Of a stretch of DNA of 64,000 nt, positions 1 through 64,000 are shown piece after piece (position 1 is the stretch's first letter; each line of letters opens with the position of its first letter). The notes below the pieces were generated by a model, which saw only the letters and a list, made by a program, of their open reading frames with translations, did no database searches and had not been told where the DNA came from. The position numbers and the translations under genes were made by a program. This stretch comes from a virus, in IMG/VR virus record IMGVR_UViG_3300035698_022838, positions 64,001 to 128,000 of that record. One strand, 5' to 3'.

Positions 1-393
1 TCGAAGCCATAATGGTTGAAAATACCTAAAATTTTCATCATAATTTCTATCTATTAAGGTAGAAGCTCCAGCACCATAGAAAAAATCATATTGATATTCA
101 AAATTATTTACAGACTGCTTGCTCCCGTCGGTAAACTCTCCAGCCTGGAATATAATATCGTTTGAAATCGAGCCATCAAGAAAAAAACTAAAAAGGTCAC
201 TCGCATAGCTATCTTCGCCAGTAACTCGAAATTTCTTATATTTTTGATCACTCAGTGTTGGGTTAGCATTCATCGAATTTAACCATACTCCACCACTCGA
301 ATCGAGCGATATTTTTACGTTACCGGTTAATTTTGGGTTTGTTCTTAATAATCCGAATGATGTATTATAATCAAATAGTCTTGGTGTTGCCAT
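1..393 (-). CDS. Virion structural protein, N-terminal part (runs off left edge)
   Basis: ATG at 393 reads MATPRLFDYNTSFGLLRTNPKLTGNVKISLDS... open to position 1; 10 bp downstream of the 404..3964 stop; not in the ORF track. Confidence 0.75.
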   Translation of the reverse strand, partial: MATPRLFDYNTSFGLLRTNPKLTGNVKISLDSSGGVWLNSMNANPTLSDQKYKKFRVTGEDSYASDLFSFFLDGSISNDIIFQAGEFTDGSKQSVNNFEYQYDFFYGAGASTLIDRNYDENFRYFQPLWLR

Positions 394-403
394 TTTTTAA
401 TGT

Positions 404-3400
404 TTAACCTATGATTCTAGTTGTTGAAAAATTAGGGGAAGAAAGTGTATCATTCTTATATTTACCAGTAACTTGTACATCGAAAGAGAATGGACTTTGA
501 TTCCTTACTTGTAGATCAACACCTATCTTTTTGGTGTATGTTATATTAGTTGGGTTTCCAGTCGCTCTAAATCCGCCAATATACCCTAGCTTATCAGTAG
601 CTCTAAATTGGAATATTATAGGAATACTAAGAGAATTAGAATCACCAGATTTCATGAATTTAGAAGCTAATTTTGATGATCCTTCTACTTGTATAGTTGA
701 ATTATAAGGAGGACCTAGATATAAATAAGATCCGCATGTATATCTGCCAACTAAATATTCATCATCAGCAGTAAACCCTAATTTTTGGGGATACATTGAA
801 TCCTGTCTGGCTGACGTAGCGCCAGTAACAAAGTCTGTTGTAACAGAAGAATAACCTAATTGACTATAGAAGTTAGATATAGTCGTATCTAACTGAAAAT
901 GATCAGAGTGCCTGAAATAAGGGTATACTACAATACCACCAGAAAAATCAGGCTTAGTCAATTGCTCAAATGTTAATCCGGTTGTACTTGCTGGATGGTC
1001 TAGATGCATACAGAATTCGCTTAATGTTCCCCCGCCATACCATTCGTACGTACCTGTACCACCAGTACCTGTACCGTCCCATATATTAGAATCTATACCA
1101 GAAGCTGTTGGTACTGTAGTTTGTGTTGGGTCAAATGGTAAAAGTTGACTTCCATTTCTCGGTAAGTCCGAGGAATCGCCTGTATATACATATGATGAAT
1201 TATATGCATTTACCTCATTATAAAGATTTGAATCAAAACCAACACTTTTCCATCTAGGATAAACAAATTGACTATTTGAATTACCAGAAGCATACGGCGG
1301 AGCTTGTCTAAATAATTGGAAAGATTGCTCGTTTGCAGCACCAGTAGAATCAGCAGGCACTATATCAGCATTATTTAAAGATGTTATAGAAATTGGAATT
1401 TCACCATATTTTAAATTTGATGTATAACCTTCAGGTAAAGCATATGATGATGATGTACCAGCAAGAGTATCAAGACCTCCTGTTAAAACAGAAGCCAATT
1501 CAAGTAAACCTGTACCTGAATTAACGATCTTAATTTCATATATCTGAGATGCAATTTTACCAGCATCAGATGTTGTTGGACTAGAATATATTTGATTGTA
1601 ATAACCAGCATTAAGATTTATAGTAGATCCATTAGTTACCAGTTGGGTATTATCATTACTATCAACTAAATAAACTTCAAGTACACCAGTTGCATTACTA
1701 ATAGAAGCATTTAATGAATTAAGTTGGTCTTGTAATTCAGTTATTTTACGGAATAAATCTAAAGGTGCTCCAGCATCATCATAAAAACCACTAGATACTG
1801 ATTCTGAATCCATATAATATTTTTTAGACCCTGCAGTAAATTGTTTACTTAATAAACCATCGATACCTTTAGCAGATAAATCTTTCTGTACTTCTAATAC
1901 TGCTTGGTCTTTAAGATTGGTTGTGATAGTAGTATTAGTAGCACCTACTGTAGCATCAGCAGGAAATGAAATAGTAACAGCATTACTAAAGCTTGACGTA
2001 GTTGGGTTCTCTGGCCAGCCAGCTTCAGAAATAGATTGTATTCTTATCTGTACTCTTTCTCCTTTAGTTATTGGTATATCCAATTGGTTAATCTTCTGTA
2101 CATCTGCATTATCAGTAGATTCCGGTGCCCATTCATAAGTACCAGTATCGCTGTTGTATATCTTTTTACGAACTAAACTTTTTACCTCTACCCAATTACT
2201 AAACGCACCAGTCTTTTTCTGTGTATTTCGATCGATGTATTCAATCTGATCGACAGGAGGTGCTATTCCAGCATCGCTTAGATATCTATATTGTATAATG
2301 AATTGAATTACACTTTGTGGTCCAGTTAAAGGATTTCCCTTAGGATCTGGTATTGGCCAAAATCCTCTTACTCTATATTTAGATTTTACCGCTATTTGTG
2401 GATTTATTACAACAATGGATGTAATAGCAGAAACTGTACTTCCTAGTAAATCCTGTTTTTGTACTCGTTCATTAGTTAGTGAATTAAGATTAGCCTGTAA
2501 TGCAGAAACATTAGTTGCTACTTGTGTACCTTTAAGTGAACTAGCACTTTCCGAAGCTTTATTACCAGCAGGTGCAACAGCAACATCAGACGCATTATTG
2601 ATACGTGATCTAGTTTGTGCTATTGTTTTATCTATTTGGTTTATTTCAGATTGTAATGTTGTTTTTAATGCAACTTTTTCATTTAATGTATCAGCATCTA
2701 CACTCTTTGTTAATTGTTTATTTATTTCTACTACCTTGAAGTTATCAACAGTAATTGTTGGTGCATCAGGTAATACTGAATTTATTGCACTAATTCTTTT
2801 CTCCTTAGCCATACCAAGAAACATTTGACCTAAATCAGCAACCGAGTTTTGATAATATGTCTCTAAAGTTTGTACACCAAATTCAGTATTAATCTTTAGT
2901 TCATTACTATAAAAAACAACACCAGTTGACCAAGTAGATCCAATTACATTGTAATTATCATCAATCTTTTTAAAAAATACACCTTGTCTTTCATCAAAAC
3001 CAACATTTACATGAACATACCTTGGACTAAATTGGGTAGATAATAAAGTTAAAGTATTATTACCAATATTAACTGGTTGATATCCAGAAATCCTTTTTAA
3101 TTGGACAGATGTTTCGTTATTATTAATCGCTGTAATTTTATATCTAGTACCATCTTCAGTCAATAAAATATTATCAACAGCTAAAGATTTTCCGTTTTCA
3201 ACATTAGTAGTTGTATCTGTATATTTAATTGAATTTAATTTGTAATTTCTTCTAGTCTCACTAGTTTCTACTCCGTTAGAATCCGTTATAGTAACTACAT
3301 CATCATAAAATGATGTTACACCAAAATTACCTTTATTTCTTATAGTTCTGAGTGGTAAATCAACATTACTCTCATCGGTAAAATATATAATTCCACCCTT

Positions 3401-3964
3401 AGTTAGCTCATTTATAAATTGACTCTCTGTTAAATCGTTTCTTCCTTTTAGATTTGAATCAAAATAAACTTTCCTTTCTTCAGTATCTGTGTGTGCAATT
3501 ATTCTTTTTACTCTGATTCTATCACTATCATCTGAAATTTGTCCAGTTACATCAAGATCTATGTATAACAATGGGCTTAAGAAACTTTCAAAAAACCAAT
3601 TATCTTTAGTTTCAAATGTACTGGGAACAGCTAAATTTGACAGGGGAATTGGATCTCTTACTGGTTGGGATTTATATATTTGTGAATACGTCCCATCAGG
3701 ATTTCTTACTGTTGCAAGATTATCACCAAGGCCTGAAAGCGATTGTATATTAGAATCTAACCTTTGTATCTGACTACGCATATACGCGTAACCGGGTAAA
3801 CTAGCTAATATAGGAAGTCCACTTTCATCTAAAACCTCTATTTGTACAGTATCATTAGTAGAAGTTGCAACTTCATTTAAGCCATTGATTATCTCAATAG
3901 CATTTTTTTGAAGTCTTAAAAACTGAGCTACTAGTGAACTGATTGAATTTTGTGTACTACTCAT
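404..3964 (-). CDS. Large virion (tail/baseplate-associated) structural protein with coiled-coil segments
   Basis: 1186 aa, S/T/G/N-rich, heptad regions (TTLQSEINQIDKTIAQ; ITELQDQLNSLNASI); in structural operon. Confidence 0.6.
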   Translation of the reverse strand: MSSTQNSISSLVAQFLRLQKNAIEIINGLNEVATSTNDTVQIEVLDESGLPILASLPGYAYMRSQIQRLDSNIQSLSGLGDNLATVRNPDGTYSQIYKSQPVRDPIPLSNLAVPSTFETKDNWFFESFLSPLLYIDLDVTGQISDDSDRIRVKRIIAHTDTEERKVYFDSNLKGRNDLTESQFINELTKGGIIYFTDESNVDLPLRTIRNKGNFGVTSFYDDVVTITDSNGVETSETRRNYKLNSIKYTDTTTNVENGKSLAVDNILLTEDGTRYKITAINNNETSVQLKRISGYQPVNIGNNTLTLLSTQFSPRYVHVNVGFDERQGVFFKKIDDNYNVIGSTWSTGVVFYSNELKINTEFGVQTLETYYQNSVADLGQMFLGMAKEKRISAINSVLPDAPTITVDNFKVVEINKQLTKSVDADTLNEKVALKTTLQSEINQIDKTIAQTRSRINNASDVAVAPAGNKASESASSLKGTQVATNVSALQANLNSLTNERVQKQDLLGSTVSAITSIVVINPQIAVKSKYRVRGFWPIPDPKGNPLTGPQSVIQFIIQYRYLSDAGIAPPVDQIEYIDRNTQKKTGAFSNWVEVKSLVRKKIYNSDTGTYEWAPESTDNADVQKINQLDIPITKGERVQIRIQSISEAGWPENPTTSSFSNAVTISFPADATVGATNTTITTNLKDQAVLEVQKDLSAKGIDGLLSKQFTAGSKKYYMDSESVSSGFYDDAGAPLDLFRKITELQDQLNSLNASISNATGVLEVYLVDSNDNTQLVTNGSTINLNAGYYNQIYSSPTTSDAGKIASQIYEIKIVNSGTGLLELASVLTGGLDTLAGTSSSYALPEGYTSNLKYGEIPISITSLNNADIVPADSTGAANEQSFQLFRQAPPYASGNSNSQFVYPRWKSVGFDSNLYNEVNAYNSSYVYTGDSSDLPRNGSQLLPFDPTQTTVPTASGIDSNIWDGTGTGGTGTYEWYGGGTLSEFCMHLDHPASTTGLTFEQLTKPDFSGGIVVYPYFRHSDHFQLDTTISNFYSQLGYSSVTTDFVTGATSARQDSMYPQKLGFTADDEYLVGRYTCGSYLYLGPPYNSTIQVEGSSKLASKFMKSGDSNSLSIPIIFQFRATDKLGYIGGFRATGNPTNITYTKKIGVDLQVRNQSPFSFDVQVTGKYKNDTLSSPNFSTTRIIG

Positions 3965-3972
3965 TTTATTTT

Positions 3973-6183
3973 TTATCCATTATTTGTTAAACTTTTACCC
4001 ACTATATCAACTTGGAAAATTAAATTCTCCACGTTAACACAAACTATATCAATGACAGGAAGATAGTCGTAGGTTACCACATCCGCATTATTTAATGATG
4101 TTATTAATTTTGAATATGCAACATTACTTGGATTAGCTAATGGGAAATCCCCCGTTGCATCAGTAATAAAAACAATATTGAAATCACCAGGTATAACCAT
4201 ATCACCAAAACTAAATCTCATAACCTGACCAGGTCTCCATTTTAAAACAGTATCATCAATTCGAATAATAAGATCTGAGGTTAATGTAATTGGAGTTCCG
4301 TTGTTTATATGCTTTACGTAATTACCAAACTCTGCTAATGTTATAGTATTGGTATCATTGTTTTGTAATGATATTACACCATTCTCTGAACTTATATTAT
4401 AATCCTGATTCAGATTTGATATAGTCACTTGATTTTCTACTGTTCTATCAACTCTAACTCCTTTACCCTCTTTGATTGAATCTAGATTATAAGAAATTTC
4501 AGCAGATGTTTCATTATTTATTATTGCCCTTATTAGCTCATAATTTTGGTTAATAAGTCCCATTACTGATTCTGTATTATTAAATAATGCTTGATTCGCA
4601 GCATATGAATTTTCTAATGCTTCTATCCTTCGATTTAGCATCGAGGCTGTATCAGAAGATAATGCCATATTTTCCAATTCAGAAACTCTATTTGCTAAAG
4701 TAGTGTATATCGCTGCAGCATCATTAAGAGTTCCCGATGAATCTTGTAATACGTTCATGGCATCCATAAACATGGTTAACGAGAAAGAAGAATAGTCATT
4801 AATTGCTTGTTCAACCCCTGTCTGATCTATATCGACATCAAATTTAATATTTAGCTTTAATCCATACGAATTACCATTTAATTTAGTAACTATATTTGGT
4901 TTATATTTTTCAAAACTAGGAATACTATAAATATTACTACCTGATGTTTGTACATCATCTAGGAAAAGTACACCATATAAATTTGTAACATATTCAGTTG
5001 GATCAGCAGGATCATATACATCATAATAAATTAAGACTGCATTAAAACTAAAATCTGCTGATTCTGGAACAGAATTAAATTCTTCTAATGAAGCTATTGA
5101 TGCATCATCAACTATTTCTTTATATGAATCAGGATCGAAATCTATACCGATTGAATCTAATCTAGTCCTTACATATTTTTGGTATCCAGTACCAGTGCCA
5201 CCAAGTGTAGTTTTTTCTAATATAAGTGAAGTTGGATCAGTAAAATATGGATCATTATAATATGTATTTGCAGTATCTCTTGGAGAATACCAATTACCAT
5301 CTCCAGTAGAACCATCTATAGTATCCTCAAATACAACAGTTGGTGAACCTAATACATCATCGTCAAAAATAGCTAAATTAGTAAGTCCACTTGGGTTATA
5401 TTCATCATATGCTCTTCCTGTTAAATATTCTTTATCTAAAGGATCTGTAGGACTATTAGTCCATCCATAATCGGGATAATAATTTTTATCAACAATGTTT
5501 TTGAAAAGTACAGTTGGTGTATTACCATCTTTTGTTGGTACATGAACATATACTTCGGAATAGGTATTATTATTATTCTTTACTGAATTGACAATATCAA
5601 GATTACCAACATATTGGACAACTCTATTATAGGTAGCCCCGGCTAAACCATATGCTCCAGTTGTACCCGTAACTGGGTCCCCCTCGACATAACGTTTTTC
5701 AGTAACTGGTAAATCATTAACAACAGTTATCGTATTCTGATCTAAAGTATCTACAACTTGATCTGAAGATGCTGGTTGATATCTTATTGCTCCGATTTCC
5801 TTCATCCACTTAAAAAATATTCTCTCAGATATATTTTGTGTTAATAAGGAATCATAAGCATCACTACTAAGTATAGTAGTTTCTATATTCAAACAGTAGC
5901 TTTGAAAACTTTGTGAAAAATCTACATTGGCATTACCCGTGATGATATTTCCTGCGCTGGTTGCCAAATCCAAAAATGCGCCATCCGGTGCGTTAAGTTT
6001 AATACTGTTTCCTAAAGGATCACCAGAATTAATATCTGGGATATTAAGAAGTGCAAATTTAGAAAATTTGAACTTATTTACCGAATTATTGAACGTAAAA
6101 GACAAATCTTCAGCAGCAGACGAAAAAGCATAAAATGTTCCGCCCTGTACTTGAAGAGGTCTTATAAATGGGGTTTTTGCCAT
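3973..6183 (-). CDS. Virion structural protein (tail-associated)
   Basis: 736 aa, acidic, beta-rich with central coiled coil; co-oriented with neighbours with short gaps. Confidence 0.55.
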   Translation of the reverse strand: MAKTPFIRPLQVQGGTFYAFSSAAEDLSFTFNNSVNKFKFSKFALLNIPDINSGDPLGNSIKLNAPDGAFLDLATSAGNIITGNANVDFSQSFQSYCLNIETTILSSDAYDSLLTQNISERIFFKWMKEIGAIRYQPASSDQVVDTLDQNTITVVNDLPVTEKRYVEGDPVTGTTGAYGLAGATYNRVVQYVGNLDIVNSVKNNNNTYSEVYVHVPTKDGNTPTVLFKNIVDKNYYPDYGWTNSPTDPLDKEYLTGRAYDEYNPSGLTNLAIFDDDVLGSPTVVFEDTIDGSTGDGNWYSPRDTANTYYNDPYFTDPTSLILEKTTLGGTGTGYQKYVRTRLDSIGIDFDPDSYKEIVDDASIASLEEFNSVPESADFSFNAVLIYYDVYDPADPTEYVTNLYGVLFLDDVQTSGSNIYSIPSFEKYKPNIVTKLNGNSYGLKLNIKFDVDIDQTGVEQAINDYSSFSLTMFMDAMNVLQDSSGTLNDAAAIYTTLANRVSELENMALSSDTASMLNRRIEALENSYAANQALFNNTESVMGLINQNYELIRAIINNETSAEISYNLDSIKEGKGVRVDRTVENQVTISNLNQDYNISSENGVISLQNNDTNTITLAEFGNYVKHINNGTPITLTSDLIIRIDDTVLKWRPGQVMRFSFGDMVIPGDFNIVFITDATGDFPLANPSNVAYSKLITSLNNADVVTYDYLPVIDIVCVNVENLIFQVDIVGKSLTNNG

Positions 6184-6203
6184 TTAATTTATATTTTTTT
6201 AAA

Positions 6204-7082
6204 TTATAACCAAGATAGATTAGAAGAACCTAAAACTACCCAAGATCCTTCTTCAGTTCCTGTATCTTTACCTATTCTAGGTTCCCATTGTAATTGTATA
6301 GAAGCCTGATAAGGTCTATTTGGATCAACAGTAATACCAGTTGATGGAAATTCACCATAGGTAGCTACTGTGTTAAAACCAGTATATTCAGTTTGTACCC
6401 CAGTTTTAATAGTTCCTGTTCCACCTTGAGTATTTATAATTGTTATTCTGTGTCCTGCAGGTATATTTGATGCAGTACCCCCTGTTGTACCAACACTTAA
6501 ATAGAATCCACTCTCGCATTGTGCATAGATTATATCATCCAAACCAGTTACAGCATAAGGTGCACCTGTAGTTGTTGAAAATCCACCACCCGTAGTGTCC
6601 GAACCAGCAAAAGGTTGTCCTGAAGTAGCTCCAGCAACTATGAGTGTATTTGTACTTCTAATGCTTCCACCAGAGCCTATTGTAAAAGATGAATTTAATG
6701 TAGTTGCTCCACTAAATATAGAAGATCCACTGAAAGTCGAACTACCAGATTGGGTAAGAGTTCCAGTTAATGTTATTGTTCCGCTAGCACTTAATGCAGT
6801 TGTAGATAGACTAGCAAATGAGCCAGCTCCACTCGAATTAATTTGTGCTAATGCCGTACCTCCGCTTGGTATCATTAAAGAATTAAACTTCCCGGTTTTA
6901 GCAGAGATTCTACCAGTTGACGCCTCAGTTAGATCCAAGATCCCATTAGTCGTATCTAGACTAAAAACGTTGTCATAATTATTTATCCAGTTCTCTAATA
7001 AGGTAATATTAGAATTAATTCTAGTTCTAGAACCAGAGATTCCATCAGAGCCTGACATTGGTGTAGTATTTACTGTTGCCAT
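6204..7082 (-). CDS. Tail fibre-like protein
   Basis: N-terminal 'SRTRINSNITLLE' fibre-attachment-like helix followed by G/S/T-rich beta repeats. Confidence 0.55.
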   Translation of the reverse strand: MATVNTTPMSGSDGISGSRTRINSNITLLENWINNYDNVFSLDTTNGILDLTEASTGRISAKTGKFNSLMIPSGGTALAQINSSGAGSFASLSTTALSASGTITLTGTLTQSGSSTFSGSSIFSGATTLNSSFTIGSGGSIRSTNTLIVAGATSGQPFAGSDTTGGGFSTTTGAPYAVTGLDDIIYAQCESGFYLSVGTTGGTASNIPAGHRITIINTQGGTGTIKTGVQTEYTGFNTVATYGEFPSTGITVDPNRPYQASIQLQWEPRIGKDTGTEEGSWVVLGSSNLSWL

Positions 7083-7107
7083 TTAATGTATTTATTTTAG
7101 TTTGGAA

Positions 7108-7115
7108 TATATATC
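7108..7115 (-). promoter_or_regulatory. Putative late promoter GATATATA
   Basis: Intergenic, 25 nt upstream of the 7082 start; same octamer recurs before many structural genes. Confidence 0.6.
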
Positions 7116-7162
7116 ACACTACAGCAAAGACAAAAAATTAGATTGAAATTAAATTATAATTT

Positions 7163-7858
7163 ATGGCAAACGGAAAAAGTAAAACTTTTAAACTCACAAA
7201 AAAAGATTTCAGAGACATCTCTCTAACTCCAAACCAAAAGATCTACTCAGACGCAATTTTCAAGAACAAAATAACCTTTTGTTCTGGTCCAGCAGGTACT
7301 TCAAAGACTTTCACAGCATGTTATACCGCATTGCAGATGCTAGCTAAGGGAGAAGTTAAAGAGATAATTCTAACAAAACCAATTCAGGAATCTGGCGAAA
7401 AGCTAGGTAGTTTACCGGGTGATGAAGATGAAAAGGTACGTCCATACCTGGAAAGCTTCATATTAACAATGCAAAAGATAATACCTAAGGAAATGGTTAC
7501 GTTTCTTTTTGCTGATGGTAGGATCTCATTTAGACCATTGGCATATATGAGAGGCGCTACATTTGACGATGCAGTTATGATTCTTGATGAAGCTCAAAAT
7601 TGTGATATGAAGCAAATAATGCTTTATGTTTCAAGGATAGGTAGAGATTCTACTGTTATAGTAGCCGGTGATATTACTCAATATGACATAGCATTCAATA
7701 AAGTTGCTTTACCTAATTTTATCGAAATGGTAAAAGGAATAGACCATGTGGGTATATTCGGGTTTAAAGAAGAAGATATAGTTAGGTCTGAAATCTTAAA
7801 AGTAATAGTCAAAAGATACGAGAAATGGAAATATGATGAATTTAAAAGTAAATCTTAA
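7163..7858 (+). CDS. phoH: PhoH-like ATPase
   Basis: GPAGTSKT Walker A, 'GEKLGSLPGD', 'LAYMRGATFDDAVMILDEAQN', 'GDITQYD' PhoH motifs. Confidence 0.95.
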   Translation: MANGKSKTFKLTKKDFRDISLTPNQKIYSDAIFKNKITFCSGPAGTSKTFTACYTALQMLAKGEVKEIILTKPIQESGEKLGSLPGDEDEKVRPYLESFILTMQKIIPKEMVTFLFADGRISFRPLAYMRGATFDDAVMILDEAQNCDMKQIMLYVSRIGRDSTVIVAGDITQYDIAFNKVALPNFIEMVKGIDHVGIFGFKEEDIVRSEILKVIVKRYEKWKYDEFKSKS

Positions 7859-10800
7859 TTCCCAGCAAAAGTATCATCAGGATTATCATCAATCACTATT
7901 CCTGAGCTAAAAGTTATTTTATTTTCATCTATTATAACTTTTTGTTGAGCCAAAAGATCTCTTTGTAAATCTGCCATTTTGGTATTTCTAGTATTGGCAA
8001 GCTCTATGTACCCATAGTCTATTGAATTAACATATTCTGGGTTAGGGTCTCCAGCAGCAGGGATTGATTGATTCACTACTGTTATGAATGCGGGTTTAGA
8101 TGTTTCATATACGTTTCCTTCTGAATCTTCTATAGAATTTATAATTGAATAATATCCATTCTTAGTAAATGTGTATATGAAATATGGTATATTTTTAACA
8201 TCCAATAATATTTCATTATTTGAAGCGTCAGATAAAACCCATCTATTACTATTTTTCCCATATATCTCTGAAGCATAATTACTCATGAAAATAGTAGATA
8301 ACATAGGTACATATAAATTAGAATTTGAATTATGTACGTCAGCCCACACCCAGGCGCCCGATCCAACCTGAGACCTAATATCTCCCATATCCTTTCCTGT
8401 TAACGTTTTGTAGCTTTCCATAATACCTATGAAATTTCCACTAGCTCCTGGGTATGGTAATCCAGTAGGTCCAGTAACTCCACTATTAGATCCAGCAATA
8501 AAAATATCTAAATCATCAGATACTGATAATTTTAGAGTAGCTTGATCTCCAGTAATTCCAGTTGTAGGGAACGTTGAAAAACTATCAATATAAGTTCCAC
8601 TAACATTTCTTTTAATTATAACATGTGCACTACCACTAATACCTGGTGTTTCAGGATAATGAATTGCATTATAATAATCGGTAGTATTTGTAGTATCAGT
8701 TATATCAGATATGGTTGCATTATACACGTCCACGTACGTATCGGGTAAAACCTCGTATGTTGACAATAAGGTATAATATCCTCCTGGGTTTATTGAAATA
8801 GTAGCTAAATTCAATGCACCAGTCAATCCACTAGCTACACTATCATCATTTGGTGTTGGTACTATTGTAGATTCACCAGTGAATAAAACATCAGCATAAT
8901 ATTGATTATCTGATTTATATCCTCTGATTGTATTATACCAAGTATTATATTCAGCTCCAGTAAGTCCAATATTAGCAAGAAATGCCCCGGTAATACCACT
9001 ATTAGAACTATCATTCAACACGAAATATGCATTAGAATAACCTGGATTTGGATGACTTAATATGAAATCACCATTAGTAACATCATAAGTAGAAGTACCA
9101 GTAAGTAAATATGTAAGTCCCTCTGATAATGAATTGACATCATCTAAAGAAGAAGTATTAACGCCAGTCATACCAATACTAAAGGCTTTTCTTATATTCA
9201 ACGAAGCATTAAGATCTATAACCATCCCGCTTCTATTATATGACGTAAGATCATCTAATGGTGTTGAGAAAACAAAAGCATTAACATTATTGAAATCACT
9301 GTTATTTTCATATTCACCGGTTAGTGTGCTTATACCACCTCTAAAATTACTAGTCAGTCTAACTGTATTCTTAGCAACAGAAAGATCACATGCTCCAAAT
9401 TCATAAGGCCCTGAAACACCACTTATTGTATTATTTGGATCATATCCAGATGAAGCACCAGGGAAATGCCTAAAGTTCTTTAAACAGAATTTAGATGCGA
9501 ATTCATCATTTTCAAAATCAATTCCACCATAGCTTATTTCATTACCTAGATCAAAATCTATTTCGGCAAGAAAGAGCGAAACAGTATCTGTTACTACAGT
9601 CATATCAGGTAAATATGCACCACCAGTAGCACTGGTTGGACCATTTTGAATCCATGGATAATTATAGCTTGCAGTTAAACCAGGAGTCGCAATATTAGAG
9701 AATCCAATAGGTCCACCAATAGGACCAGTTACACCAGTAACAGTCATATTACCAGCACCAGGATATTCTGAGCCATAAAGGAATTTACCTGCTTCTATAT
9801 ACCCAGAATATGATCCTAAAATAAAGAGAGAGGAGTCATCTAATGAGGACGCAATCTTTAATGCTTTCGTATCGTATCCGCGAAGTGGTATAGCTCCTCT
9901 AACTTGACCCCCATCATTAAAGAACGCAATAAAACCTATATTATTAAGACCAACGCTAGCAGTCGGGTTTATATTTTCAATTGTATAATCAGTTATTAAG
10001 CTATTTTGTTCACCGAGTGTTATTGTTGATGTTGTTGCATAACCGGTTACAACATTCATATCTCTATATCTGGCAGTAGATGTTATAGTAAAACTACTAG
10101 TATTATTTAACCAAGTATAATCTGGTATTAATTTATTTAATTCACTTTCTGCATATGGTATAATTTCACCATTATTCCAATATTCTTGGTTACCTGCGCT
10201 TTTATCAATTAGATCTTTAAAGTTAACATCTAAAAACATATTTCTTGGATCTAATCCAGGATGCTGTAATGCAATTTTTTTAACGTCATAATCAAGCCAC
10301 GTAGGGGTAGTCCAAGTATATTTACCAGCTTTTGGTATCTTTGCTTCGTCTCCTGTTGAGCCACTTGTAGTTGGTTCATAATACACAAAATTCCAACCAG
10401 TAGCACCTTCATAATTTGATGTACCATAAACATGTGGTATAGTATAATCAAATAAACTAATCACATTTCCGTTAATAATCCATAGATCGTCTTCATAGAC
10501 AGTCAAATCTCCTCTTTGAGACTTATCATTGGATAATAGTATATCAATGACACGATCGTACGGTAATGGCGGCGTAGAGCTGTTATTATACAGAGTAAAT
10601 GTATCACCGTTGAAATGATATAAACCGTTTGTTGTGGTTGGACTATTTAAAGGATTACCTCTTCTAAAGAAAACATGGCCATTTTTTCTTGCTTGTACCT
10701 TTGTTATGCCGTTACCATCCCCTGCAGTCCAATTATAGAACTTTTCATTATCCCAGTATACTAATCCTGCTTGTGTTCCTGCCCAGTATTTACCGCATTC

Positions 10801-11511
10801 ATCAAATGAAAGTGAATAAACTATATCTGAACCAATCCCAGAATTATTTGAATTCAATTTTTTAAGAGTTGGTATTAGTTGGGTACCATCTATCATAGTC
10901 TGAAGATCCAAATGTCCGTCTGGGATTATTTGTAATCCATCATTAGTTGCCATATAGTAATTAAACCCATCAGGCTCACATCTAGCAGTTATTTCATAGA
11001 TATGTGGCCACGTATATCCTGGAGCTACTTCATTCCACAGTTCAGATTTCTTGTCATATCTCCATAGATAACCACCAGTTGCACTAGATAGACCAGTTGC
11101 ACCAGTACCTAATGCTCCATTTAATGGACTAATAAAAGCAAGTATGTCACTGCAATATGGACTAGCATATATTGTAGGTACTTCCCAATTTGGTGATTCA
11201 TCTATAAGATTACCAAATTCGCTAAGTAACCAAGAAGATCCTGTTGCAGCATTAATATTTTCAGCTGAAAAAACAAGAGTTTGATTCAATGTTTCAGAAA
11301 CTGCACAACCAAGCCATTTAGTATCGTCACTATCAATACTTATAGATCTGGTATCTAAATAATATGGTAAATTATCAGGAACAGTAGAATTTGACGCCCC
11401 ATAATAAGTGCTATCAGCTCCATCATATTTAATAAGATCTCTTCCAGCACACCAAATGTTACCAAAAGAATCCAATTTTGCTTGATTTATATAAAATACA
11501 GTACTTGACAT
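7855..11511 (-). CDS. Large virion protein with N-terminal beta-propeller-type repeats (possible receptor-binding/baseplate protein)
   Basis: Repeats such as 'SISIDSDDTKWLG', 'SLSFDECGKYWAGTQAGLVYWD', 'NGLYHFNG'; C-terminal PKD-like segment. Confidence 0.6.
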   Translation of the reverse strand: MSSTVFYINQAKLDSFGNIWCAGRDLIKYDGADSTYYGASNSTVPDNLPYYLDTRSISIDSDDTKWLGCAVSETLNQTLVFSAENINAATGSSWLLSEFGNLIDESPNWEVPTIYASPYCSDILAFISPLNGALGTGATGLSSATGGYLWRYDKKSELWNEVAPGYTWPHIYEITARCEPDGFNYYMATNDGLQIIPDGHLDLQTMIDGTQLIPTLKKLNSNNSGIGSDIVYSLSFDECGKYWAGTQAGLVYWDNEKFYNWTAGDGNGITKVQARKNGHVFFRRGNPLNSPTTTNGLYHFNGDTFTLYNNSSTPPLPYDRVIDILLSNDKSQRGDLTVYEDDLWIINGNVISLFDYTIPHVYGTSNYEGATGWNFVYYEPTTSGSTGDEAKIPKAGKYTWTTPTWLDYDVKKIALQHPGLDPRNMFLDVNFKDLIDKSAGNQEYWNNGEIIPYAESELNKLIPDYTWLNNTSSFTITSTARYRDMNVVTGYATTSTITLGEQNSLITDYTIENINPTASVGLNNIGFIAFFNDGGQVRGAIPLRGYDTKALKIASSLDDSSLFILGSYSGYIEAGKFLYGSEYPGAGNMTVTGVTGPIGGPIGFSNIATPGLTASYNYPWIQNGPTSATGGAYLPDMTVVTDTVSLFLAEIDFDLGNEISYGGIDFENDEFASKFCLKNFRHFPGASSGYDPNNTISGVSGPYEFGACDLSVAKNTVRLTSNFRGGISTLTGEYENNSDFNNVNAFVFSTPLDDLTSYNRSGMVIDLNASLNIRKAFSIGMTGVNTSSLDDVNSLSEGLTYLLTGTSTYDVTNGDFILSHPNPGYSNAYFVLNDSSNSGITGAFLANIGLTGAEYNTWYNTIRGYKSDNQYYADVLFTGESTIVPTPNDDSVASGLTGALNLATISINPGGYYTLLSTYEVLPDTYVDVYNATISDITDTTNTTDYYNAIHYPETPGISGSAHVIIKRNVSGTYIDSFSTFPTTGITGDQATLKLSVSDDLDIFIAGSNSGVTGPTGLPYPGASGNFIGIMESYKTLTGKDMGDIRSQVGSGAWVWADVHNSNSNLYVPMLSTIFMSNYASEIYGKNSNRWVLSDASNNEILLDVKNIPYFIYTFTKNGYYSIINSIEDSEGNVYETSKPAFITVVNQSIPAAGDPNPEYVNSIDYGYIELANTRNTKMADLQRDLLAQQKVIIDENKITFSSGIVIDDNPDDTFAGN

Positions 11512-11523
11512 TTCTTTATTTGT

Positions 11524-13140
11524 TTATTTATATATGGATCCCCCATAAGTAATTTTTGTTCCATACCCAGCATAATATCCGGAAGTAGATAGATCTAAAG
11601 TTTGTGCTACACCAGTACATGAATTATAACTTCCTATGGTAGCTGCAAATGGTACTATCTCTATAGGCCCACCCAAATCATTAAGTACATTAGAATTATC
11701 TGTAAGCTCTATACTAGTTACCTTTGAATTTTTTATCATTATAGCTATACCATAATAACTACCTGTACCCCCACGGTGTGCTAAATATAAATCAGATGCA
11801 ACTGCTTCTACATAACCGGTTCCACCAGTAACACCAATAGCTATAGCTGTATTTATCATCTCGGCAATTCCAGTTGCTCCTGCTGGATTATCTGCAGTAT
11901 TTTGCATTTTATAAAACGTACCATTTGACGAATTACCAGTTCCTCCATTTGCATCAAAGTCTATACTTGGATTGTCTACACCTGAAGATTGTGTAACCTC
12001 TAACGTCAAAGTATATTTATTTCCTGGAAACCCTGCATCAGTAAAATATTGAGGTGATACTATAAGTGGATTCGAAGTAGTATTGTCATCTGGGTTTTCT
12101 TGATATTCACCGCCACGAGCATACGCTTGTGCACTATGAACTAATGGGTAGGGTGAACTTATAACACTTGTTAAAAGTGCATCAGACCAATTAAAGCTAT
12201 CTGCTAAAATTGTAATATTACCAGTATCCATATAGAATATATTATTCTTCAATCCTGGGGTAAGATAATCTCCTGAATCTATTGCAGTTTCACCAGGACT
12301 ATATAATATATTATTTATACCAATAACACCAGAGATTTCTTCTATCCCGTCCTCAAACGTACTATCACCTGCTAACCCAGTAGCTACTAAAGTACAATCC
12401 TCGTTTGTCGAATGGAAATTACTTATTACCTGTGCTGCTCCGCCACTAGCTCCAACACCAATTTCGAATATTTTATTATTTAATGGTAAACTAGCATCAG
12501 AACCTTTAAATGCGGATAGAGTAACAGAGGAAGCTTGTATATAAGTATTAGCAATACCATCGGTATTTATATAAACAGTTTCAGCTACTCCAATTTTACT
12601 CATGGTAAAATTATCAGATGTTGTGTCGTGAATAAGACCATTTTCCGCAGTAAGTTGGACAGTAACTTGTCTACTATAACCAGGAGGATCTGCAATATCT
12701 GCTCCTTGCACATCAACCCAATCAGACAATTCAAAATTGGTAACATTTTGTGAGGTAGATCCGCTACCTCCAATGTCCCAACTCCACGTATCAGGACTAG
12801 CGAAATCACCGGTTGAGGCATCGGTAAAATTTATAGTTTCAGACATTATTATAGCAGTATCGCTTTTGGTAAAACTAGCAGTTATAGTTGATGGTAAAAC
12901 GTTTATTAGATTAACATAATATGCGTAATCGATAACATTATTAAAATCTGTTATACTTAAGTATGCATTGTATAAACCAGGTGAAGTATATTGGATATTT
13001 GCAGTTGGACCATATGTTTGTATTATTCCTGAGCCTGTCGTAAATACCCAATGATATACTATATATGGGGTAACCCCACCATAGGTTGTATCAGTAAAAT
13101 CTACTGATTGTGATGCGTATATTGTAATTTGATTTGCCAT
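11524..13140 (-). CDS. PKD-domain virion protein
   Basis: Two PKD-like units: 'VDFTDTT...YHWVF...YTSPGLYNAYL' and 'ASFTKS...INFTDASTG...TWSWD'. Confidence 0.7.
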   Translation of the reverse strand: MANQITIYASQSVDFTDTTYGGVTPYIVYHWVFTTGSGIIQTYGPTANIQYTSPGLYNAYLSITDFNNVIDYAYYVNLINVLPSTITASFTKSDTAIIMSETINFTDASTGDFASPDTWSWDIGGSGSTSQNVTNFELSDWVDVQGADIADPPGYSRQVTVQLTAENGLIHDTTSDNFTMSKIGVAETVYINTDGIANTYIQASSVTLSAFKGSDASLPLNNKIFEIGVGASGGAAQVISNFHSTNEDCTLVATGLAGDSTFEDGIEEISGVIGINNILYSPGETAIDSGDYLTPGLKNNIFYMDTGNITILADSFNWSDALLTSVISSPYPLVHSAQAYARGGEYQENPDDNTTSNPLIVSPQYFTDAGFPGNKYTLTLEVTQSSGVDNPSIDFDANGGTGNSSNGTFYKMQNTADNPAGATGIAEMINTAIAIGVTGGTGYVEAVASDLYLAHRGGTGSYYGIAIMIKNSKVTSIELTDNSNVLNDLGGPIEIVPFAATIGSYNSCTGVAQTLDLSTSGYYAGYGTKITYGGSIYK

Positions 13141-13154
13141 TTTTATATATTTAA

Positions 13155-16100
13155 TTAAGGTCCAGTAGCATAAGTAAAACTAACCACTAACGGTGATGCT
13201 GCTCCTGGCATAGTTGCAGGGGGTGCTAAAACCCCTCCTGTACCAGAGAAAGAATTAAAAGTTATTTCAACAGGTTCAGATGTTGTTAATGAGGTTGTTG
13301 CTATAGTAGGTCTTACACGATAGTAAAAATTAGTAATGTTTTCATCTGTTGAATTATTTAGTTGATTTGCAACATCACCCAACGTTAGATACCCTGATGG
13401 ACCATTTATAAATGTTACACCAACAGGAAATGGATATTTTTCTTTTCCTGGACTAACCTTTATATGATCGCCAACCTTCGTAGTATGGATCTCATATCCA
13501 CCTAACCATCCATTATTGTATGAAAAATCATCCCAAGTATGCGCATAAGCTTCATCCCATGTAGACTCATTAAACATATTCCAATTTAGATTTTTTGTAC
13601 CAAAATATCTTATATTACTATTTCCGTCTATATCATCATACGGATCCCAAGGAATATAAGCAGTTCCCCCAGTAATTCCACCAGACAATATAGAATCTAC
13701 TGACACTAAAGTAAGTGAACCGGTTAATGATACAGTTAATACGTCATTGTTACCAATTCCACCTGTTCCGGTATCACTAGCAACATTAATTGTTGCTGGA
13801 GAAACCTCTGGGTTAAATGATTGTGCAAAATAGTCCGGATACAGAGTAACACTATTAATTTCTTGGACAATCGCGTTTACTGTTGCTTGTATATTAGAAC
13901 CTGACGCAGTAGATCCAACATTTCTATTATTTATAGAAACTGTTATTCCTCCACCTCCTGTTACTTTCTGATCAGGTAATACTACAGGATCTAAATAATA
14001 TGCAGTACCTCCAGCAATTGAAGCTGCGCCAGACGTAGTTCCTACCCCATATTCAGGAGACAGTATATATGGAATAGTAAATGAATATCCAGTAGCTCCG
14101 GTGGGTATAGATATATTCCAGGGTTTATTAAGATCGTCAATTGAACCAGTTAAGAATATTTGACTACCTTCTACAAATGAGTGAGGTTCAGTAGTAAAGA
14201 AAAGGCAATAACCATATTGAGAACCTGATGCCCATAAAGAATATGCCTTGGCTATAGATAATATATTCTGAGATATTATAAAATCTCCTGATGCACCAAT
14301 AGGCTCATTATATTTACTAAGTAATAGCTCTTGTCCATTTAATGCATTATTACCATATACAGCAAAATCTAATATAGCCTTTGGTATTTCTTTCGTAATT
14401 TCATTATATGTTTTGCCTTCTGCCGGGGATATCCAAGTAGAATTATAATCATCCCAATCTTTTACTGTTTGGTCCCAAGTATAATTTTCATTTTCCTTAT
14501 ATCTAGTCCATGCATCAATAAGTATTTCCTTTGGTGCTACTTTTATTGTGCTTTTTTTAATTTTAATATTCTTGAAATTAAACGAGTCATATAAATAACA
14601 AGTAACATCATATTCACCAATATATGGTAAAAAATGTGCTAATTTATAAAAATCCTTAGTATACCCACGATATGAAAAATAATATCCAGAACCTACTTGA
14701 TTCTGCGATTTTTCTATGACCCACTCGATCTCATTATATGCTGAAAGATCTATAGAATCCCATGTTAAAGCTTTTGCTGTACTTGTAGTATCAGGAAGCT
14801 CCATAGAATTCCAATCCATTCCCATTTCATCCCATGTCCAATTATCAATTTCGAGTTCAAGTACTACCGGCATTCCAATCGGAGGTTTATACTCCGAACC
14901 GTCTATATTAGTATATATTATTGGATCATTAACATTATCACCTAGATTTTCTAATAAACTATTTTCCTTTAAATAATAATAGTTTGAAATCGCATCAAGC
15001 ATGCTTAGATTCTCTGCTGCTGTGTATTTTTGGCCATTGGTAATTGGGGGTATAATATTACCAAGATCTGAAACGCTGCTATTTACTATATTCATAGCAC
15101 CATTCAGCTTAGTTGTATTCACATCAGAATAGTAATAAATGGTTGCTTGTTCTTGTGGGTTTACGTCAATAGTAACTGTAGCTCCACCTGTTGCACCACT
15201 GTTTGTAACACCTAATGGTAAATTATCACCAGTAAGTCCACTATTGGTACTTAAAACAAAATTATAAGTATCACTATTGATTACAAAGTTGTACCTCTTT
15301 CCTTTGCTTAGATTTAAAGTTTGATTATCCCCGGTTACACCAGCGAATCTAAATACATCACCTGATGGACCTGCTACAGAAACCTCTATGGTTTCTTCAT
15401 TATAATAATTCATTGGTGCCTGTATAGCATCAACACTTTCTCTAGTACCAAAAGCTCTTAAATCCTCAAGAAAACCAAAATCTGGATTCACTTTGAATTC
15501 TAGATCATTTCCAGATTCAATATCAACTCTTTTTAAGGTATCTGTCCATTCTTTAGTATTATAAACATTGAAATAAACACCTTCTCCAGTAATATCAACT
15601 ATTCTAGCATTTAATGGAAGATAACTTTTTTTCAGTCTTTCCTTTAATGCGAATAACTTTACTAATACCTCTTCTTGGGTAAAAGCAAAAGCTTCTGGTG
15701 TTACTGGGTAACCATATGGATCAGTAGCTGTTGATTCAGTATTAATGTCATAATATAAACCAAATAATGCAGTCTTTTTGTATGTTCTGCTAGGAACTAA
15801 GGTATTCTCTGATGAAACATCCAGTACATATTCACCATCTGAATTTGGGCCGTATGTTTGTTCAAGTCTATATTTACCACTATTTTCATTATCTAATACA
15901 TCACTGATTAGTGAAACTTGGTTTGGTATTTTTGTTGATTTATATTTATCTAAAAATATCTTATTTTCTTCAACAGGACGTACGTCTGCTTTAGCATATC
16001 TAAGGTTTAGCCAATATTCTTTTATACGCAAATCTTGGTACCCAAAGAATTTCAAAGCACCAATTAAGCCTTTATAACTACCAATATAAGGAAATATTTC

Positions 16101-17192
16101 CTCACCAGCAACCATAAGTTCCTTTCTCTTTTCGTTGATCTCTAGGTAATCAGGAAGAGGTTCGGCTGGATCATGATCTCTTAATATAGGGGAATCAGTA
16201 CCAAAAAATGCTCGACCCATATTTTGAGTAAGTACATCAAGCCTTTTATCCTCACCTATTACTTGTCCATAGAATAGAATCTCTGCGACTTTTTCGGTGG
16301 TTCCAGACGTAATATCCTCAATTATGAGTTTCCTCTCATATACTTCAGCACCAATATCTGGTGCATTTATAGCAACATTAATACCTAAAGATCTAGAAGG
16401 TGTTCCAGCTTCTGGTGTTACTATATAGCCAGTTGAAAATGTATCTGATGAATTAAGTATAACAGGAATTGTTATATTTTGGTAATTAGTGATTGATGGG
16501 TTTCCATCAATTTCTGGATCTTCCTCATCTATTTTATATGTAAATATGATGTTTGTTACATCAGTAGAACCATAACTATCATTTTCCCACCTAGTTCTCC
16601 ATAATGGAGTATTACTCGAAGCAGTAGCTCCAGTATGTGGTAATCCAACGAAATGTTCACTAGTAACAGAATCTTCAAACTCTTGTATTATGAATATCTG
16701 TTCGTTTTCATATAAACCTGCAGAAACCTCGTCAAAGAAAACAGACCCACTAAAATACCCACCAGGCAAATCTTCACTTATAGTTTCAATATATGCACTA
16801 TTACCATCAGAAATATTAGTAACTCCGGTAATGCTAGAAAATTCAATGCTTACAAGAGCTCCAACCTTATTTATGCCTGAAACAATTCCTTCCAAAACAT
16901 TAGAAGGATGGAATGTAATTTTTAATGTAATTTTTCCACCCTGTGATACTGCATCACTTACCGCAGTTATCCATGGACTTATATCATATCCATTCACATC
17001 ATTTACATTCAGGAATAAAAAATTACTCGAGATTGAATGCAAAGATAGATTACCAGATGTTGAAATCCCACCAATAGGTGCAGATTTATATCTGAAGTTA
17101 TATGTCAAAGGACCAGCAGCAGTAGCTCCAGTATACCCAAAGTTTAAAGGATTTCCCTGCTTATCAAAAAATTTAAGGTGTTTATTAGCCAT
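13155..17192 (-). CDS. Baseplate wedge-like large structural protein
   Basis: 1345 aa; 'IGSYKGLIGALKFFGY' resembles the wedge (gp7/P2 gpI-like) motif; downstream of the gp6-like gene. Confidence 0.55.
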   Translation of the reverse strand: MANKHLKFFDKQGNPLNFGYTGATAAGPLTYNFRYKSAPIGGISTSGNLSLHSISSNFLFLNVNDVNGYDISPWITAVSDAVSQGGKITLKITFHPSNVLEGIVSGINKVGALVSIEFSSITGVTNISDGNSAYIETISEDLPGGYFSGSVFFDEVSAGLYENEQIFIIQEFEDSVTSEHFVGLPHTGATASSNTPLWRTRWENDSYGSTDVTNIIFTYKIDEEDPEIDGNPSITNYQNITIPVILNSSDTFSTGYIVTPEAGTPSRSLGINVAINAPDIGAEVYERKLIIEDITSGTTEKVAEILFYGQVIGEDKRLDVLTQNMGRAFFGTDSPILRDHDPAEPLPDYLEINEKRKELMVAGEEIFPYIGSYKGLIGALKFFGYQDLRIKEYWLNLRYAKADVRPVEENKIFLDKYKSTKIPNQVSLISDVLDNENSGKYRLEQTYGPNSDGEYVLDVSSENTLVPSRTYKKTALFGLYYDINTESTATDPYGYPVTPEAFAFTQEEVLVKLFALKERLKKSYLPLNARIVDITGEGVYFNVYNTKEWTDTLKRVDIESGNDLEFKVNPDFGFLEDLRAFGTRESVDAIQAPMNYYNEETIEVSVAGPSGDVFRFAGVTGDNQTLNLSKGKRYNFVINSDTYNFVLSTNSGLTGDNLPLGVTNSGATGGATVTIDVNPQEQATIYYYSDVNTTKLNGAMNIVNSSVSDLGNIIPPITNGQKYTAAENLSMLDAISNYYYLKENSLLENLGDNVNDPIIYTNIDGSEYKPPIGMPVVLELEIDNWTWDEMGMDWNSMELPDTTSTAKALTWDSIDLSAYNEIEWVIEKSQNQVGSGYYFSYRGYTKDFYKLAHFLPYIGEYDVTCYLYDSFNFKNIKIKKSTIKVAPKEILIDAWTRYKENENYTWDQTVKDWDDYNSTWISPAEGKTYNEITKEIPKAILDFAVYGNNALNGQELLLSKYNEPIGASGDFIISQNILSIAKAYSLWASGSQYGYCLFFTTEPHSFVEGSQIFLTGSIDDLNKPWNISIPTGATGYSFTIPYILSPEYGVGTTSGAASIAGGTAYYLDPVVLPDQKVTGGGGITVSINNRNVGSTASGSNIQATVNAIVQEINSVTLYPDYFAQSFNPEVSPATINVASDTGTGGIGNNDVLTVSLTGSLTLVSVDSILSGGITGGTAYIPWDPYDDIDGNSNIRYFGTKNLNWNMFNESTWDEAYAHTWDDFSYNNGWLGGYEIHTTKVGDHIKVSPGKEKYPFPVGVTFINGPSGYLTLGDVANQLNNSTDENITNFYYRVRPTIATTSLTTSEPVEITFNSFSGTGGVLAPPATMPGAASPLVVSFTYATGP

Positions 17193-17193
17193 T

Positions 17194-17721
17194 TTAAAAA
17201 ACTCTTCTATTATTAAAAGGTACAGTGTAATTAAATGAATTTCTTATCTGTTTTACACTTTCTATTAAAGCAAAAACAACTTTCTGTAAATAAGATAAAA
17301 TTCCTTCTCTGTCCTGATTTCTGAATATCACATTTGACATTGTCTTTTTGAATATTTGTTCTTTATAATCAAATCCTTCCCTAGCAGTATCATTTATTGA
17401 ATTCTTAACATCGAATAAATTATTTCTTTGATCAAATTGATAATATCTTCTACTCATTTCACCAGGTTTTATTTCATCCATAATAGCTAAATATGTACTA
17501 CCTGATGAACATGGACCATACTTAATTTTCCCAGTAACATCAGTTCGTACTTTTCTATATCCGGTTGAACCTATATTTATTGCTCTTTCTTCTGCTTCAG
17601 CTATTGTAGCATATAAATCATCAGATGATTCAAAGTCACTAGTAAATGTCTTATATTTTGAACCGTTTACAGTATATGAATTTTTATTATCAGGAAAATA
17701 TGGACTAAATTTATTATTCAT
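17194..17721 (-). CDS. Hypothetical baseplate-region protein
   Basis: 175 aa, tightly packed between baseplate genes. Confidence 0.6.
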   Translation of the reverse strand: MNNKFSPYFPDNKNSYTVNGSKYKTFTSDFESSDDLYATIAEAEERAINIGSTGYRKVRTDVTGKIKYGPCSSGSTYLAIMDEIKPGEMSRRYYQFDQRNNLFDVKNSINDTAREGFDYKEQIFKKTMSNVIFRNQDREGILSYLQKVVFALIESVKQIRNSFNYTVPFNNRRVF

Positions 17722-17726
17722 AATTA

Positions 17727-19457
17727 TTACCTATTTTGTGCTATTATTTTCTTTTTAGTATTTGAATTTAATTCATTCAAGAAATTCTTAGGATTAATTG
17801 AGGTAACAGAAATATTCAATGCAGACGGTCTACCATCTATAATTCCATCTACAAAATATGTATGGTTTCTGTCTGCCCAACCACCTCTCATGAGTATAAG
17901 TTCTCCTCTTCCTATGATAATGTCACCATATGAATCCAAGCCTATTTTTTTATTTAACTGTTTAGTGCTTACATTACTTAAATGATCAACAGTTTTGTGA
18001 TACCTTTCATTATCCTCTCCTATAAAATTGAATGAAACTGAATCTACGCCTTCTATACCTTCTATCAATGCAATAATATCAGATTTTGGTATTTTATCTC
18101 TTCTTTGATTAGCTAACATATAATCAGAGATAGAAGACCTAACTTTATCTTTAATTACCTCTGGATCATAACCTTCAAATGTAGACATTGATACATTACC
18201 GATGAATCTCTTAACCTCTGGTTCTATGATTTTTACAACAGTAGTTGCTATCATTTGGCCTGAATCCTCGATTAGGTTTAAAATGGATAGTTTTTGTGAT
18301 ATGCTGAGTAAAAAACTTTCTTCTGGTATGTCAAAATAGTCCTGGTTACTAGTAAGACCTATTGTTACATCAGGTACTAAGAAAATATAGATTACATTAT
18401 CATCATCTAAATATTCATCATCGAATGTTGAAAATGCTTGAATTTGTGAAAATATATTAAACTTATGTAGAAAAATCTCATAATTTTCAGCATTTACAAA
18501 AACAAAAGATCTACTCATTTTAGGAGCAACCAATTTTGTAACTTCTATTGGTTCAGCATCTGCTCCGAAAGATGGATCTAAAATTCCACCTACTGTAATA
18601 TAATTGTCTAAATTAACGACATTCCCAAATAAATCTGTACCACCATCTAAGAATTTGAAAGATAACGTAGTATCACCTCTAGATTGTATATTACCAGCAT
18701 ATCCAGAAGTTTGTAGATATTCAACTGCTATAACACTTCCAGCTTGAGGAATTTTACCAAAGTTTGAATTACCAAAATAAACATCAATACCCTCAGATAT
18801 TCCTGATTTAACTAGAAATCCTTCCTTATTTAATGGTATATCATATAAAGATTCATATTTATTCCATTTATTACCGTTTACATAAACATTAACATAGAAT
18901 TGATCTACTAATGCACCAGATTTAGATGGTACATTAAAACTTTGTAATGCTCTACCTGTACCAGTGAAATTAATTGTTACAAATGCACCTTGCGCAATTT
19001 TAAAGTTAAATGAACTTGCTCTAGTTAAAGGTATTTTTACGTTTGGTGAATTTAATATTAAAGAATATGGTAACCCGTTTTGCAAACATTGCATTCTAGT
19101 ATTGTCCTGTAGCATAATCGCTCCGCCCCCAATATCAGCCTCTTTTAAATTCCATTTAACAGAAACTTCTCCTTGTGCTGCCATACCTCTCCCTGGATCA
19201 TGGCCTGAAATTCTAGCTAAACTTTTTATTGAATGTGCTCTAGTAGCTTCGTTTATGTTTAATTCAGTTATCGAATCCTCTATAAAATAAAGGATAAGTT
19301 GGGATAGATTCTCAAGAACAAATAAAATCTGCCCCCATGCAGAAGATACTGTAAACACATTTCTTGATTGATTATACGTTCTTTGCAGAAACTCGTACGA
19401 ATCACTTAATAATCCTTGTATAAGGATATTATTCTTTTTAAAGATGTTGTTTGCCAT
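17727..19457 (-). CDS. gp6: Baseplate wedge subunit (T4 gp6-like)
   Basis: 'EATRAHSIKSLARISGH', 'VYFGNSNFGKIP', 'VEYLQTSGYAGN', 'GADAEPIE...FVNAENYE' gp6/baseplate-J motifs; follows the gp25-like gene. Confidence 0.8.
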   Translation of the reverse strand: MANNIFKKNNILIQGLLSDSYEFLQRTYNQSRNVFTVSSAWGQILFVLENLSQLILYFIEDSITELNINEATRAHSIKSLARISGHDPGRGMAAQGEVSVKWNLKEADIGGGAIMLQDNTRMQCLQNGLPYSLILNSPNVKIPLTRASSFNFKIAQGAFVTINFTGTGRALQSFNVPSKSGALVDQFYVNVYVNGNKWNKYESLYDIPLNKEGFLVKSGISEGIDVYFGNSNFGKIPQAGSVIAVEYLQTSGYAGNIQSRGDTTLSFKFLDGGTDLFGNVVNLDNYITVGGILDPSFGADAEPIEVTKLVAPKMSRSFVFVNAENYEIFLHKFNIFSQIQAFSTFDDEYLDDDNVIYIFLVPDVTIGLTSNQDYFDIPEESFLLSISQKLSILNLIEDSGQMIATTVVKIIEPEVKRFIGNVSMSTFEGYDPEVIKDKVRSSISDYMLANQRRDKIPKSDIIALIEGIEGVDSVSFNFIGEDNERYHKTVDHLSNVSTKQLNKKIGLDSYGDIIIGRGELILMRGGWADRNHTYFVDGIIDGRPSALNISVTSINPKNFLNELNSNTKKKIIAQNR

Positions 19458-19462
19458 TCTAT

Positions 19463-19834
19463 TTAACTTACTTTAATTGAAATTGCAGGTCCTGCATTTT
19501 CATTTTTTCTTAGAAAAAAATCTAATACAGCTATATCCCTATTTATACCCTGGTAGAAACTCAAATTGAAATACCCACCCAGCGTACCAAATAAGGGTAC
19601 ATATATCCGCAGATTTTTATATATTTCTGCTTTTAAACTTTCTTCCGAAAGATCTAAGGTAAATATCTTTTCTTCTAAACTCAGACCAAATTTAGGGTCG
19701 CCTAATACCTCACCTTTATTAGTAAGGAGTAGCATTTTTAATTGTCCTATACAAATCTCTACTGGATCTGTAACTTCAACAATGCCCTCTTTATAGTTTA
19801 TATCGTCTGGATCTCTATTATAAATCTCAACCAT
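19463..19834 (-). CDS. gp25: Baseplate wedge/sheath-initiator subunit (gp25/GPW-like)
   Basis: 'LKMLLLTNKGEVLGDPKFGLSL' gp25 signature; ATG 19834 preferred because the TTG at 19855 abuts the promoter. Confidence 0.85.
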   Translation of the reverse strand: MVEIYNRDPDDINYKEGIVEVTDPVEICIGQLKMLLLTNKGEVLGDPKFGLSLEEKIFTLDLSEESLKAEIYKNLRIYVPLFGTLGGYFNLSFYQGINRDIAVLDFFLRKNENAGPAISIKVS

Positions 19835-19855
19835 TGGGAATTTTTTATTTCCCAA

Positions 19856-19884
19856 TATATATCTACCTTAAAAAGTACGGGAAA
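19856..19884. repeat. Degenerate direct repeat, copy A, flanking gene 19894..20898 (contains GATATATA on the minus strand)
   Basis: tatatatctaccttaaaaagtacgggaaa vs tatatatctacctaaaatgtgcgaaa at 20903; first 13 nt identical. Confidence 0.65.
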
Positions 19885-19893
19885 TGTGAACAG

Positions 19894-20898
19894 TTAAAAC
19901 CCTAATTCATCTAAGTCAGATAATATATCTAGTTGTTCTTTATATTTTTCTGGAATTATTATATTCTTCCTAACTTCTTTAAAGTTTTCATCGTTCCAAA
20001 TTGACTTGAGCAACATAATGAATTTACCTGGTGTAATTTTTATTTGATGATTTATTTCGTTTATGATACGATGTCCAAATATCTTTAGAAAATTGGATTT
20101 CCAATTATCTATATTATCTTCTATATTATCTTTATCACTACTATGAAGATGTTCATATGGATTTATAAATACATCCAGTAAATCAGAAATACTTTGAACC
20201 CTGACGTTATACATATAAAATTCACCAATTGAGAATTCCGGCAGAAAATGATTGAATACATTATTTATATCTGACCCAAAAGATTCAGGAATTGCATCAA
20301 AATCTATACAATCGTTTATATCTGCATAAATGCGATAGCTTCCTCCAACCTTCTTTGGTCCACCAATTAAAGATATTTTATTACCTGTTGTTTTCATTTC
20401 AAAATTACCTAAGACATGTTCAGGTGCACCTTTGAAATTTTTACCATTAAATCCATCTATTTTATATGACCCTTTTGCATTTTTTCCCGGTACACGGGCT
20501 TCTTTCCCTATTCCTGTTACTATTTTTGGTCCACCAATTAAAGATTTTAATTCACTATTATCCATCTCAATTTCGAACGAACCAACATTATTTGGTGAAC
20601 CAATTAAAGATTCTAGGCTTTCTGTTACTAGAAGGACTAAAGCACCTTTTGTATATTTTGGTATACCATCTAGGTTAGGAACACTAGCATTGAAATATCC
20701 GCTTACATTTCCAAATTTTATTTTTTTTAAAGATTTTTGAGATAGGTTGTAATATGCAGGATCAAAATCTCCATCAATGTCGACTAATTCATTATTTAAT
20801 TTCCATGTACCCTTTATTCTTTTATTTAAGAATTTTTCTAAGGAAGGCTTTAATTGATAATTATTTTCTTCGTATAGGTTTATATGTTTCAATTTCAT
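19894..20898 (-). CDS. Repeat (LRR-like 'SLxGxPxxVxG') protein, paralogue of 35428..36309; probable internal head protein
   Basis: Repeats 'SLIGSPNNVG', 'SLIGGPKIV', 'NFKGAPEHVLG', 'SLIGGPKKVGG'; N- and C-termini shared with the paralogue. Confidence 0.75.
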   Translation of the reverse strand: MKLKHINLYEENNYQLKPSLEKFLNKRIKGTWKLNNELVDIDGDFDPAYYNLSQKSLKKIKFGNVSGYFNASVPNLDGIPKYTKGALVLLVTESLESLIGSPNNVGSFEIEMDNSELKSLIGGPKIVTGIGKEARVPGKNAKGSYKIDGFNGKNFKGAPEHVLGNFEMKTTGNKISLIGGPKKVGGSYRIYADINDCIDFDAIPESFGSDINNVFNHFLPEFSIGEFYMYNVRVQSISDLLDVFINPYEHLHSSDKDNIEDNIDNWKSNFLKIFGHRIINEINHQIKITPGKFIMLLKSIWNDENFKEVRKNIIIPEKYKEQLDILSDLDELGF

Positions 20899-20902
20899 AT
20901 AT

Positions 20903-20928
20903 TATATATCTACCTAAAATGTGCGAAA
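20903..20928. repeat. Degenerate direct repeat, copy B (contains GATATATA on the minus strand)
   Basis: See 19856..19884. Confidence 0.65.
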
Positions 20929-20951
20929 CATTAAAAAGAAAATGATATATA

Positions 20952-22259
20952 ATGAAAATACACCAAACTATGAAAGACCTATTAAAAGAGTTAAAGAACA
21001 AAAGAAAACAAGACAATAAAACATTTGGTCCGCTGTTAAATAAAATTAAACATAATAAAGAATGGACAGAATATATTAAACATAAGACCATATTTCTAGA
21101 TAATGTTTATGTTAATATTCCACTGGCGCAAAGATTTTATCATCTATGGTTTAGTATAGATAACATAGAAACTTGTTCTGTTTGTAAAAAACCATTGCAA
21201 TTTAACAAATATGGTAGGTTTTCGGTAGATAGAATTAAACTACATTCAAATTATATACAAACCTGTACTTCAGTTAAATGTTTAATAGAAACAGAGAAAT
21301 TAAAAGGAACTAGAACAGGAAAGGGTTATGCATCACTAATAATCAAAATATCAAAAAATGAAATGTTACATAAAGATATTATCAAAGAAACTGGGTTTCT
21401 AGATAAGTACTATAAAAACATATCAATTTCACAAAGGTTTTATCACATCTATTTTGGGATAGAATTAGAGAAATGTCCACATTGTAATGGATATAGGAAA
21501 TTTAGTTATAAGAATCAATTTTCAATAAACCAAACTGGACATAGAGAAACTAACTACCAAAAATCATGTGGAAATAAGGAATGTTCGATATTAGCAAATG
21601 TTGCATGTTCAAAGAATGGGCTAATTGAGAAACACGGGGTTGATAATATATGGGATATCCCTGGACACAGAGAAAATTTTGAAAAAACCATGATGGAAAA
21701 ATATGGAACTAAATATATGTTTGGAAGCAAACACTTTAAAGAGAAAACACTAGAAAAGATAGAAAAAGATTGGGATGGACTACACCCAACGAAACATAAA
21801 GAAGTACAGGATAAAAAGAAGGAAACTAATATAGAAATATATGGACACGGTTGTGCTTTACAAAACCCGGAAATATACGAAAAACATTTAAAATCATGTT
21901 ATAATTTCAAAAATTACACACTACCAAACGGGGAAATTATACAGATACAAGGCTATGAAAACCTTGCTTTGGATATAATTCTAGAAACTAAAATGACACA
22001 ACTAAAAGATATCATAGTTGATAATATAGAAATTAGGAAAACACTAGGAGATTTTAAATACACGTTAGACAAAAAGGAAAGAATATATTTCCCAGATATC
22101 TATTTAAAAAACCTAAATTTAATAATAGAGGTCAAATCGGAATACACATACCAAAATAAACTAGAAGAGAATATAAAGAAAAAAGAATCTGTTCTTAACA
22201 AAGGAATAAGCTTTGAATTTTGGATCCTTGATAAAGATTCAGATTTAGATAAAATATAA
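20952..22259 (+). CDS. Free-standing homing-endonuclease-like protein (duplicated Cys-rich domain, EKYG-type repeats, C-terminal PD-(D/E)xK nuclease)
   Basis: 'QRFYH...CSVC' and 'QRFYH...CPHC' duplicated; 'EKHGVDN/EKYGTKY/EIYGHGC' repeats; 'YFPDIYL...IIEVKSEYT'; opposite strand to neighbours; true start may be ATG 20970 since GATATATA (20944-20951) abuts ATG 20952. Confidence 0.7.
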   Translation: MKIHQTMKDLLKELKNKRKQDNKTFGPLLNKIKHNKEWTEYIKHKTIFLDNVYVNIPLAQRFYHLWFSIDNIETCSVCKKPLQFNKYGRFSVDRIKLHSNYIQTCTSVKCLIETEKLKGTRTGKGYASLIIKISKNEMLHKDIIKETGFLDKYYKNISISQRFYHIYFGIELEKCPHCNGYRKFSYKNQFSINQTGHRETNYQKSCGNKECSILANVACSKNGLIEKHGVDNIWDIPGHRENFEKTMMEKYGTKYMFGSKHFKEKTLEKIEKDWDGLHPTKHKEVQDKKKETNIEIYGHGCALQNPEIYEKHLKSCYNFKNYTLPNGEIIQIQGYENLALDIILETKMTQLKDIIVDNIEIRKTLGDFKYTLDKKERIYFPDIYLKNLNLIIEVKSEYTYQNKLEENIKKKESVLNKGISFEFWILDKDSDLDKI

Positions 22260-22283
22260 CGTAAGTACTTGATTATCAATGGT

Positions 22284-23060
22284 TTAATTCCATTGTAAAA
22301 AATACGAAGGACTATTTTCTGAATTTATCATGTCCATTACTTCCTGAAGCTCTCTTTCACCATCACTTCTAAGTTCAGCTGAATTGACTCTGATACCACC
22401 TGGGAGGTTGTAATCAAAGGCACTAAGTATTCTAGATAATGATATTTTTGCTTTTGCGTAGCAATATCTAACGAATAATTCATCATCATACAATTCATGT
22501 TCGTTAATAGCAACAAAACATCTAATAGCAACATCCATTCCTCCTGAGTCAATTCCATTATTAACTCCGCTAAGTCCAGATCTATTTGGATCTCTACCAA
22601 GTATGGTAAGTTTCTTGCTGTTCTTGTTCCATTTAAAAGCATATGTTTGTAATAAATATGCTTGTGCCAGATCAAAATATGAATACATAACTGTTCTATA
22701 CACAAGATTATCTCCGGTAAACGGAGACAGTAGCAATTCAGAGCCTAGTAATTTAGAGTCTCCAAAATCCCTATCTGGGTTACCAGAAATTCCCATACCA
22801 TTAACTTCTCTCACATCATATACAGTTACTATTTTATCAGGTAATTTAAGCTGTCTAGTATTTCTGAATAGTGGATTTGCAAATAAAGCATTACCTAATA
22901 TGAAAACTCTATCATCAACAGCATATTGATAATTATCATACATGAATAATTTAGCACGTTTTACTATACGGGCGATTTCCTCATCATTTAAGTTATAGGG
23001 AAGAGAACAACTTGCATTAAGTTCATCTTTTATTTCTTGCTCCAGTTCTTCGTATGTCAT
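22284..23060 (-). CDS. gp13: Neck/head-completion protein (T4 gp13-like)
   Basis: 'FKWNKNSKKLTILG', 'YCYAKAK...FDYNLPGGIRVNSAELRSDGERELQE' resemble the gp13 C-terminus. Confidence 0.75.
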   Translation of the reverse strand: MTYEELEQEIKDELNASCSLPYNLNDEEIARIVKRAKLFMYDNYQYAVDDRVFILGNALFANPLFRNTRQLKLPDKIVTVYDVREVNGMGISGNPDRDFGDSKLLGSELLLSPFTGDNLVYRTVMYSYFDLAQAYLLQTYAFKWNKNSKKLTILGRDPNRSGLSGVNNGIDSGGMDVAIRCFVAINEHELYDDELFVRYCYAKAKISLSRILSAFDYNLPGGIRVNSAELRSDGERELQEVMDMINSENSPSYFLQWN

Positions 23061-24460
23061 TATTGATAATTTTGATTTTTAAACTTCATCTTAGATATCT
23101 TATTGTTAAGGTCTTTTAGCCTATTATCACTAATAAATCGAGATTGGCGTATCTCATTAAAACCTTTTACCTCTTCAGTCTCTTTACTAACTATAGCATT
23201 TCTACCAATATCAGCTTTCCTAATTACTCCACCTTTAATCTCGCAGTCGATCATCTTTTCTGGTGAATCAATATAACAAGATTCCAATAAATTAGTAAAT
23301 CCAGCTGACGTATCTTTTATTTTACTGTCATATATCTTATTCGAATTAACTACATCACAATTATCAATTTCAGAATTTTTAACATCACAACCATGTAAAT
23401 TACAATTACGTAAATGTGAATTTCTTATTTTGCAATCAACTAGATCTAAATCTTCTAATATAGTTGCATTCTTACATTTTGCACCCTTTAATTGGAATCT
23501 TCCTGTATTAGTATCATAATTAAAGAAAGCATATTTAACATTACCTTCAACAATGATATCAAAAACCTTTTCCCTAATAAAAGGGAAATAAGTTTTTATA
23601 TTTTCTTCGAATCCTTTTAAATCAACTAACAAATGAAAATCTGGGAAGTTTTCAAAGAAGGCTTCAGGATTGGAAAAGCTTCTAACAACTTTGCCGTAAT
23701 CTTTCATCATTTCTTTGAGTTTAGCTAAATCTTTTTGACTGTATTGTCTAGCCCCACTAAGAATATCATATAAGAAAAGTATCATATAATCAACAATTTC
23801 TCTTATCTGTGTAATTTTTTTTTGGTAATCTCTACCACCAAGATATCTTATTTCGATATACCCCTCAGGAACTTTGGTAAAATTAGCACCATAATATTTT
23901 TCATCTGGGATTTTAAATAGACGGCTGTCAATAGTAGATATATTCTCCAATACAGAAAATCTGTTTCTTGGTATAATTCTTTTAACCGATTTCGCATATA
24001 CATTATTTGTTCTGTTACCAAACTTTGAATATATTAATCCTTCATCAACTCCAAGTATAAACTTAAGTTTGTCAAGTTCCTCCATTCTTCCAATCTCTCT
24101 ATTGTCTTTATCGAAGCTTATAGAAAATTGAAATGCACATTTATCAGTAGTCCAACCATTTTTATCGATCCAGATTAATGTTTTTATTAATATTGGGATT
24201 GCTTCTACATATGGGATTGGACCAGTTATTAACTCATTCATTTTTCCACCACCAGAATAATCTGGTTCTAGCTTAAATGTATTTGGAGTAACTGGAACCT
24301 TTGAATGATATTTATCACTCAAAATGATTTTTTTGCCAAGTAATTTAGACAAAGAATCAACGATTCTTCCCCTTACCATATTAGAATAGAATTCAAATTC
24401 GAAGCCTATAACGCCAAAGGAAAGAACCTGTCTTTTATCAAAGTGTGTTTTTTTATTCAT
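23060..24460 (-). CDS. Putative amidoligase (COOH-NH2 ligase family) with C-terminal beta-helix
   Basis: 'IGFEFEF', 'LEPDYSG...ELITGP', 'KYYGANF', 'YIEIRYLGG'; C-terminal 5-residue repeats (DCKIRNSHLRNCNLHGCDVKNSEIDNC). Confidence 0.65.
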   Translation of the reverse strand: MNKKTHFDKRQVLSFGVIGFEFEFYSNMVRGRIVDSLSKLLGKKIILSDKYHSKVPVTPNTFKLEPDYSGGGKMNELITGPIPYVEAIPILIKTLIWIDKNGWTTDKCAFQFSISFDKDNREIGRMEELDKLKFILGVDEGLIYSKFGNRTNNVYAKSVKRIIPRNRFSVLENISTIDSRLFKIPDEKYYGANFTKVPEGYIEIRYLGGRDYQKKITQIREIVDYMILFLYDILSGARQYSQKDLAKLKEMMKDYGKVVRSFSNPEAFFENFPDFHLLVDLKGFEENIKTYFPFIREKVFDIIVEGNVKYAFFNYDTNTGRFQLKGAKCKNATILEDLDLVDCKIRNSHLRNCNLHGCDVKNSEIDNCDVVNSNKIYDSKIKDTSAGFTNLLESCYIDSPEKMIDCEIKGGVIRKADIGRNAIVSKETEEVKGFNEIRQSRFISDNRLKDLNNKISKMKFKNQNYQ

Positions 24461-25622
24461 CTTCCGGTTGAGCGAAAATTTTTCCCATTATAGGATCAAC
24501 CTCATATATCAGAACCATTATGGAATCACCAGTCCTAAGGTTTTTATGCTCTTTACCAAGTTTACTAGCTGGTATAAGTGCTAATATTCCAAATGCATCT
24601 AGTTCTATAAGTGCACCATTTTTTCTCTTGTGTTTAACTGTAGCGCATAAAGGCTCGCTTACCCCTTCATCAACTTCAGTTTTCAACTGATAGAGTTTTA
24701 TAGTTTTCTCCATAGGCTCACCAAACGTACATGTAAGTCTATTATCTTCTTTAACCTCTTTAACATAAAATTCGATTTCGTCACCAGTAGTAAACCCAGA
24801 AACAACTTGTCCATCAAATTCAGTCTTATGTATTAATCCTGTATAGACATCTTCCCATTCGACAAAAACCCCGAAATCAGATGTTCCAGTAACATACCCT
24901 TTATATTTTTTAGTAAGATCTAATTCACTTATTTTCTGATCCATTATCTTACCTAAGTATTTTTTATATGAAACTACAAAAATATCCTTTTTAGGTACAT
25001 AACCGTCAATCATTACATATAGTTTTTTCCCAATGTATGATTCAAAATCTGTTATTTTATTAGCTGCTGCCAAAGAACCAGGTAAGAAACATTTGATTCC
25101 TTGCACATCTGCGATATAACCACCCCTATTTACACTCTCGATTGTTGCCTCATATGCTACAGATTCTTTTTGTATTTGTTCAAAGAACTCTAATCTTGTA
25201 CTCTGTATGAAACAATCAATAACAGAACCATAATAGGTTCCCATCGAATCTCTGGTAATTGCTTCAATATTAACACCAACATTTAATTCATTCCAGGTGA
25301 TGCCTAATTTTTCTGCATCTTTTCTTTCTTTTACCAGATCTATATAAACTGTTTGGCCAGAATCAGTTTGTGCCAAAGCTCTATTTTCAGAAAGTTGTGT
25401 CACTTTACATGTATATGATTGTCCATTTATAAGATCTTTGGAAAGTGTTATATTTTCCAAATTTCCACTATAAAGATCATATAGATCTTGGGCATATGGC
25501 TCAGTGCAATAAACTCTATCGCCATGCTGTGTTTCAATCTTTTCGTTTACACCAAATTTGTTGGTTATTCCACTCCAATCGAATTCTTCTAGTGTTACTG
25601 CGGTTTGATTTTCTTTATTCAT
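24453..25622 (-). CDS. rpsA: Ribosomal protein bS1-like protein (about 4 S1 domains)
   Basis: 'VNRGGYIADVQGIKCFLPGSLA' (D2-like), 'GYVTGTSDFGVFVE...GLIHKTE' (D3-like), N-terminal 'EEFDWS'. Confidence 0.8.
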   Translation of the reverse strand: MNKENQTAVTLEEFDWSGITNKFGVNEKIETQHGDRVYCTEPYAQDLYDLYSGNLENITLSKDLINGQSYTCKVTQLSENRALAQTDSGQTVYIDLVKERKDAEKLGITWNELNVGVNIEAITRDSMGTYYGSVIDCFIQSTRLEFFEQIQKESVAYEATIESVNRGGYIADVQGIKCFLPGSLAAANKITDFESYIGKKLYVMIDGYVPKKDIFVVSYKKYLGKIMDQKISELDLTKKYKGYVTGTSDFGVFVEWEDVYTGLIHKTEFDGQVVSGFTTGDEIEFYVKEVKEDNRLTCTFGEPMEKTIKLYQLKTEVDEGVSEPLCATVKHKRKNGALIELDAFGILALIPASKLGKEHKNLRTGDSIMVLIYEVDPIMGKIFAQPEDE

Positions 25623-25650
25623 TATTTTTATATTAAAAGGTTAATCTTCT

Positions 25651-25658
25651 TATATATC
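25651..25658 (-). promoter_or_regulatory. Putative late promoter GATATATA upstream of the S1-like gene
   Basis: Intergenic, 28 nt before the start. Confidence 0.6.
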
Positions 25659-25678
25659 TATTCTGAAAAGTAGTTCAA

Positions 25679-26254
25679 TTAAGGAATTAGGTTAACTGTA
25701 TTTTTTATAGTATTTAATGCTTCACCAACATTAATCACACTATTAGGAAGTGGGAAAGAAATATTAATAGCAGCTTGGAGCATTTGCATAAAAACTTGTA
25801 TTAAATTATTTAGTATATTTAATAGTGAATTTTTTTTCTCTTTAAGTGAAAGAACTATAGATGCTGGATTTGGTACTACAACAGGAACTGCGATAACAGA
25901 TGGTAATAAATTCATGGGAGCTATCGTAGCAATCATTGCTTTTATTTGATCCATTCCTGATAATAGTGAAGAATATGAAAGCTTTATCGTAGCAATTTGT
26001 TCATCTATGAAAGTACGCCCGTGGGTTTTTAACGTTTTCTTTAATTCTTCACGTTTTTCTTCACGTTTTTTCTTCTTCTCTTCAGCAGAATCCTCAGAAT
26101 TCTCAGAATCCATAGAATCAAATAGTTCTTTAAATTTTGGATCACGTTCAAGCATCCCCTCTATAACTGTATCGGTATCTAGTCCTGGTATATTTACACC
26201 GCTGTCGCCGAGCTTTACTACCAAATCTTGCATTTCTTCTATCGTTGCTGCCAT
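25679..26254 (-). CDS. Hypothetical protein downstream of the baseplate spike gene
   Basis: 191 aa, charged helix followed by hydrophobic helices. Confidence 0.6.
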   Translation of the reverse strand: MAATIEEMQDLVVKLGDSGVNIPGLDTDTVIEGMLERDPKFKELFDSMDSENSEDSAEEKKKKREEKREELKKTLKTHGRTFIDEQIATIKLSYSSLLSGMDQIKAMIATIAPMNLLPSVIAVPVVVPNPASIVLSLKEKKNSLLNILNNLIQVFMQMLQAAINISFPLPNSVINVGEALNTIKNTVNLIP

Positions 26255-26260
26255 TATATA

Positions 26261-26929
26261 TTATTTAGTTTTAGATACGTTAGAGAGATGATTTGGTGTT
26301 GATGGAATTATAGGCGGACTCGTGGGCGTGCCCGTATTACCCACATGCGTGTGCGAATTGAAAAATGTTTGGAATGTATTCCCTTTTATAACAGATTCTA
26401 TTGCTCTCTCACCAAGTTCTATATTATTTGAATTTACAATAACCTTATTATCTTCCATTCTAACTTGATCGTTACCCATTTCAATAACTACTCTAAGTTC
26501 ACCATCATTCTGTGTATCTAATTGGATCTTAGCATCACCTAATATGAAATTAAGTCCTTTTTCTTTTGTATAGAACAATTGTAATGGTCCGGGTTCTGCA
26601 TCATTATCATAAATAAGAGCATGTGCTCCTTCATATGAATTTTCAATTTCTGCTTTTAAATCAGGAGAGGTATTCCATTCTCCATGATAAACCATTCTAT
26701 AATAGTTTTGGCCATCAAATTCTACAGTAACTACGGAACCAAGCCTAGGAATAGATAGCATACCATTACCTCCTCTACCAAACATTATTCCATTTTTCTG
26801 TGTTGCCCACGGAATATCCTCAGTTTCAATGCCATCAAAAAGACCAAAGACCTTAATCTTAGCTCTTCCTTCTTTTTTAGGATCCTTTATATCTACTACT
26901 TCGCCTATGTATATTCTTGCTGATGACAT
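26261..26929 (-). CDS. gp5: Baseplate central spike (gp5/gpV-like; OB-fold plus HxH tip)
   Basis: 'YIGEVVDIKDPKKEGRAKIKVFG', 'IPWA', 'IPRLGSVVTVEF', C-terminal 'NSHTHVGN...TSPP'. Confidence 0.85.
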   Translation of the reverse strand: MSSARIYIGEVVDIKDPKKEGRAKIKVFGLFDGIETEDIPWATQKNGIMFGRGGNGMLSIPRLGSVVTVEFDGQNYYRMVYHGEWNTSPDLKAEIENSYEGAHALIYDNDAEPGPLQLFYTKEKGLNFILGDAKIQLDTQNDGELRVVIEMGNDQVRMEDNKVIVNSNNIELGERAIESVIKGNTFQTFFNSHTHVGNTGTPTSPPIIPSTPNHLSNVSKTK

Positions 26930-26934
26930 AAAAA

Positions 26935-29403
26935 TTATTGTTCTTCGTATTCGTCTGGATTATGTGTACCTAAACTAGGATTATATTTACTTGATGATTT
27001 AAGATTTCCTAAGTTTAATGGCTGATCTACTATGAAATCACCAGATGTTTCTGGGTATACACCATCAAAACCTAGTGTTCTATTATCCTTAGATTCTGGT
27101 TGATATACTTTTTCTGGTTTGGTTTCAAAATTACTTTCAGGGGATCTTAATTCACCTCTTGATGATATAATTTTCTTCTCTGGGTATACTGTATCTATGC
27201 TACTAGTTTCAGTATCTATAGGCTTTGTATAAACCCTATCCAATGAAGGTTTACTTGTTATTTTCTCTGGACTATAAACAACATCTTTTTCTAATTTAGT
27301 ATTTAAAACCTCCTCCTTATAAACAGTCTCTTTTGCTAGTTTATCAGTTGGAACTACATCAGGATAAACGTCATCGTTTACTTCTGGATATATTCTATCG
27401 GGTACACCTAAATCACTACCTGGTACATCAGCATAAACATCGTCATTCGGTCCGCTATATACTCTATCAGGTACACCTAGATCGCTACCTGGATTATCTA
27501 AGTAAACATCGCCTGTTGTTTCTGGGTAAACCCTATCAGGTACACCAAGATCACTTCCAGGTACATTAGGATATACGTCCCCTTGTGGTTCTGGATAAAT
27601 CCTATCTGGTACACCCAAATCACTGCCAGGTACATTTTCATACACATCACCTTCTGGTTTTGGATATATCCTTTCAGGTACACCTAGATCACTACCTGGG
27701 TTATTATTATATACGTCATCTTCTACCTCCTGATAAACTCTATCGGGAACACCAAGATCTGTGCCTGGTACATTTTCATACACATCACCTTCAGGCTTAG
27801 CGTAAACTCTTTCCTTAACCCCTAGATCTGTACCCGGTACATTAGGGTATACATCACTTTCATCCTTGCTTATTATTGGATATACTCTTTCCGGAGGTCC
27901 ACCTTCTCCCATTGTTTGAGGATTTGGTAAATTACCTTTAAATATATTATCAATTCCGGTTTCACTAGCACCATTTAGGTAATTTGCAGCATTATTAAAT
28001 AACCCTTTACCATTAGTAGCACTAGTTAATTGTGAAGGGTCCATGGAATAAATATTCCCCATTATACTCTGGTCCAATCCACTTAATGCTGGACTTATAA
28101 ATTGACTGATTCCTTCGTTTATTAAATCAGAAACTGCACCAGAAACAAAATTAGTCAATAATTCTGCACCCATAGATGTAATACTTTCAATATCCAATGT
28201 AGGATCAAGATCCTCTACACTAGTTTGATCCTGGCTATATCCATCAGCAAGTATCAAGGGTTTCTTATCACTTCTTATATTAGGATATTGGTTTTTTATT
28301 CTTACTTTACCAACGTGTATTTTGAATGAGTTTTCCTCTGGTGTAGATGATTCTGCTCCAATATCAACGATAGCTTTTAGTGATGTGCTTTCACTGAAAT
28401 CAAATTCACACTGACTGCATTCATAGATCAAAACTGGTTTTATTCCACTTTGGTCTGCTTGGTTTGACAAAGCATCTCTTTCATTAGATAAGCCTGCACC
28501 TTCTGCAACATTACCAACAAAGCTAGAAAAAGCACTTTGGTCATTTCCACTCCTATTGCTTCCACTGCCAGAACTTTCAATATCATTTTCTATTATGGCA
28601 GCCCCTGGGTTTCTATCTGTACTTATCAATGAACTAAGATCATCTATTACAGAAAGAGCTGTACTAGCTCCAGCTAACCTGCTAGTTTTAAAAAAGTTTC
28701 TTATTTCACCTACAAATATCCACATAGTAAACTTACGAAGATTCCTTGGGACAAGCCATCTCATATTATCAGCATCAAATGTTGCTTGGTTATATAGATC
28801 TTGAAGTGCATTCATTCTAAGATTAAGAGATTCTAGAGTTTTTATAGTTAAATGTTTACCACCAGTCCTTTGATTATCAAAAAAATCTATATCATCATCA
28901 GTTTGAAATCCGCTCTTTGATACCTTATCTAACATATTTAATCCTTCGATCGACTGGAAAAACCACGGGGAATTAGTATTTGTTTCTTTTAGTAATTTTT
29001 GGAATTGCAAAAGTGCATTAGCTCTCTTCTTTTGATTGTTTTTTTGTTTTTCAAAAGCGCCATCTCTTTCCAATAAATAATTATATGCGGAATAATAAAT
29101 TGGGCTATCTCCGTCGCCTCTTTTTAATTCCTCTTCATCTTTATCTCCAACAGATGCTACATATTGTGGTTGTCCGAATGGGTTTAACATAGAAGCCATA
29201 CTAGCACCTTGGGTAGATGTATAATTACCCTTTTTTAATATTGGACTTGGGGGCCAACCATAATTAGAGTTAATTGGTAAAACTCCAAAATCAAATATTA
29301 TTTTAAACCCAAGATATGTCGGATCTTCATTACTTCCCGAATTAGAGAGTTTGAACCCTTTAAGAAAAAGGTTTCTGTTTTTATCTGTAGCTTTAATTCC
29401 CAT
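26935..29403 (-). CDS. Baseplate/tail-tube-associated protein with C-terminal 23-aa tandem repeats
   Basis: Globular N-terminus ('PWFFQSIEGL', 'LRKFTMWIFVGEIR') between hub and spike genes; repeats in the C-terminal third. Confidence 0.55.
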   Translation of the reverse strand: MGIKATDKNRNLFLKGFKLSNSGSNEDPTYLGFKIIFDFGVLPINSNYGWPPSPILKKGNYTSTQGASMASMLNPFGQPQYVASVGDKDEEELKRGDGDSPIYYSAYNYLLERDGAFEKQKNNQKKRANALLQFQKLLKETNTNSPWFFQSIEGLNMLDKVSKSGFQTDDDIDFFDNQRTGGKHLTIKTLESLNLRMNALQDLYNQATFDADNMRWLVPRNLRKFTMWIFVGEIRNFFKTSRLAGASTALSVIDDLSSLISTDRNPGAAIIENDIESSGSGSNRSGNDQSAFSSFVGNVAEGAGLSNERDALSNQADQSGIKPVLIYECSQCEFDFSESTSLKAIVDIGAESSTPEENSFKIHVGKVRIKNQYPNIRSDKKPLILADGYSQDQTSVEDLDPTLDIESITSMGAELLTNFVSGAVSDLINEGISQFISPALSGLDQSIMGNIYSMDPSQLTSATNGKGLFNNAANYLNGASETGIDNIFKGNLPNPQTMGEGGPPERVYPIISKDESDVYPNVPGTDLGVKERVYAKPEGDVYENVPGTDLGVPDRVYQEVEDDVYNNNPGSDLGVPERIYPKPEGDVYENVPGSDLGVPDRIYPEPQGDVYPNVPGSDLGVPDRVYPETTGDVYLDNPGSDLGVPDRVYSGPNDDVYADVPGSDLGVPDRIYPEVNDDVYPDVVPTDKLAKETVYKEEVLNTKLEKDVVYSPEKITSKPSLDRVYTKPIDTETSSIDTVYPEKKIISSRGELRSPESNFETKPEKVYQPESKDNRTLGFDGVYPETSGDFIVDQPLNLGNLKSSSKYNPSLGTHNPDEYEEQ
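27345..27890 (-). repeat. Coding tandem repeat, ~7.5 x 69 bp (RVYPxPxGDVYxxVPGSDLGVPD)
   Basis: Directly visible in the translation. Confidence 0.9.
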
Positions 29404-29426
29404 TAGGGTTTATTATTTTATTATAT

Positions 29427-30929
29427 TTATCCATCAATAAGATTAATTGGAAATGCTTTAGGGAATTTACCTGCACTGTTTAAAACCCAATCTCTTTTCC
29501 TTAAATGTAAAACCTGATACATTCCACGGTGTGCTTCGTATTTTAATTCAATTCCCATTAGTATATAAACGCCAGATAAAAATCTATCAATCACTGGATT
29601 TATAGTTTCTTCTGGTTTTTCGTTATTAGATGCCCCAGTATTTTCTTTTCTTAATCCTTGATCATTTACGTAAATTACAACTGGGATAGCTTGTCCCCTA
29701 TAAATTCCATTATAATATCCATTAGTTTCGATTTTAAGGGTAAATTTATTTAGATCTTCTTTATTGAATTTATTCTGAATCAAAGCCTGTATAAAATTCT
29801 CATGAACTCCGCCAGGACCTTCCTCGTCATTCAGTGAACCATACCAATTTTTTCTAATATCCTTAGAATATTCATTTTCTATCGCTCTACCTTTTTGTAA
29901 AACCATATTTTCACCAACTATTTCAGTAGTTGAGGTTTCTATTGTATAGTTAATATACTTTTCAACTGGATTATCAGTTTTGAATCCATCATCATAGAAT
30001 TGGACTTCTTGTACGTACCCGCGATTATTTGTAATGTTTCCTGCTTGTGAAACTAGAGTATAATTAAGAATATATGTCGGCGAATCAAAAGAGCCTTTTT
30101 CATTTGTTAAAACTAATGGTACATCTTGTAGTGGGTTGTTTATACCAGGAAACAAAGTATCGTTGGCATTTCCGGTACCTAGTCCGCTAATAACTTTTAC
30201 TATTTGTATATAATCTTTAGCAGATAATTGATTGTCTAAATTAATGAAGGTTAAATTATAATATGGGTCTATCCAAGTACCAAAGAAACTTCGATCATTT
30301 TTATATGATCTACTAGTTACTTCTTTTATGAAATCATGAGCTGATAAATTAGGACAAATCCAAGTCATTTCATCATTAAGATTAGCATCATTAGTAGAAA
30401 ATCCAAGGTTTAATAGTTGTGAAACATCAAAAAGAGTGTCATATGATGTTTTTGTTCTGAATGCTTTAGAAACTTCACTATATAGACCTGGAATTTTTGC
30501 TTCACCTAATATACTAAACGTCATACCATTACCATCAGGATCACTTGATTGATTAGATCTAACTGATAATACATTAAAATCCATTCTTATTGGTTTATAT
30601 AACTCAATCCACGATCTAACATATACTGATATTACATCACCATCTTTAGGGTAAGAAACCCCAATAAATAACGAATTCTGCATATCAAATTGAATTCTTA
30701 CAGTAGGTAAAAATCCAGTCATATCAAGATTGAAATATGGCATGAATTTATGTACATAATATCCATTAATAAAAACTACCGGTACATAAGCGCCAAAAGA
30801 TTTTTCATCTGAATCTTGAGCTGCTGGAGCTCCTTCATTACCCCGTCCAGTTCGGTTAGGAACAACTAATTCGTCTAATCTTAATGTAGGTTTAGCTACA
30901 TTTCGTATAATTATTTCATCTGAAGCCAT
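29427..30929 (-). CDS. Baseplate hub-like protein (gp27-like)
   Basis: Position between gp53-like and gp5-like genes; 'WIDPYYNLTFI', 'FLSGVYILMGIELKY' hub-type motifs. Confidence 0.55.
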   Translation of the reverse strand: MASDEIIIRNVAKPTLRLDELVVPNRTGRGNEGAPAAQDSDEKSFGAYVPVVFINGYYVHKFMPYFNLDMTGFLPTVRIQFDMQNSLFIGVSYPKDGDVISVYVRSWIELYKPIRMDFNVLSVRSNQSSDPDGNGMTFSILGEAKIPGLYSEVSKAFRTKTSYDTLFDVSQLLNLGFSTNDANLNDEMTWICPNLSAHDFIKEVTSRSYKNDRSFFGTWIDPYYNLTFINLDNQLSAKDYIQIVKVISGLGTGNANDTLFPGINNPLQDVPLVLTNEKGSFDSPTYILNYTLVSQAGNITNNRGYVQEVQFYDDGFKTDNPVEKYINYTIETSTTEIVGENMVLQKGRAIENEYSKDIRKNWYGSLNDEEGPGGVHENFIQALIQNKFNKEDLNKFTLKIETNGYYNGIYRGQAIPVVIYVNDQGLRKENTGASNNEKPEETINPVIDRFLSGVYILMGIELKYEAHRGMYQVLHLRKRDWVLNSAGKFPKAFPINLIDG

Positions 30930-30938
30930 ATCTTAATA

Positions 30939-31523
30939 TTATAATGATGCATCAGGATTTGAGGTTGCATTGGTTACGTCAGGAGCAAGACCTATTACAG
31001 CATTAGTTCTTACTGTTTGTCTTTCACCCTCTTGCATAAAATTAGGAGGAAGAATTTGTGCTGGTGCATTCTTAGCCTTTAGTCTATCCTCTATAAATTT
31101 TTTCCTAGAATCACTAACTTTAAATTTCTTTTGTTCTTGTGCTTTTCTAAACTTTTGATTTGGATTTGAATTATCGTTTCCTTTCTCTATTATACTGGTT
31201 TTGTTCTCTGCAGCATTGTCGAAGGTTGCTTTAGTTGGTACTAAAAGAAAATCGCCAGTATTAATTGAAAATGGATTAGATATTGAATTGAATTTCATAA
31301 CATAGCCAAGATATTTAGGACTAGCAAATATTCGATTCGATATTAGATCTGCCCTCATAACATCATCATCAGTAACCATAATATAATTTTTTATTCTTAC
31401 GTTTACGTTTTTATATGATATTGAGGATCTTGTAAGATCCCATATACCATATTTTTTCCCTTGCATTTCGGGATTTGGGTTGAAAATAGTTTTATTTTTA
31501 ACTAAGGTATCTATATTAAGCAT
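30939..31523 (-). CDS. Baseplate wedge protein (gp53/LysM-like)
   Basis: 'RADLISNRIF...VMKFNSISNPFSINTGDFLLVP'. Confidence 0.7.
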   Translation of the reverse strand: MLNIDTLVKNKTIFNPNPEMQGKKYGIWDLTRSSISYKNVNVRIKNYIMVTDDDVMRADLISNRIFASPKYLGYVMKFNSISNPFSINTGDFLLVPTKATFDNAAENKTSIIEKGNDNSNPNQKFRKAQEQKKFKVSDSRKKFIEDRLKAKNAPAQILPPNFMQEGERQTVRTNAVIGLAPDVTNATSNPDASL

Positions 31524-31537
31524 TTTATATTATTTTT

Positions 31538-33379
31538 TTACGAACTACTTTTAGATTCTCCATCTTTAGCATAAGTTGCAGCTAATTGGTCTGCTGCAGT
31601 AGTAACTCCATTCTTATATCTAACTTGTTCACCATCAGTTGTACCTAGACTATTAATTGATTGTTGATTTGCATAGGTATCAAGAACACTTTGATATAAT
31701 CTACCGTCACCTCGATTAAACATACTTTCTATCTCACCTCGTTCCCTATCTCTACCGTGTCTCAATGTAAATGTTGCAACTATTTCGGTTGGAAAATCAT
31801 CAGGACCTAAAACCTCACCAAATTCTATCTTTATCCCGTGACATATCAGGTTACCAATCATTGCTATTGGGTTCATAGGATTTCCTACTACTAAGTGCCA
31901 TTCACCAGTAGGTGCACCAGTTTTTAAGCCTAAAGGAACCTGTATTTCACTTATTAAATTAGTAGATAATGCAAACGTTAAAGCATTTTTAGCTCCTTCA
32001 CTTACACTATCGTCTGTTATCACATCATAAAATTTATTATTAGCAAGTTGTTCTAGTATGGCTTGTAATTGTGAAGAAAGTTCCTGTACCCTTTCTTTAA
32101 GTTCTACAAATTCCTGTCCTTCGGGATCATCCATAGTTTCACCAGATGGTGATGACATATATTTTATTGCTTTTTTAGTCCAAGCAACTGGATCGGTATA
32201 AAATTCCATCAATCCCTCGTTTCCTCCGGGAAATCCAATTGGTGAGAATTCATTATTATATCTCATATCAGGAGTTAAGAACATTCCATAATTTGTACCT
32301 ATACCTAATAAATTACCGATTAAATCGATCATAGCCATTTTAGTATTAACTTCACCAACGGAAGTAAGTTCATAATGGAATTTAATTGCGATTTCATTAT
32401 TTTCATATGTTAATCCCCTACCTCTCATCCATGTCGTATCAACAGTATCGACAGAAGTGTATATGAAATCAGATAGTGGGCCACCAGCCTGTGTCATTTT
32501 ATCTCTTAAAGCATAATTAATTTTTGGTATAGTTACTTCTTCTTGTCCACCTTTAGATATACTAGCTGCAACTTCCATAAGATCACCGAACACAGATAAA
32601 TAACCTCCTTTACCTCCACTTCCTTCAGCAAAAGCTTTTCCTAAAACTGATTTAAAGAAACCCTTATCGAAACCTTCTTGTGTTATAACTTCCTCTTGTC
32701 TTTTTGGTTCCCACTTAATCCCTGCACTAAATCCAATAATCTCATCCAATGTATTATCTGTTGGTCCACCCCACCACGTAACTGCTTGTGCAACTGGCTT
32801 ACCTGCTCCTTGATCTTTATGTTCTGTTGAATTACGAAATCCATCAGGAAGTGATAGATTATCCCGCATTGGAGCAGGAAATCTACGTAATGTAACCATA
32901 TAATTATTTGGTATACTTCCGTAGTATTTACAATATATAAAATCTTTCCAGTGATATGGGGCAGAAGTATTACCTATTATATGATCTGTGTTACTCTCGC
33001 TGACCAATGTCCCTGCTGTTGGATTTCTCGATTTAGCAGAAGAAATTTTCTTATTATATTTTGTTCTTTCGGATCTATAATATTCATCAACAAAAAATTC
33101 ATTACTATCTGCACCTAATGTATAGAAAAGAAATTGTCCATTCTTTGCATCCTCTGCTTTATAAAATCCACCATTATAAAAAAGTGTCCTTGGAGTTGGA
33201 CCTTTCGTAGGATTTGCAGCTCCCTGATTGGAATCTCGTCCAACTAGTTCATTAACGTTTTGTTGAACACTAGCTTCACCACTACCATACTGTTCCTGTT
33301 TTGTTTTTAAAGCGGGATCTTCAGTATTAACCCGTGTTGTAGTTGGAGTAGTTATGTTACCTGGATCATCTTCGGACAT
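31538..33379 (-). CDS. Baseplate/tail-tube-associated structural protein
   Basis: 613 aa at the head of the baseplate operon; 'WHLVVGNPMNPIAMIGNLIC...GPDDFPTE'. Confidence 0.5.
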   Translation of the reverse strand: MSEDDPGNITTPTTTRVNTEDPALKTKQEQYGSGEASVQQNVNELVGRDSNQGAANPTKGPTPRTLFYNGGFYKAEDAKNGQFLFYTLGADSNEFFVDEYYRSERTKYNKKISSAKSRNPTAGTLVSESNTDHIIGNTSAPYHWKDFIYCKYYGSIPNNYMVTLRRFPAPMRDNLSLPDGFRNSTEHKDQGAGKPVAQAVTWWGGPTDNTLDEIIGFSAGIKWEPKRQEEVITQEGFDKGFFKSVLGKAFAEGSGGKGGYLSVFGDLMEVAASISKGGQEEVTIPKINYALRDKMTQAGGPLSDFIYTSVDTVDTTWMRGRGLTYENNEIAIKFHYELTSVGEVNTKMAMIDLIGNLLGIGTNYGMFLTPDMRYNNEFSPIGFPGGNEGLMEFYTDPVAWTKKAIKYMSSPSGETMDDPEGQEFVELKERVQELSSQLQAILEQLANNKFYDVITDDSVSEGAKNALTFALSTNLISEIQVPLGLKTGAPTGEWHLVVGNPMNPIAMIGNLICHGIKIEFGEVLGPDDFPTEIVATFTLRHGRDRERGEIESMFNRGDGRLYQSVLDTYANQQSINSLGTTDGEQVRYKNGVTTAADQLAATYAKDGESKSSS

Positions 33380-33396
33380 ATATGTACTAAATTTTT

Positions 33397-33735
33397 TTAA
33401 CCTCTCTCGATAATATACTCAATATCATCTTCAAAGTCAAAATCTAGAAAATGTGCTAGATTATCTATAAACTCATCAGTGATGTTTTTGTATACAATCA
33501 AGATGTCTTCACATCTAGTACTATATATCCCTTGTGTAATTTTCTTACGAACTGCATAATTTATTACGAATTCTGATTCCACAGTTAGATTCTCAGTATC
33601 ATAACCTAAATCCCTTATTATTTTGCCTATATCAACAATATAATAGCAATTGGAACCTGAACAAAACTTGCGTTTTGCCTCTTTTAGAGAATAGGTAGTT
33701 AATGTTATCTTAATGGCTTTCTCGCTATTCGTCAA
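33397..33735 (-). CDS. Hypothetical protein
   Basis: 112 aa ORF overlapping the upstream gene end. Confidence 0.6.
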   Translation of the reverse strand: MTNSEKAIKITLTTYSLKEAKRKFCSGSNCYYIVDIGKIIRDLGYDTENLTVESEFVINYAVRKKITQGIYSTRCEDILIVYKNITDEFIDNLAHFLDFDFEDDIEYIIERG

Positions 33736-34048
33736 TGTCTATACCCCCTTCTGTTGAAGCCTCTGGCTCCTCTTCAATATCTTTTAAGAAATCAAAAGAT
33801 TCAGTAGTTAAAGTAAGACTTGTATTTTCTTCCTTATTTTTCTCATTTACCCTTTGTTTTTCTTTATTCCTTTTTGTTTCTAATTCTGCATTTTTCACAG
33901 CTTCTAGATGTTGTGTGTGTAATTGCTTACCCATTTGATTGGATCTTCTAATCCGTTCTAGCTTCTCGGTTAAGGTTTCATCTTTTTTAATGTAACCTAA
34001 CTTCTTTGCAATTTGTCTTCTTTGTCTTCTGGATTCTGAATTGGCCAT
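33725..34048 (-). CDS. Hypothetical protein (basic N-terminus, acidic tail)
   Basis: 107 aa; TAATG coupling with the NUDIX gene. Confidence 0.65.
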   Translation of the reverse strand: MANSESRRQRRQIAKKLGYIKKDETLTEKLERIRRSNQMGKQLHTQHLEAVKNAELETKRNKEKQRVNEKNKEENTSLTLTTESFDFLKDIEEEPEASTEGGIDIDE

Positions 34049-34620
34049 TATATCTCTGTTTTAAAGCCAGTAGATGGCTTAGTATTTGGATCTCCTTGAA
34101 TATCTATACCTAATACATACTTAAAAAGCTTTAAAAATAATCCAGGAATGAAAATATCTTTAGCCTTTACTACGTCATTTGCTGGTATAAATTTGAATTC
34201 TGAATTTTTCTCTTTTTCTGTCCCATCAGTTTTTGGTGTTCCTTTAGTTAAGCCAGTTACATCGACTGCAAAACAAGGTTGTTCATGTGCGATAAATTTA
34301 GAAGATGTAACTGCTCCTAAATAATACCATTTAGTATTATCCTGTGCATCAAATCCACTTTCTTCTAGTAATTCTCTTTTAGCAGTAGATAATAAATCAG
34401 GATCATCAGCATCACTGGTACCAGTAATAACTGCTACATCCATTCCCCCTTCTCTAAATGGGTTTGGTTCTTTAATAACACCTACTGATAACGGTAGACC
34501 ATCATCGTCAGATGTAAAGGGTAAGATTATTACATTCATAAATGTTGTAACTATACCAATCACTCCGTCTCTTTCGACTAGGTTTATTCTATCACTTTCA
34601 AATAATATTTTACTCTTCAT
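34048..34620 (-). CDS. NUDIX hydrolase
   Basis: Nudix box 'GTSDADDPDLLSTAKRELLEESGF'. Confidence 0.85.
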   Translation of the reverse strand: MKSKILFESDRINLVERDGVIGIVTTFMNVIILPFTSDDDGLPLSVGVIKEPNPFREGGMDVAVITGTSDADDPDLLSTAKRELLEESGFDAQDNTKWYYLGAVTSSKFIAHEQPCFAVDVTGLTKGTPKTDGTEKEKNSEFKFIPANDVVKAKDIFIPGLFLKLFKYVLGIDIQGDPNTKPSTGFKTEI

Positions 34621-35260
34621 TTTCTTCTATATTACTCATAACTGTTGATTCTTTCTTCCTCCCGTAATATTCGCGGATAGTATCACCTAATGCACCTTTT
34701 ATATCTTCTATATCCATACCTTCTGTAATGTAATTAACTATTTCTTCATCAGCATCGTCAAATGAAGCAGTCAATACACCATACAAATTCTTTGTTGGTA
34801 GATTCAATTTTAGATTAAGTGTAACATTAACCCAGTTAGTTTTTTGTTTTTTTAGTAATGTATATATCGGTGAATCTTCGACGGTAGCAGATGAAACTAC
34901 TGTATTTCTTCCCTGTACTACTTGATTAAGGTCTGTAATCGGTTGGTTTAGTTGATTTGGTTGTGACTCTGAATTAATACCATCAAAATCAACTTTGGTT
35001 GCTGGAAACAAATCTATAAACTCATCAAGTAGGGTTAAATTTATTCTTCCACTATCTTTAAATTCAACAAATATCAAATCCCCCTCTGCGGTAACGTCTG
35101 AATACTTTTCCATGTTACCCATGCGGTCACCTTTTTTCCACATGAAATCTTTGGTAGAGAGTTCAGCTTTAATCTCTTCTAAACTTTTATCTTTGAAATT
35201 CATTTTTATTCTTTTTTTATCAGAGAAGTATTTTTCTCTCCATTTTTTAAGCAATCGCAT
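34610..35260 (-). CDS. Hypothetical protein
   Basis: 216 aa ORF; alternative start at 35203 (MNFKDK). Confidence 0.65.
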   Translation of the reverse strand: MRLLKKWREKYFSDKKRIKMNFKDKSLEEIKAELSTKDFMWKKGDRMGNMEKYSDVTAEGDLIFVEFKDSGRINLTLLDEFIDLFPATKVDFDGINSESQPNQLNQPITDLNQVVQGRNTVVSSATVEDSPIYTLLKKQKTNWVNVTLNLKLNLPTKNLYGVLTASFDDADEEIVNYITEGMDIEDIKGALGDTIREYYGRKKESTVMSNIEENEE

Positions 35261-35380
35261 TTATCCTCCAAATAAAGTTGTACAGTTTACTCCTGCGCTA
35301 CGTATTTCTAAATACTATTATGGGTAGCATTCATTACGATTAAGATTTATACAATAAAAAGTTGGTTATGTTCCAATAAA

Positions 35381-35413
35381 TTATACTTTTGTTGCAAATT
35401 TTTGACGTGCGTT
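35381..35413. repeat. 33-bp direct repeat: extra copy of the 3' end of gene 36324..37250
   Basis: ttatacttttgttgcaaatttttgacgtgcgtt vs ttatgcttttgttgcaaacttttggcgtgcgtt (36324-36356), 30/33 identical; encode NARQKFATKV* and NARQKFATKA*. Confidence 0.9.
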
Positions 35414-35427
35414 ACTCTAATAAACAT

Positions 35428-36309
35428 TTAAAACCCTATAGAACTAAGACCAGACACTAGATCCATTACTTTTTCATATTCCTTAGGAATTATTATATCT
35501 TTTCTAATATCTGCAAAATCTTCATTATTCCACATATCTTTAAGCATTATTATAACCCTACCTGGATTTAACTTAAGTTCTTTATTGAAATAATCAGGGT
35601 CCAATAAACTTAAAATAAGATCACTCGCTCTTTTCTTATCACTAATTTCGATATGGTATCCAGTTTCATAGTAATCAGTATCAATATTTCCATTAAGTAT
35701 ACGTAACCATGTTTCTATATTCCACCCAAATTCTTTATCTGGACGTATTAAAAAAGCATCACATTGAAACATTCCACCAATTTCATTTGGTGCTCCTTTA
35801 AGCGAGATCAAGCTATTACCGAAACACGAAAAATCTCCACCAACTTTATCTGGTGCTCCCTCTAAATTAATTAAATTATTTTCATAACAAAGAAAATCCC
35901 CAGGAACCTCTAGTGGTGCTCCTTTTAGTGTGGCTAGCTTATTGTTGGAGCAATCAAATAGATCACCCATATACTTTTTAGGAGACCCATCTAAAGTAGT
36001 TAGCATATTACTAGAACAATTAAACCATCCACCAACATATTCGGGTGCACAATCTAAAGAAATTAAATCTCTCTCGTAACAATTAAAATGTTCAGTAACC
36101 TGTCCAAATTTTATACCTTTTATCTTTCCAAACCAAACCATCTTTCCCTTGCTATTAGCAAAATCAAAGCTACCCTTTATATCTATAGTTCCATCAAGAT
36201 TTTCTTTCCAGGTTCCTGTTGTGCATTTATTCAGAAAATTAACTTGCCTTTTAGTTAGGTTACTATTTTCTTCAGTTGAATAGTTTTCGTATAATTTTAT
36301 ATGTTTCAT
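35428..36309 (-). CDS. Repeat (LRR-like) protein, paralogue of 19894..20898; probable internal head protein
   Basis: ~22-aa repeats 'FxCxxNxLxxLxGAPxxVxG'; begins MKHIKLYENY (alternative start 36324); ends ...LSSIGF. Confidence 0.8.
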   Translation of the reverse strand: MKHIKLYENYSTEENSNLTKRQVNFLNKCTTGTWKENLDGTIDIKGSFDFANSKGKMVWFGKIKGIKFGQVTEHFNCYERDLISLDCAPEYVGGWFNCSSNMLTTLDGSPKKYMGDLFDCSNNKLATLKGAPLEVPGDFLCYENNLINLEGAPDKVGGDFSCFGNSLISLKGAPNEIGGMFQCDAFLIRPDKEFGWNIETWLRILNGNIDTDYYETGYHIEISDKKRASDLILSLLDPDYFNKELKLNPGRVIIMLKDMWNNEDFADIRKDIIIPKEYEKVMDLVSGLSSIGF

Positions 36310-36323
36310 ATTCATTTTATTCA

Positions 36324-37250
36324 TTATGCTTTTGTTGCAAACTTTTGGCGTGCGTTGGTATACATCTCCTCGATATGTGCCTCGGGGATTGTATTCTTTA
36401 ACATTTCCATGACTTGCTTAAGTTCTTTGGATTCTGTTTCGTGTCTAGATTTAATAGTATCTGATGCCTCATCATTTATGTCCCATTTATGATATTTAAA
36501 CAACTGCATCAGATGATCTACAAGGCCTCTTTGTTGTATTTCTGAATCGTGACCTAAACCAACTTTAATTAGATAAGATGTACTTGGACTACTTAATGCA
36601 TCATGTAAAGAATCATGTTCGCACTCATGAACACCACTTTTAGTTCTAAATTTAAAGCATGTTTTTCCACCTTTCTTTTTCATAGTAACAGCTGGATGTA
36701 TTTCATTCTCATTGGTATAAACTCTAAATCCTTTGAATGGATCTAATTTATCTCTTTTAGTTAGTTCTACTTGCATACCATTATCAAGATCAAGTTCATA
36801 TATGCCATTTGAAGTTTCCATAAATGATTTTGAGTTTGATTGTATTCCTAATAAATCACAAAGTATATTTGCATCTTCTTCAATATTATTGATTTTATCA
36901 TCAGACCTAAACATATCTTCTATATAGGATTCTACAAAAGTATCAAATGAATCAGAATTCTCTTGAGTTTTAAACCAATTCATATCAGTTTTAATATTGA
37001 CAACATCAAACTCTGGTGATGATTCATCAATATCACAACATTTTTCTGGTATCGAAACTGAATTGTTTCTGTACTTCATTGCAACATTACCATCATTAAT
37101 ACCATAGGATAAATGCTTCTCTCCTTTCTTAGGTATTCTAATCTTTAACGTATTATCATCTAATGGTCCTATTATACCAATATCACTTTTTCCTTGCATC
37201 TTTGATTCATTTATGCTGGAATATTCAGAAAAATAATATATTTTATTCAT
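36324..37250 (-). CDS. Hypothetical protein, probable internal head protein
   Basis: Start MNKIYYFSEYSSINES carries the capsid-targeting-like motif. Confidence 0.65.
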   Translation of the reverse strand: MNKIYYFSEYSSINESKMQGKSDIGIIGPLDDNTLKIRIPKKGEKHLSYGINDGNVAMKYRNNSVSIPEKCCDIDESSPEFDVVNIKTDMNWFKTQENSDSFDTFVESYIEDMFRSDDKINNIEEDANILCDLLGIQSNSKSFMETSNGIYELDLDNGMQVELTKRDKLDPFKGFRVYTNENEIHPAVTMKKKGGKTCFKFRTKSGVHECEHDSLHDALSSPSTSYLIKVGLGHDSEIQQRGLVDHLMQLFKYHKWDINDEASDTIKSRHETESKELKQVMEMLKNTIPEAHIEEMYTNARQKFATKA

Positions 37251-37680
37251 TTTCTCCAAAAAAGACCTCAATTCTAAAATCCTTAGGATTCATAGATTTT
37301 TTCATATCTATAACTGCTTTGGATGGTTTAGATGGTATGAGTTTACTTAATTTTCTACAGTGAACAGAAGAAAGCGGAATATTCTCATCAGGTACAATAT
37401 CTAATTCAATTTCATTAGGTTCATTGGGATAATCATCTGTTTTAATTTCTAGTTCTATATTATTAATCTGGAAATTAATGTCATTGATACCTTTCTTGTT
37501 TCTGTCTATAGAAATTGTATATTCAACCTCACAATCAAGTCCATCTATATCAGAAACTTCAGGTGGACGGTTTATAACATCAACATCTAGATATTCTAAT
37601 TCGCAGGAAAAAGTATATTCGCTAGTAACTTTTTTCTTATTGTCACTATTATATGATTCATAGTCGTAGATTCTCGGCAT
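37243..37680 (-). CDS. Hypothetical protein, probable internal head protein
   Basis: MPRIYDYESY N-terminus; GATATATA at 37707-37714. Confidence 0.65.
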   Translation of the reverse strand: MPRIYDYESYNSDNKKKVTSEYTFSCELEYLDVDVINRPPEVSDIDGLDCEVEYTISIDRNKKGINDINFQINNIELEIKTDDYPNEPNEIELDIVPDENIPLSSVHCRKLSKLIPSKPSKAVIDMKKSMNPKDFRIEVFFGENE

Positions 37681-37792
37681 TTCGAATGTTCACTTTTTTT
37701 ATGTATTATATATCTCACTCAATTTTTTATTATTTAAAAGTCATCAACAATCCAATATTGTCAATATATAAGACGAATATAAATAGTACACC

Positions 37793-38524
37793 ATGAAAGA
37801 ACTTAAACCCGAATGGTTCATCCAGCATCCAATAGATCAGGAGCATAAGCAGTACATTTTATTAGACTTCTTAAAAAGTGTAAATTCTGATATCAAAAAA
37901 GATGACATCTATCATCCAATCAAAAAGATACTTACGATCATAAATGAAATTTCAATTGCAAAAAAATTTATAAAAGATGGTATGAAAAGAATTGACGTAA
38001 ACCAATCATCAAGAACTAATGATATGTTGGATAAGATTAAAAAAATCCAATTATCACAAGAAGAAAAAATAGAAGTACATGGAATTATAGATTCATCACT
38101 TGACATTCTGTATAAATATGCAGAATTAGGAATGGATTTATGGAAAAACGCAGAAGATCGGATTAGTATATTTGAACTTGATAATCCAATAAATGCAGAA
38201 AGATCTATAGATTTTGGGTTTCTAGTTTTTAGAAATATGGTTAATGACGAATTACTAGCCTATTTCTGGCAAAATGGAAATCTTAATGCTGATGCAGTAG
38301 GTACTGTTATGAAAAAAGTATCTATGATAAATCCACGTTTTTCATTGTCATATGATTTTATAGCACATGAACTAACGCAATCAATAGATATTAATAGTAA
38401 ATTTTCACCAAGAGTAACAATAGTAGAAATTGCAGAAGACTTCGGAGAAGATTCAGTTATAATAAAGATTGCAAAAGAGATCTTTATGAATGAAATGTCA
38501 TCTAATAAAGAAATGGAAAGATAA
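37793..38524 (+). CDS. Hypothetical protein
   Basis: 243 aa, divergent; AATATATA at 37763-37770. Confidence 0.7.
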   Translation: MKELKPEWFIQHPIDQEHKQYILLDFLKSVNSDIKKDDIYHPIKKILTIINEISIAKKFIKDGMKRIDVNQSSRTNDMLDKIKKIQLSQEEKIEVHGIIDSSLDILYKYAELGMDLWKNAEDRISIFELDNPINAERSIDFGFLVFRNMVNDELLAYFWQNGNLNADAVGTVMKKVSMINPRFSLSYDFIAHELTQSIDINSKFSPRVTIVEIAEDFGEDSVIIKIAKEIFMNEMSSNKEMER

Positions 38525-38526
38525 TT

Positions 38527-39198
38527 TTATTTTTTATCTCTCCATACATTATCTATTAAAGAAATACCCTCGTGTTGTGATGCAAGTTTCTTTTTGATTA
38601 TACCAAACCTACGGTTATCCATGGTCCAAAATGCTTCATTAAACCATATATCTGGGCTATCCCAAGATAACTTATCTAATGCATTTAATATAATATTTCT
38701 TGATGATTGAGGTAACATTATACAATGTGCTAATATAATCTTATTTGTTATATAAAAGTCTGGGTAATTATCATCAAATCCAAGTATAGGTGACTGTAAA
38801 AACGTACCAACATGCGTATCTCCCAATGATAGGTATGCTAAATTGTTAAAGTCAGCAAAAGCGATAGCCTCTTCTACCTTTTTAATGAACGTCAAATAAT
38901 CGGTTTCTAATATACAATCACATTCACATAGCATTAAGGCATCAATGTCATCTGTGAAATTATCAATTATTGCTTTCTTAAAAGATTGGAATGCACCATA
39001 GTGTCCAGGTCCATGGTTGGTTGCTTCAGAAAACGTTATTGCAGCAGGATCTTTCCAATCATCGCCATGATATCTCTCATTGAGTTGCATAATATATTCC
39101 ATTCCCGCTTTCGCGCCTAAAGGAGCTAATGATCTAATAGATGCTGTTTCTCTAGCATCATCAGGTTCAGTTAGTATATGTACTAGTTTTATATTCAT
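38527..39198 (-). CDS. Glycosyltransferase (GT-A fold, GT25-like)
   Basis: 'GHYGAFQSFKKAI', 'LMLCECDCIL', 'AHCIML', 'SPDIWF' parallel GT25 motifs; TATAAATA at 39203-39210 favours ATG 39198. Confidence 0.6.
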   Translation of the reverse strand: MNIKLVHILTEPDDARETASIRSLAPLGAKAGMEYIMQLNERYHGDDWKDPAAITFSEATNHGPGHYGAFQSFKKAIIDNFTDDIDALMLCECDCILETDYLTFIKKVEEAIAFADFNNLAYLSLGDTHVGTFLQSPILGFDDNYPDFYITNKIILAHCIMLPQSSRNIILNALDKLSWDSPDIWFNEAFWTMDNRRFGIIKKKLASQHEGISLIDNVWRDKK

Positions 39199-39214
39199 TT
39201 TATATTTATACCAC

Positions 39215-39247
39215 AAAAAAAAGACAAGTTTCGATAAACTTGTCTTT
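39215..39247 (-). terminator. Rho-independent terminator
   Basis: Stem aaagacaagttt/aaacttgtcttt, 4-nt loop, U-tract on the minus strand. Confidence 0.85.
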
Positions 39248-39269
39248 GTATATACTGATTAAAAAAAAA

Positions 39270-39620
39270 TTATTCGAAATCCTCTAAACTAATAATAGTT
39301 GATTCATTCACTGTACTTTCATTTTCATTAGTGGCGCTACCAGTTTCTGGTAATCCAGGACCTCCAATCGCATTAATATATTCTCTATCTTTACTTGCAT
39401 TATATCCTGGAACTTCTATACCAGCTTTTTCTGGATTAAATATAGCATCTGCATACCCAACCCAATCATAAGCAGGTTCCCTTTTAATTTTATGTAATCC
39501 TGTCCTTTCTTCGCTAGTTTGATTTTCCTTAGAAAGGGGTTTGAAATTCTCATCATGTACCTTTGCTTTGAATTGATCAAAGTCTAGTAATTCTCTTTTT
39601 GAAACGTCGTTTATATTCAT
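39270..39620 (-). CDS. Hypothetical protein, probable internal head protein
   Basis: 116 aa; 'ELLDFDQF' and C-terminal 'VNESTIISLEDFE' motifs. Confidence 0.65.
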   Translation of the reverse strand: MNINDVSKRELLDFDQFKAKVHDENFKPLSKENQTSEERTGLHKIKREPAYDWVGYADAIFNPEKAGIEVPGYNASKDREYINAIGGPGLPETGSATNENESTVNESTIISLEDFE

Positions 39621-39634
39621 AGTTGTATTTTTTA

Positions 39635-40330
39635 TTAATCACCCAAACTTTTACCATCGGTAGTACCTAGTGAATTTTTACTTCCTCCGCCTATAGAACT
39701 TAGCTTATTCATAAAAGTAGTTAATATATTTTCAGGCTCTGCTTGTTTAGAGGTTAATTTAGTTCCCTTCTTTTCCATTTCATCTCTTAGTGTCCTAGCC
39801 ATTTTACTTTTTTCTCCACCATCTAACGATTTTACAAAATCGTCGCCAGTGGTTGGTTTAAAATCACCAAACACACCAAGATAAAAAGCTTCAAGTTTTT
39901 CTCTAAATTCTGCTTTTTTGGTCTCGTTGCTGAACATTTCAGCAATTGTTCTATATAGATAACCAGTTGGATCAATCCCTAAATTCTCAGCAATACCATC
40001 TAAACCTTTTTCAACTAAAAATTCCATAGTAGCATCAGCAGCCTTTGGTGCTAAATATTCTGGTTTTGCTTTTGCACCAAACATAATAGGAACGAAATCC
40101 ATTATAGGTATCTGTTCCACAAAGTTTTGTACTAGTTTACTGAAAATGGAGGTTTCCATTATACCAAGGTGACTAAGAAGAAATGCTGAGATCTTACCTT
40201 TAATAACATCAGTGATTGAATCATACCCTTTACCTAATAGGGTACCAATGTTATCAAACAGACCTTCATCTAATCTAGTTTCTGGATCCAACTTACGAAA
40301 GTCGTTGAAATTCTTTATATTATTATTCAT
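39635..40330 (-). CDS. Hypothetical helical protein, probable internal head protein
   Basis: MNNNIKNFNDF...LDEG; GATATATA at 40351-40358. Confidence 0.65.
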   Translation of the reverse strand: MNNNIKNFNDFRKLDPETRLDEGLFDNIGTLLGKGYDSITDVIKGKISAFLLSHLGIMETSIFSKLVQNFVEQIPIMDFVPIMFGAKAKPEYLAPKAADATMEFLVEKGLDGIAENLGIDPTGYLYRTIAEMFSNETKKAEFREKLEAFYLGVFGDFKPTTGDDFVKSLDGGEKSKMARTLRDEMEKKGTKLTSKQAEPENILTTFMNKLSSIGGGSKNSLGTTDGKSLGD

Positions 40331-40383
40331 TAGATAGAATTCTTTTTCTTTATATATCTATCCTTGAATAAATTATTTGGTCT

Positions 40384-41778
40384 TTATTCGGTGTATAAAT
40401 TAACCGCTTTGTATCGATATGCTATCTTATCAGCTTTTATTTGTGGATTCTTGAGAGCTTCTTTTTTCCTGCTTACAATTTCTTCAGGTAATAAAGGACC
40501 AAATGTATCCTTTAATATCTTTTTGTCAGTTCTCCATTCCAAAGGTAAATGTAAAGCAAACCTAATAATATCGAGATTTAAGAATGGACTACGTAGCTCT
40601 AATGTATGTGCCATAGACATCTTATCAAGTCTTGGTAAATGATAATACGTAAGCTCTTCGAAAATGTCGGATTTCTGAGAATCGTATTCGTGGATTCTTT
40701 TATACCCACCAAATGATTCATCTGCACCATCCCCGCTAAGTACAATACGATAACCACCAAATCTTTTCACTGCATCAAACAAATGATATTGAGGAAGAAC
40801 AGATCCTAAATCAATTGGGCTTTCGTTCCATTTCTTATAGATTTCTACGTTCTTGGAATCATCCATATGGTAATCAAGAAAAGATACTTCGGTATCTAAG
40901 TACTTGGATAGTAATTCAACATATTCTCGTTCACCATTTTCAATACTAAACCACCTAACATCTGCTTTCATTTGATGTAAAATAGCAGCAATAATCGATG
41001 AATCTAAACCACCAGAGATCAAAAGTGATATTGGATAGTCTTTTGAAACTAATCTATTCTTAACTGCTTCGAACATTTTACCCCATAACCATTCCATATG
41101 GGTTTCATAGTCTGCTCCAATAAGTTCAGCTATAGGAACATCAAAACCTTTATAATATTCTTTGTAAATATTCTTAAACTCAGGAACATCAATATTATAA
41201 GAATAAATATTATTTGGAATGAATCTTTTGATGTCTGAATACATCGTGCGATCATCAGTATTATATCCCCATTTTCTAATGGTACTAACTAAGGTTTCAT
41301 CCTTAGTAGAATTATCATACACTAAACCTTTAACTTCTGAGCAAACTTCACCCATAGCATTATAATAAAGGCATTTCTTACCAAGTGGATCTGTGAAAAC
41401 TATTAGATCATTAGTATTCGCATCCCATATTGTTATCGCCCAAAAACCATCCCATGTTTGAATTTCTGGTAAAAACATACTACAAAACATTTCAAATGAT
41501 CCACCTTTATATCTTCCAAATAGATTACATAGATATTCTATATCAGATGCAAATTGGCTGGTGTCATAGTTGAATATCTCACCATTAAACATTAGATAAA
41601 TACCAGGGGAAACTTCTTTTGGCTGATTCCATTCATCATGATCTGCAGTTTGAATAGGTAATCTATGATGACATAAAAGAAGATCATTCATAAAAATGGA
41701 GGATTTTTCAGTTCCTCTATGTTTTATTGAGGCTATTCTTTCTTCTGTACCATCTCTGGTAATTATAATTCCGCACAT
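40384..41778 (-). CDS. asnB: Asparagine synthase-like glutamine amidotransferase
   Basis: N-terminal MCGI (Ntn Cys2), 'FNGEIFNY', 'SGGLDSS', 'LSGDGADESFGGY', 'RLDKMSMAHTLELRSPFL'. Confidence 0.92.
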   Translation of the reverse strand: MCGIIITRDGTEERIASIKHRGTEKSSIFMNDLLLCHHRLPIQTADHDEWNQPKEVSPGIYLMFNGEIFNYDTSQFASDIEYLCNLFGRYKGGSFEMFCSMFLPEIQTWDGFWAITIWDANTNDLIVFTDPLGKKCLYYNAMGEVCSEVKGLVYDNSTKDETLVSTIRKWGYNTDDRTMYSDIKRFIPNNIYSYNIDVPEFKNIYKEYYKGFDVPIAELIGADYETHMEWLWGKMFEAVKNRLVSKDYPISLLISGGLDSSIIAAILHQMKADVRWFSIENGEREYVELLSKYLDTEVSFLDYHMDDSKNVEIYKKWNESPIDLGSVLPQYHLFDAVKRFGGYRIVLSGDGADESFGGYKRIHEYDSQKSDIFEELTYYHLPRLDKMSMAHTLELRSPFLNLDIIRFALHLPLEWRTDKKILKDTFGPLLPEEIVSRKKEALKNPQIKADKIAYRYKAVNLYTE

Positions 41779-41781
41779 ATA

Positions 41782-42333
41782 TTAAAATAGTTTTTCAAAT
41801 TGTGTTAATACCTTTGTGTCAAAAGTATTCTGTATAAGGTGTGTCTCAATGTTATATGGATGATTAGCTAAAATGTCCCTGAATTTTTCAGATAGTTCTA
41901 TTTCTTTTTGATTACCATCCCAAGAATCCCAATTGTCCTTAGCCCGCGCAATAGCCCCCGCGACTGGGTTTTGTCCACTCACATGTATAATTCTGCAATT
42001 ATCCAATAGGTTCATATCACAGACTAATTTCAATTGTAGCATTGCTTCATCCTCAGAAATCCGTTCAGTCAAAACACCCCAACTAAAAACGCTTATTATA
42101 CCTCGATCAATAACTAGATTATCTTTTATAATACCATCTCGATTTAGTTGTAATAACATGGATTCCTTACCTAGGGCAAATAGATGAGCTCTTTCATCAT
42201 CATTTATTAAACCCAATCCACTAAACCATTCACCAAAGTCATATCTAAACTTCCTGTGGCCACTCATATTGGAATAATAATTTGCTAGAAAAGATTTACC
42301 TGAGCCTCTAGCACCCTCAAATATTGTTAACAT
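41782..42333 (-). CDS. P-loop nucleotide kinase (thymidylate-kinase-like)
   Basis: 'IFEGARGSGKS' and 'LVIDRG' motifs. Confidence 0.75.
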   Translation of the reverse strand: MLTIFEGARGSGKSFLANYYSNMSGHRKFRYDFGEWFSGLGLINDDERAHLFALGKESMLLQLNRDGIIKDNLVIDRGIISVFSWGVLTERISEDEAMLQLKLVCDMNLLDNCRIIHVSGQNPVAGAIARAKDNWDSWDGNQKEIELSEKFRDILANHPYNIETHLIQNTFDTKVLTQFEKLF

Positions 42334-42390
42334 AAATAAATTTACTTTATAATTTTACAACTAAAACCAATAATAATTTCGTCACATATT

Positions 42391-42418
42391 AAAAAAGCAG
42401 GAATTAATTCCTGCTTTT
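42391..42418. terminator. Palindromic (possibly bidirectional) terminator
   Basis: aaaagcaggaattaattcctgctttt perfect palindrome with A/T tracts, just after the 42444 stop. Confidence 0.85.
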
Positions 42419-42443
42419 GTTTCATTTAAAATGAGATATACTA

Positions 42444-44846
42444 TTAATTCTCATTTTTTCTGAGAATTTCAATATTCTTTGATATTGATGGTTTAATATC
42501 ATCTACCTCAGAAATTTCAATTCTTGTTAAATGCTTATCTTTTGCATTTGTAATATACTTTATCTTCTTTAGAGTTTCGCCTACTTTATCAATAGTATTA
42601 TCTTTCATACCATTATTAATCTCATCAAAGCCAATAACTTCTATTCCTGAATTTTCCTTACTTCCGATCTTACTCTTTAGGAAAGTAAGATTTTCTTTAC
42701 TTAATGTTCCTTTTTTACCAAATGTTTTGTTCTTCACAATTGTTTTTAACATTTCAGTTGGTTGGGTTTCGAACTTTTCTGCCATATAATCTAGAGCACA
42801 AACCCAATTTTTATCCTTAGCATCATATGTAATTAAATATGATAATAGTATACAAACATTATAAATAAATCTTAATTCATCAGGATCTAGATTCTCTGGA
42901 TTTATTTTTGAACCAGCTATACTTTTTATTGCCTGGTAAATATCATTAAAATCATCAGGTCTTAAGTAACCTTCTTCTATATCCTCTTTATGTGGTCTGA
43001 TTGCATCCATAACTGAATTGTATGAAATTTCTATATCAGAACCTCCATTCTTTGCCATTCTCATATTATAATCTAATACATCATCCACAAGATTTACTTT
43101 TGATTCCTTTTCCACACCAGCAAAATTCTTATAATATGAGGTATACCATTTACCAAAAGCATTTATATCTTCTTCGTCATCACCATTAATTTCACTATAC
43201 TTTGACCAGTTACATGGCTTATTCACATTAGACTCGGTTCTTTTGGTTGAGTATAATCCACCATTACCATCTTCGTCCTCGATGAAGAAATAAGAATTCT
43301 TTCTGTCACCTCTAACTGCTTCTATCCAGGAACTTAAAAACTCATGCGGGTAAGAACCTTTTAAGCTACCATCATCCCTAAGAAAATCTTCGCTTTCAAC
43401 GTGCTTATTATAACCTTTTGTTCTTAATAGTTTAGCTAGTTTTTCAGCTAATGCTACTTCAGTCTTTGCTGCATGTCCAGGATCATCTGATGATGCTGGT
43501 CCAAGTTCTTCAGAATATTTTTTAATCTCCTCCTCTATCTCATCAGGATCAATGTATGTTGATTCTAACATTTTCATAAATCCGCTAGATTTTAATACAG
43601 ATCTAGATTCACTAATACTAGAATAATATTTCCTTAATTTAGCTAAACTGTCTTTTATAGCATCTTTATCATCTTTTGAAACCTGGTCTAGCTTCAGTAT
43701 AGAATCTAACATTGCTTTGTCGAACTTACCATCGGCATTCTTATTACCTAACGTACCCTGTATGGTCTTAATAGCTACAGAGGTCCCAGCTTCAAATTTA
43801 CCATCTGCTCCACCTCTAGGTGAAAGTAAATTCTTAATAGGTACGTAAGCATTTATTAGGGCCTTCTGTAATGCTTCAATTATACCAGAGCCTTTTAATC
43901 TAGCATCAGCATCTTTATCCCCAATCTTAAGTGGAAAAACCCTATCGTTCATTTTAGATTCTTTTTCCTCTAAATCTTCCCTGATCTTTACCTCTGCTAT
44001 TCCTTCTTGTGTAAATGCTTTAGTAATATAGTCCAATGCATCAGTAAGAATATCATTTAGATCACCAAACTTCTTTCCTAAATCTTCATCTTTTGCAATT
44101 TTCTTCATTATCAATTCAGTTGCCTTAACTTTATATTGACTATATTCTTGCGAAAGATTATCAACTTTCTTCTCTAGTTCAGCTAATGTTTTTCTATCCG
44201 ATTCTTTTATAGTTGCTTTTTCAAGATCCATTGCCTTGGTTTTTTGCTCTAAAGTACTAAATAATCTATTCCAATCTCTACCATAACCATTCTTTGCATC
44301 CTTTCCTTTAGAATCAGATATTAGATTAATCAGAATTTTTTTAAGTCTATCAGCTCTACCATGAAAACCTATCATCAAAGATTCATTTAAGGCTTTTTCC
44401 ATTTCTCTTGCAATAGCATCCATAGTTTTCTGTACCTTATCGCCATTGGATATAAATTTATCTATAATCTTAGCTTCTAAGGATGGATCTAATTCAACAG
44501 CTCTTTTGATTGCATCACCTATTTTATCTATGCTCTCAAGGTATAATTTTTTAATCTCAGCATAACCAGGATCAATCAATTCAACATCAGTAGCATGATC
44601 TTTTATTTTTGCGAGCATACCTTTTACGCTAGATGAATTACCAACATCTTCTATCTTAGATCTAAATGAATCAGGATTTCTATTTTTATTAGAAGCTACA
44701 TCAAAAACTATTTTTTTGAATGCGCTAAGTAATAGCTCATTCGTTTTCGATAATAAATCATTAACGTCTTCGTTTTCGAATAATCTATACGTATCTATAG
44801 AGATCTGTTTTGCAACAGGATTTGTTTTTAAATAGTCGTTTTTCAT
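42444..44846 (-). CDS. Large helical protein with peptidoglycan-binding-like domain; probable internal head/ejection protein
   Basis: 'PLKIGDKD...IEALQKAL...GGADGKFEAGTSVAIKTIQ...ADGKFDKAML' PGBD pattern; start MKNDYLK at 44846 avoids overlap with the upstream gene. Confidence 0.6.
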   Translation of the reverse strand: MKNDYLKTNPVAKQISIDTYRLFENEDVNDLLSKTNELLLSAFKKIVFDVASNKNRNPDSFRSKIEDVGNSSSVKGMLAKIKDHATDVELIDPGYAEIKKLYLESIDKIGDAIKRAVELDPSLEAKIIDKFISNGDKVQKTMDAIAREMEKALNESLMIGFHGRADRLKKILINLISDSKGKDAKNGYGRDWNRLFSTLEQKTKAMDLEKATIKESDRKTLAELEKKVDNLSQEYSQYKVKATELIMKKIAKDEDLGKKFGDLNDILTDALDYITKAFTQEGIAEVKIREDLEEKESKMNDRVFPLKIGDKDADARLKGSGIIEALQKALINAYVPIKNLLSPRGGADGKFEAGTSVAIKTIQGTLGNKNADGKFDKAMLDSILKLDQVSKDDKDAIKDSLAKLRKYYSSISESRSVLKSSGFMKMLESTYIDPDEIEEEIKKYSEELGPASSDDPGHAAKTEVALAEKLAKLLRTKGYNKHVESEDFLRDDGSLKGSYPHEFLSSWIEAVRGDRKNSYFFIEDEDGNGGLYSTKRTESNVNKPCNWSKYSEINGDDEEDINAFGKWYTSYYKNFAGVEKESKVNLVDDVLDYNMRMAKNGGSDIEISYNSVMDAIRPHKEDIEEGYLRPDDFNDIYQAIKSIAGSKINPENLDPDELRFIYNVCILLSYLITYDAKDKNWVCALDYMAEKFETQPTEMLKTIVKNKTFGKKGTLSKENLTFLKSKIGSKENSGIEVIGFDEINNGMKDNTIDKVGETLKKIKYITNAKDKHLTRIEISEVDDIKPSISKNIEILRKNEN

Positions 44847-44847
44847 A

Positions 44848-45117
44848 TTAATAAATATTTGTCTTATCACCAGCGTCTTCTTTAGATAATATTGCATTGG
44901 CAAATCTATTCAAAAGTACTGGCATTTGTGAATATAAAGATGCTTGTTTCTTTAAACTTGCAGCTTCATCAGCAGGAGTTTCTGCATCCTTTCCATTTCT
45001 AACCTCTTCCGAAATCTCTTCCTTCTTAGTATTAATAGCAGCTCTTGCTTCAGTAACATCATTATTTACACTTTCGTCTATATGGAAATCTTCCCATTGT
45101 TTCAATTTATTATGCAT
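44848..45117 (-). CDS. Small probable internal head protein
   Basis: MHNKLKQWEDFHIDES N-terminus. Confidence 0.65.
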   Translation of the reverse strand: MHNKLKQWEDFHIDESVNNDVTEARAAINTKKEEISEEVRNGKDAETPADEAASLKKQASLYSQMPVLLNRFANAILSKEDAGDKTNIY

Positions 45118-45994
45118 ATCTTCTAGCAATAGTTATTTTAGTTCTCAAATCCCTAATTTGTTCCATTAGTAATTCTCGAATTTCTTTAATGTCTTTGACG
45201 ATTTGTTCCTTGTCTGCTCCTTCCTTATCACCTTTATCCTCCAGCTTTTCCTTTTCGAGATCTAACGTAACATATCTCTCATTCCTTTCAGTTATAAGAA
45301 AACTTACTAATTTCTTTGCACTTGGCTTATCTAACCCCTGTGCAAATTTAGTAAATTGTGCTGCGTTCATACCTAAAAGAGGATCGATATTAAACTTTTT
45401 CTTACTTTTAGAAGCTGGTTCTATTTCTTTATCTACCTCTTTAGCTTTTTCAAGATCACCGAATCTTTCTCTAAATAATCTATCCTTCCTTTTGGCTTCT
45501 AGTGCTGCAGTTTTATATTTATCGTATAATTCATCAGCAACTGATTCATCAGTTAATTCTTTAGCAAGTTTATACAAAGCTTCTGCCAATTCTGCTTCAA
45601 GTTCAGATTTCTTAAGATTCCAATATGATATAAGTCTTTGGTTACCCTCAGTAATTTTTTCAACCTTATCATCAATTTTATCTACGTCTGCAGTTTTCTT
45701 CTTAAGTAATGCAGTTAATAATTTTTCATTTCGGTCAATCATTCTTTCGAGCTTTTTAATCTCTGCAGCATCACTTTTAGTTTGTGCTTTTTTAATTTCC
45801 AACGAATCTATATCTGTTTGTATTACATTCCACTCATCTGTATATTCGGTTTCAATTTTGGAAATTCTGGAAAGTAAAGCATCTATTTTACCTATAGAAC
45901 CACCGAAATTTGCACTAAGCCAATTTACGATTTTCTCCATTGGTTTAATACCTTCATTTATTTCCTCGTCCCATTCTTTAAATTTCAATAACAT
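45110..45994 (-). CDS. Coiled-coil protein, probable internal head protein; paralogue of 45998..47080
   Basis: MLLKFKEWDEEINEG; K/E-rich heptads. Confidence 0.7.
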   Translation of the reverse strand: MLLKFKEWDEEINEGIKPMEKIVNWLSANFGGSIGKIDALLSRISKIETEYTDEWNVIQTDIDSLEIKKAQTKSDAAEIKKLERMIDRNEKLLTALLKKKTADVDKIDDKVEKITEGNQRLISYWNLKKSELEAELAEALYKLAKELTDESVADELYDKYKTAALEAKRKDRLFRERFGDLEKAKEVDKEIEPASKSKKKFNIDPLLGMNAAQFTKFAQGLDKPSAKKLVSFLITERNERYVTLDLEKEKLEDKGDKEGADKEQIVKDIKEIRELLMEQIRDLRTKITIARRYA

Positions 45995-45997
45995 AAT

Positions 45998-47080
45998 TTA
46001 AGCTAGTTTTTTTATTAGAGTTTTTATTTTATCAACACCAGGTTTACTTATAATTTCAGCAACATCTAGACTTAATCCACTATCCATTTCCTTACCAGTC
46101 AATATCGCATTCTTAATATTACTTAGTATATTAGAAAATCCAGACGAATTAGCAAGTTTCTTATCGATTGATAATTTAGTTTTACCAACTTTTTTATATT
46201 CGTTATATAGATTTTTTAGCATATCAATTTCATTAGCTAAACCTTTAACTTTATTCAAATCAACTTTTGTTGGTTTACCCGAGGTTAAATTCTTCTCTAT
46301 AGCTCTAAGTCTTTCTCTACAGTCTTTTTTTACTATTGTAAATTTTTCCTTAGTTTTTTCTTTCAATAATAAAATAATATCAGCATCTTTTTCTGAAATC
46401 TTCTTTCTGAGATCTGTTATCTTAGTAAGCTTAATTTCACCCATATTTGTTATTTTTGCTGATTTACCGGATACATCAGTTGATGTGTCTTTGATATCAG
46501 CTTCTGCTTTTTCTACTTTTTCCTTAGCTATCTTAACCTCATCAGCATCATAATGCTTAGATTTAATAAGATCATATTCGAATTTAGCAAGTTCATATTT
46601 ATCATCAATTAAACCAGCATCATAGTATTCCTTTCTTCTTGCATTTCCTGCTATAGCTTTATCAAGGATTTTCATACCTTTAGCAATCTGCATTCTTTTA
46701 AGTTTTACGAAAGAATTATATTCCTTTTTCTTAGTTGCTATATCTCTTTGTAATTTTGGTGCTTTGTTATCTTTATCATAACCTCTCCTTTCCTTATATA
46801 CAGCATCTTCTAGTTTTTCAACCTCGTCGTTGATTTTATCCTTTTCTTTAATGATCTCTTTTTCTATACCAATATTACCTTTGCGTATCTCATCAATTAC
46901 ACTGAGCTTAGATAACTTACCAAATACGGTTTTATCTAAAGAATTTTTTAAAGCATCTAATGCCTTTCCTTCGTTTAGACCTTCATATTCTAAATATAGA
47001 TCTACTGATATCGAATCGTTTATAGGTTCTGATAAATCCCTTTCTATTAAAAATTCATTATGATTTAGTATTCTGTCCAT
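45998..47080 (-). CDS. Coiled-coil protein, probable internal head protein
   Basis: MDRILNHNEFLIE...LNEG; GATATATA at 47113-47120. Confidence 0.7.
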   Translation of the reverse strand: MDRILNHNEFLIERDLSEPINDSISVDLYLEYEGLNEGKALDALKNSLDKTVFGKLSKLSVIDEIRKGNIGIEKEIIKEKDKINDEVEKLEDAVYKERRGYDKDNKAPKLQRDIATKKKEYNSFVKLKRMQIAKGMKILDKAIAGNARRKEYYDAGLIDDKYELAKFEYDLIKSKHYDADEVKIAKEKVEKAEADIKDTSTDVSGKSAKITNMGEIKLTKITDLRKKISEKDADIILLLKEKTKEKFTIVKKDCRERLRAIEKNLTSGKPTKVDLNKVKGLANEIDMLKNLYNEYKKVGKTKLSIDKKLANSSGFSNILSNIKNAILTGKEMDSGLSLDVAEIISKPGVDKIKTLIKKLA

Positions 47081-47230
47081 TTTACATTTTTACATTTCTC
47101 TCTAAGTATCTATATATATCTTATTTAAAACACTAAATCGAAGTAGGAATAAAAACAAAAATAACCAATGTTTCATTTTTTTTATACGACGGAATTTATT
47201 ATTTTTATATCACATTAAAACAATAAGATA

Positions 47231-47932
47231 ATGAAAAAGAAAATGTCATATTTATTTTTATTCTTAGCAATCTTCGCACTAACATCATTTCAGAATACAT
47301 ATCGTATTGCTAATAAAGGAGCAAATGTAACACAAAGTATGAAATTCAACGTTATTACTATAGATAAGGATGAGATGGATTTTAGTGTATCTGAAAAAAG
47401 ACCTATTAATGCAGATTTCTACATTAATAGTAATTTCTTTACGACAGGAGCAGATCCTATTGGTTTAGTAGTAATTGATGGTAAAAGAAAAAGTAAAAGA
47501 ACCAAAGGTGGCGGATTTTTCTATGTTGCTAATGGTAAAGCAATGGTAAAAGCAAAACAGTGTCCAACAATAACACAATATGCATCACAAACTATTCTAT
47601 GGGGAATTGATAATGGTAAAAGAAACATAGGATTATGTAAGACTACACATGGAAATCAAATAAGATACCGTACGATAATGGGTGAAAATAAGAAAGGGCA
47701 AATAGTAATTATCTCATCAAATAGATTAGGTAGAGTAACAATAGACGAGATAATCACGTTTGCTGAAAAAGTAGGATTAACCGAAGCAATCCTACTTGAC
47801 GGAGGAACTTCAGTCGATTATAAATTCTCTGGTGAAAATAAAACAGTTTATTTCCAATCAGTTCCTGATATAGGGAAAAAAATGTTTGATATTATAACAC
47901 CAACAACATATATTTGTGGAAATTTTAATTAA
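47231..47932 (+). CDS. Secreted phosphodiester glycosidase (NAGPA/DUF2233-like)
   Basis: Signal peptide MKKKMSYLFLFLAIFALTS; 'INSNFF', 'RYRTIMG', 'AILLDGGTS'. Confidence 0.75.
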   Translation: MKKKMSYLFLFLAIFALTSFQNTYRIANKGANVTQSMKFNVITIDKDEMDFSVSEKRPINADFYINSNFFTTGADPIGLVVIDGKRKSKRTKGGGFFYVANGKAMVKAKQCPTITQYASQTILWGIDNGKRNIGLCKTTHGNQIRYRTIMGENKKGQIVIISSNRLGRVTIDEIITFAEKVGLTEAILLDGGTSVDYKFSGENKTVYFQSVPDIGKKMFDIITPTTYICGNFN

Positions 47933-49797
47933 GTAATACATCTAAAAGACTTAATACGCTCAACAACTTCTTTAACATAATTATGTGTTCTTATATCAAC
48001 TTTTGGTTTGTACCACACATCCTCGCTTTTACCATAATTAGGTAAATAATTTTCAACATGTCTATCTGAAACTGTTTTACCATTTTTAAGCGTTTTTCCC
48101 TCGAGCGAACATGAAGCTTTTATATCAGGATCTGAGGTTTCGCAATATTTCCTGATTTTTGTCATACCGCAATTATATGAGCCAATTGCAATATCCAATG
48201 CTGCATTACCAGTACCATATTTAAAATTTGATGATGGTTTATGCTCAGAATATCCAGTCTCAACAGCTTTCTTATATGCTTTCTCTATATACATATATGC
48301 AGCTATTAGTGCACCTTTTAAGGTAAGTATATTTTCTTTTACCCCGAGTTCATCTTTTGTAGTCATTTTCATTTGGGCAGGACCTATTGAAGTACCATAG
48401 CCTACTACAGAAGCAAGTATTTCTGGAACATATATTGACCAATATCTTTTTCCTTTTTCAAAGCTACTTTCTCTTCCTATAATACCTAATGCAACTTTTA
48501 AGGTATCTTTATCATAACCTTGTTCAATTAGATCATCAGCAATATATCCAAATTCTTTATCTGGTAAACATTTATACCTTCTTTCTAATTCTTTATCATT
48601 AAGTTTTTCTAAATCTACACTTTTAATATTTAAAGCTACGTCTAAATCTACATCTAGTTTTTTACTAAAAGCTTTTAAATCACTATCGGTTAAACCTAAA
48701 TCTACTCTTTCAGCCTCGTTCAAAAAAAAATCCTCTGATTCATTCAATAATGGAACTGCTTTAGGTTTTCTTTTAGGTCTCCTAACCCAAGCTATTTTAG
48801 AATGCCCATGGATTTTATTAGCAGGATCAGAATATATCCTGCCATATACATTATGTAAAATCAACGGTACACCATCTTTAATTGCACCAACAATACCAAC
48901 ATGAGTATTCATACCAAATGCATCACCGTTAGTAAGTGTTTTACCAGGGGTAACCTTACCGTCTTTATTGGTAATAAAATATGGTTTACTTCTAAACCCT
49001 TTGTTTTCTCCGCCCCTATAAAGTGCTACCTCGTGATAGTTTGAATCTGGATAAAATAAACCAACAACATCACCTAATTGTAATTTTACATTAGGTTTAT
49101 CTGGGATTAGTTTATCTATTATTTTCTTAGCCTTTTCTACGTATTTTCCTTTATAGACACCACCGCCATTTCTATGTATAGCTCCCCACATAGCAGTAAT
49201 TCTGTTTATCTCATTTTCATCAAGATCAGTAAATGCACTATAAATTCTCTTACCTAATTTTTCATTAGCGTGTGCCAGCCATGCATCACCAACACCATCA
49301 ATATCATCACTGAAAAGGTTAACGAATGAAGCACAACCTATATCTTTATTTATTTTAAATATCAATACTGAATCCTTTGGACTTATTTTATCTGCGTGCA
49401 TTTTTTCTAAATATTCAGGATTAGTATCTTTATTAACTAAAACCGTAGTTGGTATTTCATTAGGACCTATAGGATATGGATCATTAGTGAATGGATCACT
49501 TGCCATAGCAGCTTCATGATCATAGCTAGACTTCTTAGAACCTATTTTAACTCCTATCTTAGCAGCTTTTGGATCTAATTGTGCAGGTGCTCCTTTAGGA
49601 AAATATTTCTTATTAAGTTTGGCTACCGCAGATTTGATCTTTGTGATATCTCTCCAAGATCCCTTTGAGGTCTTCCTTTTAGTTAACCATTTACCATTAT
49701 CAAATTTATAATCCCAGACGGTATCAAAATCCTGATATACTTTTGCTTCTGATACATTTGAATTTGAAAAATCTTTGAAATTTATAGCTTTATCCAT
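47929..49797 (-). CDS. Two-domain peptidoglycan hydrolase: CHAP/NlpC-like peptidase plus lytic transglycosylase
   Basis: 'GCASFV...GDAW...GDVVGL...HVGIV'; 'IIGRESSF...SIGPAQM...AIGSYNCG...YVKEV'. Confidence 0.7.
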   Translation of the reverse strand: MDKAINFKDFSNSNVSEAKVYQDFDTVWDYKFDNGKWLTKRKTSKGSWRDITKIKSAVAKLNKKYFPKGAPAQLDPKAAKIGVKIGSKKSSYDHEAAMASDPFTNDPYPIGPNEIPTTVLVNKDTNPEYLEKMHADKISPKDSVLIFKINKDIGCASFVNLFSDDIDGVGDAWLAHANEKLGKRIYSAFTDLDENEINRITAMWGAIHRNGGGVYKGKYVEKAKKIIDKLIPDKPNVKLQLGDVVGLFYPDSNYHEVALYRGGENKGFRSKPYFITNKDGKVTPGKTLTNGDAFGMNTHVGIVGAIKDGVPLILHNVYGRIYSDPANKIHGHSKIAWVRRPKRKPKAVPLLNESEDFFLNEAERVDLGLTDSDLKAFSKKLDVDLDVALNIKSVDLEKLNDKELERRYKCLPDKEFGYIADDLIEQGYDKDTLKVALGIIGRESSFEKGKRYWSIYVPEILASVVGYGTSIGPAQMKMTTKDELGVKENILTLKGALIAAYMYIEKAYKKAVETGYSEHKPSSNFKYGTGNAALDIAIGSYNCGMTKIRKYCETSDPDIKASCSLEGKTLKNGKTVSDRHVENYLPNYGKSEDVWYKPKVDIRTHNYVKEVVERIKSFRCIT

Positions 49798-49819
49798 CTT
49801 ACTAAATTATTTTATAAAC

Positions 49820-49827
49820 TATATATC
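49820..49827 (-). promoter_or_regulatory. Putative late promoter GATATATA immediately after the capsid terminator
   Basis: 22 nt upstream of the 49797 start. Confidence 0.6.
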
Positions 49828-49829
49828 AC

Positions 49830-49862
49830 AAAAAACCCTAGGTAATTTATACCTAGGGTTTT
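49830..49862 (-). terminator. Rho-independent terminator after the major capsid gene
   Basis: Stem aaaaccctaggta/tacctagggtttt, 5-nt loop, U-tract. Confidence 0.9.
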
Positions 49863-49890
49863 GATTATATAAGATTTTACTCTTTTACGA

Positions 49891-51594
49891 TTATGCTATA
49901 CCGCCTAATGGGATATTAACATGGAATCCAATATACATTGTTTCTGGATGGAAGCCTGCTTCCACTAGAGCGTATCTAGATTTAACTGCAATCTTAGGAG
50001 ACATTGTACCTTCTGAGATTGTTTGGATTGATTCTGCCATCATATAAGGCATGAATTTTAGACCTGGTTCATCATCACCACCTTTTCTTCCAATAAGTAC
50101 TCTATTATCGTTGAACTTCATGTTTTGATCAACATATACAGTCATACCTGCAAGCGAACCTACTGGGTAAAGTGTACCGTTGTTTTGAGTCAATGTGTTA
50201 GAGAATGGAGCAAAAGTGAACTGAGAAATATCTTGCAATGCACTTGCAACGTTAGCGTTAGTAACGATGAAGTTAGCAGGACCTCTTCTTCCTCTGTTAG
50301 ATACTACGTTAGCAGCAGCTAGAATTCTAGAGAATAATCTTCTTTGTAGAGTTGATAAGTTCTCATATGTTCCTGTAGCAGGGCCAGCAGGAGCACCAGC
50401 AGTACCAACAACGCTTGTAACTGCGTTATCATCTTTACCAATATAAGAAGGTATAGTATAACTACCAGCAGTACCACCAATAACTAGGTTAAGGTTTAAA
50501 AGCTGACCTTCAGTTGTATAAAAATCACTGTGATTTGACCAACCTAAAGCAAATGCTCTAGAAAGGATATGCTTATTAATAGCCTGAGAAACCTCGTTAA
50601 CAAGTGCGTTCTCGATCATAGAAATAACATCGATACCGAATTGCTTGTTAAGGTCTTGGATTTGCTCAGTTGTCACTGAAGCAGCTACTTGGAAAGTGTC
50701 AGCCTCAACGAATTTCGTGAACGTTGAAAGTCCCATTGACTGGTAGTAATTAGTCTCACCATATGCTCTTAACATTGGATTATATGACTTAGTACCGTCA
50801 ACAAATGGTCCTTGCCAGTCGTCAGTATTCTGGAAACCAGCTCCAGAGAAACCTTGAATATGATCTTCAAGTGCTTTTACTAGTTCTGCAGAAGCAGTAG
50901 TACTACCAACTTGAGCTCCGTCAAGTGCATTACCAATCTTAGTTGCTCCACCATCAATAACTGAACCAATTGATTCACCTGCTGTAAGAGCAGTAACTTT
51001 AAATATTGGGTAGCAGTCAATTCTAGAAAGACCAATAAACTCAGTAGTAATATATGCACTAGCTGAAGTTGCATTAGTGATATAGAAAGTTGTACCAACT
51101 ACAAGAAGAGCCATTGATGTTTGAGTAGTAACACGTACTTTGATCATTGTAGGTGCAGCAGCAAGTGCGTCAGCAGCTGTGCTTCCTACGCTTGTTGGAC
51201 TTAATTTTCCACCTGCGTATACGTAATCTAAATAAGATAGTACGCCTGTAGGTCCAGACATTGGGATAACAGGTACGATGTCAAATCCAACAGTCTTCGC
51301 AGCTACCTGAATAGCTAATGGAAGTAATGAAGGAAATTTATCACCTGATCCTTGATTTGATGTGGTATAAAAACCAGCATTTGCGTTACCTGTAGTAGGG
51401 AACGTTGGAGGTGCAACTGCACCCATGCCATTCACAACGTTCAGAGACTGATATGCACCAGCTGATTCGTTTAATGAATGATAATGGCAATACTTAGATA
51501 GCCATTCTTTTTTTTCGGTATCTACGATTCCGGCCTTCTGCTCAATTATAGGAGACCATGTTTCGAAAATTTCCGCTTCGTTAATTAATTTCAT
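49891..51594 (-). CDS. gp23: Major capsid protein (T4 gp23-like)
   Basis: 'FDIVPVIPMSGPTG', 'EQIQDLNKQFGID', 'RGRRGPANFIV', 'VGSLAGMTVYVD', 'PKIAVKSRYAL'; biased codon usage. Confidence 0.93.
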   Translation of the reverse strand: MKLINEAEIFETWSPIIEQKAGIVDTEKKEWLSKYCHYHSLNESAGAYQSLNVVNGMGAVAPPTFPTTGNANAGFYTTSNQGSGDKFPSLLPLAIQVAAKTVGFDIVPVIPMSGPTGVLSYLDYVYAGGKLSPTSVGSTAADALAAAPTMIKVRVTTQTSMALLVVGTTFYITNATSASAYITTEFIGLSRIDCYPIFKVTALTAGESIGSVIDGGATKIGNALDGAQVGSTTASAELVKALEDHIQGFSGAGFQNTDDWQGPFVDGTKSYNPMLRAYGETNYYQSMGLSTFTKFVEADTFQVAASVTTEQIQDLNKQFGIDVISMIENALVNEVSQAINKHILSRAFALGWSNHSDFYTTEGQLLNLNLVIGGTAGSYTIPSYIGKDDNAVTSVVGTAGAPAGPATGTYENLSTLQRRLFSRILAAANVVSNRGRRGPANFIVTNANVASALQDISQFTFAPFSNTLTQNNGTLYPVGSLAGMTVYVDQNMKFNDNRVLIGRKGGDDEPGLKFMPYMMAESIQTISEGTMSPKIAVKSRYALVEAGFHPETMYIGFHVNIPLGGIA

Positions 51595-51613
51595 TGTTTT
51601 TTTACAATTTTTT

Positions 51614-53647
51614 TTAAAGCTTACCTTCGAGCGACTTCGCGACCCATGCTAGGTAATCATTTGAATACCCTTGTGGGCTTTTCGTCGTTGCCGACTCTGG
51701 TGTTTCCTGACCTTCGTTCAGTTTCTGAAGTCCGACTGGTTTAGCACCAAGTTGACGAGTTGACCAGAAATTCTTAATTTGGTACTCAGTGTCTAAGTTA
51801 TAGAAAGAAGCTTGAGCAATCACAGATTGCTTTTGTCCCTCATTTAGACCTTCCCAAAGTTCAGAATATGCTGATGGTATTTCATCAATAAATTTGTAAC
51901 CTGATGTTTCAGTGTTTTCTTCGTTTACCGCACTTACGGTCGTTTCTGCTTTTTGTGTTTGAGCAGTAGGCTCGACTTTCGTCTGTGCCTCATTTATATT
52001 ATCTTCAGTCTTTTGTGTTTTGACTGATTCTATCAATGAATCGATTTTATTACCAAGTGATGAATAATCACCTGCAAAACCAGATTCTACTAATTCTACT
52101 TTAGATGCACCTTCTGCGTTTTCTCTTGCGCTTTCATTTAAGGATGGTGCTGCTGTTCCTAATGATTCTGAGATTGATCCAACCTCATCGATATTTGTAT
52201 TCAATTTTTCTGCAATGTAATCTGAATAAGCTATACCTTTATTAAGGCCTTCTGCAATATACTCACTATAAGAAATTCCTTTATTAAGGTTTTCTGCAAT
52301 ATATTCGCTATAATTAATATCATTTTCTAATTTCTCTGCAATATATTCTGAATAAGCTATTCCCTTATCTAAATTCTCTGCCAAGTATTCTGAATATGAA
52401 ATTCCTCTATCTAAATTCTCTGCTAAGTATTCTGAATATGAAATGTTCTTACCAAGATTTTCTCCTAAATATTCTGAATATTGTAAACCATCATCGATTT
52501 TTTCTGCTAGATACTTAGAATAAGAAATGTTCTTATCTACACTTTCAGCAACATATTCTGAATATGAAATTCCTTTATCAACGTTTTCTGCAACATACTT
52601 AGAATAAGAAATATTCTTGTCTAGATTTTCAGCAATATACTTAGAGTAAGAAATACTACTATCTAAATTTTCTGCTAAATATTCGCCGTACTTAATTGCA
52701 CTATCAAGGTTTTCTGCTAGATAACCTGCGTATTTTTCAAGTTTAGTAACCCTTTCTTGTAGGGATATATCTTCAGGTGACGATTCAATGGCTTCGGGGG
52801 ATTCTACCTCAGAAGATTCCGCGACCGCTCCTACTTGTTTCATTTCACTGATCTGTCCTTCGAGTTTACCCATTGCTTCTTTAATAAAAATGGAATATTT
52901 GTTTAACTCTTCAGCAGTTACATATTCTTTGTTAGACTCCATAATGTCGGATTTATTTTTTTCTTGATCAAAAATCTTTTGAAATTCTTCGTTATTCTCA
53001 ACACTATATATCTTTACGTTTGACTCATTTTCGATACCAAAAGACTCATTTATACATTCTAGTGAATTAACCAATGAATTTTTACTCCTTGTTTCCATGA
53101 AATCTGCGTCTAAACCGCAACTTTCATACACTCTTTCAAGTTGTGCATCTGGAAATCCAGGGTCAGCTACTAAGTCATAGGTAAAGATTTTTTTAATCTG
53201 TACTTTCTTATCTGGACCAACATTTCCTGCTGCTCTTGATGAAATAGACAGTGGTATACCCTCGTCTACTAGTTTCTTAGCAATTTGTCCTGCTGGGGTA
53301 TCAAGTAATTTTACCTTAATCTTTAAAACTCTACCAGCCTCGTCATATTCTAGGTTTTCTATAACATGGGAAATATTCTTAAGAGATATGTCAAATTTCT
53401 CAGGGTGATCTAATTCACCAACGAGTCTTTTCTTACTCATTTTGGTTTTAAGATAGTCTAAATGAGGAAGATATTCGCCTTCTTCATAAATCCTTTTGTT
53501 ATTATTCTCTTTACCAAACTGAGCTGCAATACCCTGAAGAATATACTCATCGTTATTCCCAGTCTCTACCTTAGAAACAGTTAAACTGTTGTCTTGCTTT
53601 TCTAAAATAAAGAGTAATTGTTCTTCTATTGATGGAAGCTCTTTCAT
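51614..53647 (-). CDS. gp21: Prohead protease (gp21-like) fused to a scaffold/core domain
   Basis: 'NNNKRIYE', 'GELDHPE', 'SHVI', 'LLDTPAG', 'ISSRAAG', 'TYDLVADPGFPDA'; followed by 14-aa repeats. Confidence 0.9.
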   Translation of the reverse strand: MKELPSIEEQLLFILEKQDNSLTVSKVETGNNDEYILQGIAAQFGKENNNKRIYEEGEYLPHLDYLKTKMSKKRLVGELDHPEKFDISLKNISHVIENLEYDEAGRVLKIKVKLLDTPAGQIAKKLVDEGIPLSISSRAAGNVGPDKKVQIKKIFTYDLVADPGFPDAQLERVYESCGLDADFMETRSKNSLVNSLECINESFGIENESNVKIYSVENNEEFQKIFDQEKNKSDIMESNKEYVTAEELNKYSIFIKEAMGKLEGQISEMKQVGAVAESSEVESPEAIESSPEDISLQERVTKLEKYAGYLAENLDSAIKYGEYLAENLDSSISYSKYIAENLDKNISYSKYVAENVDKGISYSEYVAESVDKNISYSKYLAEKIDDGLQYSEYLGENLGKNISYSEYLAENLDRGISYSEYLAENLDKGIAYSEYIAEKLENDINYSEYIAENLNKGISYSEYIAEGLNKGIAYSDYIAEKLNTNIDEVGSISESLGTAAPSLNESARENAEGASKVELVESGFAGDYSSLGNKIDSLIESVKTQKTEDNINEAQTKVEPTAQTQKAETTVSAVNEENTETSGYKFIDEIPSAYSELWEGLNEGQKQSVIAQASFYNLDTEYQIKNFWSTRQLGAKPVGLQKLNEGQETPESATTKSPQGYSNDYLAWVAKSLEGKL
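52187..52732 (-). repeat. Coding tandem repeat, 13 x 42 bp (YSEYLAENLDKGIS)
   Basis: Counted in the translation. Confidence 0.92.
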
Positions 53648-53673
53648 TTGTTGACTTGTAGTTTATTTATTAT

Positions 53674-53681
53674 TATATATC
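53674..53681 (-). promoter_or_regulatory. Putative late promoter GATATATA for the protease-capsid operon
   Basis: Intergenic, 26 nt upstream of 53647. Confidence 0.65.
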
Positions 53682-53719
53682 TTTTTAAATTCAAAGAAAT
53701 TTGGACGTTTTTTTATAGG

Positions 53720-56404
53720 CTATTCATATTTAATACCATTCTCTATACCATTAACAAAATCAACAGCCTCTTTAAATCCCTGATCCCCTGGCTTTATTCT
53801 TATAATACGATCACCTGGTTTTTTATCTCTATTCTTGATTATAACCCTTATTGGTTTATCATTCCTATCATATCTAATTTTAGCAGATGTTATTCTTTTC
53901 CAATCTTGAATTCCTAATTTTTTCTTTAAATCATCACTTGCGAATTCATCGAATACATTTACTCCACCTTCAACATCTTCATCCTTAATTGTTAATGAAT
54001 TCTTTCTTTCCTTTATTCTAACATCACCTTTTGTAGTTTTTATTGCTTCTCCTCCCTCGTCCGCATCATCTTCCCTTTCTATTGGGTCAATTTCTACTCC
54101 ATCCTCTTCATCAGGTCCAACAGGTTTTTTAACCCCGATTTCTATTAAACCATATCTAGGCTCATTTACAGGATCCATTGATGTAACTTCTACCGAAACT
54201 GTAGCATCTTCCTGTGGATTTAAACTATCAACACCAACTTGGAAATATTTATAAGATCCAACTTTGCCACTTTTTTCTGAATTTGCAAAAGATTTTTCCT
54301 TTACCATATATGCAATAACCACAGATTGTGGATAGTCAAGTTCTATTTGTGGTTCCAAATCATCTATGCGTTTAACATATTCATTTGCCCATTCATTTTC
54401 ACTTTTAAATTCTTTTTTCTCTTTACCTTCTTCTTTATCTTCTTCTTCTAAAATAGCATCATTAAAACTATTGAATGAATGTAGTGACTTAGAAAATGCT
54501 ACATCCGATTCATAACTCTCAACTAATTTTGTATTTCTGTCGACAGGAAATAATTCTGCAACATCCATAGCTTCTAATGACTTTTGACCAATCAACGTAC
54601 CACTTACATTTATATCATCCCCATTATCATTTTTATAGTGGAATTCGTATGTAGGTTTAGCACTTCCAGGTACTTTAAATGGACTATCTGGTGCATTATT
54701 ATATGCTTCTTTTATTTTCTCCCAGTCGCCATAACCAGCAAAACCAGTAGGATATGTGTATTCAACAATATCAGGAATTAGAATAGTTTCAAATTCTAAA
54801 TCGTCATTATCTAAATATCCTCTTTCGAAAACATCTGAATTATTAAATGCTAACATTATAAGGTCATTGTCTTTGAGTAGTTTTTCGTAGGATTTTGAGT
54901 TTACATTAGCTAGTATGAAAATTGATTTTTCATCAAACTCACCAATCTTAACAAGACTCATAGTCGTTCTCGTATCATTAGAACCTATTAAACTTCCAAG
55001 TTCTTGTCCAAAATTAGAATTCTCGTCCATTGTCCAACAAACTGTAATTGGTTTTCCAGTTTCAATTTGTGCAGGATTGAATTTCTTATACGCAAAATCT
55101 TTTACCTTAGTATACGTAGGTGCTTGGTTAGAACTAGCCCAATTAAAAATTCGTTGTACTCCACCAACAATTTCAATCGCAGCAGCAACTATCCAACCAA
55201 CAGGATTCGAAGCAAGACCAACTCTTGCAAGAGTTTTAATAGCAACTTTACCTGCTCCTCTAGCAGCAATTTTAGTTATGAGTCTAGCAGTAGTCTTACC
55301 TATAACACCTTTAGTAGCACCAAGTTTAGTAAATGCTGTTCTAGCTGCACCTTGACCTAATTTCTTTCCGGTTTTAACACTATACATAACGCCTCTTCTC
55401 ATAAATGAGCCACCACTTTTTGCACTTGCTTTAGATACTACTACTTTTTTACCACCATTCTTAGCCCAATTTTTAAGTGCTGTCCATCCTGCTTTACCAG
55501 TTTTTCCTGCTTTACTTGTTCCAGCTGCTCCAGCTGTACTCGCTGCTTTACCAAATATTAAATTACCAACTTTTGGGAACGTATGTCTAAATGTATTATA
55601 TGCAAGTTTACCTTTGCCCCAATTATTATAAACACCGCCTACTGCTTTATACATTTTCCATACACTATACACACTAGCCGCACCCCATGCAACTGCCCAT
55701 GTAGCACCAACACCAAGAATAGCAAGTCCTACATCTCGTGAATAATTATTAGTCTTCTCTATGAATGTACCTGGATCATCAATTTTACCTAATGGTATAC
55801 TATGATCTAGATTAGCTAATATAACTGCTCCATTTTCATTAAGGGTTGTTATTCTAACTACTTGTCTAGCAGTTTCATTAGTATTACCTTCACCGTCAAT
55901 TTGATCTATTATTACTCCATATGGTATATTTTTTTCAAGATCTTCTATATTAAGCACATCTTTTATTTCACCAGAATCTCTTAAAGCTTCTATTGCAAAA
56001 CCAAGTTTTATGTATTTTTTAAGTGATTCTTTTGAACCACTAGTATTACCTTCAGCTTCTAATAATTTATGATATTTCTGAAACGATATGAATTTACCAT
56101 CTTCAGTAAGATTAGTTAAATTTTCATTAATAATGCTACCTTTAACAGAATCTCTTGCTAGTAAACTCTCTAATAAACGCTCACTAGAAAAATCTTCATC
56201 ATTTTCAACTGCCTCTGCTTGCCATTCTCTTGGGTTTTTCTCCAACCACTTATTCCAATCTTCTGAGTATGCCCACCATTGGAAATCATTAAAATCAGTT
56301 TCTTCACCCTTTCTATCTAATGGTAATGTCATTATGGGGAACATATTACTCTCACCTTTACTTGATGTTGTATATTTAACACCCTTTTTAAAAACTAAAA
56401 TCAT
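53720..56404 (-). CDS. Large probable internal/ejection protein with hydrophobic segments
   Basis: 'VGLAILGVGATWAVAWGAASVYSVW', 'LASNPVGWIVAAAIEIVGG', G/A/K-rich linker; internal targeting/cleavage-like motifs. Confidence 0.55.
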   Translation of the reverse strand: MILVFKKGVKYTTSSKGESNMFPIMTLPLDRKGEETDFNDFQWWAYSEDWNKWLEKNPREWQAEAVENDEDFSSERLLESLLARDSVKGSIINENLTNLTEDGKFISFQKYHKLLEAEGNTSGSKESLKKYIKLGFAIEALRDSGEIKDVLNIEDLEKNIPYGVIIDQIDGEGNTNETARQVVRITTLNENGAVILANLDHSIPLGKIDDPGTFIEKTNNYSRDVGLAILGVGATWAVAWGAASVYSVWKMYKAVGGVYNNWGKGKLAYNTFRHTFPKVGNLIFGKAASTAGAAGTSKAGKTGKAGWTALKNWAKNGGKKVVVSKASAKSGGSFMRRGVMYSVKTGKKLGQGAARTAFTKLGATKGVIGKTTARLITKIAARGAGKVAIKTLARVGLASNPVGWIVAAAIEIVGGVQRIFNWASSNQAPTYTKVKDFAYKKFNPAQIETGKPITVCWTMDENSNFGQELGSLIGSNDTRTTMSLVKIGEFDEKSIFILANVNSKSYEKLLKDNDLIMLAFNNSDVFERGYLDNDDLEFETILIPDIVEYTYPTGFAGYGDWEKIKEAYNNAPDSPFKVPGSAKPTYEFHYKNDNGDDINVSGTLIGQKSLEAMDVAELFPVDRNTKLVESYESDVAFSKSLHSFNSFNDAILEEEDKEEGKEKKEFKSENEWANEYVKRIDDLEPQIELDYPQSVVIAYMVKEKSFANSEKSGKVGSYKYFQVGVDSLNPQEDATVSVEVTSMDPVNEPRYGLIEIGVKKPVGPDEEDGVEIDPIEREDDADEGGEAIKTTKGDVRIKERKNSLTIKDEDVEGGVNVFDEFASDDLKKKLGIQDWKRITSAKIRYDRNDKPIRVIIKNRDKKPGDRIIRIKPGDQGFKEAVDFVNGIENGIKYE

Positions 56405-56421
56405 ATTTTCTTTTTTATTAA

Positions 56422-57213
56422 TTATTCGGAATAAATCCTGGAATAAGCTTTAGAAGCTAAATCTATTAGCTTCTCTATATATCCTTCATTTCTGAGCTTT
56501 TTAAAGGCGAGATTACCAATAGAAAGTTCTCCTCCATCGGAAAGTCCTTCCTTTCTCATCTTCTGTATTTTCTCTTTGAGTTTCAGTAACCTATCATAAA
56601 GCTCTTTCGCATCTTTAGGTAGATCCGGAATTAATATAAGTTTAGATTCTAATTTGTTTAAATCAGAAACTATTCCCTCGAATTTTTTATTAACGTCCTG
56701 ATCATCAATATCTGGTGGATTAAATTTAGGTTTTTTAATCCATTTATTTTCTTTTAGCGAATATAAACCAGATGCAACATGAGGTTCTTTAGTATCTTGG
56801 ATATAAAGTTCAACATCATGCCCTCTCATAACTATATCATGTCTTAGATTCCAAATAAATCTAACACCATCTACTGCTGCTTTTGTAACTTTCTTTGGTG
56901 CTTTTATTTTATTCAGGTCAATTAGTACATGTATATCTAAATCTGATTTAGACGTATATGTGTAATTAGCACTAGAGCCGGTTAATTGAATATCATCTAT
57001 TGGGGTAGTACCAAGAATATCATCGAATTTCTCATAGAAATCCTTAGCTATTTTCAAAAGTTTCTTTCTAACTAATGAATCGAAGACCCATTTTACTTCT
57101 CCATCCTTCTTTTTATACCTATCCCAAAATTTTGGATTAAGTTCGTCATTATAGAAGGATCCTATTTTCTTCTCGTTTATAGAGAAATCTTTAAAGTCTT
57201 TTACTGTATTCAC
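56422..57213 (-). CDS. Pol-beta-superfamily nucleotidyltransferase
   Basis: 'LTGSSANYTYTSKSDLDIHVL' and 'DVELYIQD'; GTG start. Confidence 0.8.
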   Translation of the reverse strand: MNTVKDFKDFSINEKKIGSFYNDELNPKFWDRYKKKDGEVKWVFDSLVRKKLLKIAKDFYEKFDDILGTTPIDDIQLTGSSANYTYTSKSDLDIHVLIDLNKIKAPKKVTKAAVDGVRFIWNLRHDIVMRGHDVELYIQDTKEPHVASGLYSLKENKWIKKPKFNPPDIDDQDVNKKFEGIVSDLNKLESKLILIPDLPKDAKELYDRLLKLKEKIQKMRKEGLSDGGELSIGNLAFKKLRNEGYIEKLIDLASKAYSRIYSE

Positions 57214-57253
57214 AAAAAAGGATTATTTGGTTTATATATCCAAATAATCCTTT
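57214..57253 (-). terminator. Terminator hairpin with the putative late promoter in its loop
   Basis: 14-bp stem aaaggattatttgg/ccaaataatccttt; GATATATA at 57233-57240; U-tract runs into the GTG start. Confidence 0.8.
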
Positions 57254-57276
57254 GAGTTATTCTTATGCTCTATTAT

Positions 57277-57621
57277 TTATGGTGGTCCTGTAGGAAATAG
57301 TGGTTGTCGATATTTATACGTCAGATCACATTTCTTACATGCAACCTTTCCATCTGTGATAATTCCAGAGTGGAACCATTTACAATACTCTAGTTTTATA
57401 TAATTAAGGAATTTAGAAATTGAGGAAGAAATAGTAAATCTAACATACCTATATTTCCAATATTTTATGACGAACCATGAGGTTGGGCTTATTAAACCAG
57501 GAATATTTAAGCCATATTTAATTCCACCATTTCCCCAATCCTTACAATAACTGCACCTACATACTATCCAATCATCACCCCATGTTGATCTACCTTTTAT
57601 ATGAACATCATGCAATATCAT
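57277..57621 (-). CDS. Hypothetical Cys-containing protein
   Basis: 114 aa, CxCxxC and CxxC motifs. Confidence 0.5.
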   Translation of the reverse strand: MILHDVHIKGRSTWGDDWIVCRCSYCKDWGNGGIKYGLNIPGLISPTSWFVIKYWKYRYVRFTISSSISKFLNYIKLEYCKWFHSGIITDGKVACKKCDLTYKYRQPLFPTGPP

Positions 57622-57857
57622 TACTTTACAAAATGTGGTTTATTATCAAATACTTCCCACCATAAATGTCTCCAACCTGGTTGGATATAATGGCTTCTTT
57701 CAGCTTTATTTAATATTCGATGTCCTCCACTTTTACTCACATGTAAATGTGTTGGTTCTTTGATTGTAATAGTCTCACCATCCGGATATTTATAAGTTCT
57801 ATATCTTTCGCTACTAATATCAGTAAATTCTAATCCGCTTTCGTTTCTTAATTCCAT
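57621..57857 (-). CDS. Hypothetical protein
   Basis: 78 aa, TAATG-coupled to the downstream gene. Confidence 0.7.
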   Translation of the reverse strand: MELRNESGLEFTDISSERYRTYKYPDGETITIKEPTHLHVSKSGGHRILNKAERSHYIQPGWRHLWWEVFDNKPHFVK

Positions 57858-57859
57858 AT

Positions 57860-58024
57860 TTATGTTGTTTTTAGATCGTTTACAATTTCACTTAAAAGCA
57901 TATAATACATATTTCCCATAGTCATTGCATCATCATTTCCCTCCATCTGCGACTCTAATCCAAGTTTCAACTCTTCAAAACCCTTTAGCTTTTCTTTGTA
58001 TTTTTCTAATAGTAGATTTTCCAT
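57860..58024 (-). CDS. Small hypothetical protein (54 aa, not in the ORF track)
   Basis: MENLLLEKYKEKLKGFEELKLG...NDLKTT*; TAATG overlap with the exonuclease stop; fills the gap exactly. Confidence 0.65.
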   Translation of the reverse strand: MENLLLEKYKEKLKGFEELKLGLESQMEGNDDAMTMGNMYYMLLSEIVNDLKTT

Positions 58025-58731
58025 TATCTAGCTGTTAATATCAAAATGTCAACTACTGCTTTTACATCTCTTTCACAATAATCCTTAATTTGTTCGATTT
58101 TTCCTTCAACCCAATAAGCTTCACTTACCATAGATCCATCCATATCTTCCTTTGGCGACTGTATACCTAGTGAACATGCTAAAAGATCTAAGCTTAAATA
58201 TTTCTGTTGACTCCAACTACCAAAAGCAAAAACTTCAGATGTATCGATATATGCAATCTCCCAAGGTTTTTTACCGAATACCATCAAGTTAGTAGGTACG
58301 GTATGTGATGATTTGGACGTGTAAATTATTCTCTTAGCTATACAAGGTACATCAAAACCTTTAACATTATGTCCAGTGATCTTTAAACCTTTATCTGCGG
58401 CATTCTGTAATACCTTAGCAGTATTCATTAAAATCTCTTCCTCGTTAGCACCATAGAAAGATGTTATTCTAGCACTCTCGTCATGCCATATACCAATTGA
58501 AACACACACTATTCTAGCAAATTCTGGTTCTAAGCTTGCTTTCTCTTTATAGATTTCAGCATTTGTAGCAGTAGAAAATTCAGGATATGCTCCTTTATAA
58601 TACTTACATCTACGATCCCACATTTTGGCTAAACGGGAATTTTCTTTTTCCATTGTTTCGTAATCTGGATAACCTGTTGCGGTTTCAACATCCAAAAACA
58701 AACACTTGTCTAATTGACTCTTGTCTATCAT
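58024..58731 (-). CDS. 3'-5' exonuclease (PolB proofreading-like, DEDDy)
   Basis: 'LFLDVET', 'GHNVKGFDVP', 'IKDYCERDV'. Confidence 0.88.
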   Translation of the reverse strand: MIDKSQLDKCLFLDVETATGYPDYETMEKENSRLAKMWDRRCKYYKGAYPEFSTATNAEIYKEKASLEPEFARIVCVSIGIWHDESARITSFYGANEEEILMNTAKVLQNAADKGLKITGHNVKGFDVPCIAKRIIYTSKSSHTVPTNLMVFGKKPWEIAYIDTSEVFAFGSWSQQKYLSLDLLACSLGIQSPKEDMDGSMVSEAYWVEGKIEQIKDYCERDVKAVVDILILTAR

Positions 58732-59609
58732 TATTTTTTAAGTTTTTTATTTATAACTATTGGCTTTAGTGACATAGCCTCTGATCTGTATTTAATACAT
58801 GCTTTTTCTTCAACCGGTGAATCTAACAAAACATCCATCTTAAGGCCAAAAGTTGGTATGCGTCTTGTTAGATAGTCTGTTGTTTTAGTACTGAGTATTT
58901 TTCCGCCCTCGTCAATATCATCTGATTCACTATGTATGAATAATGGATTACTATCAAACCACGTAGAGCAACTTAAGAATAAAGCTTCTCTGATGGATAA
59001 ACCACCACTATTGAATCCATGGGCTAGAAATCTAAAACATATTGGTATATTAGTTCTGTAATAAATACCAGACATTAAATCAGTTACTGAAAAAAGACTT
59101 GGTTTGTCATCATTACAAACGATTAGTAACTTTTGGATGAATTTAGGAAGTAATTCAACTTCATCACAGAATCTACTCATGGTTTTCTTACGTGCGCCGT
59201 ACGCGCTCCCGATGCGAATTATTATAGAGGGTTCTTCCACACCAATAGCTTCTAGAAATCCACCCATTAATGTAAGAGTGGTTTTGGTTGTACCCAAACT
59301 TTCTGGTAATTGACTGCCAAGAAAATAAAAAGCTGGTAAATAGAAAACAATTCTATTCCCCTTTCTAATTCTTTGAGTGATATTATTTAACAATTCACTA
59401 TACTCATCATCCTCTTCAACTATAGATACATCAGGAAATGTGATATTTATTGGAAAATTAAAACAAGAAACCTTTAAACCATTTTTATGGTCTAGGTCAA
59501 GTCTTTTGTCTATTATGGTAAGAAATTCTGCTAGAGAATTAATCGGAGGGATCTTAAATAGATCTCTATTAATACATCCTAAATTATTGCTATCTCTACT
59601 TAATATCAT
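58731..59609 (-). CDS. UV-damage endonuclease (UvdE/UvsE)-like protein, apparently lacking catalytic residues
   Basis: 'IGSAYGARKKTMSRF', 'NDDKPSLFSVTDL', 'IPICF', 'STW', 'HSES' align to UVDE, but the metal ligands are substituted. Confidence 0.7.
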   Translation of the reverse strand: MILSRDSNNLGCINRDLFKIPPINSLAEFLTIIDKRLDLDHKNGLKVSCFNFPINITFPDVSIVEEDDEYSELLNNITQRIRKGNRIVFYLPAFYFLGSQLPESLGTTKTTLTLMGGFLEAIGVEEPSIIIRIGSAYGARKKTMSRFCDEVELLPKFIQKLLIVCNDDKPSLFSVTDLMSGIYYRTNIPICFRFLAHGFNSGGLSIREALFLSCSTWFDSNPLFIHSESDDIDEGGKILSTKTTDYLTRRIPTFGLKMDVLLDSPVEEKACIKYRSEAMSLKPIVINKKLKK

Positions 59610-59642
59610 TAATGATTTTAGTAGATAATAGATAGAAAGTTT

Positions 59643-60125
59643 CTAACTTCCTACACCTTCTTGACCTAAAGATGTATTATTATATACCGTTGGTGAATTA
59701 TATACTCCACCAGGCAATTCATTGAACTTAAATTGTGAAATTATTTCTTGATGTCCCTTATCTCCCTTATCAACAAATTCTATGCTATTTGCTTTTAATT
59801 CAATTACTTCCTCTTTATCAGCTTTCTTTGAACTTACTTGGACAAAGTATTTATATGATTTACCATCAGTATTTTTAGCTCTTCTAACTATCATACCAGC
59901 AACCTTTTTATCTGAGTCCATAGGTTCACCTATAACAATATCACCAATCTGGTATTGTGAACCACTATTGGTTCTTTTTACATTTGGATCTGGTCCAACT
60001 GAAGTTCCTAGGTCTTTATATGGCTTATATTGGATTTTAAATATACCATTTGCTCCACCATACCCGTAGGTATCGCCAAAAGTACCAGCATCGAAAAATT
60101 CATTTATATGTTTAATGTGTTTCAC
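59643..60125 (-). CDS. Hypothetical protein (SH3/KOW-like core), probable internal head protein
   Basis: MKHIKHINEF; 'YQIGDIVIG'; GATAAATA at 60145-60152. Confidence 0.65.
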   Translation of the reverse strand: MKHIKHINEFFDAGTFGDTYGYGGANGIFKIQYKPYKDLGTSVGPDPNVKRTNSGSQYQIGDIVIGEPMDSDKKVAGMIVRRAKNTDGKSYKYFVQVSSKKADKEEVIELKANSIEFVDKGDKGHQEIISQFKFNELPGGVYNSPTVYNNTSLGQEGVGS

Positions 60126-60156
60126 AGAATAGTTTTCTTTTATCTATTTATCTAAT

Positions 60157-60678
60157 TTATTCCTCAATATTTGAGAGTTTTAGAATATCTCTTATTTTAG
60201 AGGCTATTTCATAGTCTTCTTTACCAAGAGCTTTTTCTAACATACATCTTAAAACTGTGACTTCTGATCCTTCATTGGTTTCTTCTGGAAGAGGTTCTGC
60301 ATTTATACTTGCGGCCATTCTTTGTGGTGCATAAATAACCTCTATACGAGATTCCATGCGAATATCTTCATCATTATATTCAGAATCAGTACCATCATCT
60401 AACCCAAGATCCCAATCTTGATTAAACCAAAATATCATCCATTGACCATAAACAAGTCTAGGCACATCATTATTAATAGCAAATTGGAGTAATATCTTAA
60501 GTTCATTCCTAACATCAGCTTTTGTTAACTTCTTGCTAAAAATCTTTCTTTTTAACCCTGGTATGGTCTCACTACCTTCACCAATACCAAATTTAAACGT
60601 TTTGTGTATTTCGTAGATTGAGTTCCAATCTAAATTGCGGAGTACTTTTGTTATAAGCTTCTGAAAACCCTTTCTCAT
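60157..60678 (-). CDS. Hypothetical protein with C-terminal UVR motif
   Basis: 'LRCMLEKALGKEDYEIASKIRDIL'; GATATATA at 60701-60708. Confidence 0.7.
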   Translation of the reverse strand: MRKGFQKLITKVLRNLDWNSIYEIHKTFKFGIGEGSETIPGLKRKIFSKKLTKADVRNELKILLQFAINNDVPRLVYGQWMIFWFNQDWDLGLDDGTDSEYNDEDIRMESRIEVIYAPQRMAASINAEPLPEETNEGSEVTVLRCMLEKALGKEDYEIASKIRDILKLSNIEE

Positions 60679-60710
60679 GTATTTGATATATGTTGTGGTC
60701 TATATATCTA

Positions 60711-61148
60711 TTACTTTGATATGGATCGTAACTGTTCACCGATGGATTTTATCCACTTTTGATATTCTTTAGGGTAGAAAGTTTTTAGCTCATTCATTTC
60801 ACGTTTAGATACCTCAAACCTTTCACATATAAACCTTTCAGTTGCTTCGTCTGGTGTATTTACTTTAGTCTTACCTTTAGTTTTGCTTTTGAGTGTTTTA
60901 GTGAATACCCAACCAGGTGTTCTTTGATATCCTTGTTTTTGTACCATAGGACTTAGGGCACTATGCCACCAATCAATTACAGGTCTGGGAGTAATTTTTA
61001 AATGATTGAATTGATTTGCTTGTAGTGGATATTGGATAGACATGATTCTATTAATCATAAAGAAATTACGAGTCTTATCATATTTAGATACCTTATTCCA
61101 TTCCTTATCGGATTTGAATATTTGTTTTATTACGTCGAAAAGTTCCAT
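60711..61148 (-). CDS. Clamp-loader small subunit-like protein (T4 gp62-like)
   Basis: 'MELFDVIK...NFFMINRIMS...ANQFN' resembles gp62; start at 61148 avoids overlap. Confidence 0.55.
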   Translation of the reverse strand: MELFDVIKQIFKSDKEWNKVSKYDKTRNFFMINRIMSIQYPLQANQFNHLKITPRPVIDWWHSALSPMVQKQGYQRTPGWVFTKTLKSKTKGKTKVNTPDEATERFICERFEVSKREMNELKTFYPKEYQKWIKSIGEQLRSISK

Positions 61149-61149
61149 A

Positions 61150-62286
61150 TTAAAAATTCTTAAATGGGTCAAATTGTTTAGGTGTTGCAACATTACCTGA
61201 TGTCCAAGGTGTATTTTCTATAATCTTAAACCTATCTAATGTTACTACTCTATCTTCTTTAGAAAGCCCTCTTTTTAGTTCCTCTATCACGTCATCTATT
61301 ACCCATCTAGGTATCACAGTTTTGTCTAACCACATTAATGTATAATTACGTAATAAATTTTGTATTAGTTTTTCTCTATTTTCAGTGCTGTCAATTGCTT
61401 TCAATACTCTTAGTGAAACCCCAGAAACCCACTTTAGAAACTCGTCATTCTTTATTAATTCAATAAAATCAACATCTCGCCAATCAGAATTATCCATAGC
61501 TTCCATGACTTTATCAGATTTTGATGGAGTCATTCTAGTAACTTTTTCCTTTTCTTTTATTACCTCAACAGATTCCCAAACACTAGGTACAGTATCCCCT
61601 TTATCCCCAAGTAGCATTTTCTCAAATATAAACGTTCGGTGATTAACTTCTTGTATAGTAAGATTATTTGAGAATTTTTTTAACTTCTCTCTGTCAAGAT
61701 CCATTACATCACCCATATTAAAAACACTAGCAACACTAGATTTATTAAGATATCTTTTCTCCCAATCCTTAGGTACAGTTAATAAATTATTTTTAGAATT
61801 ATTACTCCATACAACTGTCCAATTATCACCCTTCCATTTTGCTAACTGGTGTAAATCTCTATCACCAGTTATAATTATACAATCTTCACCTTTACTATTA
61901 AAGTAATCTGCCCAGAAATATAATAGATCATCACCCTCTGCACCATTTACTTTTGAATGTATGAATCCCATCGTTTCTAGGTGTTCAGTATATGACGAAA
62001 GTAAACTATAAAAGATCGACCAATCTCCTGTACGCTCACCGCTTTTATATCCGCCTTCTTCTATTTCAACATCCTTTCTCCAACTTTTGCTATCTGAGGT
62101 AAATATTGATCTTCCTCCTGTTGGTAATTTCTTAAGTGCAGCACATAAATCGGTGCTTATCTTTTGTATAAACAGTGATTGATCACCAGTAGTTTCCAAC
62201 ACCTCTGCTGGGTCTTTTCCATAGCCACCAAATACTCCAAAGGTCTTGTGAAAAATATAGTTCCCATCGCTGCACACATTTATCAT
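61150..62286 (-). CDS. rnh: 5'-3' exonuclease / T4 RNase H-like flap nuclease
   Basis: 'SDGNY', 'SWRK', 'GAEGDDL', 'ITGDRDLHQL', 'LLGDKGDTVP'; start MINVCSDG at 62286. Confidence 0.85.
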   Translation of the reverse strand: MINVCSDGNYIFHKTFGVFGGYGKDPAEVLETTGDQSLFIQKISTDLCAALKKLPTGGRSIFTSDSKSWRKDVEIEEGGYKSGERTGDWSIFYSLLSSYTEHLETMGFIHSKVNGAEGDDLLYFWADYFNSKGEDCIIITGDRDLHQLAKWKGDNWTVVWSNNSKNNLLTVPKDWEKRYLNKSSVASVFNMGDVMDLDREKLKKFSNNLTIQEVNHRTFIFEKMLLGDKGDTVPSVWESVEVIKEKEKVTRMTPSKSDKVMEAMDNSDWRDVDFIELIKNDEFLKWVSGVSLRVLKAIDSTENREKLIQNLLRNYTLMWLDKTVIPRWVIDDVIEELKRGLSKEDRVVTLDRFKIIENTPWTSGNVATPKQFDPFKNF

Positions 62287-62353
62287 AATTTTAAGTTTTA
62301 TCTCTTTGCAATTATTTATTCCACTATTATTCCTTCCAATTTTTATTAATCGT

Positions 62354-62863
62354 TTACTGTAAATAAATTTCACCACCAAATAAAGAAGCAAGTTTTACAA
62401 TCTTCACATCAAGTTCTTCTAATCCCTCTGCATTAGGAATTACAAAATCTGAATACTCCCAAATGTTTATATCAAAACTATCTTCCGGTTCTAATGGTTT
62501 TCTATAATCATACACACCAATAATTAAATCAAATATCTTTTGATCTTTACATGCATTTATTTCCCTACCAGACCGCATACCAACATACATATCGTTAATT
62601 TGCACCATTTCCTTAGCTAATCTAGCACCATCATCTTTGTTATATTCACAAATCATATCATGCCATTCAGCTCTATGGTTTGACCTATCCTCGTAGCATT
62701 CCTCAAATGATCCATAACCATAAACATGTTTCAATCTATTATAAATAAATATCCCTGCACATGCCATTGAACTTGAATTAAACGACAAACCATAATGTTT
62801 GCTTATCATTTCAGCTACTGTATCTTTACCATGTCTCCCATGACCTAAAATTAAAATTTTCAT
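62354..62863 (-). CDS. Deoxynucleoside monophosphate kinase-like protein
   Basis: 'ILILGHGRHGKDTVAE', 'GMRSGRE', 'SDFVIPN'. Confidence 0.75.
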   Translation of the reverse strand: MKILILGHGRHGKDTVAEMISKHYGLSFNSSSMACAGIFIYNRLKHVYGYGSFEECYEDRSNHRAEWHDMICEYNKDDGARLAKEMVQINDMYVGMRSGREINACKDQKIFDLIIGVYDYRKPLEPEDSFDINIWEYSDFVIPNAEGLEELDVKIVKLASLFGGEIYLQ

Positions 62864-62864
62864 A

Positions 62865-63161
62865 TTATTCAGGGTTTAATTGGGTTTCTTCAATCTCATC
62901 AAATCTTTCTTTTGCTTTTTCGAATGAGTGCATAGACCAAGCCCATTTACCAAAGTCCTCGTTACCTGGAAATATTTCTCTTTCGTTCAATTGAATACCA
63001 AAAAGAACTTTTGGTTTGTCAATTTTTCTTTTGAAAACCTCCCATGCCCATGTACGTCCATCCTCTTTATCTGTCTGCTCATAAATCATTGCTTTTTCCC
63101 CTCTTAAAGCAAGTTTATACAAAAATCCATTTTTGCTAATTTCTTTTTCGAGTAATTCCAT
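62865..63161 (-). CDS. Hypothetical protein
   Basis: 98 aa, TAATG-coupled to the clamp-loader gene. Confidence 0.7.
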   Translation of the reverse strand: MELLEKEISKNGFLYKLALRGEKAMIYEQTDKEDGRTWAWEVFKRKIDKPKVLFGIQLNEREIFPGNEDFGKWAWSMHSFEKAKERFDEIEETQLNPE

Positions 63162-64000
63162 TATGCTATTAGTTTTTGTAAATTAAACATTAAAGCTAAT
63201 AAACTGACAACCGGGTCTATCACTACTTGTCTTTGTGCTTGATGCTCAGCAACCAATACTGCTACAGCTGGTATAATCTTAGCATGGTCTGGTTTATTCT
63301 TGATTATCCAATTGATAAACTCGTCACCAAGTGCTGACATTACATCATCAACCTTTGATGAATATTGGCCAACTATAGTCTGATAATTAAGAATTGGATT
63401 TTTAGGACCAAACATCATCTTATATACATCTTCGTACGACCATCCGGAGTCGCGTACTCGAGAAATATCAATATTCTTTATACCTTCAATTACCCATGCT
63501 TGTATTCTATTTAAAGCAGATCTCATATCAGGAAAATATTCCTTCTGGAATTCAGCAATCGAGTCTTCATCTATAGTAATCCCAAGTTTACCAAGTATTA
63601 ATTTTACTCTATCACTCCAATCTTTCTTTAGTAGTTCTTCCTCTTCTGTTGTAATTGGATCAAAATTAATAACTTCAAATCTACTTTGAATTGCTTCAGG
63701 TACTTTATTAATCCAATTACAAGTAGCAATAAATCTTGTATTTCCTGCAAACTTCTCGATTGTACCTCTTAGGGCTTTATAAAACTGATCTGATGCACCA
63801 TCAAACTCATCTAGTACTACAACTTTCTTTGATGACTTACCATCCATGATGCTAACAGTTGAACAAAAGGCGTTTACCTTACTTCTTATCGTCTCTACTG
63901 AGCTTTCGTCTGATACGTTGATGAATATGTGGGGTAAATCATTTGATAAAATTTTGGATAGTGTAGTCTTGCCACAGCCAGGGGATCCTGCCAATAAGAT
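63161..64000 (-). CDS. gp44: Clamp loader large subunit (T4 gp44/RFC-like AAA+), 5' end beyond the window
   Basis: 'ILLAGSPGCGKTT', 'VVVLDEFD', 'ALRGTIE', 'RFIATCN', 'IQSRF', 'FPDMRSALN'; frame open to the window edge. Confidence 0.92.
   Translation of the reverse strand: MLLAGSPGCGKTTLSKILSNDLPHIFINVSDESSVETIRSKVNAFCSTVSIMDGKSSKKVVVLDEFDGASDQFYKALRGTIEKFAGNTRFIATCNWINKVPEAIQSRFEVINFDPITTEEEELLKKDWSDRVKLILGKLGITIDEDSIAEFQKEYFPDMRSALNRIQAWVIEGIKNIDISRVRDSGWSYEDVYKMMFGPKNPILNYQTIVGQYSSKVDDVMSALGDEFINWIIKNKPDHAKIIPAVAVLVAEHQAQRQVVIDPVVSLLALMFNLQKLIA

Follow-up and report, generated by a model that had tools for sequence, protein, structure and literature searches.

The capsid-targeting sequence of bacteriophage T4 is the textbook case of phage head loading, and it is known for a few small proteins in T-even phages. 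In 1996, Mullaney and Black reportedly described this sequence in IPI, IPII and IPIII, together with its removal by gp21. In the peptide of the T4 internal proteins (reviewed in PMC9026906 and PMC3012670), targeting depends on Tyr at residue 4 and Phe at residue 7, processing on Ile at residue 8 and Glu at residue 10, and gp21 cuts after L/I-x-E (PMC9026906). In the giant phages phiKZ, 201phi2-1 and SPN3US, a gp21-like protease processes the ejection and inner-body proteins, cutting after S/A/G-x-E (PMC5694885, PMC7411985, PMC9026906).

The window analysed here, a stretch of 64,000 nucleotides, is part of the 162,880-bp genome of an uncultured T4-like phage, in which about 22 proteins begin with a peptide of the form M-x(2-3)-hydrophobic-x-x-aromatic-x-x-aromatic, usually with [ILV]-x-E next. 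This tag is rather likely to be a T4-type capsid-targeting sequence joined to a cut site of the prohead protease. As in T4, it is an N-terminal peptide of 10-20 amino acids in which two aromatic residues three apart are followed directly by [IL]-x-E, it heads otherwise unrelated proteins, and a gp21-family protease is encoded; the tag of T4 itself, read from the T4 genome, scored 11.8 bits with a matrix trained on the present clade. In contrast to T4, the front of the tag is extended by 2-3 residues, with one more hydrophobic position; the cut site often follows a spacer whose length varies; the tags have diverged in DNA, whereas those of T4 ipII and ipIII are DNA-identical; and the protease is fused to a scaffold built as a 13-fold repeat of a tag-like heptad. 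About 22 tagged proteins are predicted here against three internal proteins in T4, and the predicted cargo includes large enzymes of up to 622 amino acids; the T4 system was shown by experiment, whereas the present one is predicted from sequence.

The heads of phiKZ, 201phi2-1 and SPN3US likewise hold many internal proteins, enzymes among them, and a diverged gp21 homologue cuts off N-terminal propeptides behind a Glu, as is predicted here; their propeptides, however, are long and without a short common tag, their cut motif differs, and their packaging and cleavage were shown by mass spectrometry, whereas here both are predicted from sequence. Protease and scaffold share one reading frame also in phage lambda C/Nu3 and in herpesvirus, but the scaffold of the present phage is a tandem repeat with a cargo-tag-like cut site in every unit. 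The cargo-loading peptides of encapsulins resemble the tag as short terminal peptides that send unrelated enzymes inside an HK97-fold shell; unlike the tag, they are usually C-terminal, bind the shell protein itself and stay uncleaved, and encapsulin cargo, unlike the cargo predicted here, is not delivered to another cell.

Form, enrichment and conservation of the tag

All 11 N-termini quoted in the original prediction were located at their starts on the minus strand (Table 1). The motif by which they had been described, (I/L/V)-x-x-(F/Y/W/H)-x-(E/D)-(F/Y/W), matches no more than about half of these peptides, and the looser hydrophobic-x-x-aromatic-x-x-aromatic is the better fit. As had been claimed, the tagged proteins are mostly unrelated, the 22 proteins falling into 21 families with the 334-aa and 293-aa proteins as the sole paralogue pair; the supposed confinement of the tag to late genes did not hold, since 11 further tagged genes lie outside the window, at 14-46 kb in the non-structural part of the genome, amid replication-type genes. 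The window itself contains seven strong tags, four partial tags and two variant leaders. Three copies had been described as internal; those in the 116-aa and the ~800-aa protein proved to be variant leaders near the N-terminus, whereas the one in an 894-aa protein (53720-56404) was rejected, the segment being part of a conserved domain.

The tag core begins at residue 3-5 in nearly all of the tagged proteins, and the aromatic pair three apart was found in 17 aligned cores; [ILV]-x-E follows directly or shortly after it in most tags. A strict regular expression matched 11 proteins within their first 25 residues, compared with 2.0 expected from the internal rate. A PSSM was trained only on tags from 80 related IMG/VR loci and then run over the whole genome, where at least 12 bits was reached at only 13 of 51,220 positions; of these 13 matches, ten are found 2-5 residues past a start codon and an eleventh at offset 1. 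The seven matches of at least 14 bits are all in the 2-5 residue zone, which makes up 3% of all positions scanned. Seven near-start matches lie outside the window and have no orthologues in the training set, so that this part of the PSSM test is independent. When residues 2-25 of every protein were shuffled with the N-terminal composition kept, the 15, 13 and 11 proteins observed at 8, 10 and 12 bits fell to 0.27, 0.12 and 0.03, which confirms the claimed concentration of the motif at N-termini and refutes the explanation of the pattern as a by-product of AT-rich codon use or as an mRNA-level start signal. That explanation could draw on the G+C content of 32% and on K, N, I, F, Y, E and D, which belong to AT-rich codon families; any of F, Y, W and H can fill the aromatic positions, however, and Phe is encoded by both of its codons; the probability of this explanation is next to nil.

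Among orthologues both the tag sequence and the spacer length change; what persists is the aromatic positions and the boundary Glu, right after which the conserved protein body begins. Invariance of this Glu was seen in the 263-aa family (E14 in 19 orthologues, with the conserved body immediately downstream) and in the 89-aa family (E15 in 23 orthologues, F11 being nearly so). The 63 orthologues of the 294-aa protein conserve [ILV]-[ND]-E at a distance from the aromatic pair that varies through indels, and the 42 of the 231-aa protein conserve [ILV]-x-E behind a variable spacer; the pattern is also retained in 52 orthologues of the 360-aa protein, whose gene adjoins that of the major capsid protein (MCP) throughout the clade and in which another [LIV]-N-E site, some 40 aa past the tag end, is conserved as well. 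Of the partial tags, that of the 145-aa protein conserves R-I-Y-D-Y, with the cut motif absent, in 20 orthologues, and that of the 160-aa protein retains a hydrophobic-N/D/Y-E followed by F/Y in 45; the N-terminus of the 116-aa protein is highly conserved among 39 orthologues. The retention of the aromatic positions and the Glu in orthologues at 30-70% protein identity points to purifying selection on the tag peptide and, together with a mean DNA identity of only 51% among tag cores, argues against a functionless relic, that is, a shared 5' cassette spread with the promoter by recombination. Such a relic would suit the ipII and ipIII tags as read from the T4 genome, whose identical DNA suggests cassette exchange, and the promoter motif that often accompanies the tag here, but it is very improbable.

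Protease, scaffold, capsid protein and promoter motif

The protease domain matched PHROG 207 (head maturation protease) at E 5e-37 and T4 gp21 at E 6e-07 (BLASTP), where G-E-L-D-H-P lines up with the His motif of gp21 and I-S-S-R with its Ser motif; both motifs are invariant across 23 orthologues. Against Pfam, S80 (PF20034) reached 26.2 bits, over its cut-off of 23.4, and S77 (PF03420) 24.2 bits, under its cut-off of 27. The MCP had tblastn matches in Lak phages, other huge phages and Flavobacteriia phages, and aligns with T4 gp23 across a homologous propeptide zone; all relatives have an identical motif around the predicted cut, and the tag-type cut motif is common to the end of the MCP propeptide and every scaffold repeat.

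The scaffold part is predicted, with low confidence, to form long helices. Its repeat array was found by TRF with a period of 42 nt and 11.3 copies, and all full-length relatives have 9-13 copies. The heptad aromatic-x-x-aromatic-[ILVMF]-x-E occurs 38 times proteome-wide, 14 times in the scaffold protein (13 within the array, the other at aa 251-257); read in the correct register, the repeat reaches no more than 5.0 bits with the tag matrix. Sequence comparison of the scaffold half with T4 gp22 gave no significant similarity (E 0.1), so that the argument for docking onto the scaffold is one of motif resemblance. A tentative extension, with rather less than an even chance of being right, is that the repeat unit of the scaffold was itself copied to make the tag and that the cargo co-assembles as a 'pseudo-scaffold' helix; if so, the injected proteome of a T4-like phage, about 10% of all genes in this clade, could be read from its scaffold sequence, and ready-made nucleotide-metabolism and RNA-modifying enzymes would form a pre-loaded starter kit in place of a few anti-defence proteins.

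Table 1. Features of the window discussed in the text, with tag class and start codon position of tagged genes.
Feature	Position	Strand	Tag class (start)	Details
Prohead protease domain, gp21 family	52958..53647	-		aa 1-230 of 677-aa protease-scaffold fusion
Scaffold part of 677-aa fusion	52190..52753	-		13 tandem 14-aa repeats, Y-x-x-Y-[LIV]-A-E in each
Major capsid protein, gp23 homologue	49891..51594	-		predicted 43-aa propeptide ending S-L-N-E|S
GATATATA, late-type promoter-like motif	53674..53681	-		upstream of protease-scaffold/MCP operon
263-aa putative Pol-beta-type nucleotidyltransferase	56422..57213	-	strong (57213)	14-aa tag (aa 1-14) ending I-N-E; 19.4 bits, offset 3; first gene of head operon; GATATATA at 57233-57240, 27 nt from start
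622-aa probable peptidoglycan hydrolase	47929..49797	-	strong (49797)	17-aa tag ending V-S-E; offset 3; GATATATA at 49820-49827, 30 nt
360-aa protein	45998..47080	-	strong (47080)	13-aa tag ending L-I-E; 20.2 bits; GATATATA at 47113-47120, 40 nt
294-aa protein	45110..45994	-	strong (45994)	14-aa tag ending I-N-E; 12.8 bits, offset 1
89-aa small protein	44848..45117	-	strong (45117)	15-aa tag ending I-D-E
231-aa protein	39635..40330	-	strong (40330)	core plus spacer, ending L-D-E at aa 22; 16.9 bits; GATATATA at 40351-40358, 28 nt
308-aa protein	36324..37250	-	strong (37250)	15-aa tag ending I-N-E; internal ATG start; 8.0 bits
145-aa protein	37243..37680	-	partial (37680)	aromatic half without [ILV]-x-E; 10.7 bits; GATATATA at 37707-37714, 34 nt
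293-aa protein	35428..36309	-	partial (36309)	8.1 bits; 30% identity to 334-aa paralogue
334-aa protein	19894..20898	-	partial (20898)	single aromatic residue; paralogue of 293-aa protein; GATATATA at 20903-20910, 12 nt
160-aa protein	59643..60125	-	partial (60125)	short conserved leader ending I-N-E, without aromatic pair
~800-aa protein	42444..44846	-	variant leader	longer, different leader; conserved hydrophobic-x-E-N near aa 25 (orthologue alignment)
116-aa protein	39270..39620	-	variant, uncertain	tag-like core at residue 11; 9.6 bits, offset 10

The motif GATATATA, which we infer to be a late promoter, occurs in 16 copies in the window, 15 of them on the minus strand, against 8.0 expected; the copies sit 12-40 nt, mostly 24-36 nt, upstream of starts. 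It is also found 73 nt upstream of a portal-like gene and, beyond the window, before long late genes of structural type. Of 21 tagged genes 12 have it upstream, compared with 22 of 170 others (Fisher p 1.5e-05); at the 80 related loci it precedes 137 of 174 tagged versus 161 of 967 untagged ORFs, a comparison whose p-value is inflated because the ORFs are related. This promoter motif of head and tail genes on tagged genes, the heptad that the tag has in common with the head scaffold repeats, and its ending in the motif of the head protease all speak against a different role, in which the peptide would be recognised by other machinery, be it a modifying enzyme, a chaperone or a hub inside the cell, and would resemble the T4 tag by convergence. 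Many tagged enzymes are of the cytoplasmic metabolic type that such machinery would suit, but no candidate partner enzyme was seen linked to the tagged genes, and this explanation is decidedly unlikely. The claim of a T4-like tag with a gp21-type cut after [ILV]-x-E is partly supported, by the enrichment at N-termini, the protease motifs, the cut motif of MCP and scaffold, the invariant Glu, the promoter association and the score of the T4 tag, and the capsid-targeting reading passed every computational test able to refute it.

Predicted cargo and its delivery

Since the N-terminal peptide is very like the T4 head-loading signal, the approximately 22 tagged proteins are probably loaded into the capsid, lose their tags to the head protease and reach the host along with the DNA. 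The tagged genes would be transcribed with the head genes, most from their own late-type promoter motif, from which the timing is taken. The tag, a short amphipathic segment, would then dock its protein onto the scaffold core, as heptad similarity suggests; the presumed scaffold is the C-terminal half of the fusion, whose 13 repeats carry the tag's heptad aromatic-x-x-aromatic-[ILV]-x-E. Once the capsid shell had closed around the core, the gp21-type serine protease would cut after [ILV]-x-E, at sites predicted from motif and conservation, shredding the scaffold to peptides of about 14 aa, removing 43 residues from the MCP and freeing the cargo from its tags. By analogy with T4 internal proteins and Alt, the freed cargo would remain in the head with the DNA and enter the host at infection.

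The predicted cargo, in 21 families, includes a peptidoglycan hydrolase, nucleotidyltransferases, an adenylate kinase and a RimK-like ATP-grasp enzyme. A normal adenylate kinase (Pfam domain from aa 27) has the tag ahead of its P-loop, and the RimK domain is likewise preceded by it; the 622-aa and 263-aa bodies have homologues in other phage lineages with other leaders or none of the tag type, those of the 622-aa protein bearing other leader classes. It is unlikely, though less so than the explanations above, that the tag binds the scaffold and is cut while most tagged proteins are assembly or internal structural parts (core, DNA-condensing), some of which may exit the head along with the scaffold peptides, and not host-delivered effectors. 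The syntenic tagged set beside the MCP (263, 360, 294, 89 and 231 aa) is clade-conserved like core head genes, and most of it is without a recognisable enzyme domain; tagged enzymes without an assembly role (the peptidoglycan hydrolase, the adenylate kinase, the RimK-like ligase) and accessory tagged genes that differ between genomes, like T4 internal-protein loci, speak against this reading. The 622-aa gene is accessory, being absent from the MCP flanks of relatives, and no orthologue of the accessory 308-aa gene was found in those flanks.

If confirmed, the capsid-targeting reading would mean that a widespread clade of uncultured phages, whose genomes span 130-430 kb, has scaled up T4 head-loading logic about five-fold and bears the tags on large enzymes; what the tag binds appears to be explained by the scaffold. 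The reading would allow injected proteins of metagenomic phages to be predicted by a sequence rule, point to new early-acting effectors and supply alternative tags for loading foreign proteins into phage capsids. As counterpoints, several tagged proteins are of housekeeping type (adenylate kinase, RimK-like ligase) with no obvious need for injection, half of the tagged genes lie amid replication-type genes, and two of the four partially tagged window proteins are without an [ILV]-x-E site.

The cargo originally proposed included cell-wall hydrolases, a peptidoglycan-binding protein, a nucleotidyltransferase, repeat proteins and a membrane-type protein, a list that was upheld in part: for the 622-aa protein as a probable peptidoglycan hydrolase and, through its signature, for the 263-aa protein as a putative nucleotidyltransferase. 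The AF2 model of the 622-aa protein (pLDDT 82) has residues 1-16 disordered, and residues 405-622 resemble the lytic transglycosylases MltF, MltC and Slt as well as goose-type lysozymes (140-158 residues at Z 9-11 and rmsd 3.4-4.7 A); the top 50 rows of the structure search were all peptidoglycan or chitin hydrolases, nearly all of lysozyme-like fold, and Pfam gave no match at E below 0.01. Conserved Cys155, His299 and His315 suggest an NlpC/P60-CHAP-like domain; the ESM Atlas also gave a lead on this protein. The 263-aa protein has the NTase (Pol-beta) signature G-[GS]-x(9-13)-D-x-[DE], conserved in the family consensus (G-S...D-x-D), and matched PHROG 36119 at E 5e-37; NTP_transf_2 reached 20.2 bits, under the Pfam cut-off of 21, MTPAP was also under its cut-off, and PDB profiles gave weak matches, the best being the DrrA AMPylation domain (E 0.2). 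The peptidoglycan-binding assignment was not upheld: the ~800-aa protein has a non-canonical leader and a weak PG_binding_1 match (E 0.002) under the Pfam cut-off, and it is a possible processed head protein.

The N-terminal tag and its distribution

According to the original prediction, about 14 proteins of this phage share an N-terminal tag resembling the capsid-targeting sequence (CTS) of T4 and form a head-packaged cargo; all eleven N-terminal peptides that it quoted were found at the predicted starts (11/11), and in three cases (36309, 37250, 45117) the tag starts at an ATG inside the longest open reading frame. The tag is best described as methionine plus two or three further residues, then hydrophobic-x-x-aromatic-x-x-aromatic, usually followed by the predicted prohead-protease cut motif [ILV]-x-E, either immediately or past a short spacer; its position is nearly fixed, with the hydrophobic residue as the third to fifth residue. 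Genome-wide, ~22 proteins from 21 families are tagged, the 334-aa and 293-aa proteins being the sole paralogue pair; eleven of the tagged genes are found outside the window, amid replication-type genes. Core genes of baseplate, tail and replication lack the tag, as had been proposed. Among three tags described as internal, those of the 116-aa and ~800-aa proteins are variant leaders near the N-terminus, and that of the 894-aa protein was discarded; it is a conserved D-F-Q-W-W domain segment without a cut site.

Tagged genes in the window and neighbouring features named in the text
Feature	Coordinates	Strand	Tag
334-aa protein	19894-20898	-	partial
Homing-endonuclease-like ORF (PHROG 3339)	20952-22259	+	
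gp5-like baseplate hub, 222 aa	26261-26929	-	
293-aa protein	35428-36309	-	partial
308-aa protein	36324-37250	-	strong
145-aa protein	37243-37680	-	partial
116-aa protein	39270-39620	-	variant leader
231-aa protein	39635-40330	-	strong
Asparagine-synthase-like enzyme and small P-loop kinase-like protein	40384-42333	-	none
~800-aa protein	42444-44846		variant leader
89-aa protein	44848-45117	-	strong
294-aa protein	45110-45994	-	strong
360-aa protein	45998-47080	-	strong
NAGPA-domain protein	47231-47932	+	
622-aa protein	47929-49797	-	strong
gp23-type major capsid protein	49891-51594	-	
Region from octamer copy to Met236	52942-53012	-	
Octamer copy in protease-scaffold ORF	53005-53012	-	
894-aa protein	53720-56404		
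263-aa protein	56422-57213	-	strong
160-aa protein	59643-60125	-	partial

The originally proposed motif, applied as a strict regular expression, retrieved 11 proteins versus 2.0 expected from its internal rate. A position matrix trained solely on the tags of 80 related loci was scanned over 51,220 positions of this genome: all seven matches of at least 14 bits sit just past a start codon, as do 10 of the 13 matches of at least 12 bits, with an eleventh at offset 1; near-start positions account for only 3% of all positions scanned. Seven near-start matches fall within 14-46 kb of the genome, outside the window; the training loci have no orthologous counterpart there, which makes this share of the test independent. 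Codon bias or AT-rich N-terminal composition was ruled out as the source of an artefact, since shuffling residues 2-25 in each protein yielded 0.03-0.27 matches versus the 11-15 observed. Unlike the ipII and ipIII tags of T4 (comparison locus L091, T4 65689-66415), which are nucleotide-identical over 30 nt, the tags of this genome have diverged to ~51% DNA identity, averaged over the tag core, and both Phe codons are in use; conservation is at the protein level.

Head protease, scaffold and capsid propeptide

In T4, the first ten residues of IPIII are enough for head targeting; targeting depends on residues 4 and 7 of the tag and processing on residues 8 and 10, and the protease gp21 cuts after L/I-x-E (PMC9026906). 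Exactly these four positions are conserved in the tags of the present phage, and the clade-trained matrix gives the T4 tag, as read from the T4 genome, 11.8 bits, on a scale where only 13 of 51,220 positions here reach 12 bits.

Upstream of the capsid gene, an ORF of 677 aa begins with a gp21-type prohead protease (PHROG 207, E 5e-37; matches to both Pfam S80 and S77); in a BLASTP comparison with T4 gp21 (E 6e-07), the His and Ser motifs align, and both are invariant among 23 orthologues. The remainder of this ORF is an acidic, scaffold-like region with 13 tandem 14-residue repeats (9-13 copies in relatives), every one of which holds Y-x-x-Y-[LIV]-A-E, the heptad common to the cargo tags and the T4 tag (Y-Q-E-F-I-A-E). 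In the general form aromatic-x-x-aromatic-[ILVMF]-x-E, the heptad occurs 38 times in the proteome: 14 times in the scaffold protein, with 13 of these inside the repeat array, nine times at N-termini and 15 times elsewhere. To judge by their sequence, the scaffold repeats are likely the docking partner of the tag. The scaffold half had no significant BLASTP match to T4 gp22, and the protease-scaffold alignment, used as a profile against the PDB, gave no match at E 0.01 or better. AF2 modelled the protease-scaffold protein with low confidence (mean pLDDT 49), and the model was used solely for the repeats, which it predicts to be helical. In the capsid protein, a propeptide zone is homologous to its gp23 counterpart, and S-L-N-E followed by S, with the predicted cut at residue 43/44, is strictly conserved in all relatives. 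Cuts are likewise predicted after residue 14 of the 263-aa protein and residue 17 of the 622-aa protein.

The enrichment, position and conservation pattern of the tags, the protease homology, the motifs in common and the association of tagged genes with the promoter-like octamer are probably best explained by a capsid-targeting and processing system of the T4 type that has grown to ~22 proteins; tagged proteins would dock, be cleaved, stay in the head and be injected. Literature searches found no description of enlarged CTS sets among uncultured T4-like phages, nor a virion proteome of either Tenacibaculum phage PTm1 or Maribacter phage Molly.

Leaders across relatives and other phage lineages

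The phage is represented by a single contig of 162,880 bp with 32% G+C, of which the window covers bases 64,001-128,000; its capsid protein is best matched in uncultured huge phages (47%), Prevotella Lak megaphages (39%) and Flavobacteriia phages (31-38%), and megablast of 20 kb found no near-identical DNA in the phage collection. In IMG/VR, related contigs number at least 80, with sizes of up to 430 kb and capsid-protein identities of 69-89%; the phage is therefore a member of a large uncultured T4-like clade.

In the 263-, 294-, 89- and 231-aa families, the tag sequence drifts, and indels are tolerated in the stretch that separates the aromatic pair from the cut site. The aromatic residues persist, as does the boundary Glu, which is invariant in both formally aligned families, and the well-conserved body starts directly past this Glu. 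In other metagenomic phages, homologues of the 622-aa protein carry the conserved body behind three or four very different leader classes; the 263-aa homologue in Maribacter phage Molly has another recurrent leader, ending L-V-E and common to several Molly genes, and no aromatic tag is present on the cyanophage S-B68 homologue. The leader thus tracks the phage lineage and not the protein.

Other huge-phage lineages (comparison loci L087:8143-11540 and L088:8538-11541) have, on neighbouring unrelated genes, at least two further types of long, conserved N-terminal leader, one of ~30 aa ending Y-L-S-E-Q and one of ~22 aa ending V-L-x-E-Q. In the cultured phage Molly (loci L089, Molly_1, record 13.5-22.4 kb, and L093), a recurrent leader L-K-S/T-L-V/I-E-S... 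is found on at least six small genes, and the protease and scaffold are again fused, in a protein where hydrophobic-x-E-S sites abound; Molly would be a culturable system for testing leader-directed packaging.

Promoter-like octamer, cargo proteins and neighbouring genes

The octamer GATATATA has 35 copies on the coding strand versus 6 on the other strand, typically 24-36 nt upstream of start codons, and the window holds 16 copies versus 8 expected. It lies upstream of the protease/capsid operon, of a portal-like gene (at a distance of 73 nt) and, outside the window, of long structural-type late genes. It is found ahead of 12/21 tagged genes, including ones embedded in the replication-type region, versus 22/170 others (Fisher p 1.5e-05); in related loci, where ORFs are not independent observations, it accompanies 137/174 tagged versus 161/967 untagged ORFs. 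By analogy with T4 TATAAATA, the octamer would be a late promoter. One copy lies within the protease-scaffold ORF, just past the protease domain and ~70 nt upstream of an in-frame Met236; this start could belong to a scaffold gene nested in the ORF, comparable to lambda C/Nu3, and the putative product would have a tag-like heptad ~15 residues from its start. The homing-endonuclease-like ORF has its own GATATATA 8 nt upstream and, on the opposite strand, faces the putative promoter of the tagged 334-aa gene.

Most tagged proteins had no family detected in Pfam or PHROGs, and PDB sequence searches with the 622-, 308- and 334-aa proteins gave chance-level matches only. Of the enzymes originally proposed as cargo, the 622-aa protein is a probable peptidoglycan hydrolase by fold match: in an AF2 model (pLDDT 82), in which the tag (residues 1-16) is disordered, the C-terminal domain resembles lytic transglycosylases and goose-type lysozymes (Z 9-11, second structural aligner). 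Conserved Cys, His and His residues in a central domain form a pattern that is typical of NlpC/P60-CHAP peptidases, in agreement with an ESM Atlas lead; the whole model had no Foldseek match at E 0.001 or better. The 263-aa protein is a candidate nucleotidyltransferase by its Pol-beta signature, with sub-threshold database matches. Tagged genes outside the window encode, among others, a RimK-like ATP-grasp protein and an adenylate kinase; in the latter, the Pfam domain begins at residue 27, directly after the tag.

The tagged 622-aa protein is the only predicted peptidoglycan hydrolase found in the window; the gp5-like baseplate hub matches PHROG 430 over its N-terminal 93 residues only and lacks a lysozyme domain. 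Just downstream of the capsid gene, a gene between tagged ones encodes a protein that combines a signal peptide and a NAGPA phosphodiester-glycosidase domain (Pfam E 3e-13); this gene and the 622-aa gene are both missing at that position in relatives. The genes for the asparagine-synthase-like enzyme (Pfam E 2e-38) and the P-loop kinase-like protein, both untagged, are located within the block of tagged head-module genes.
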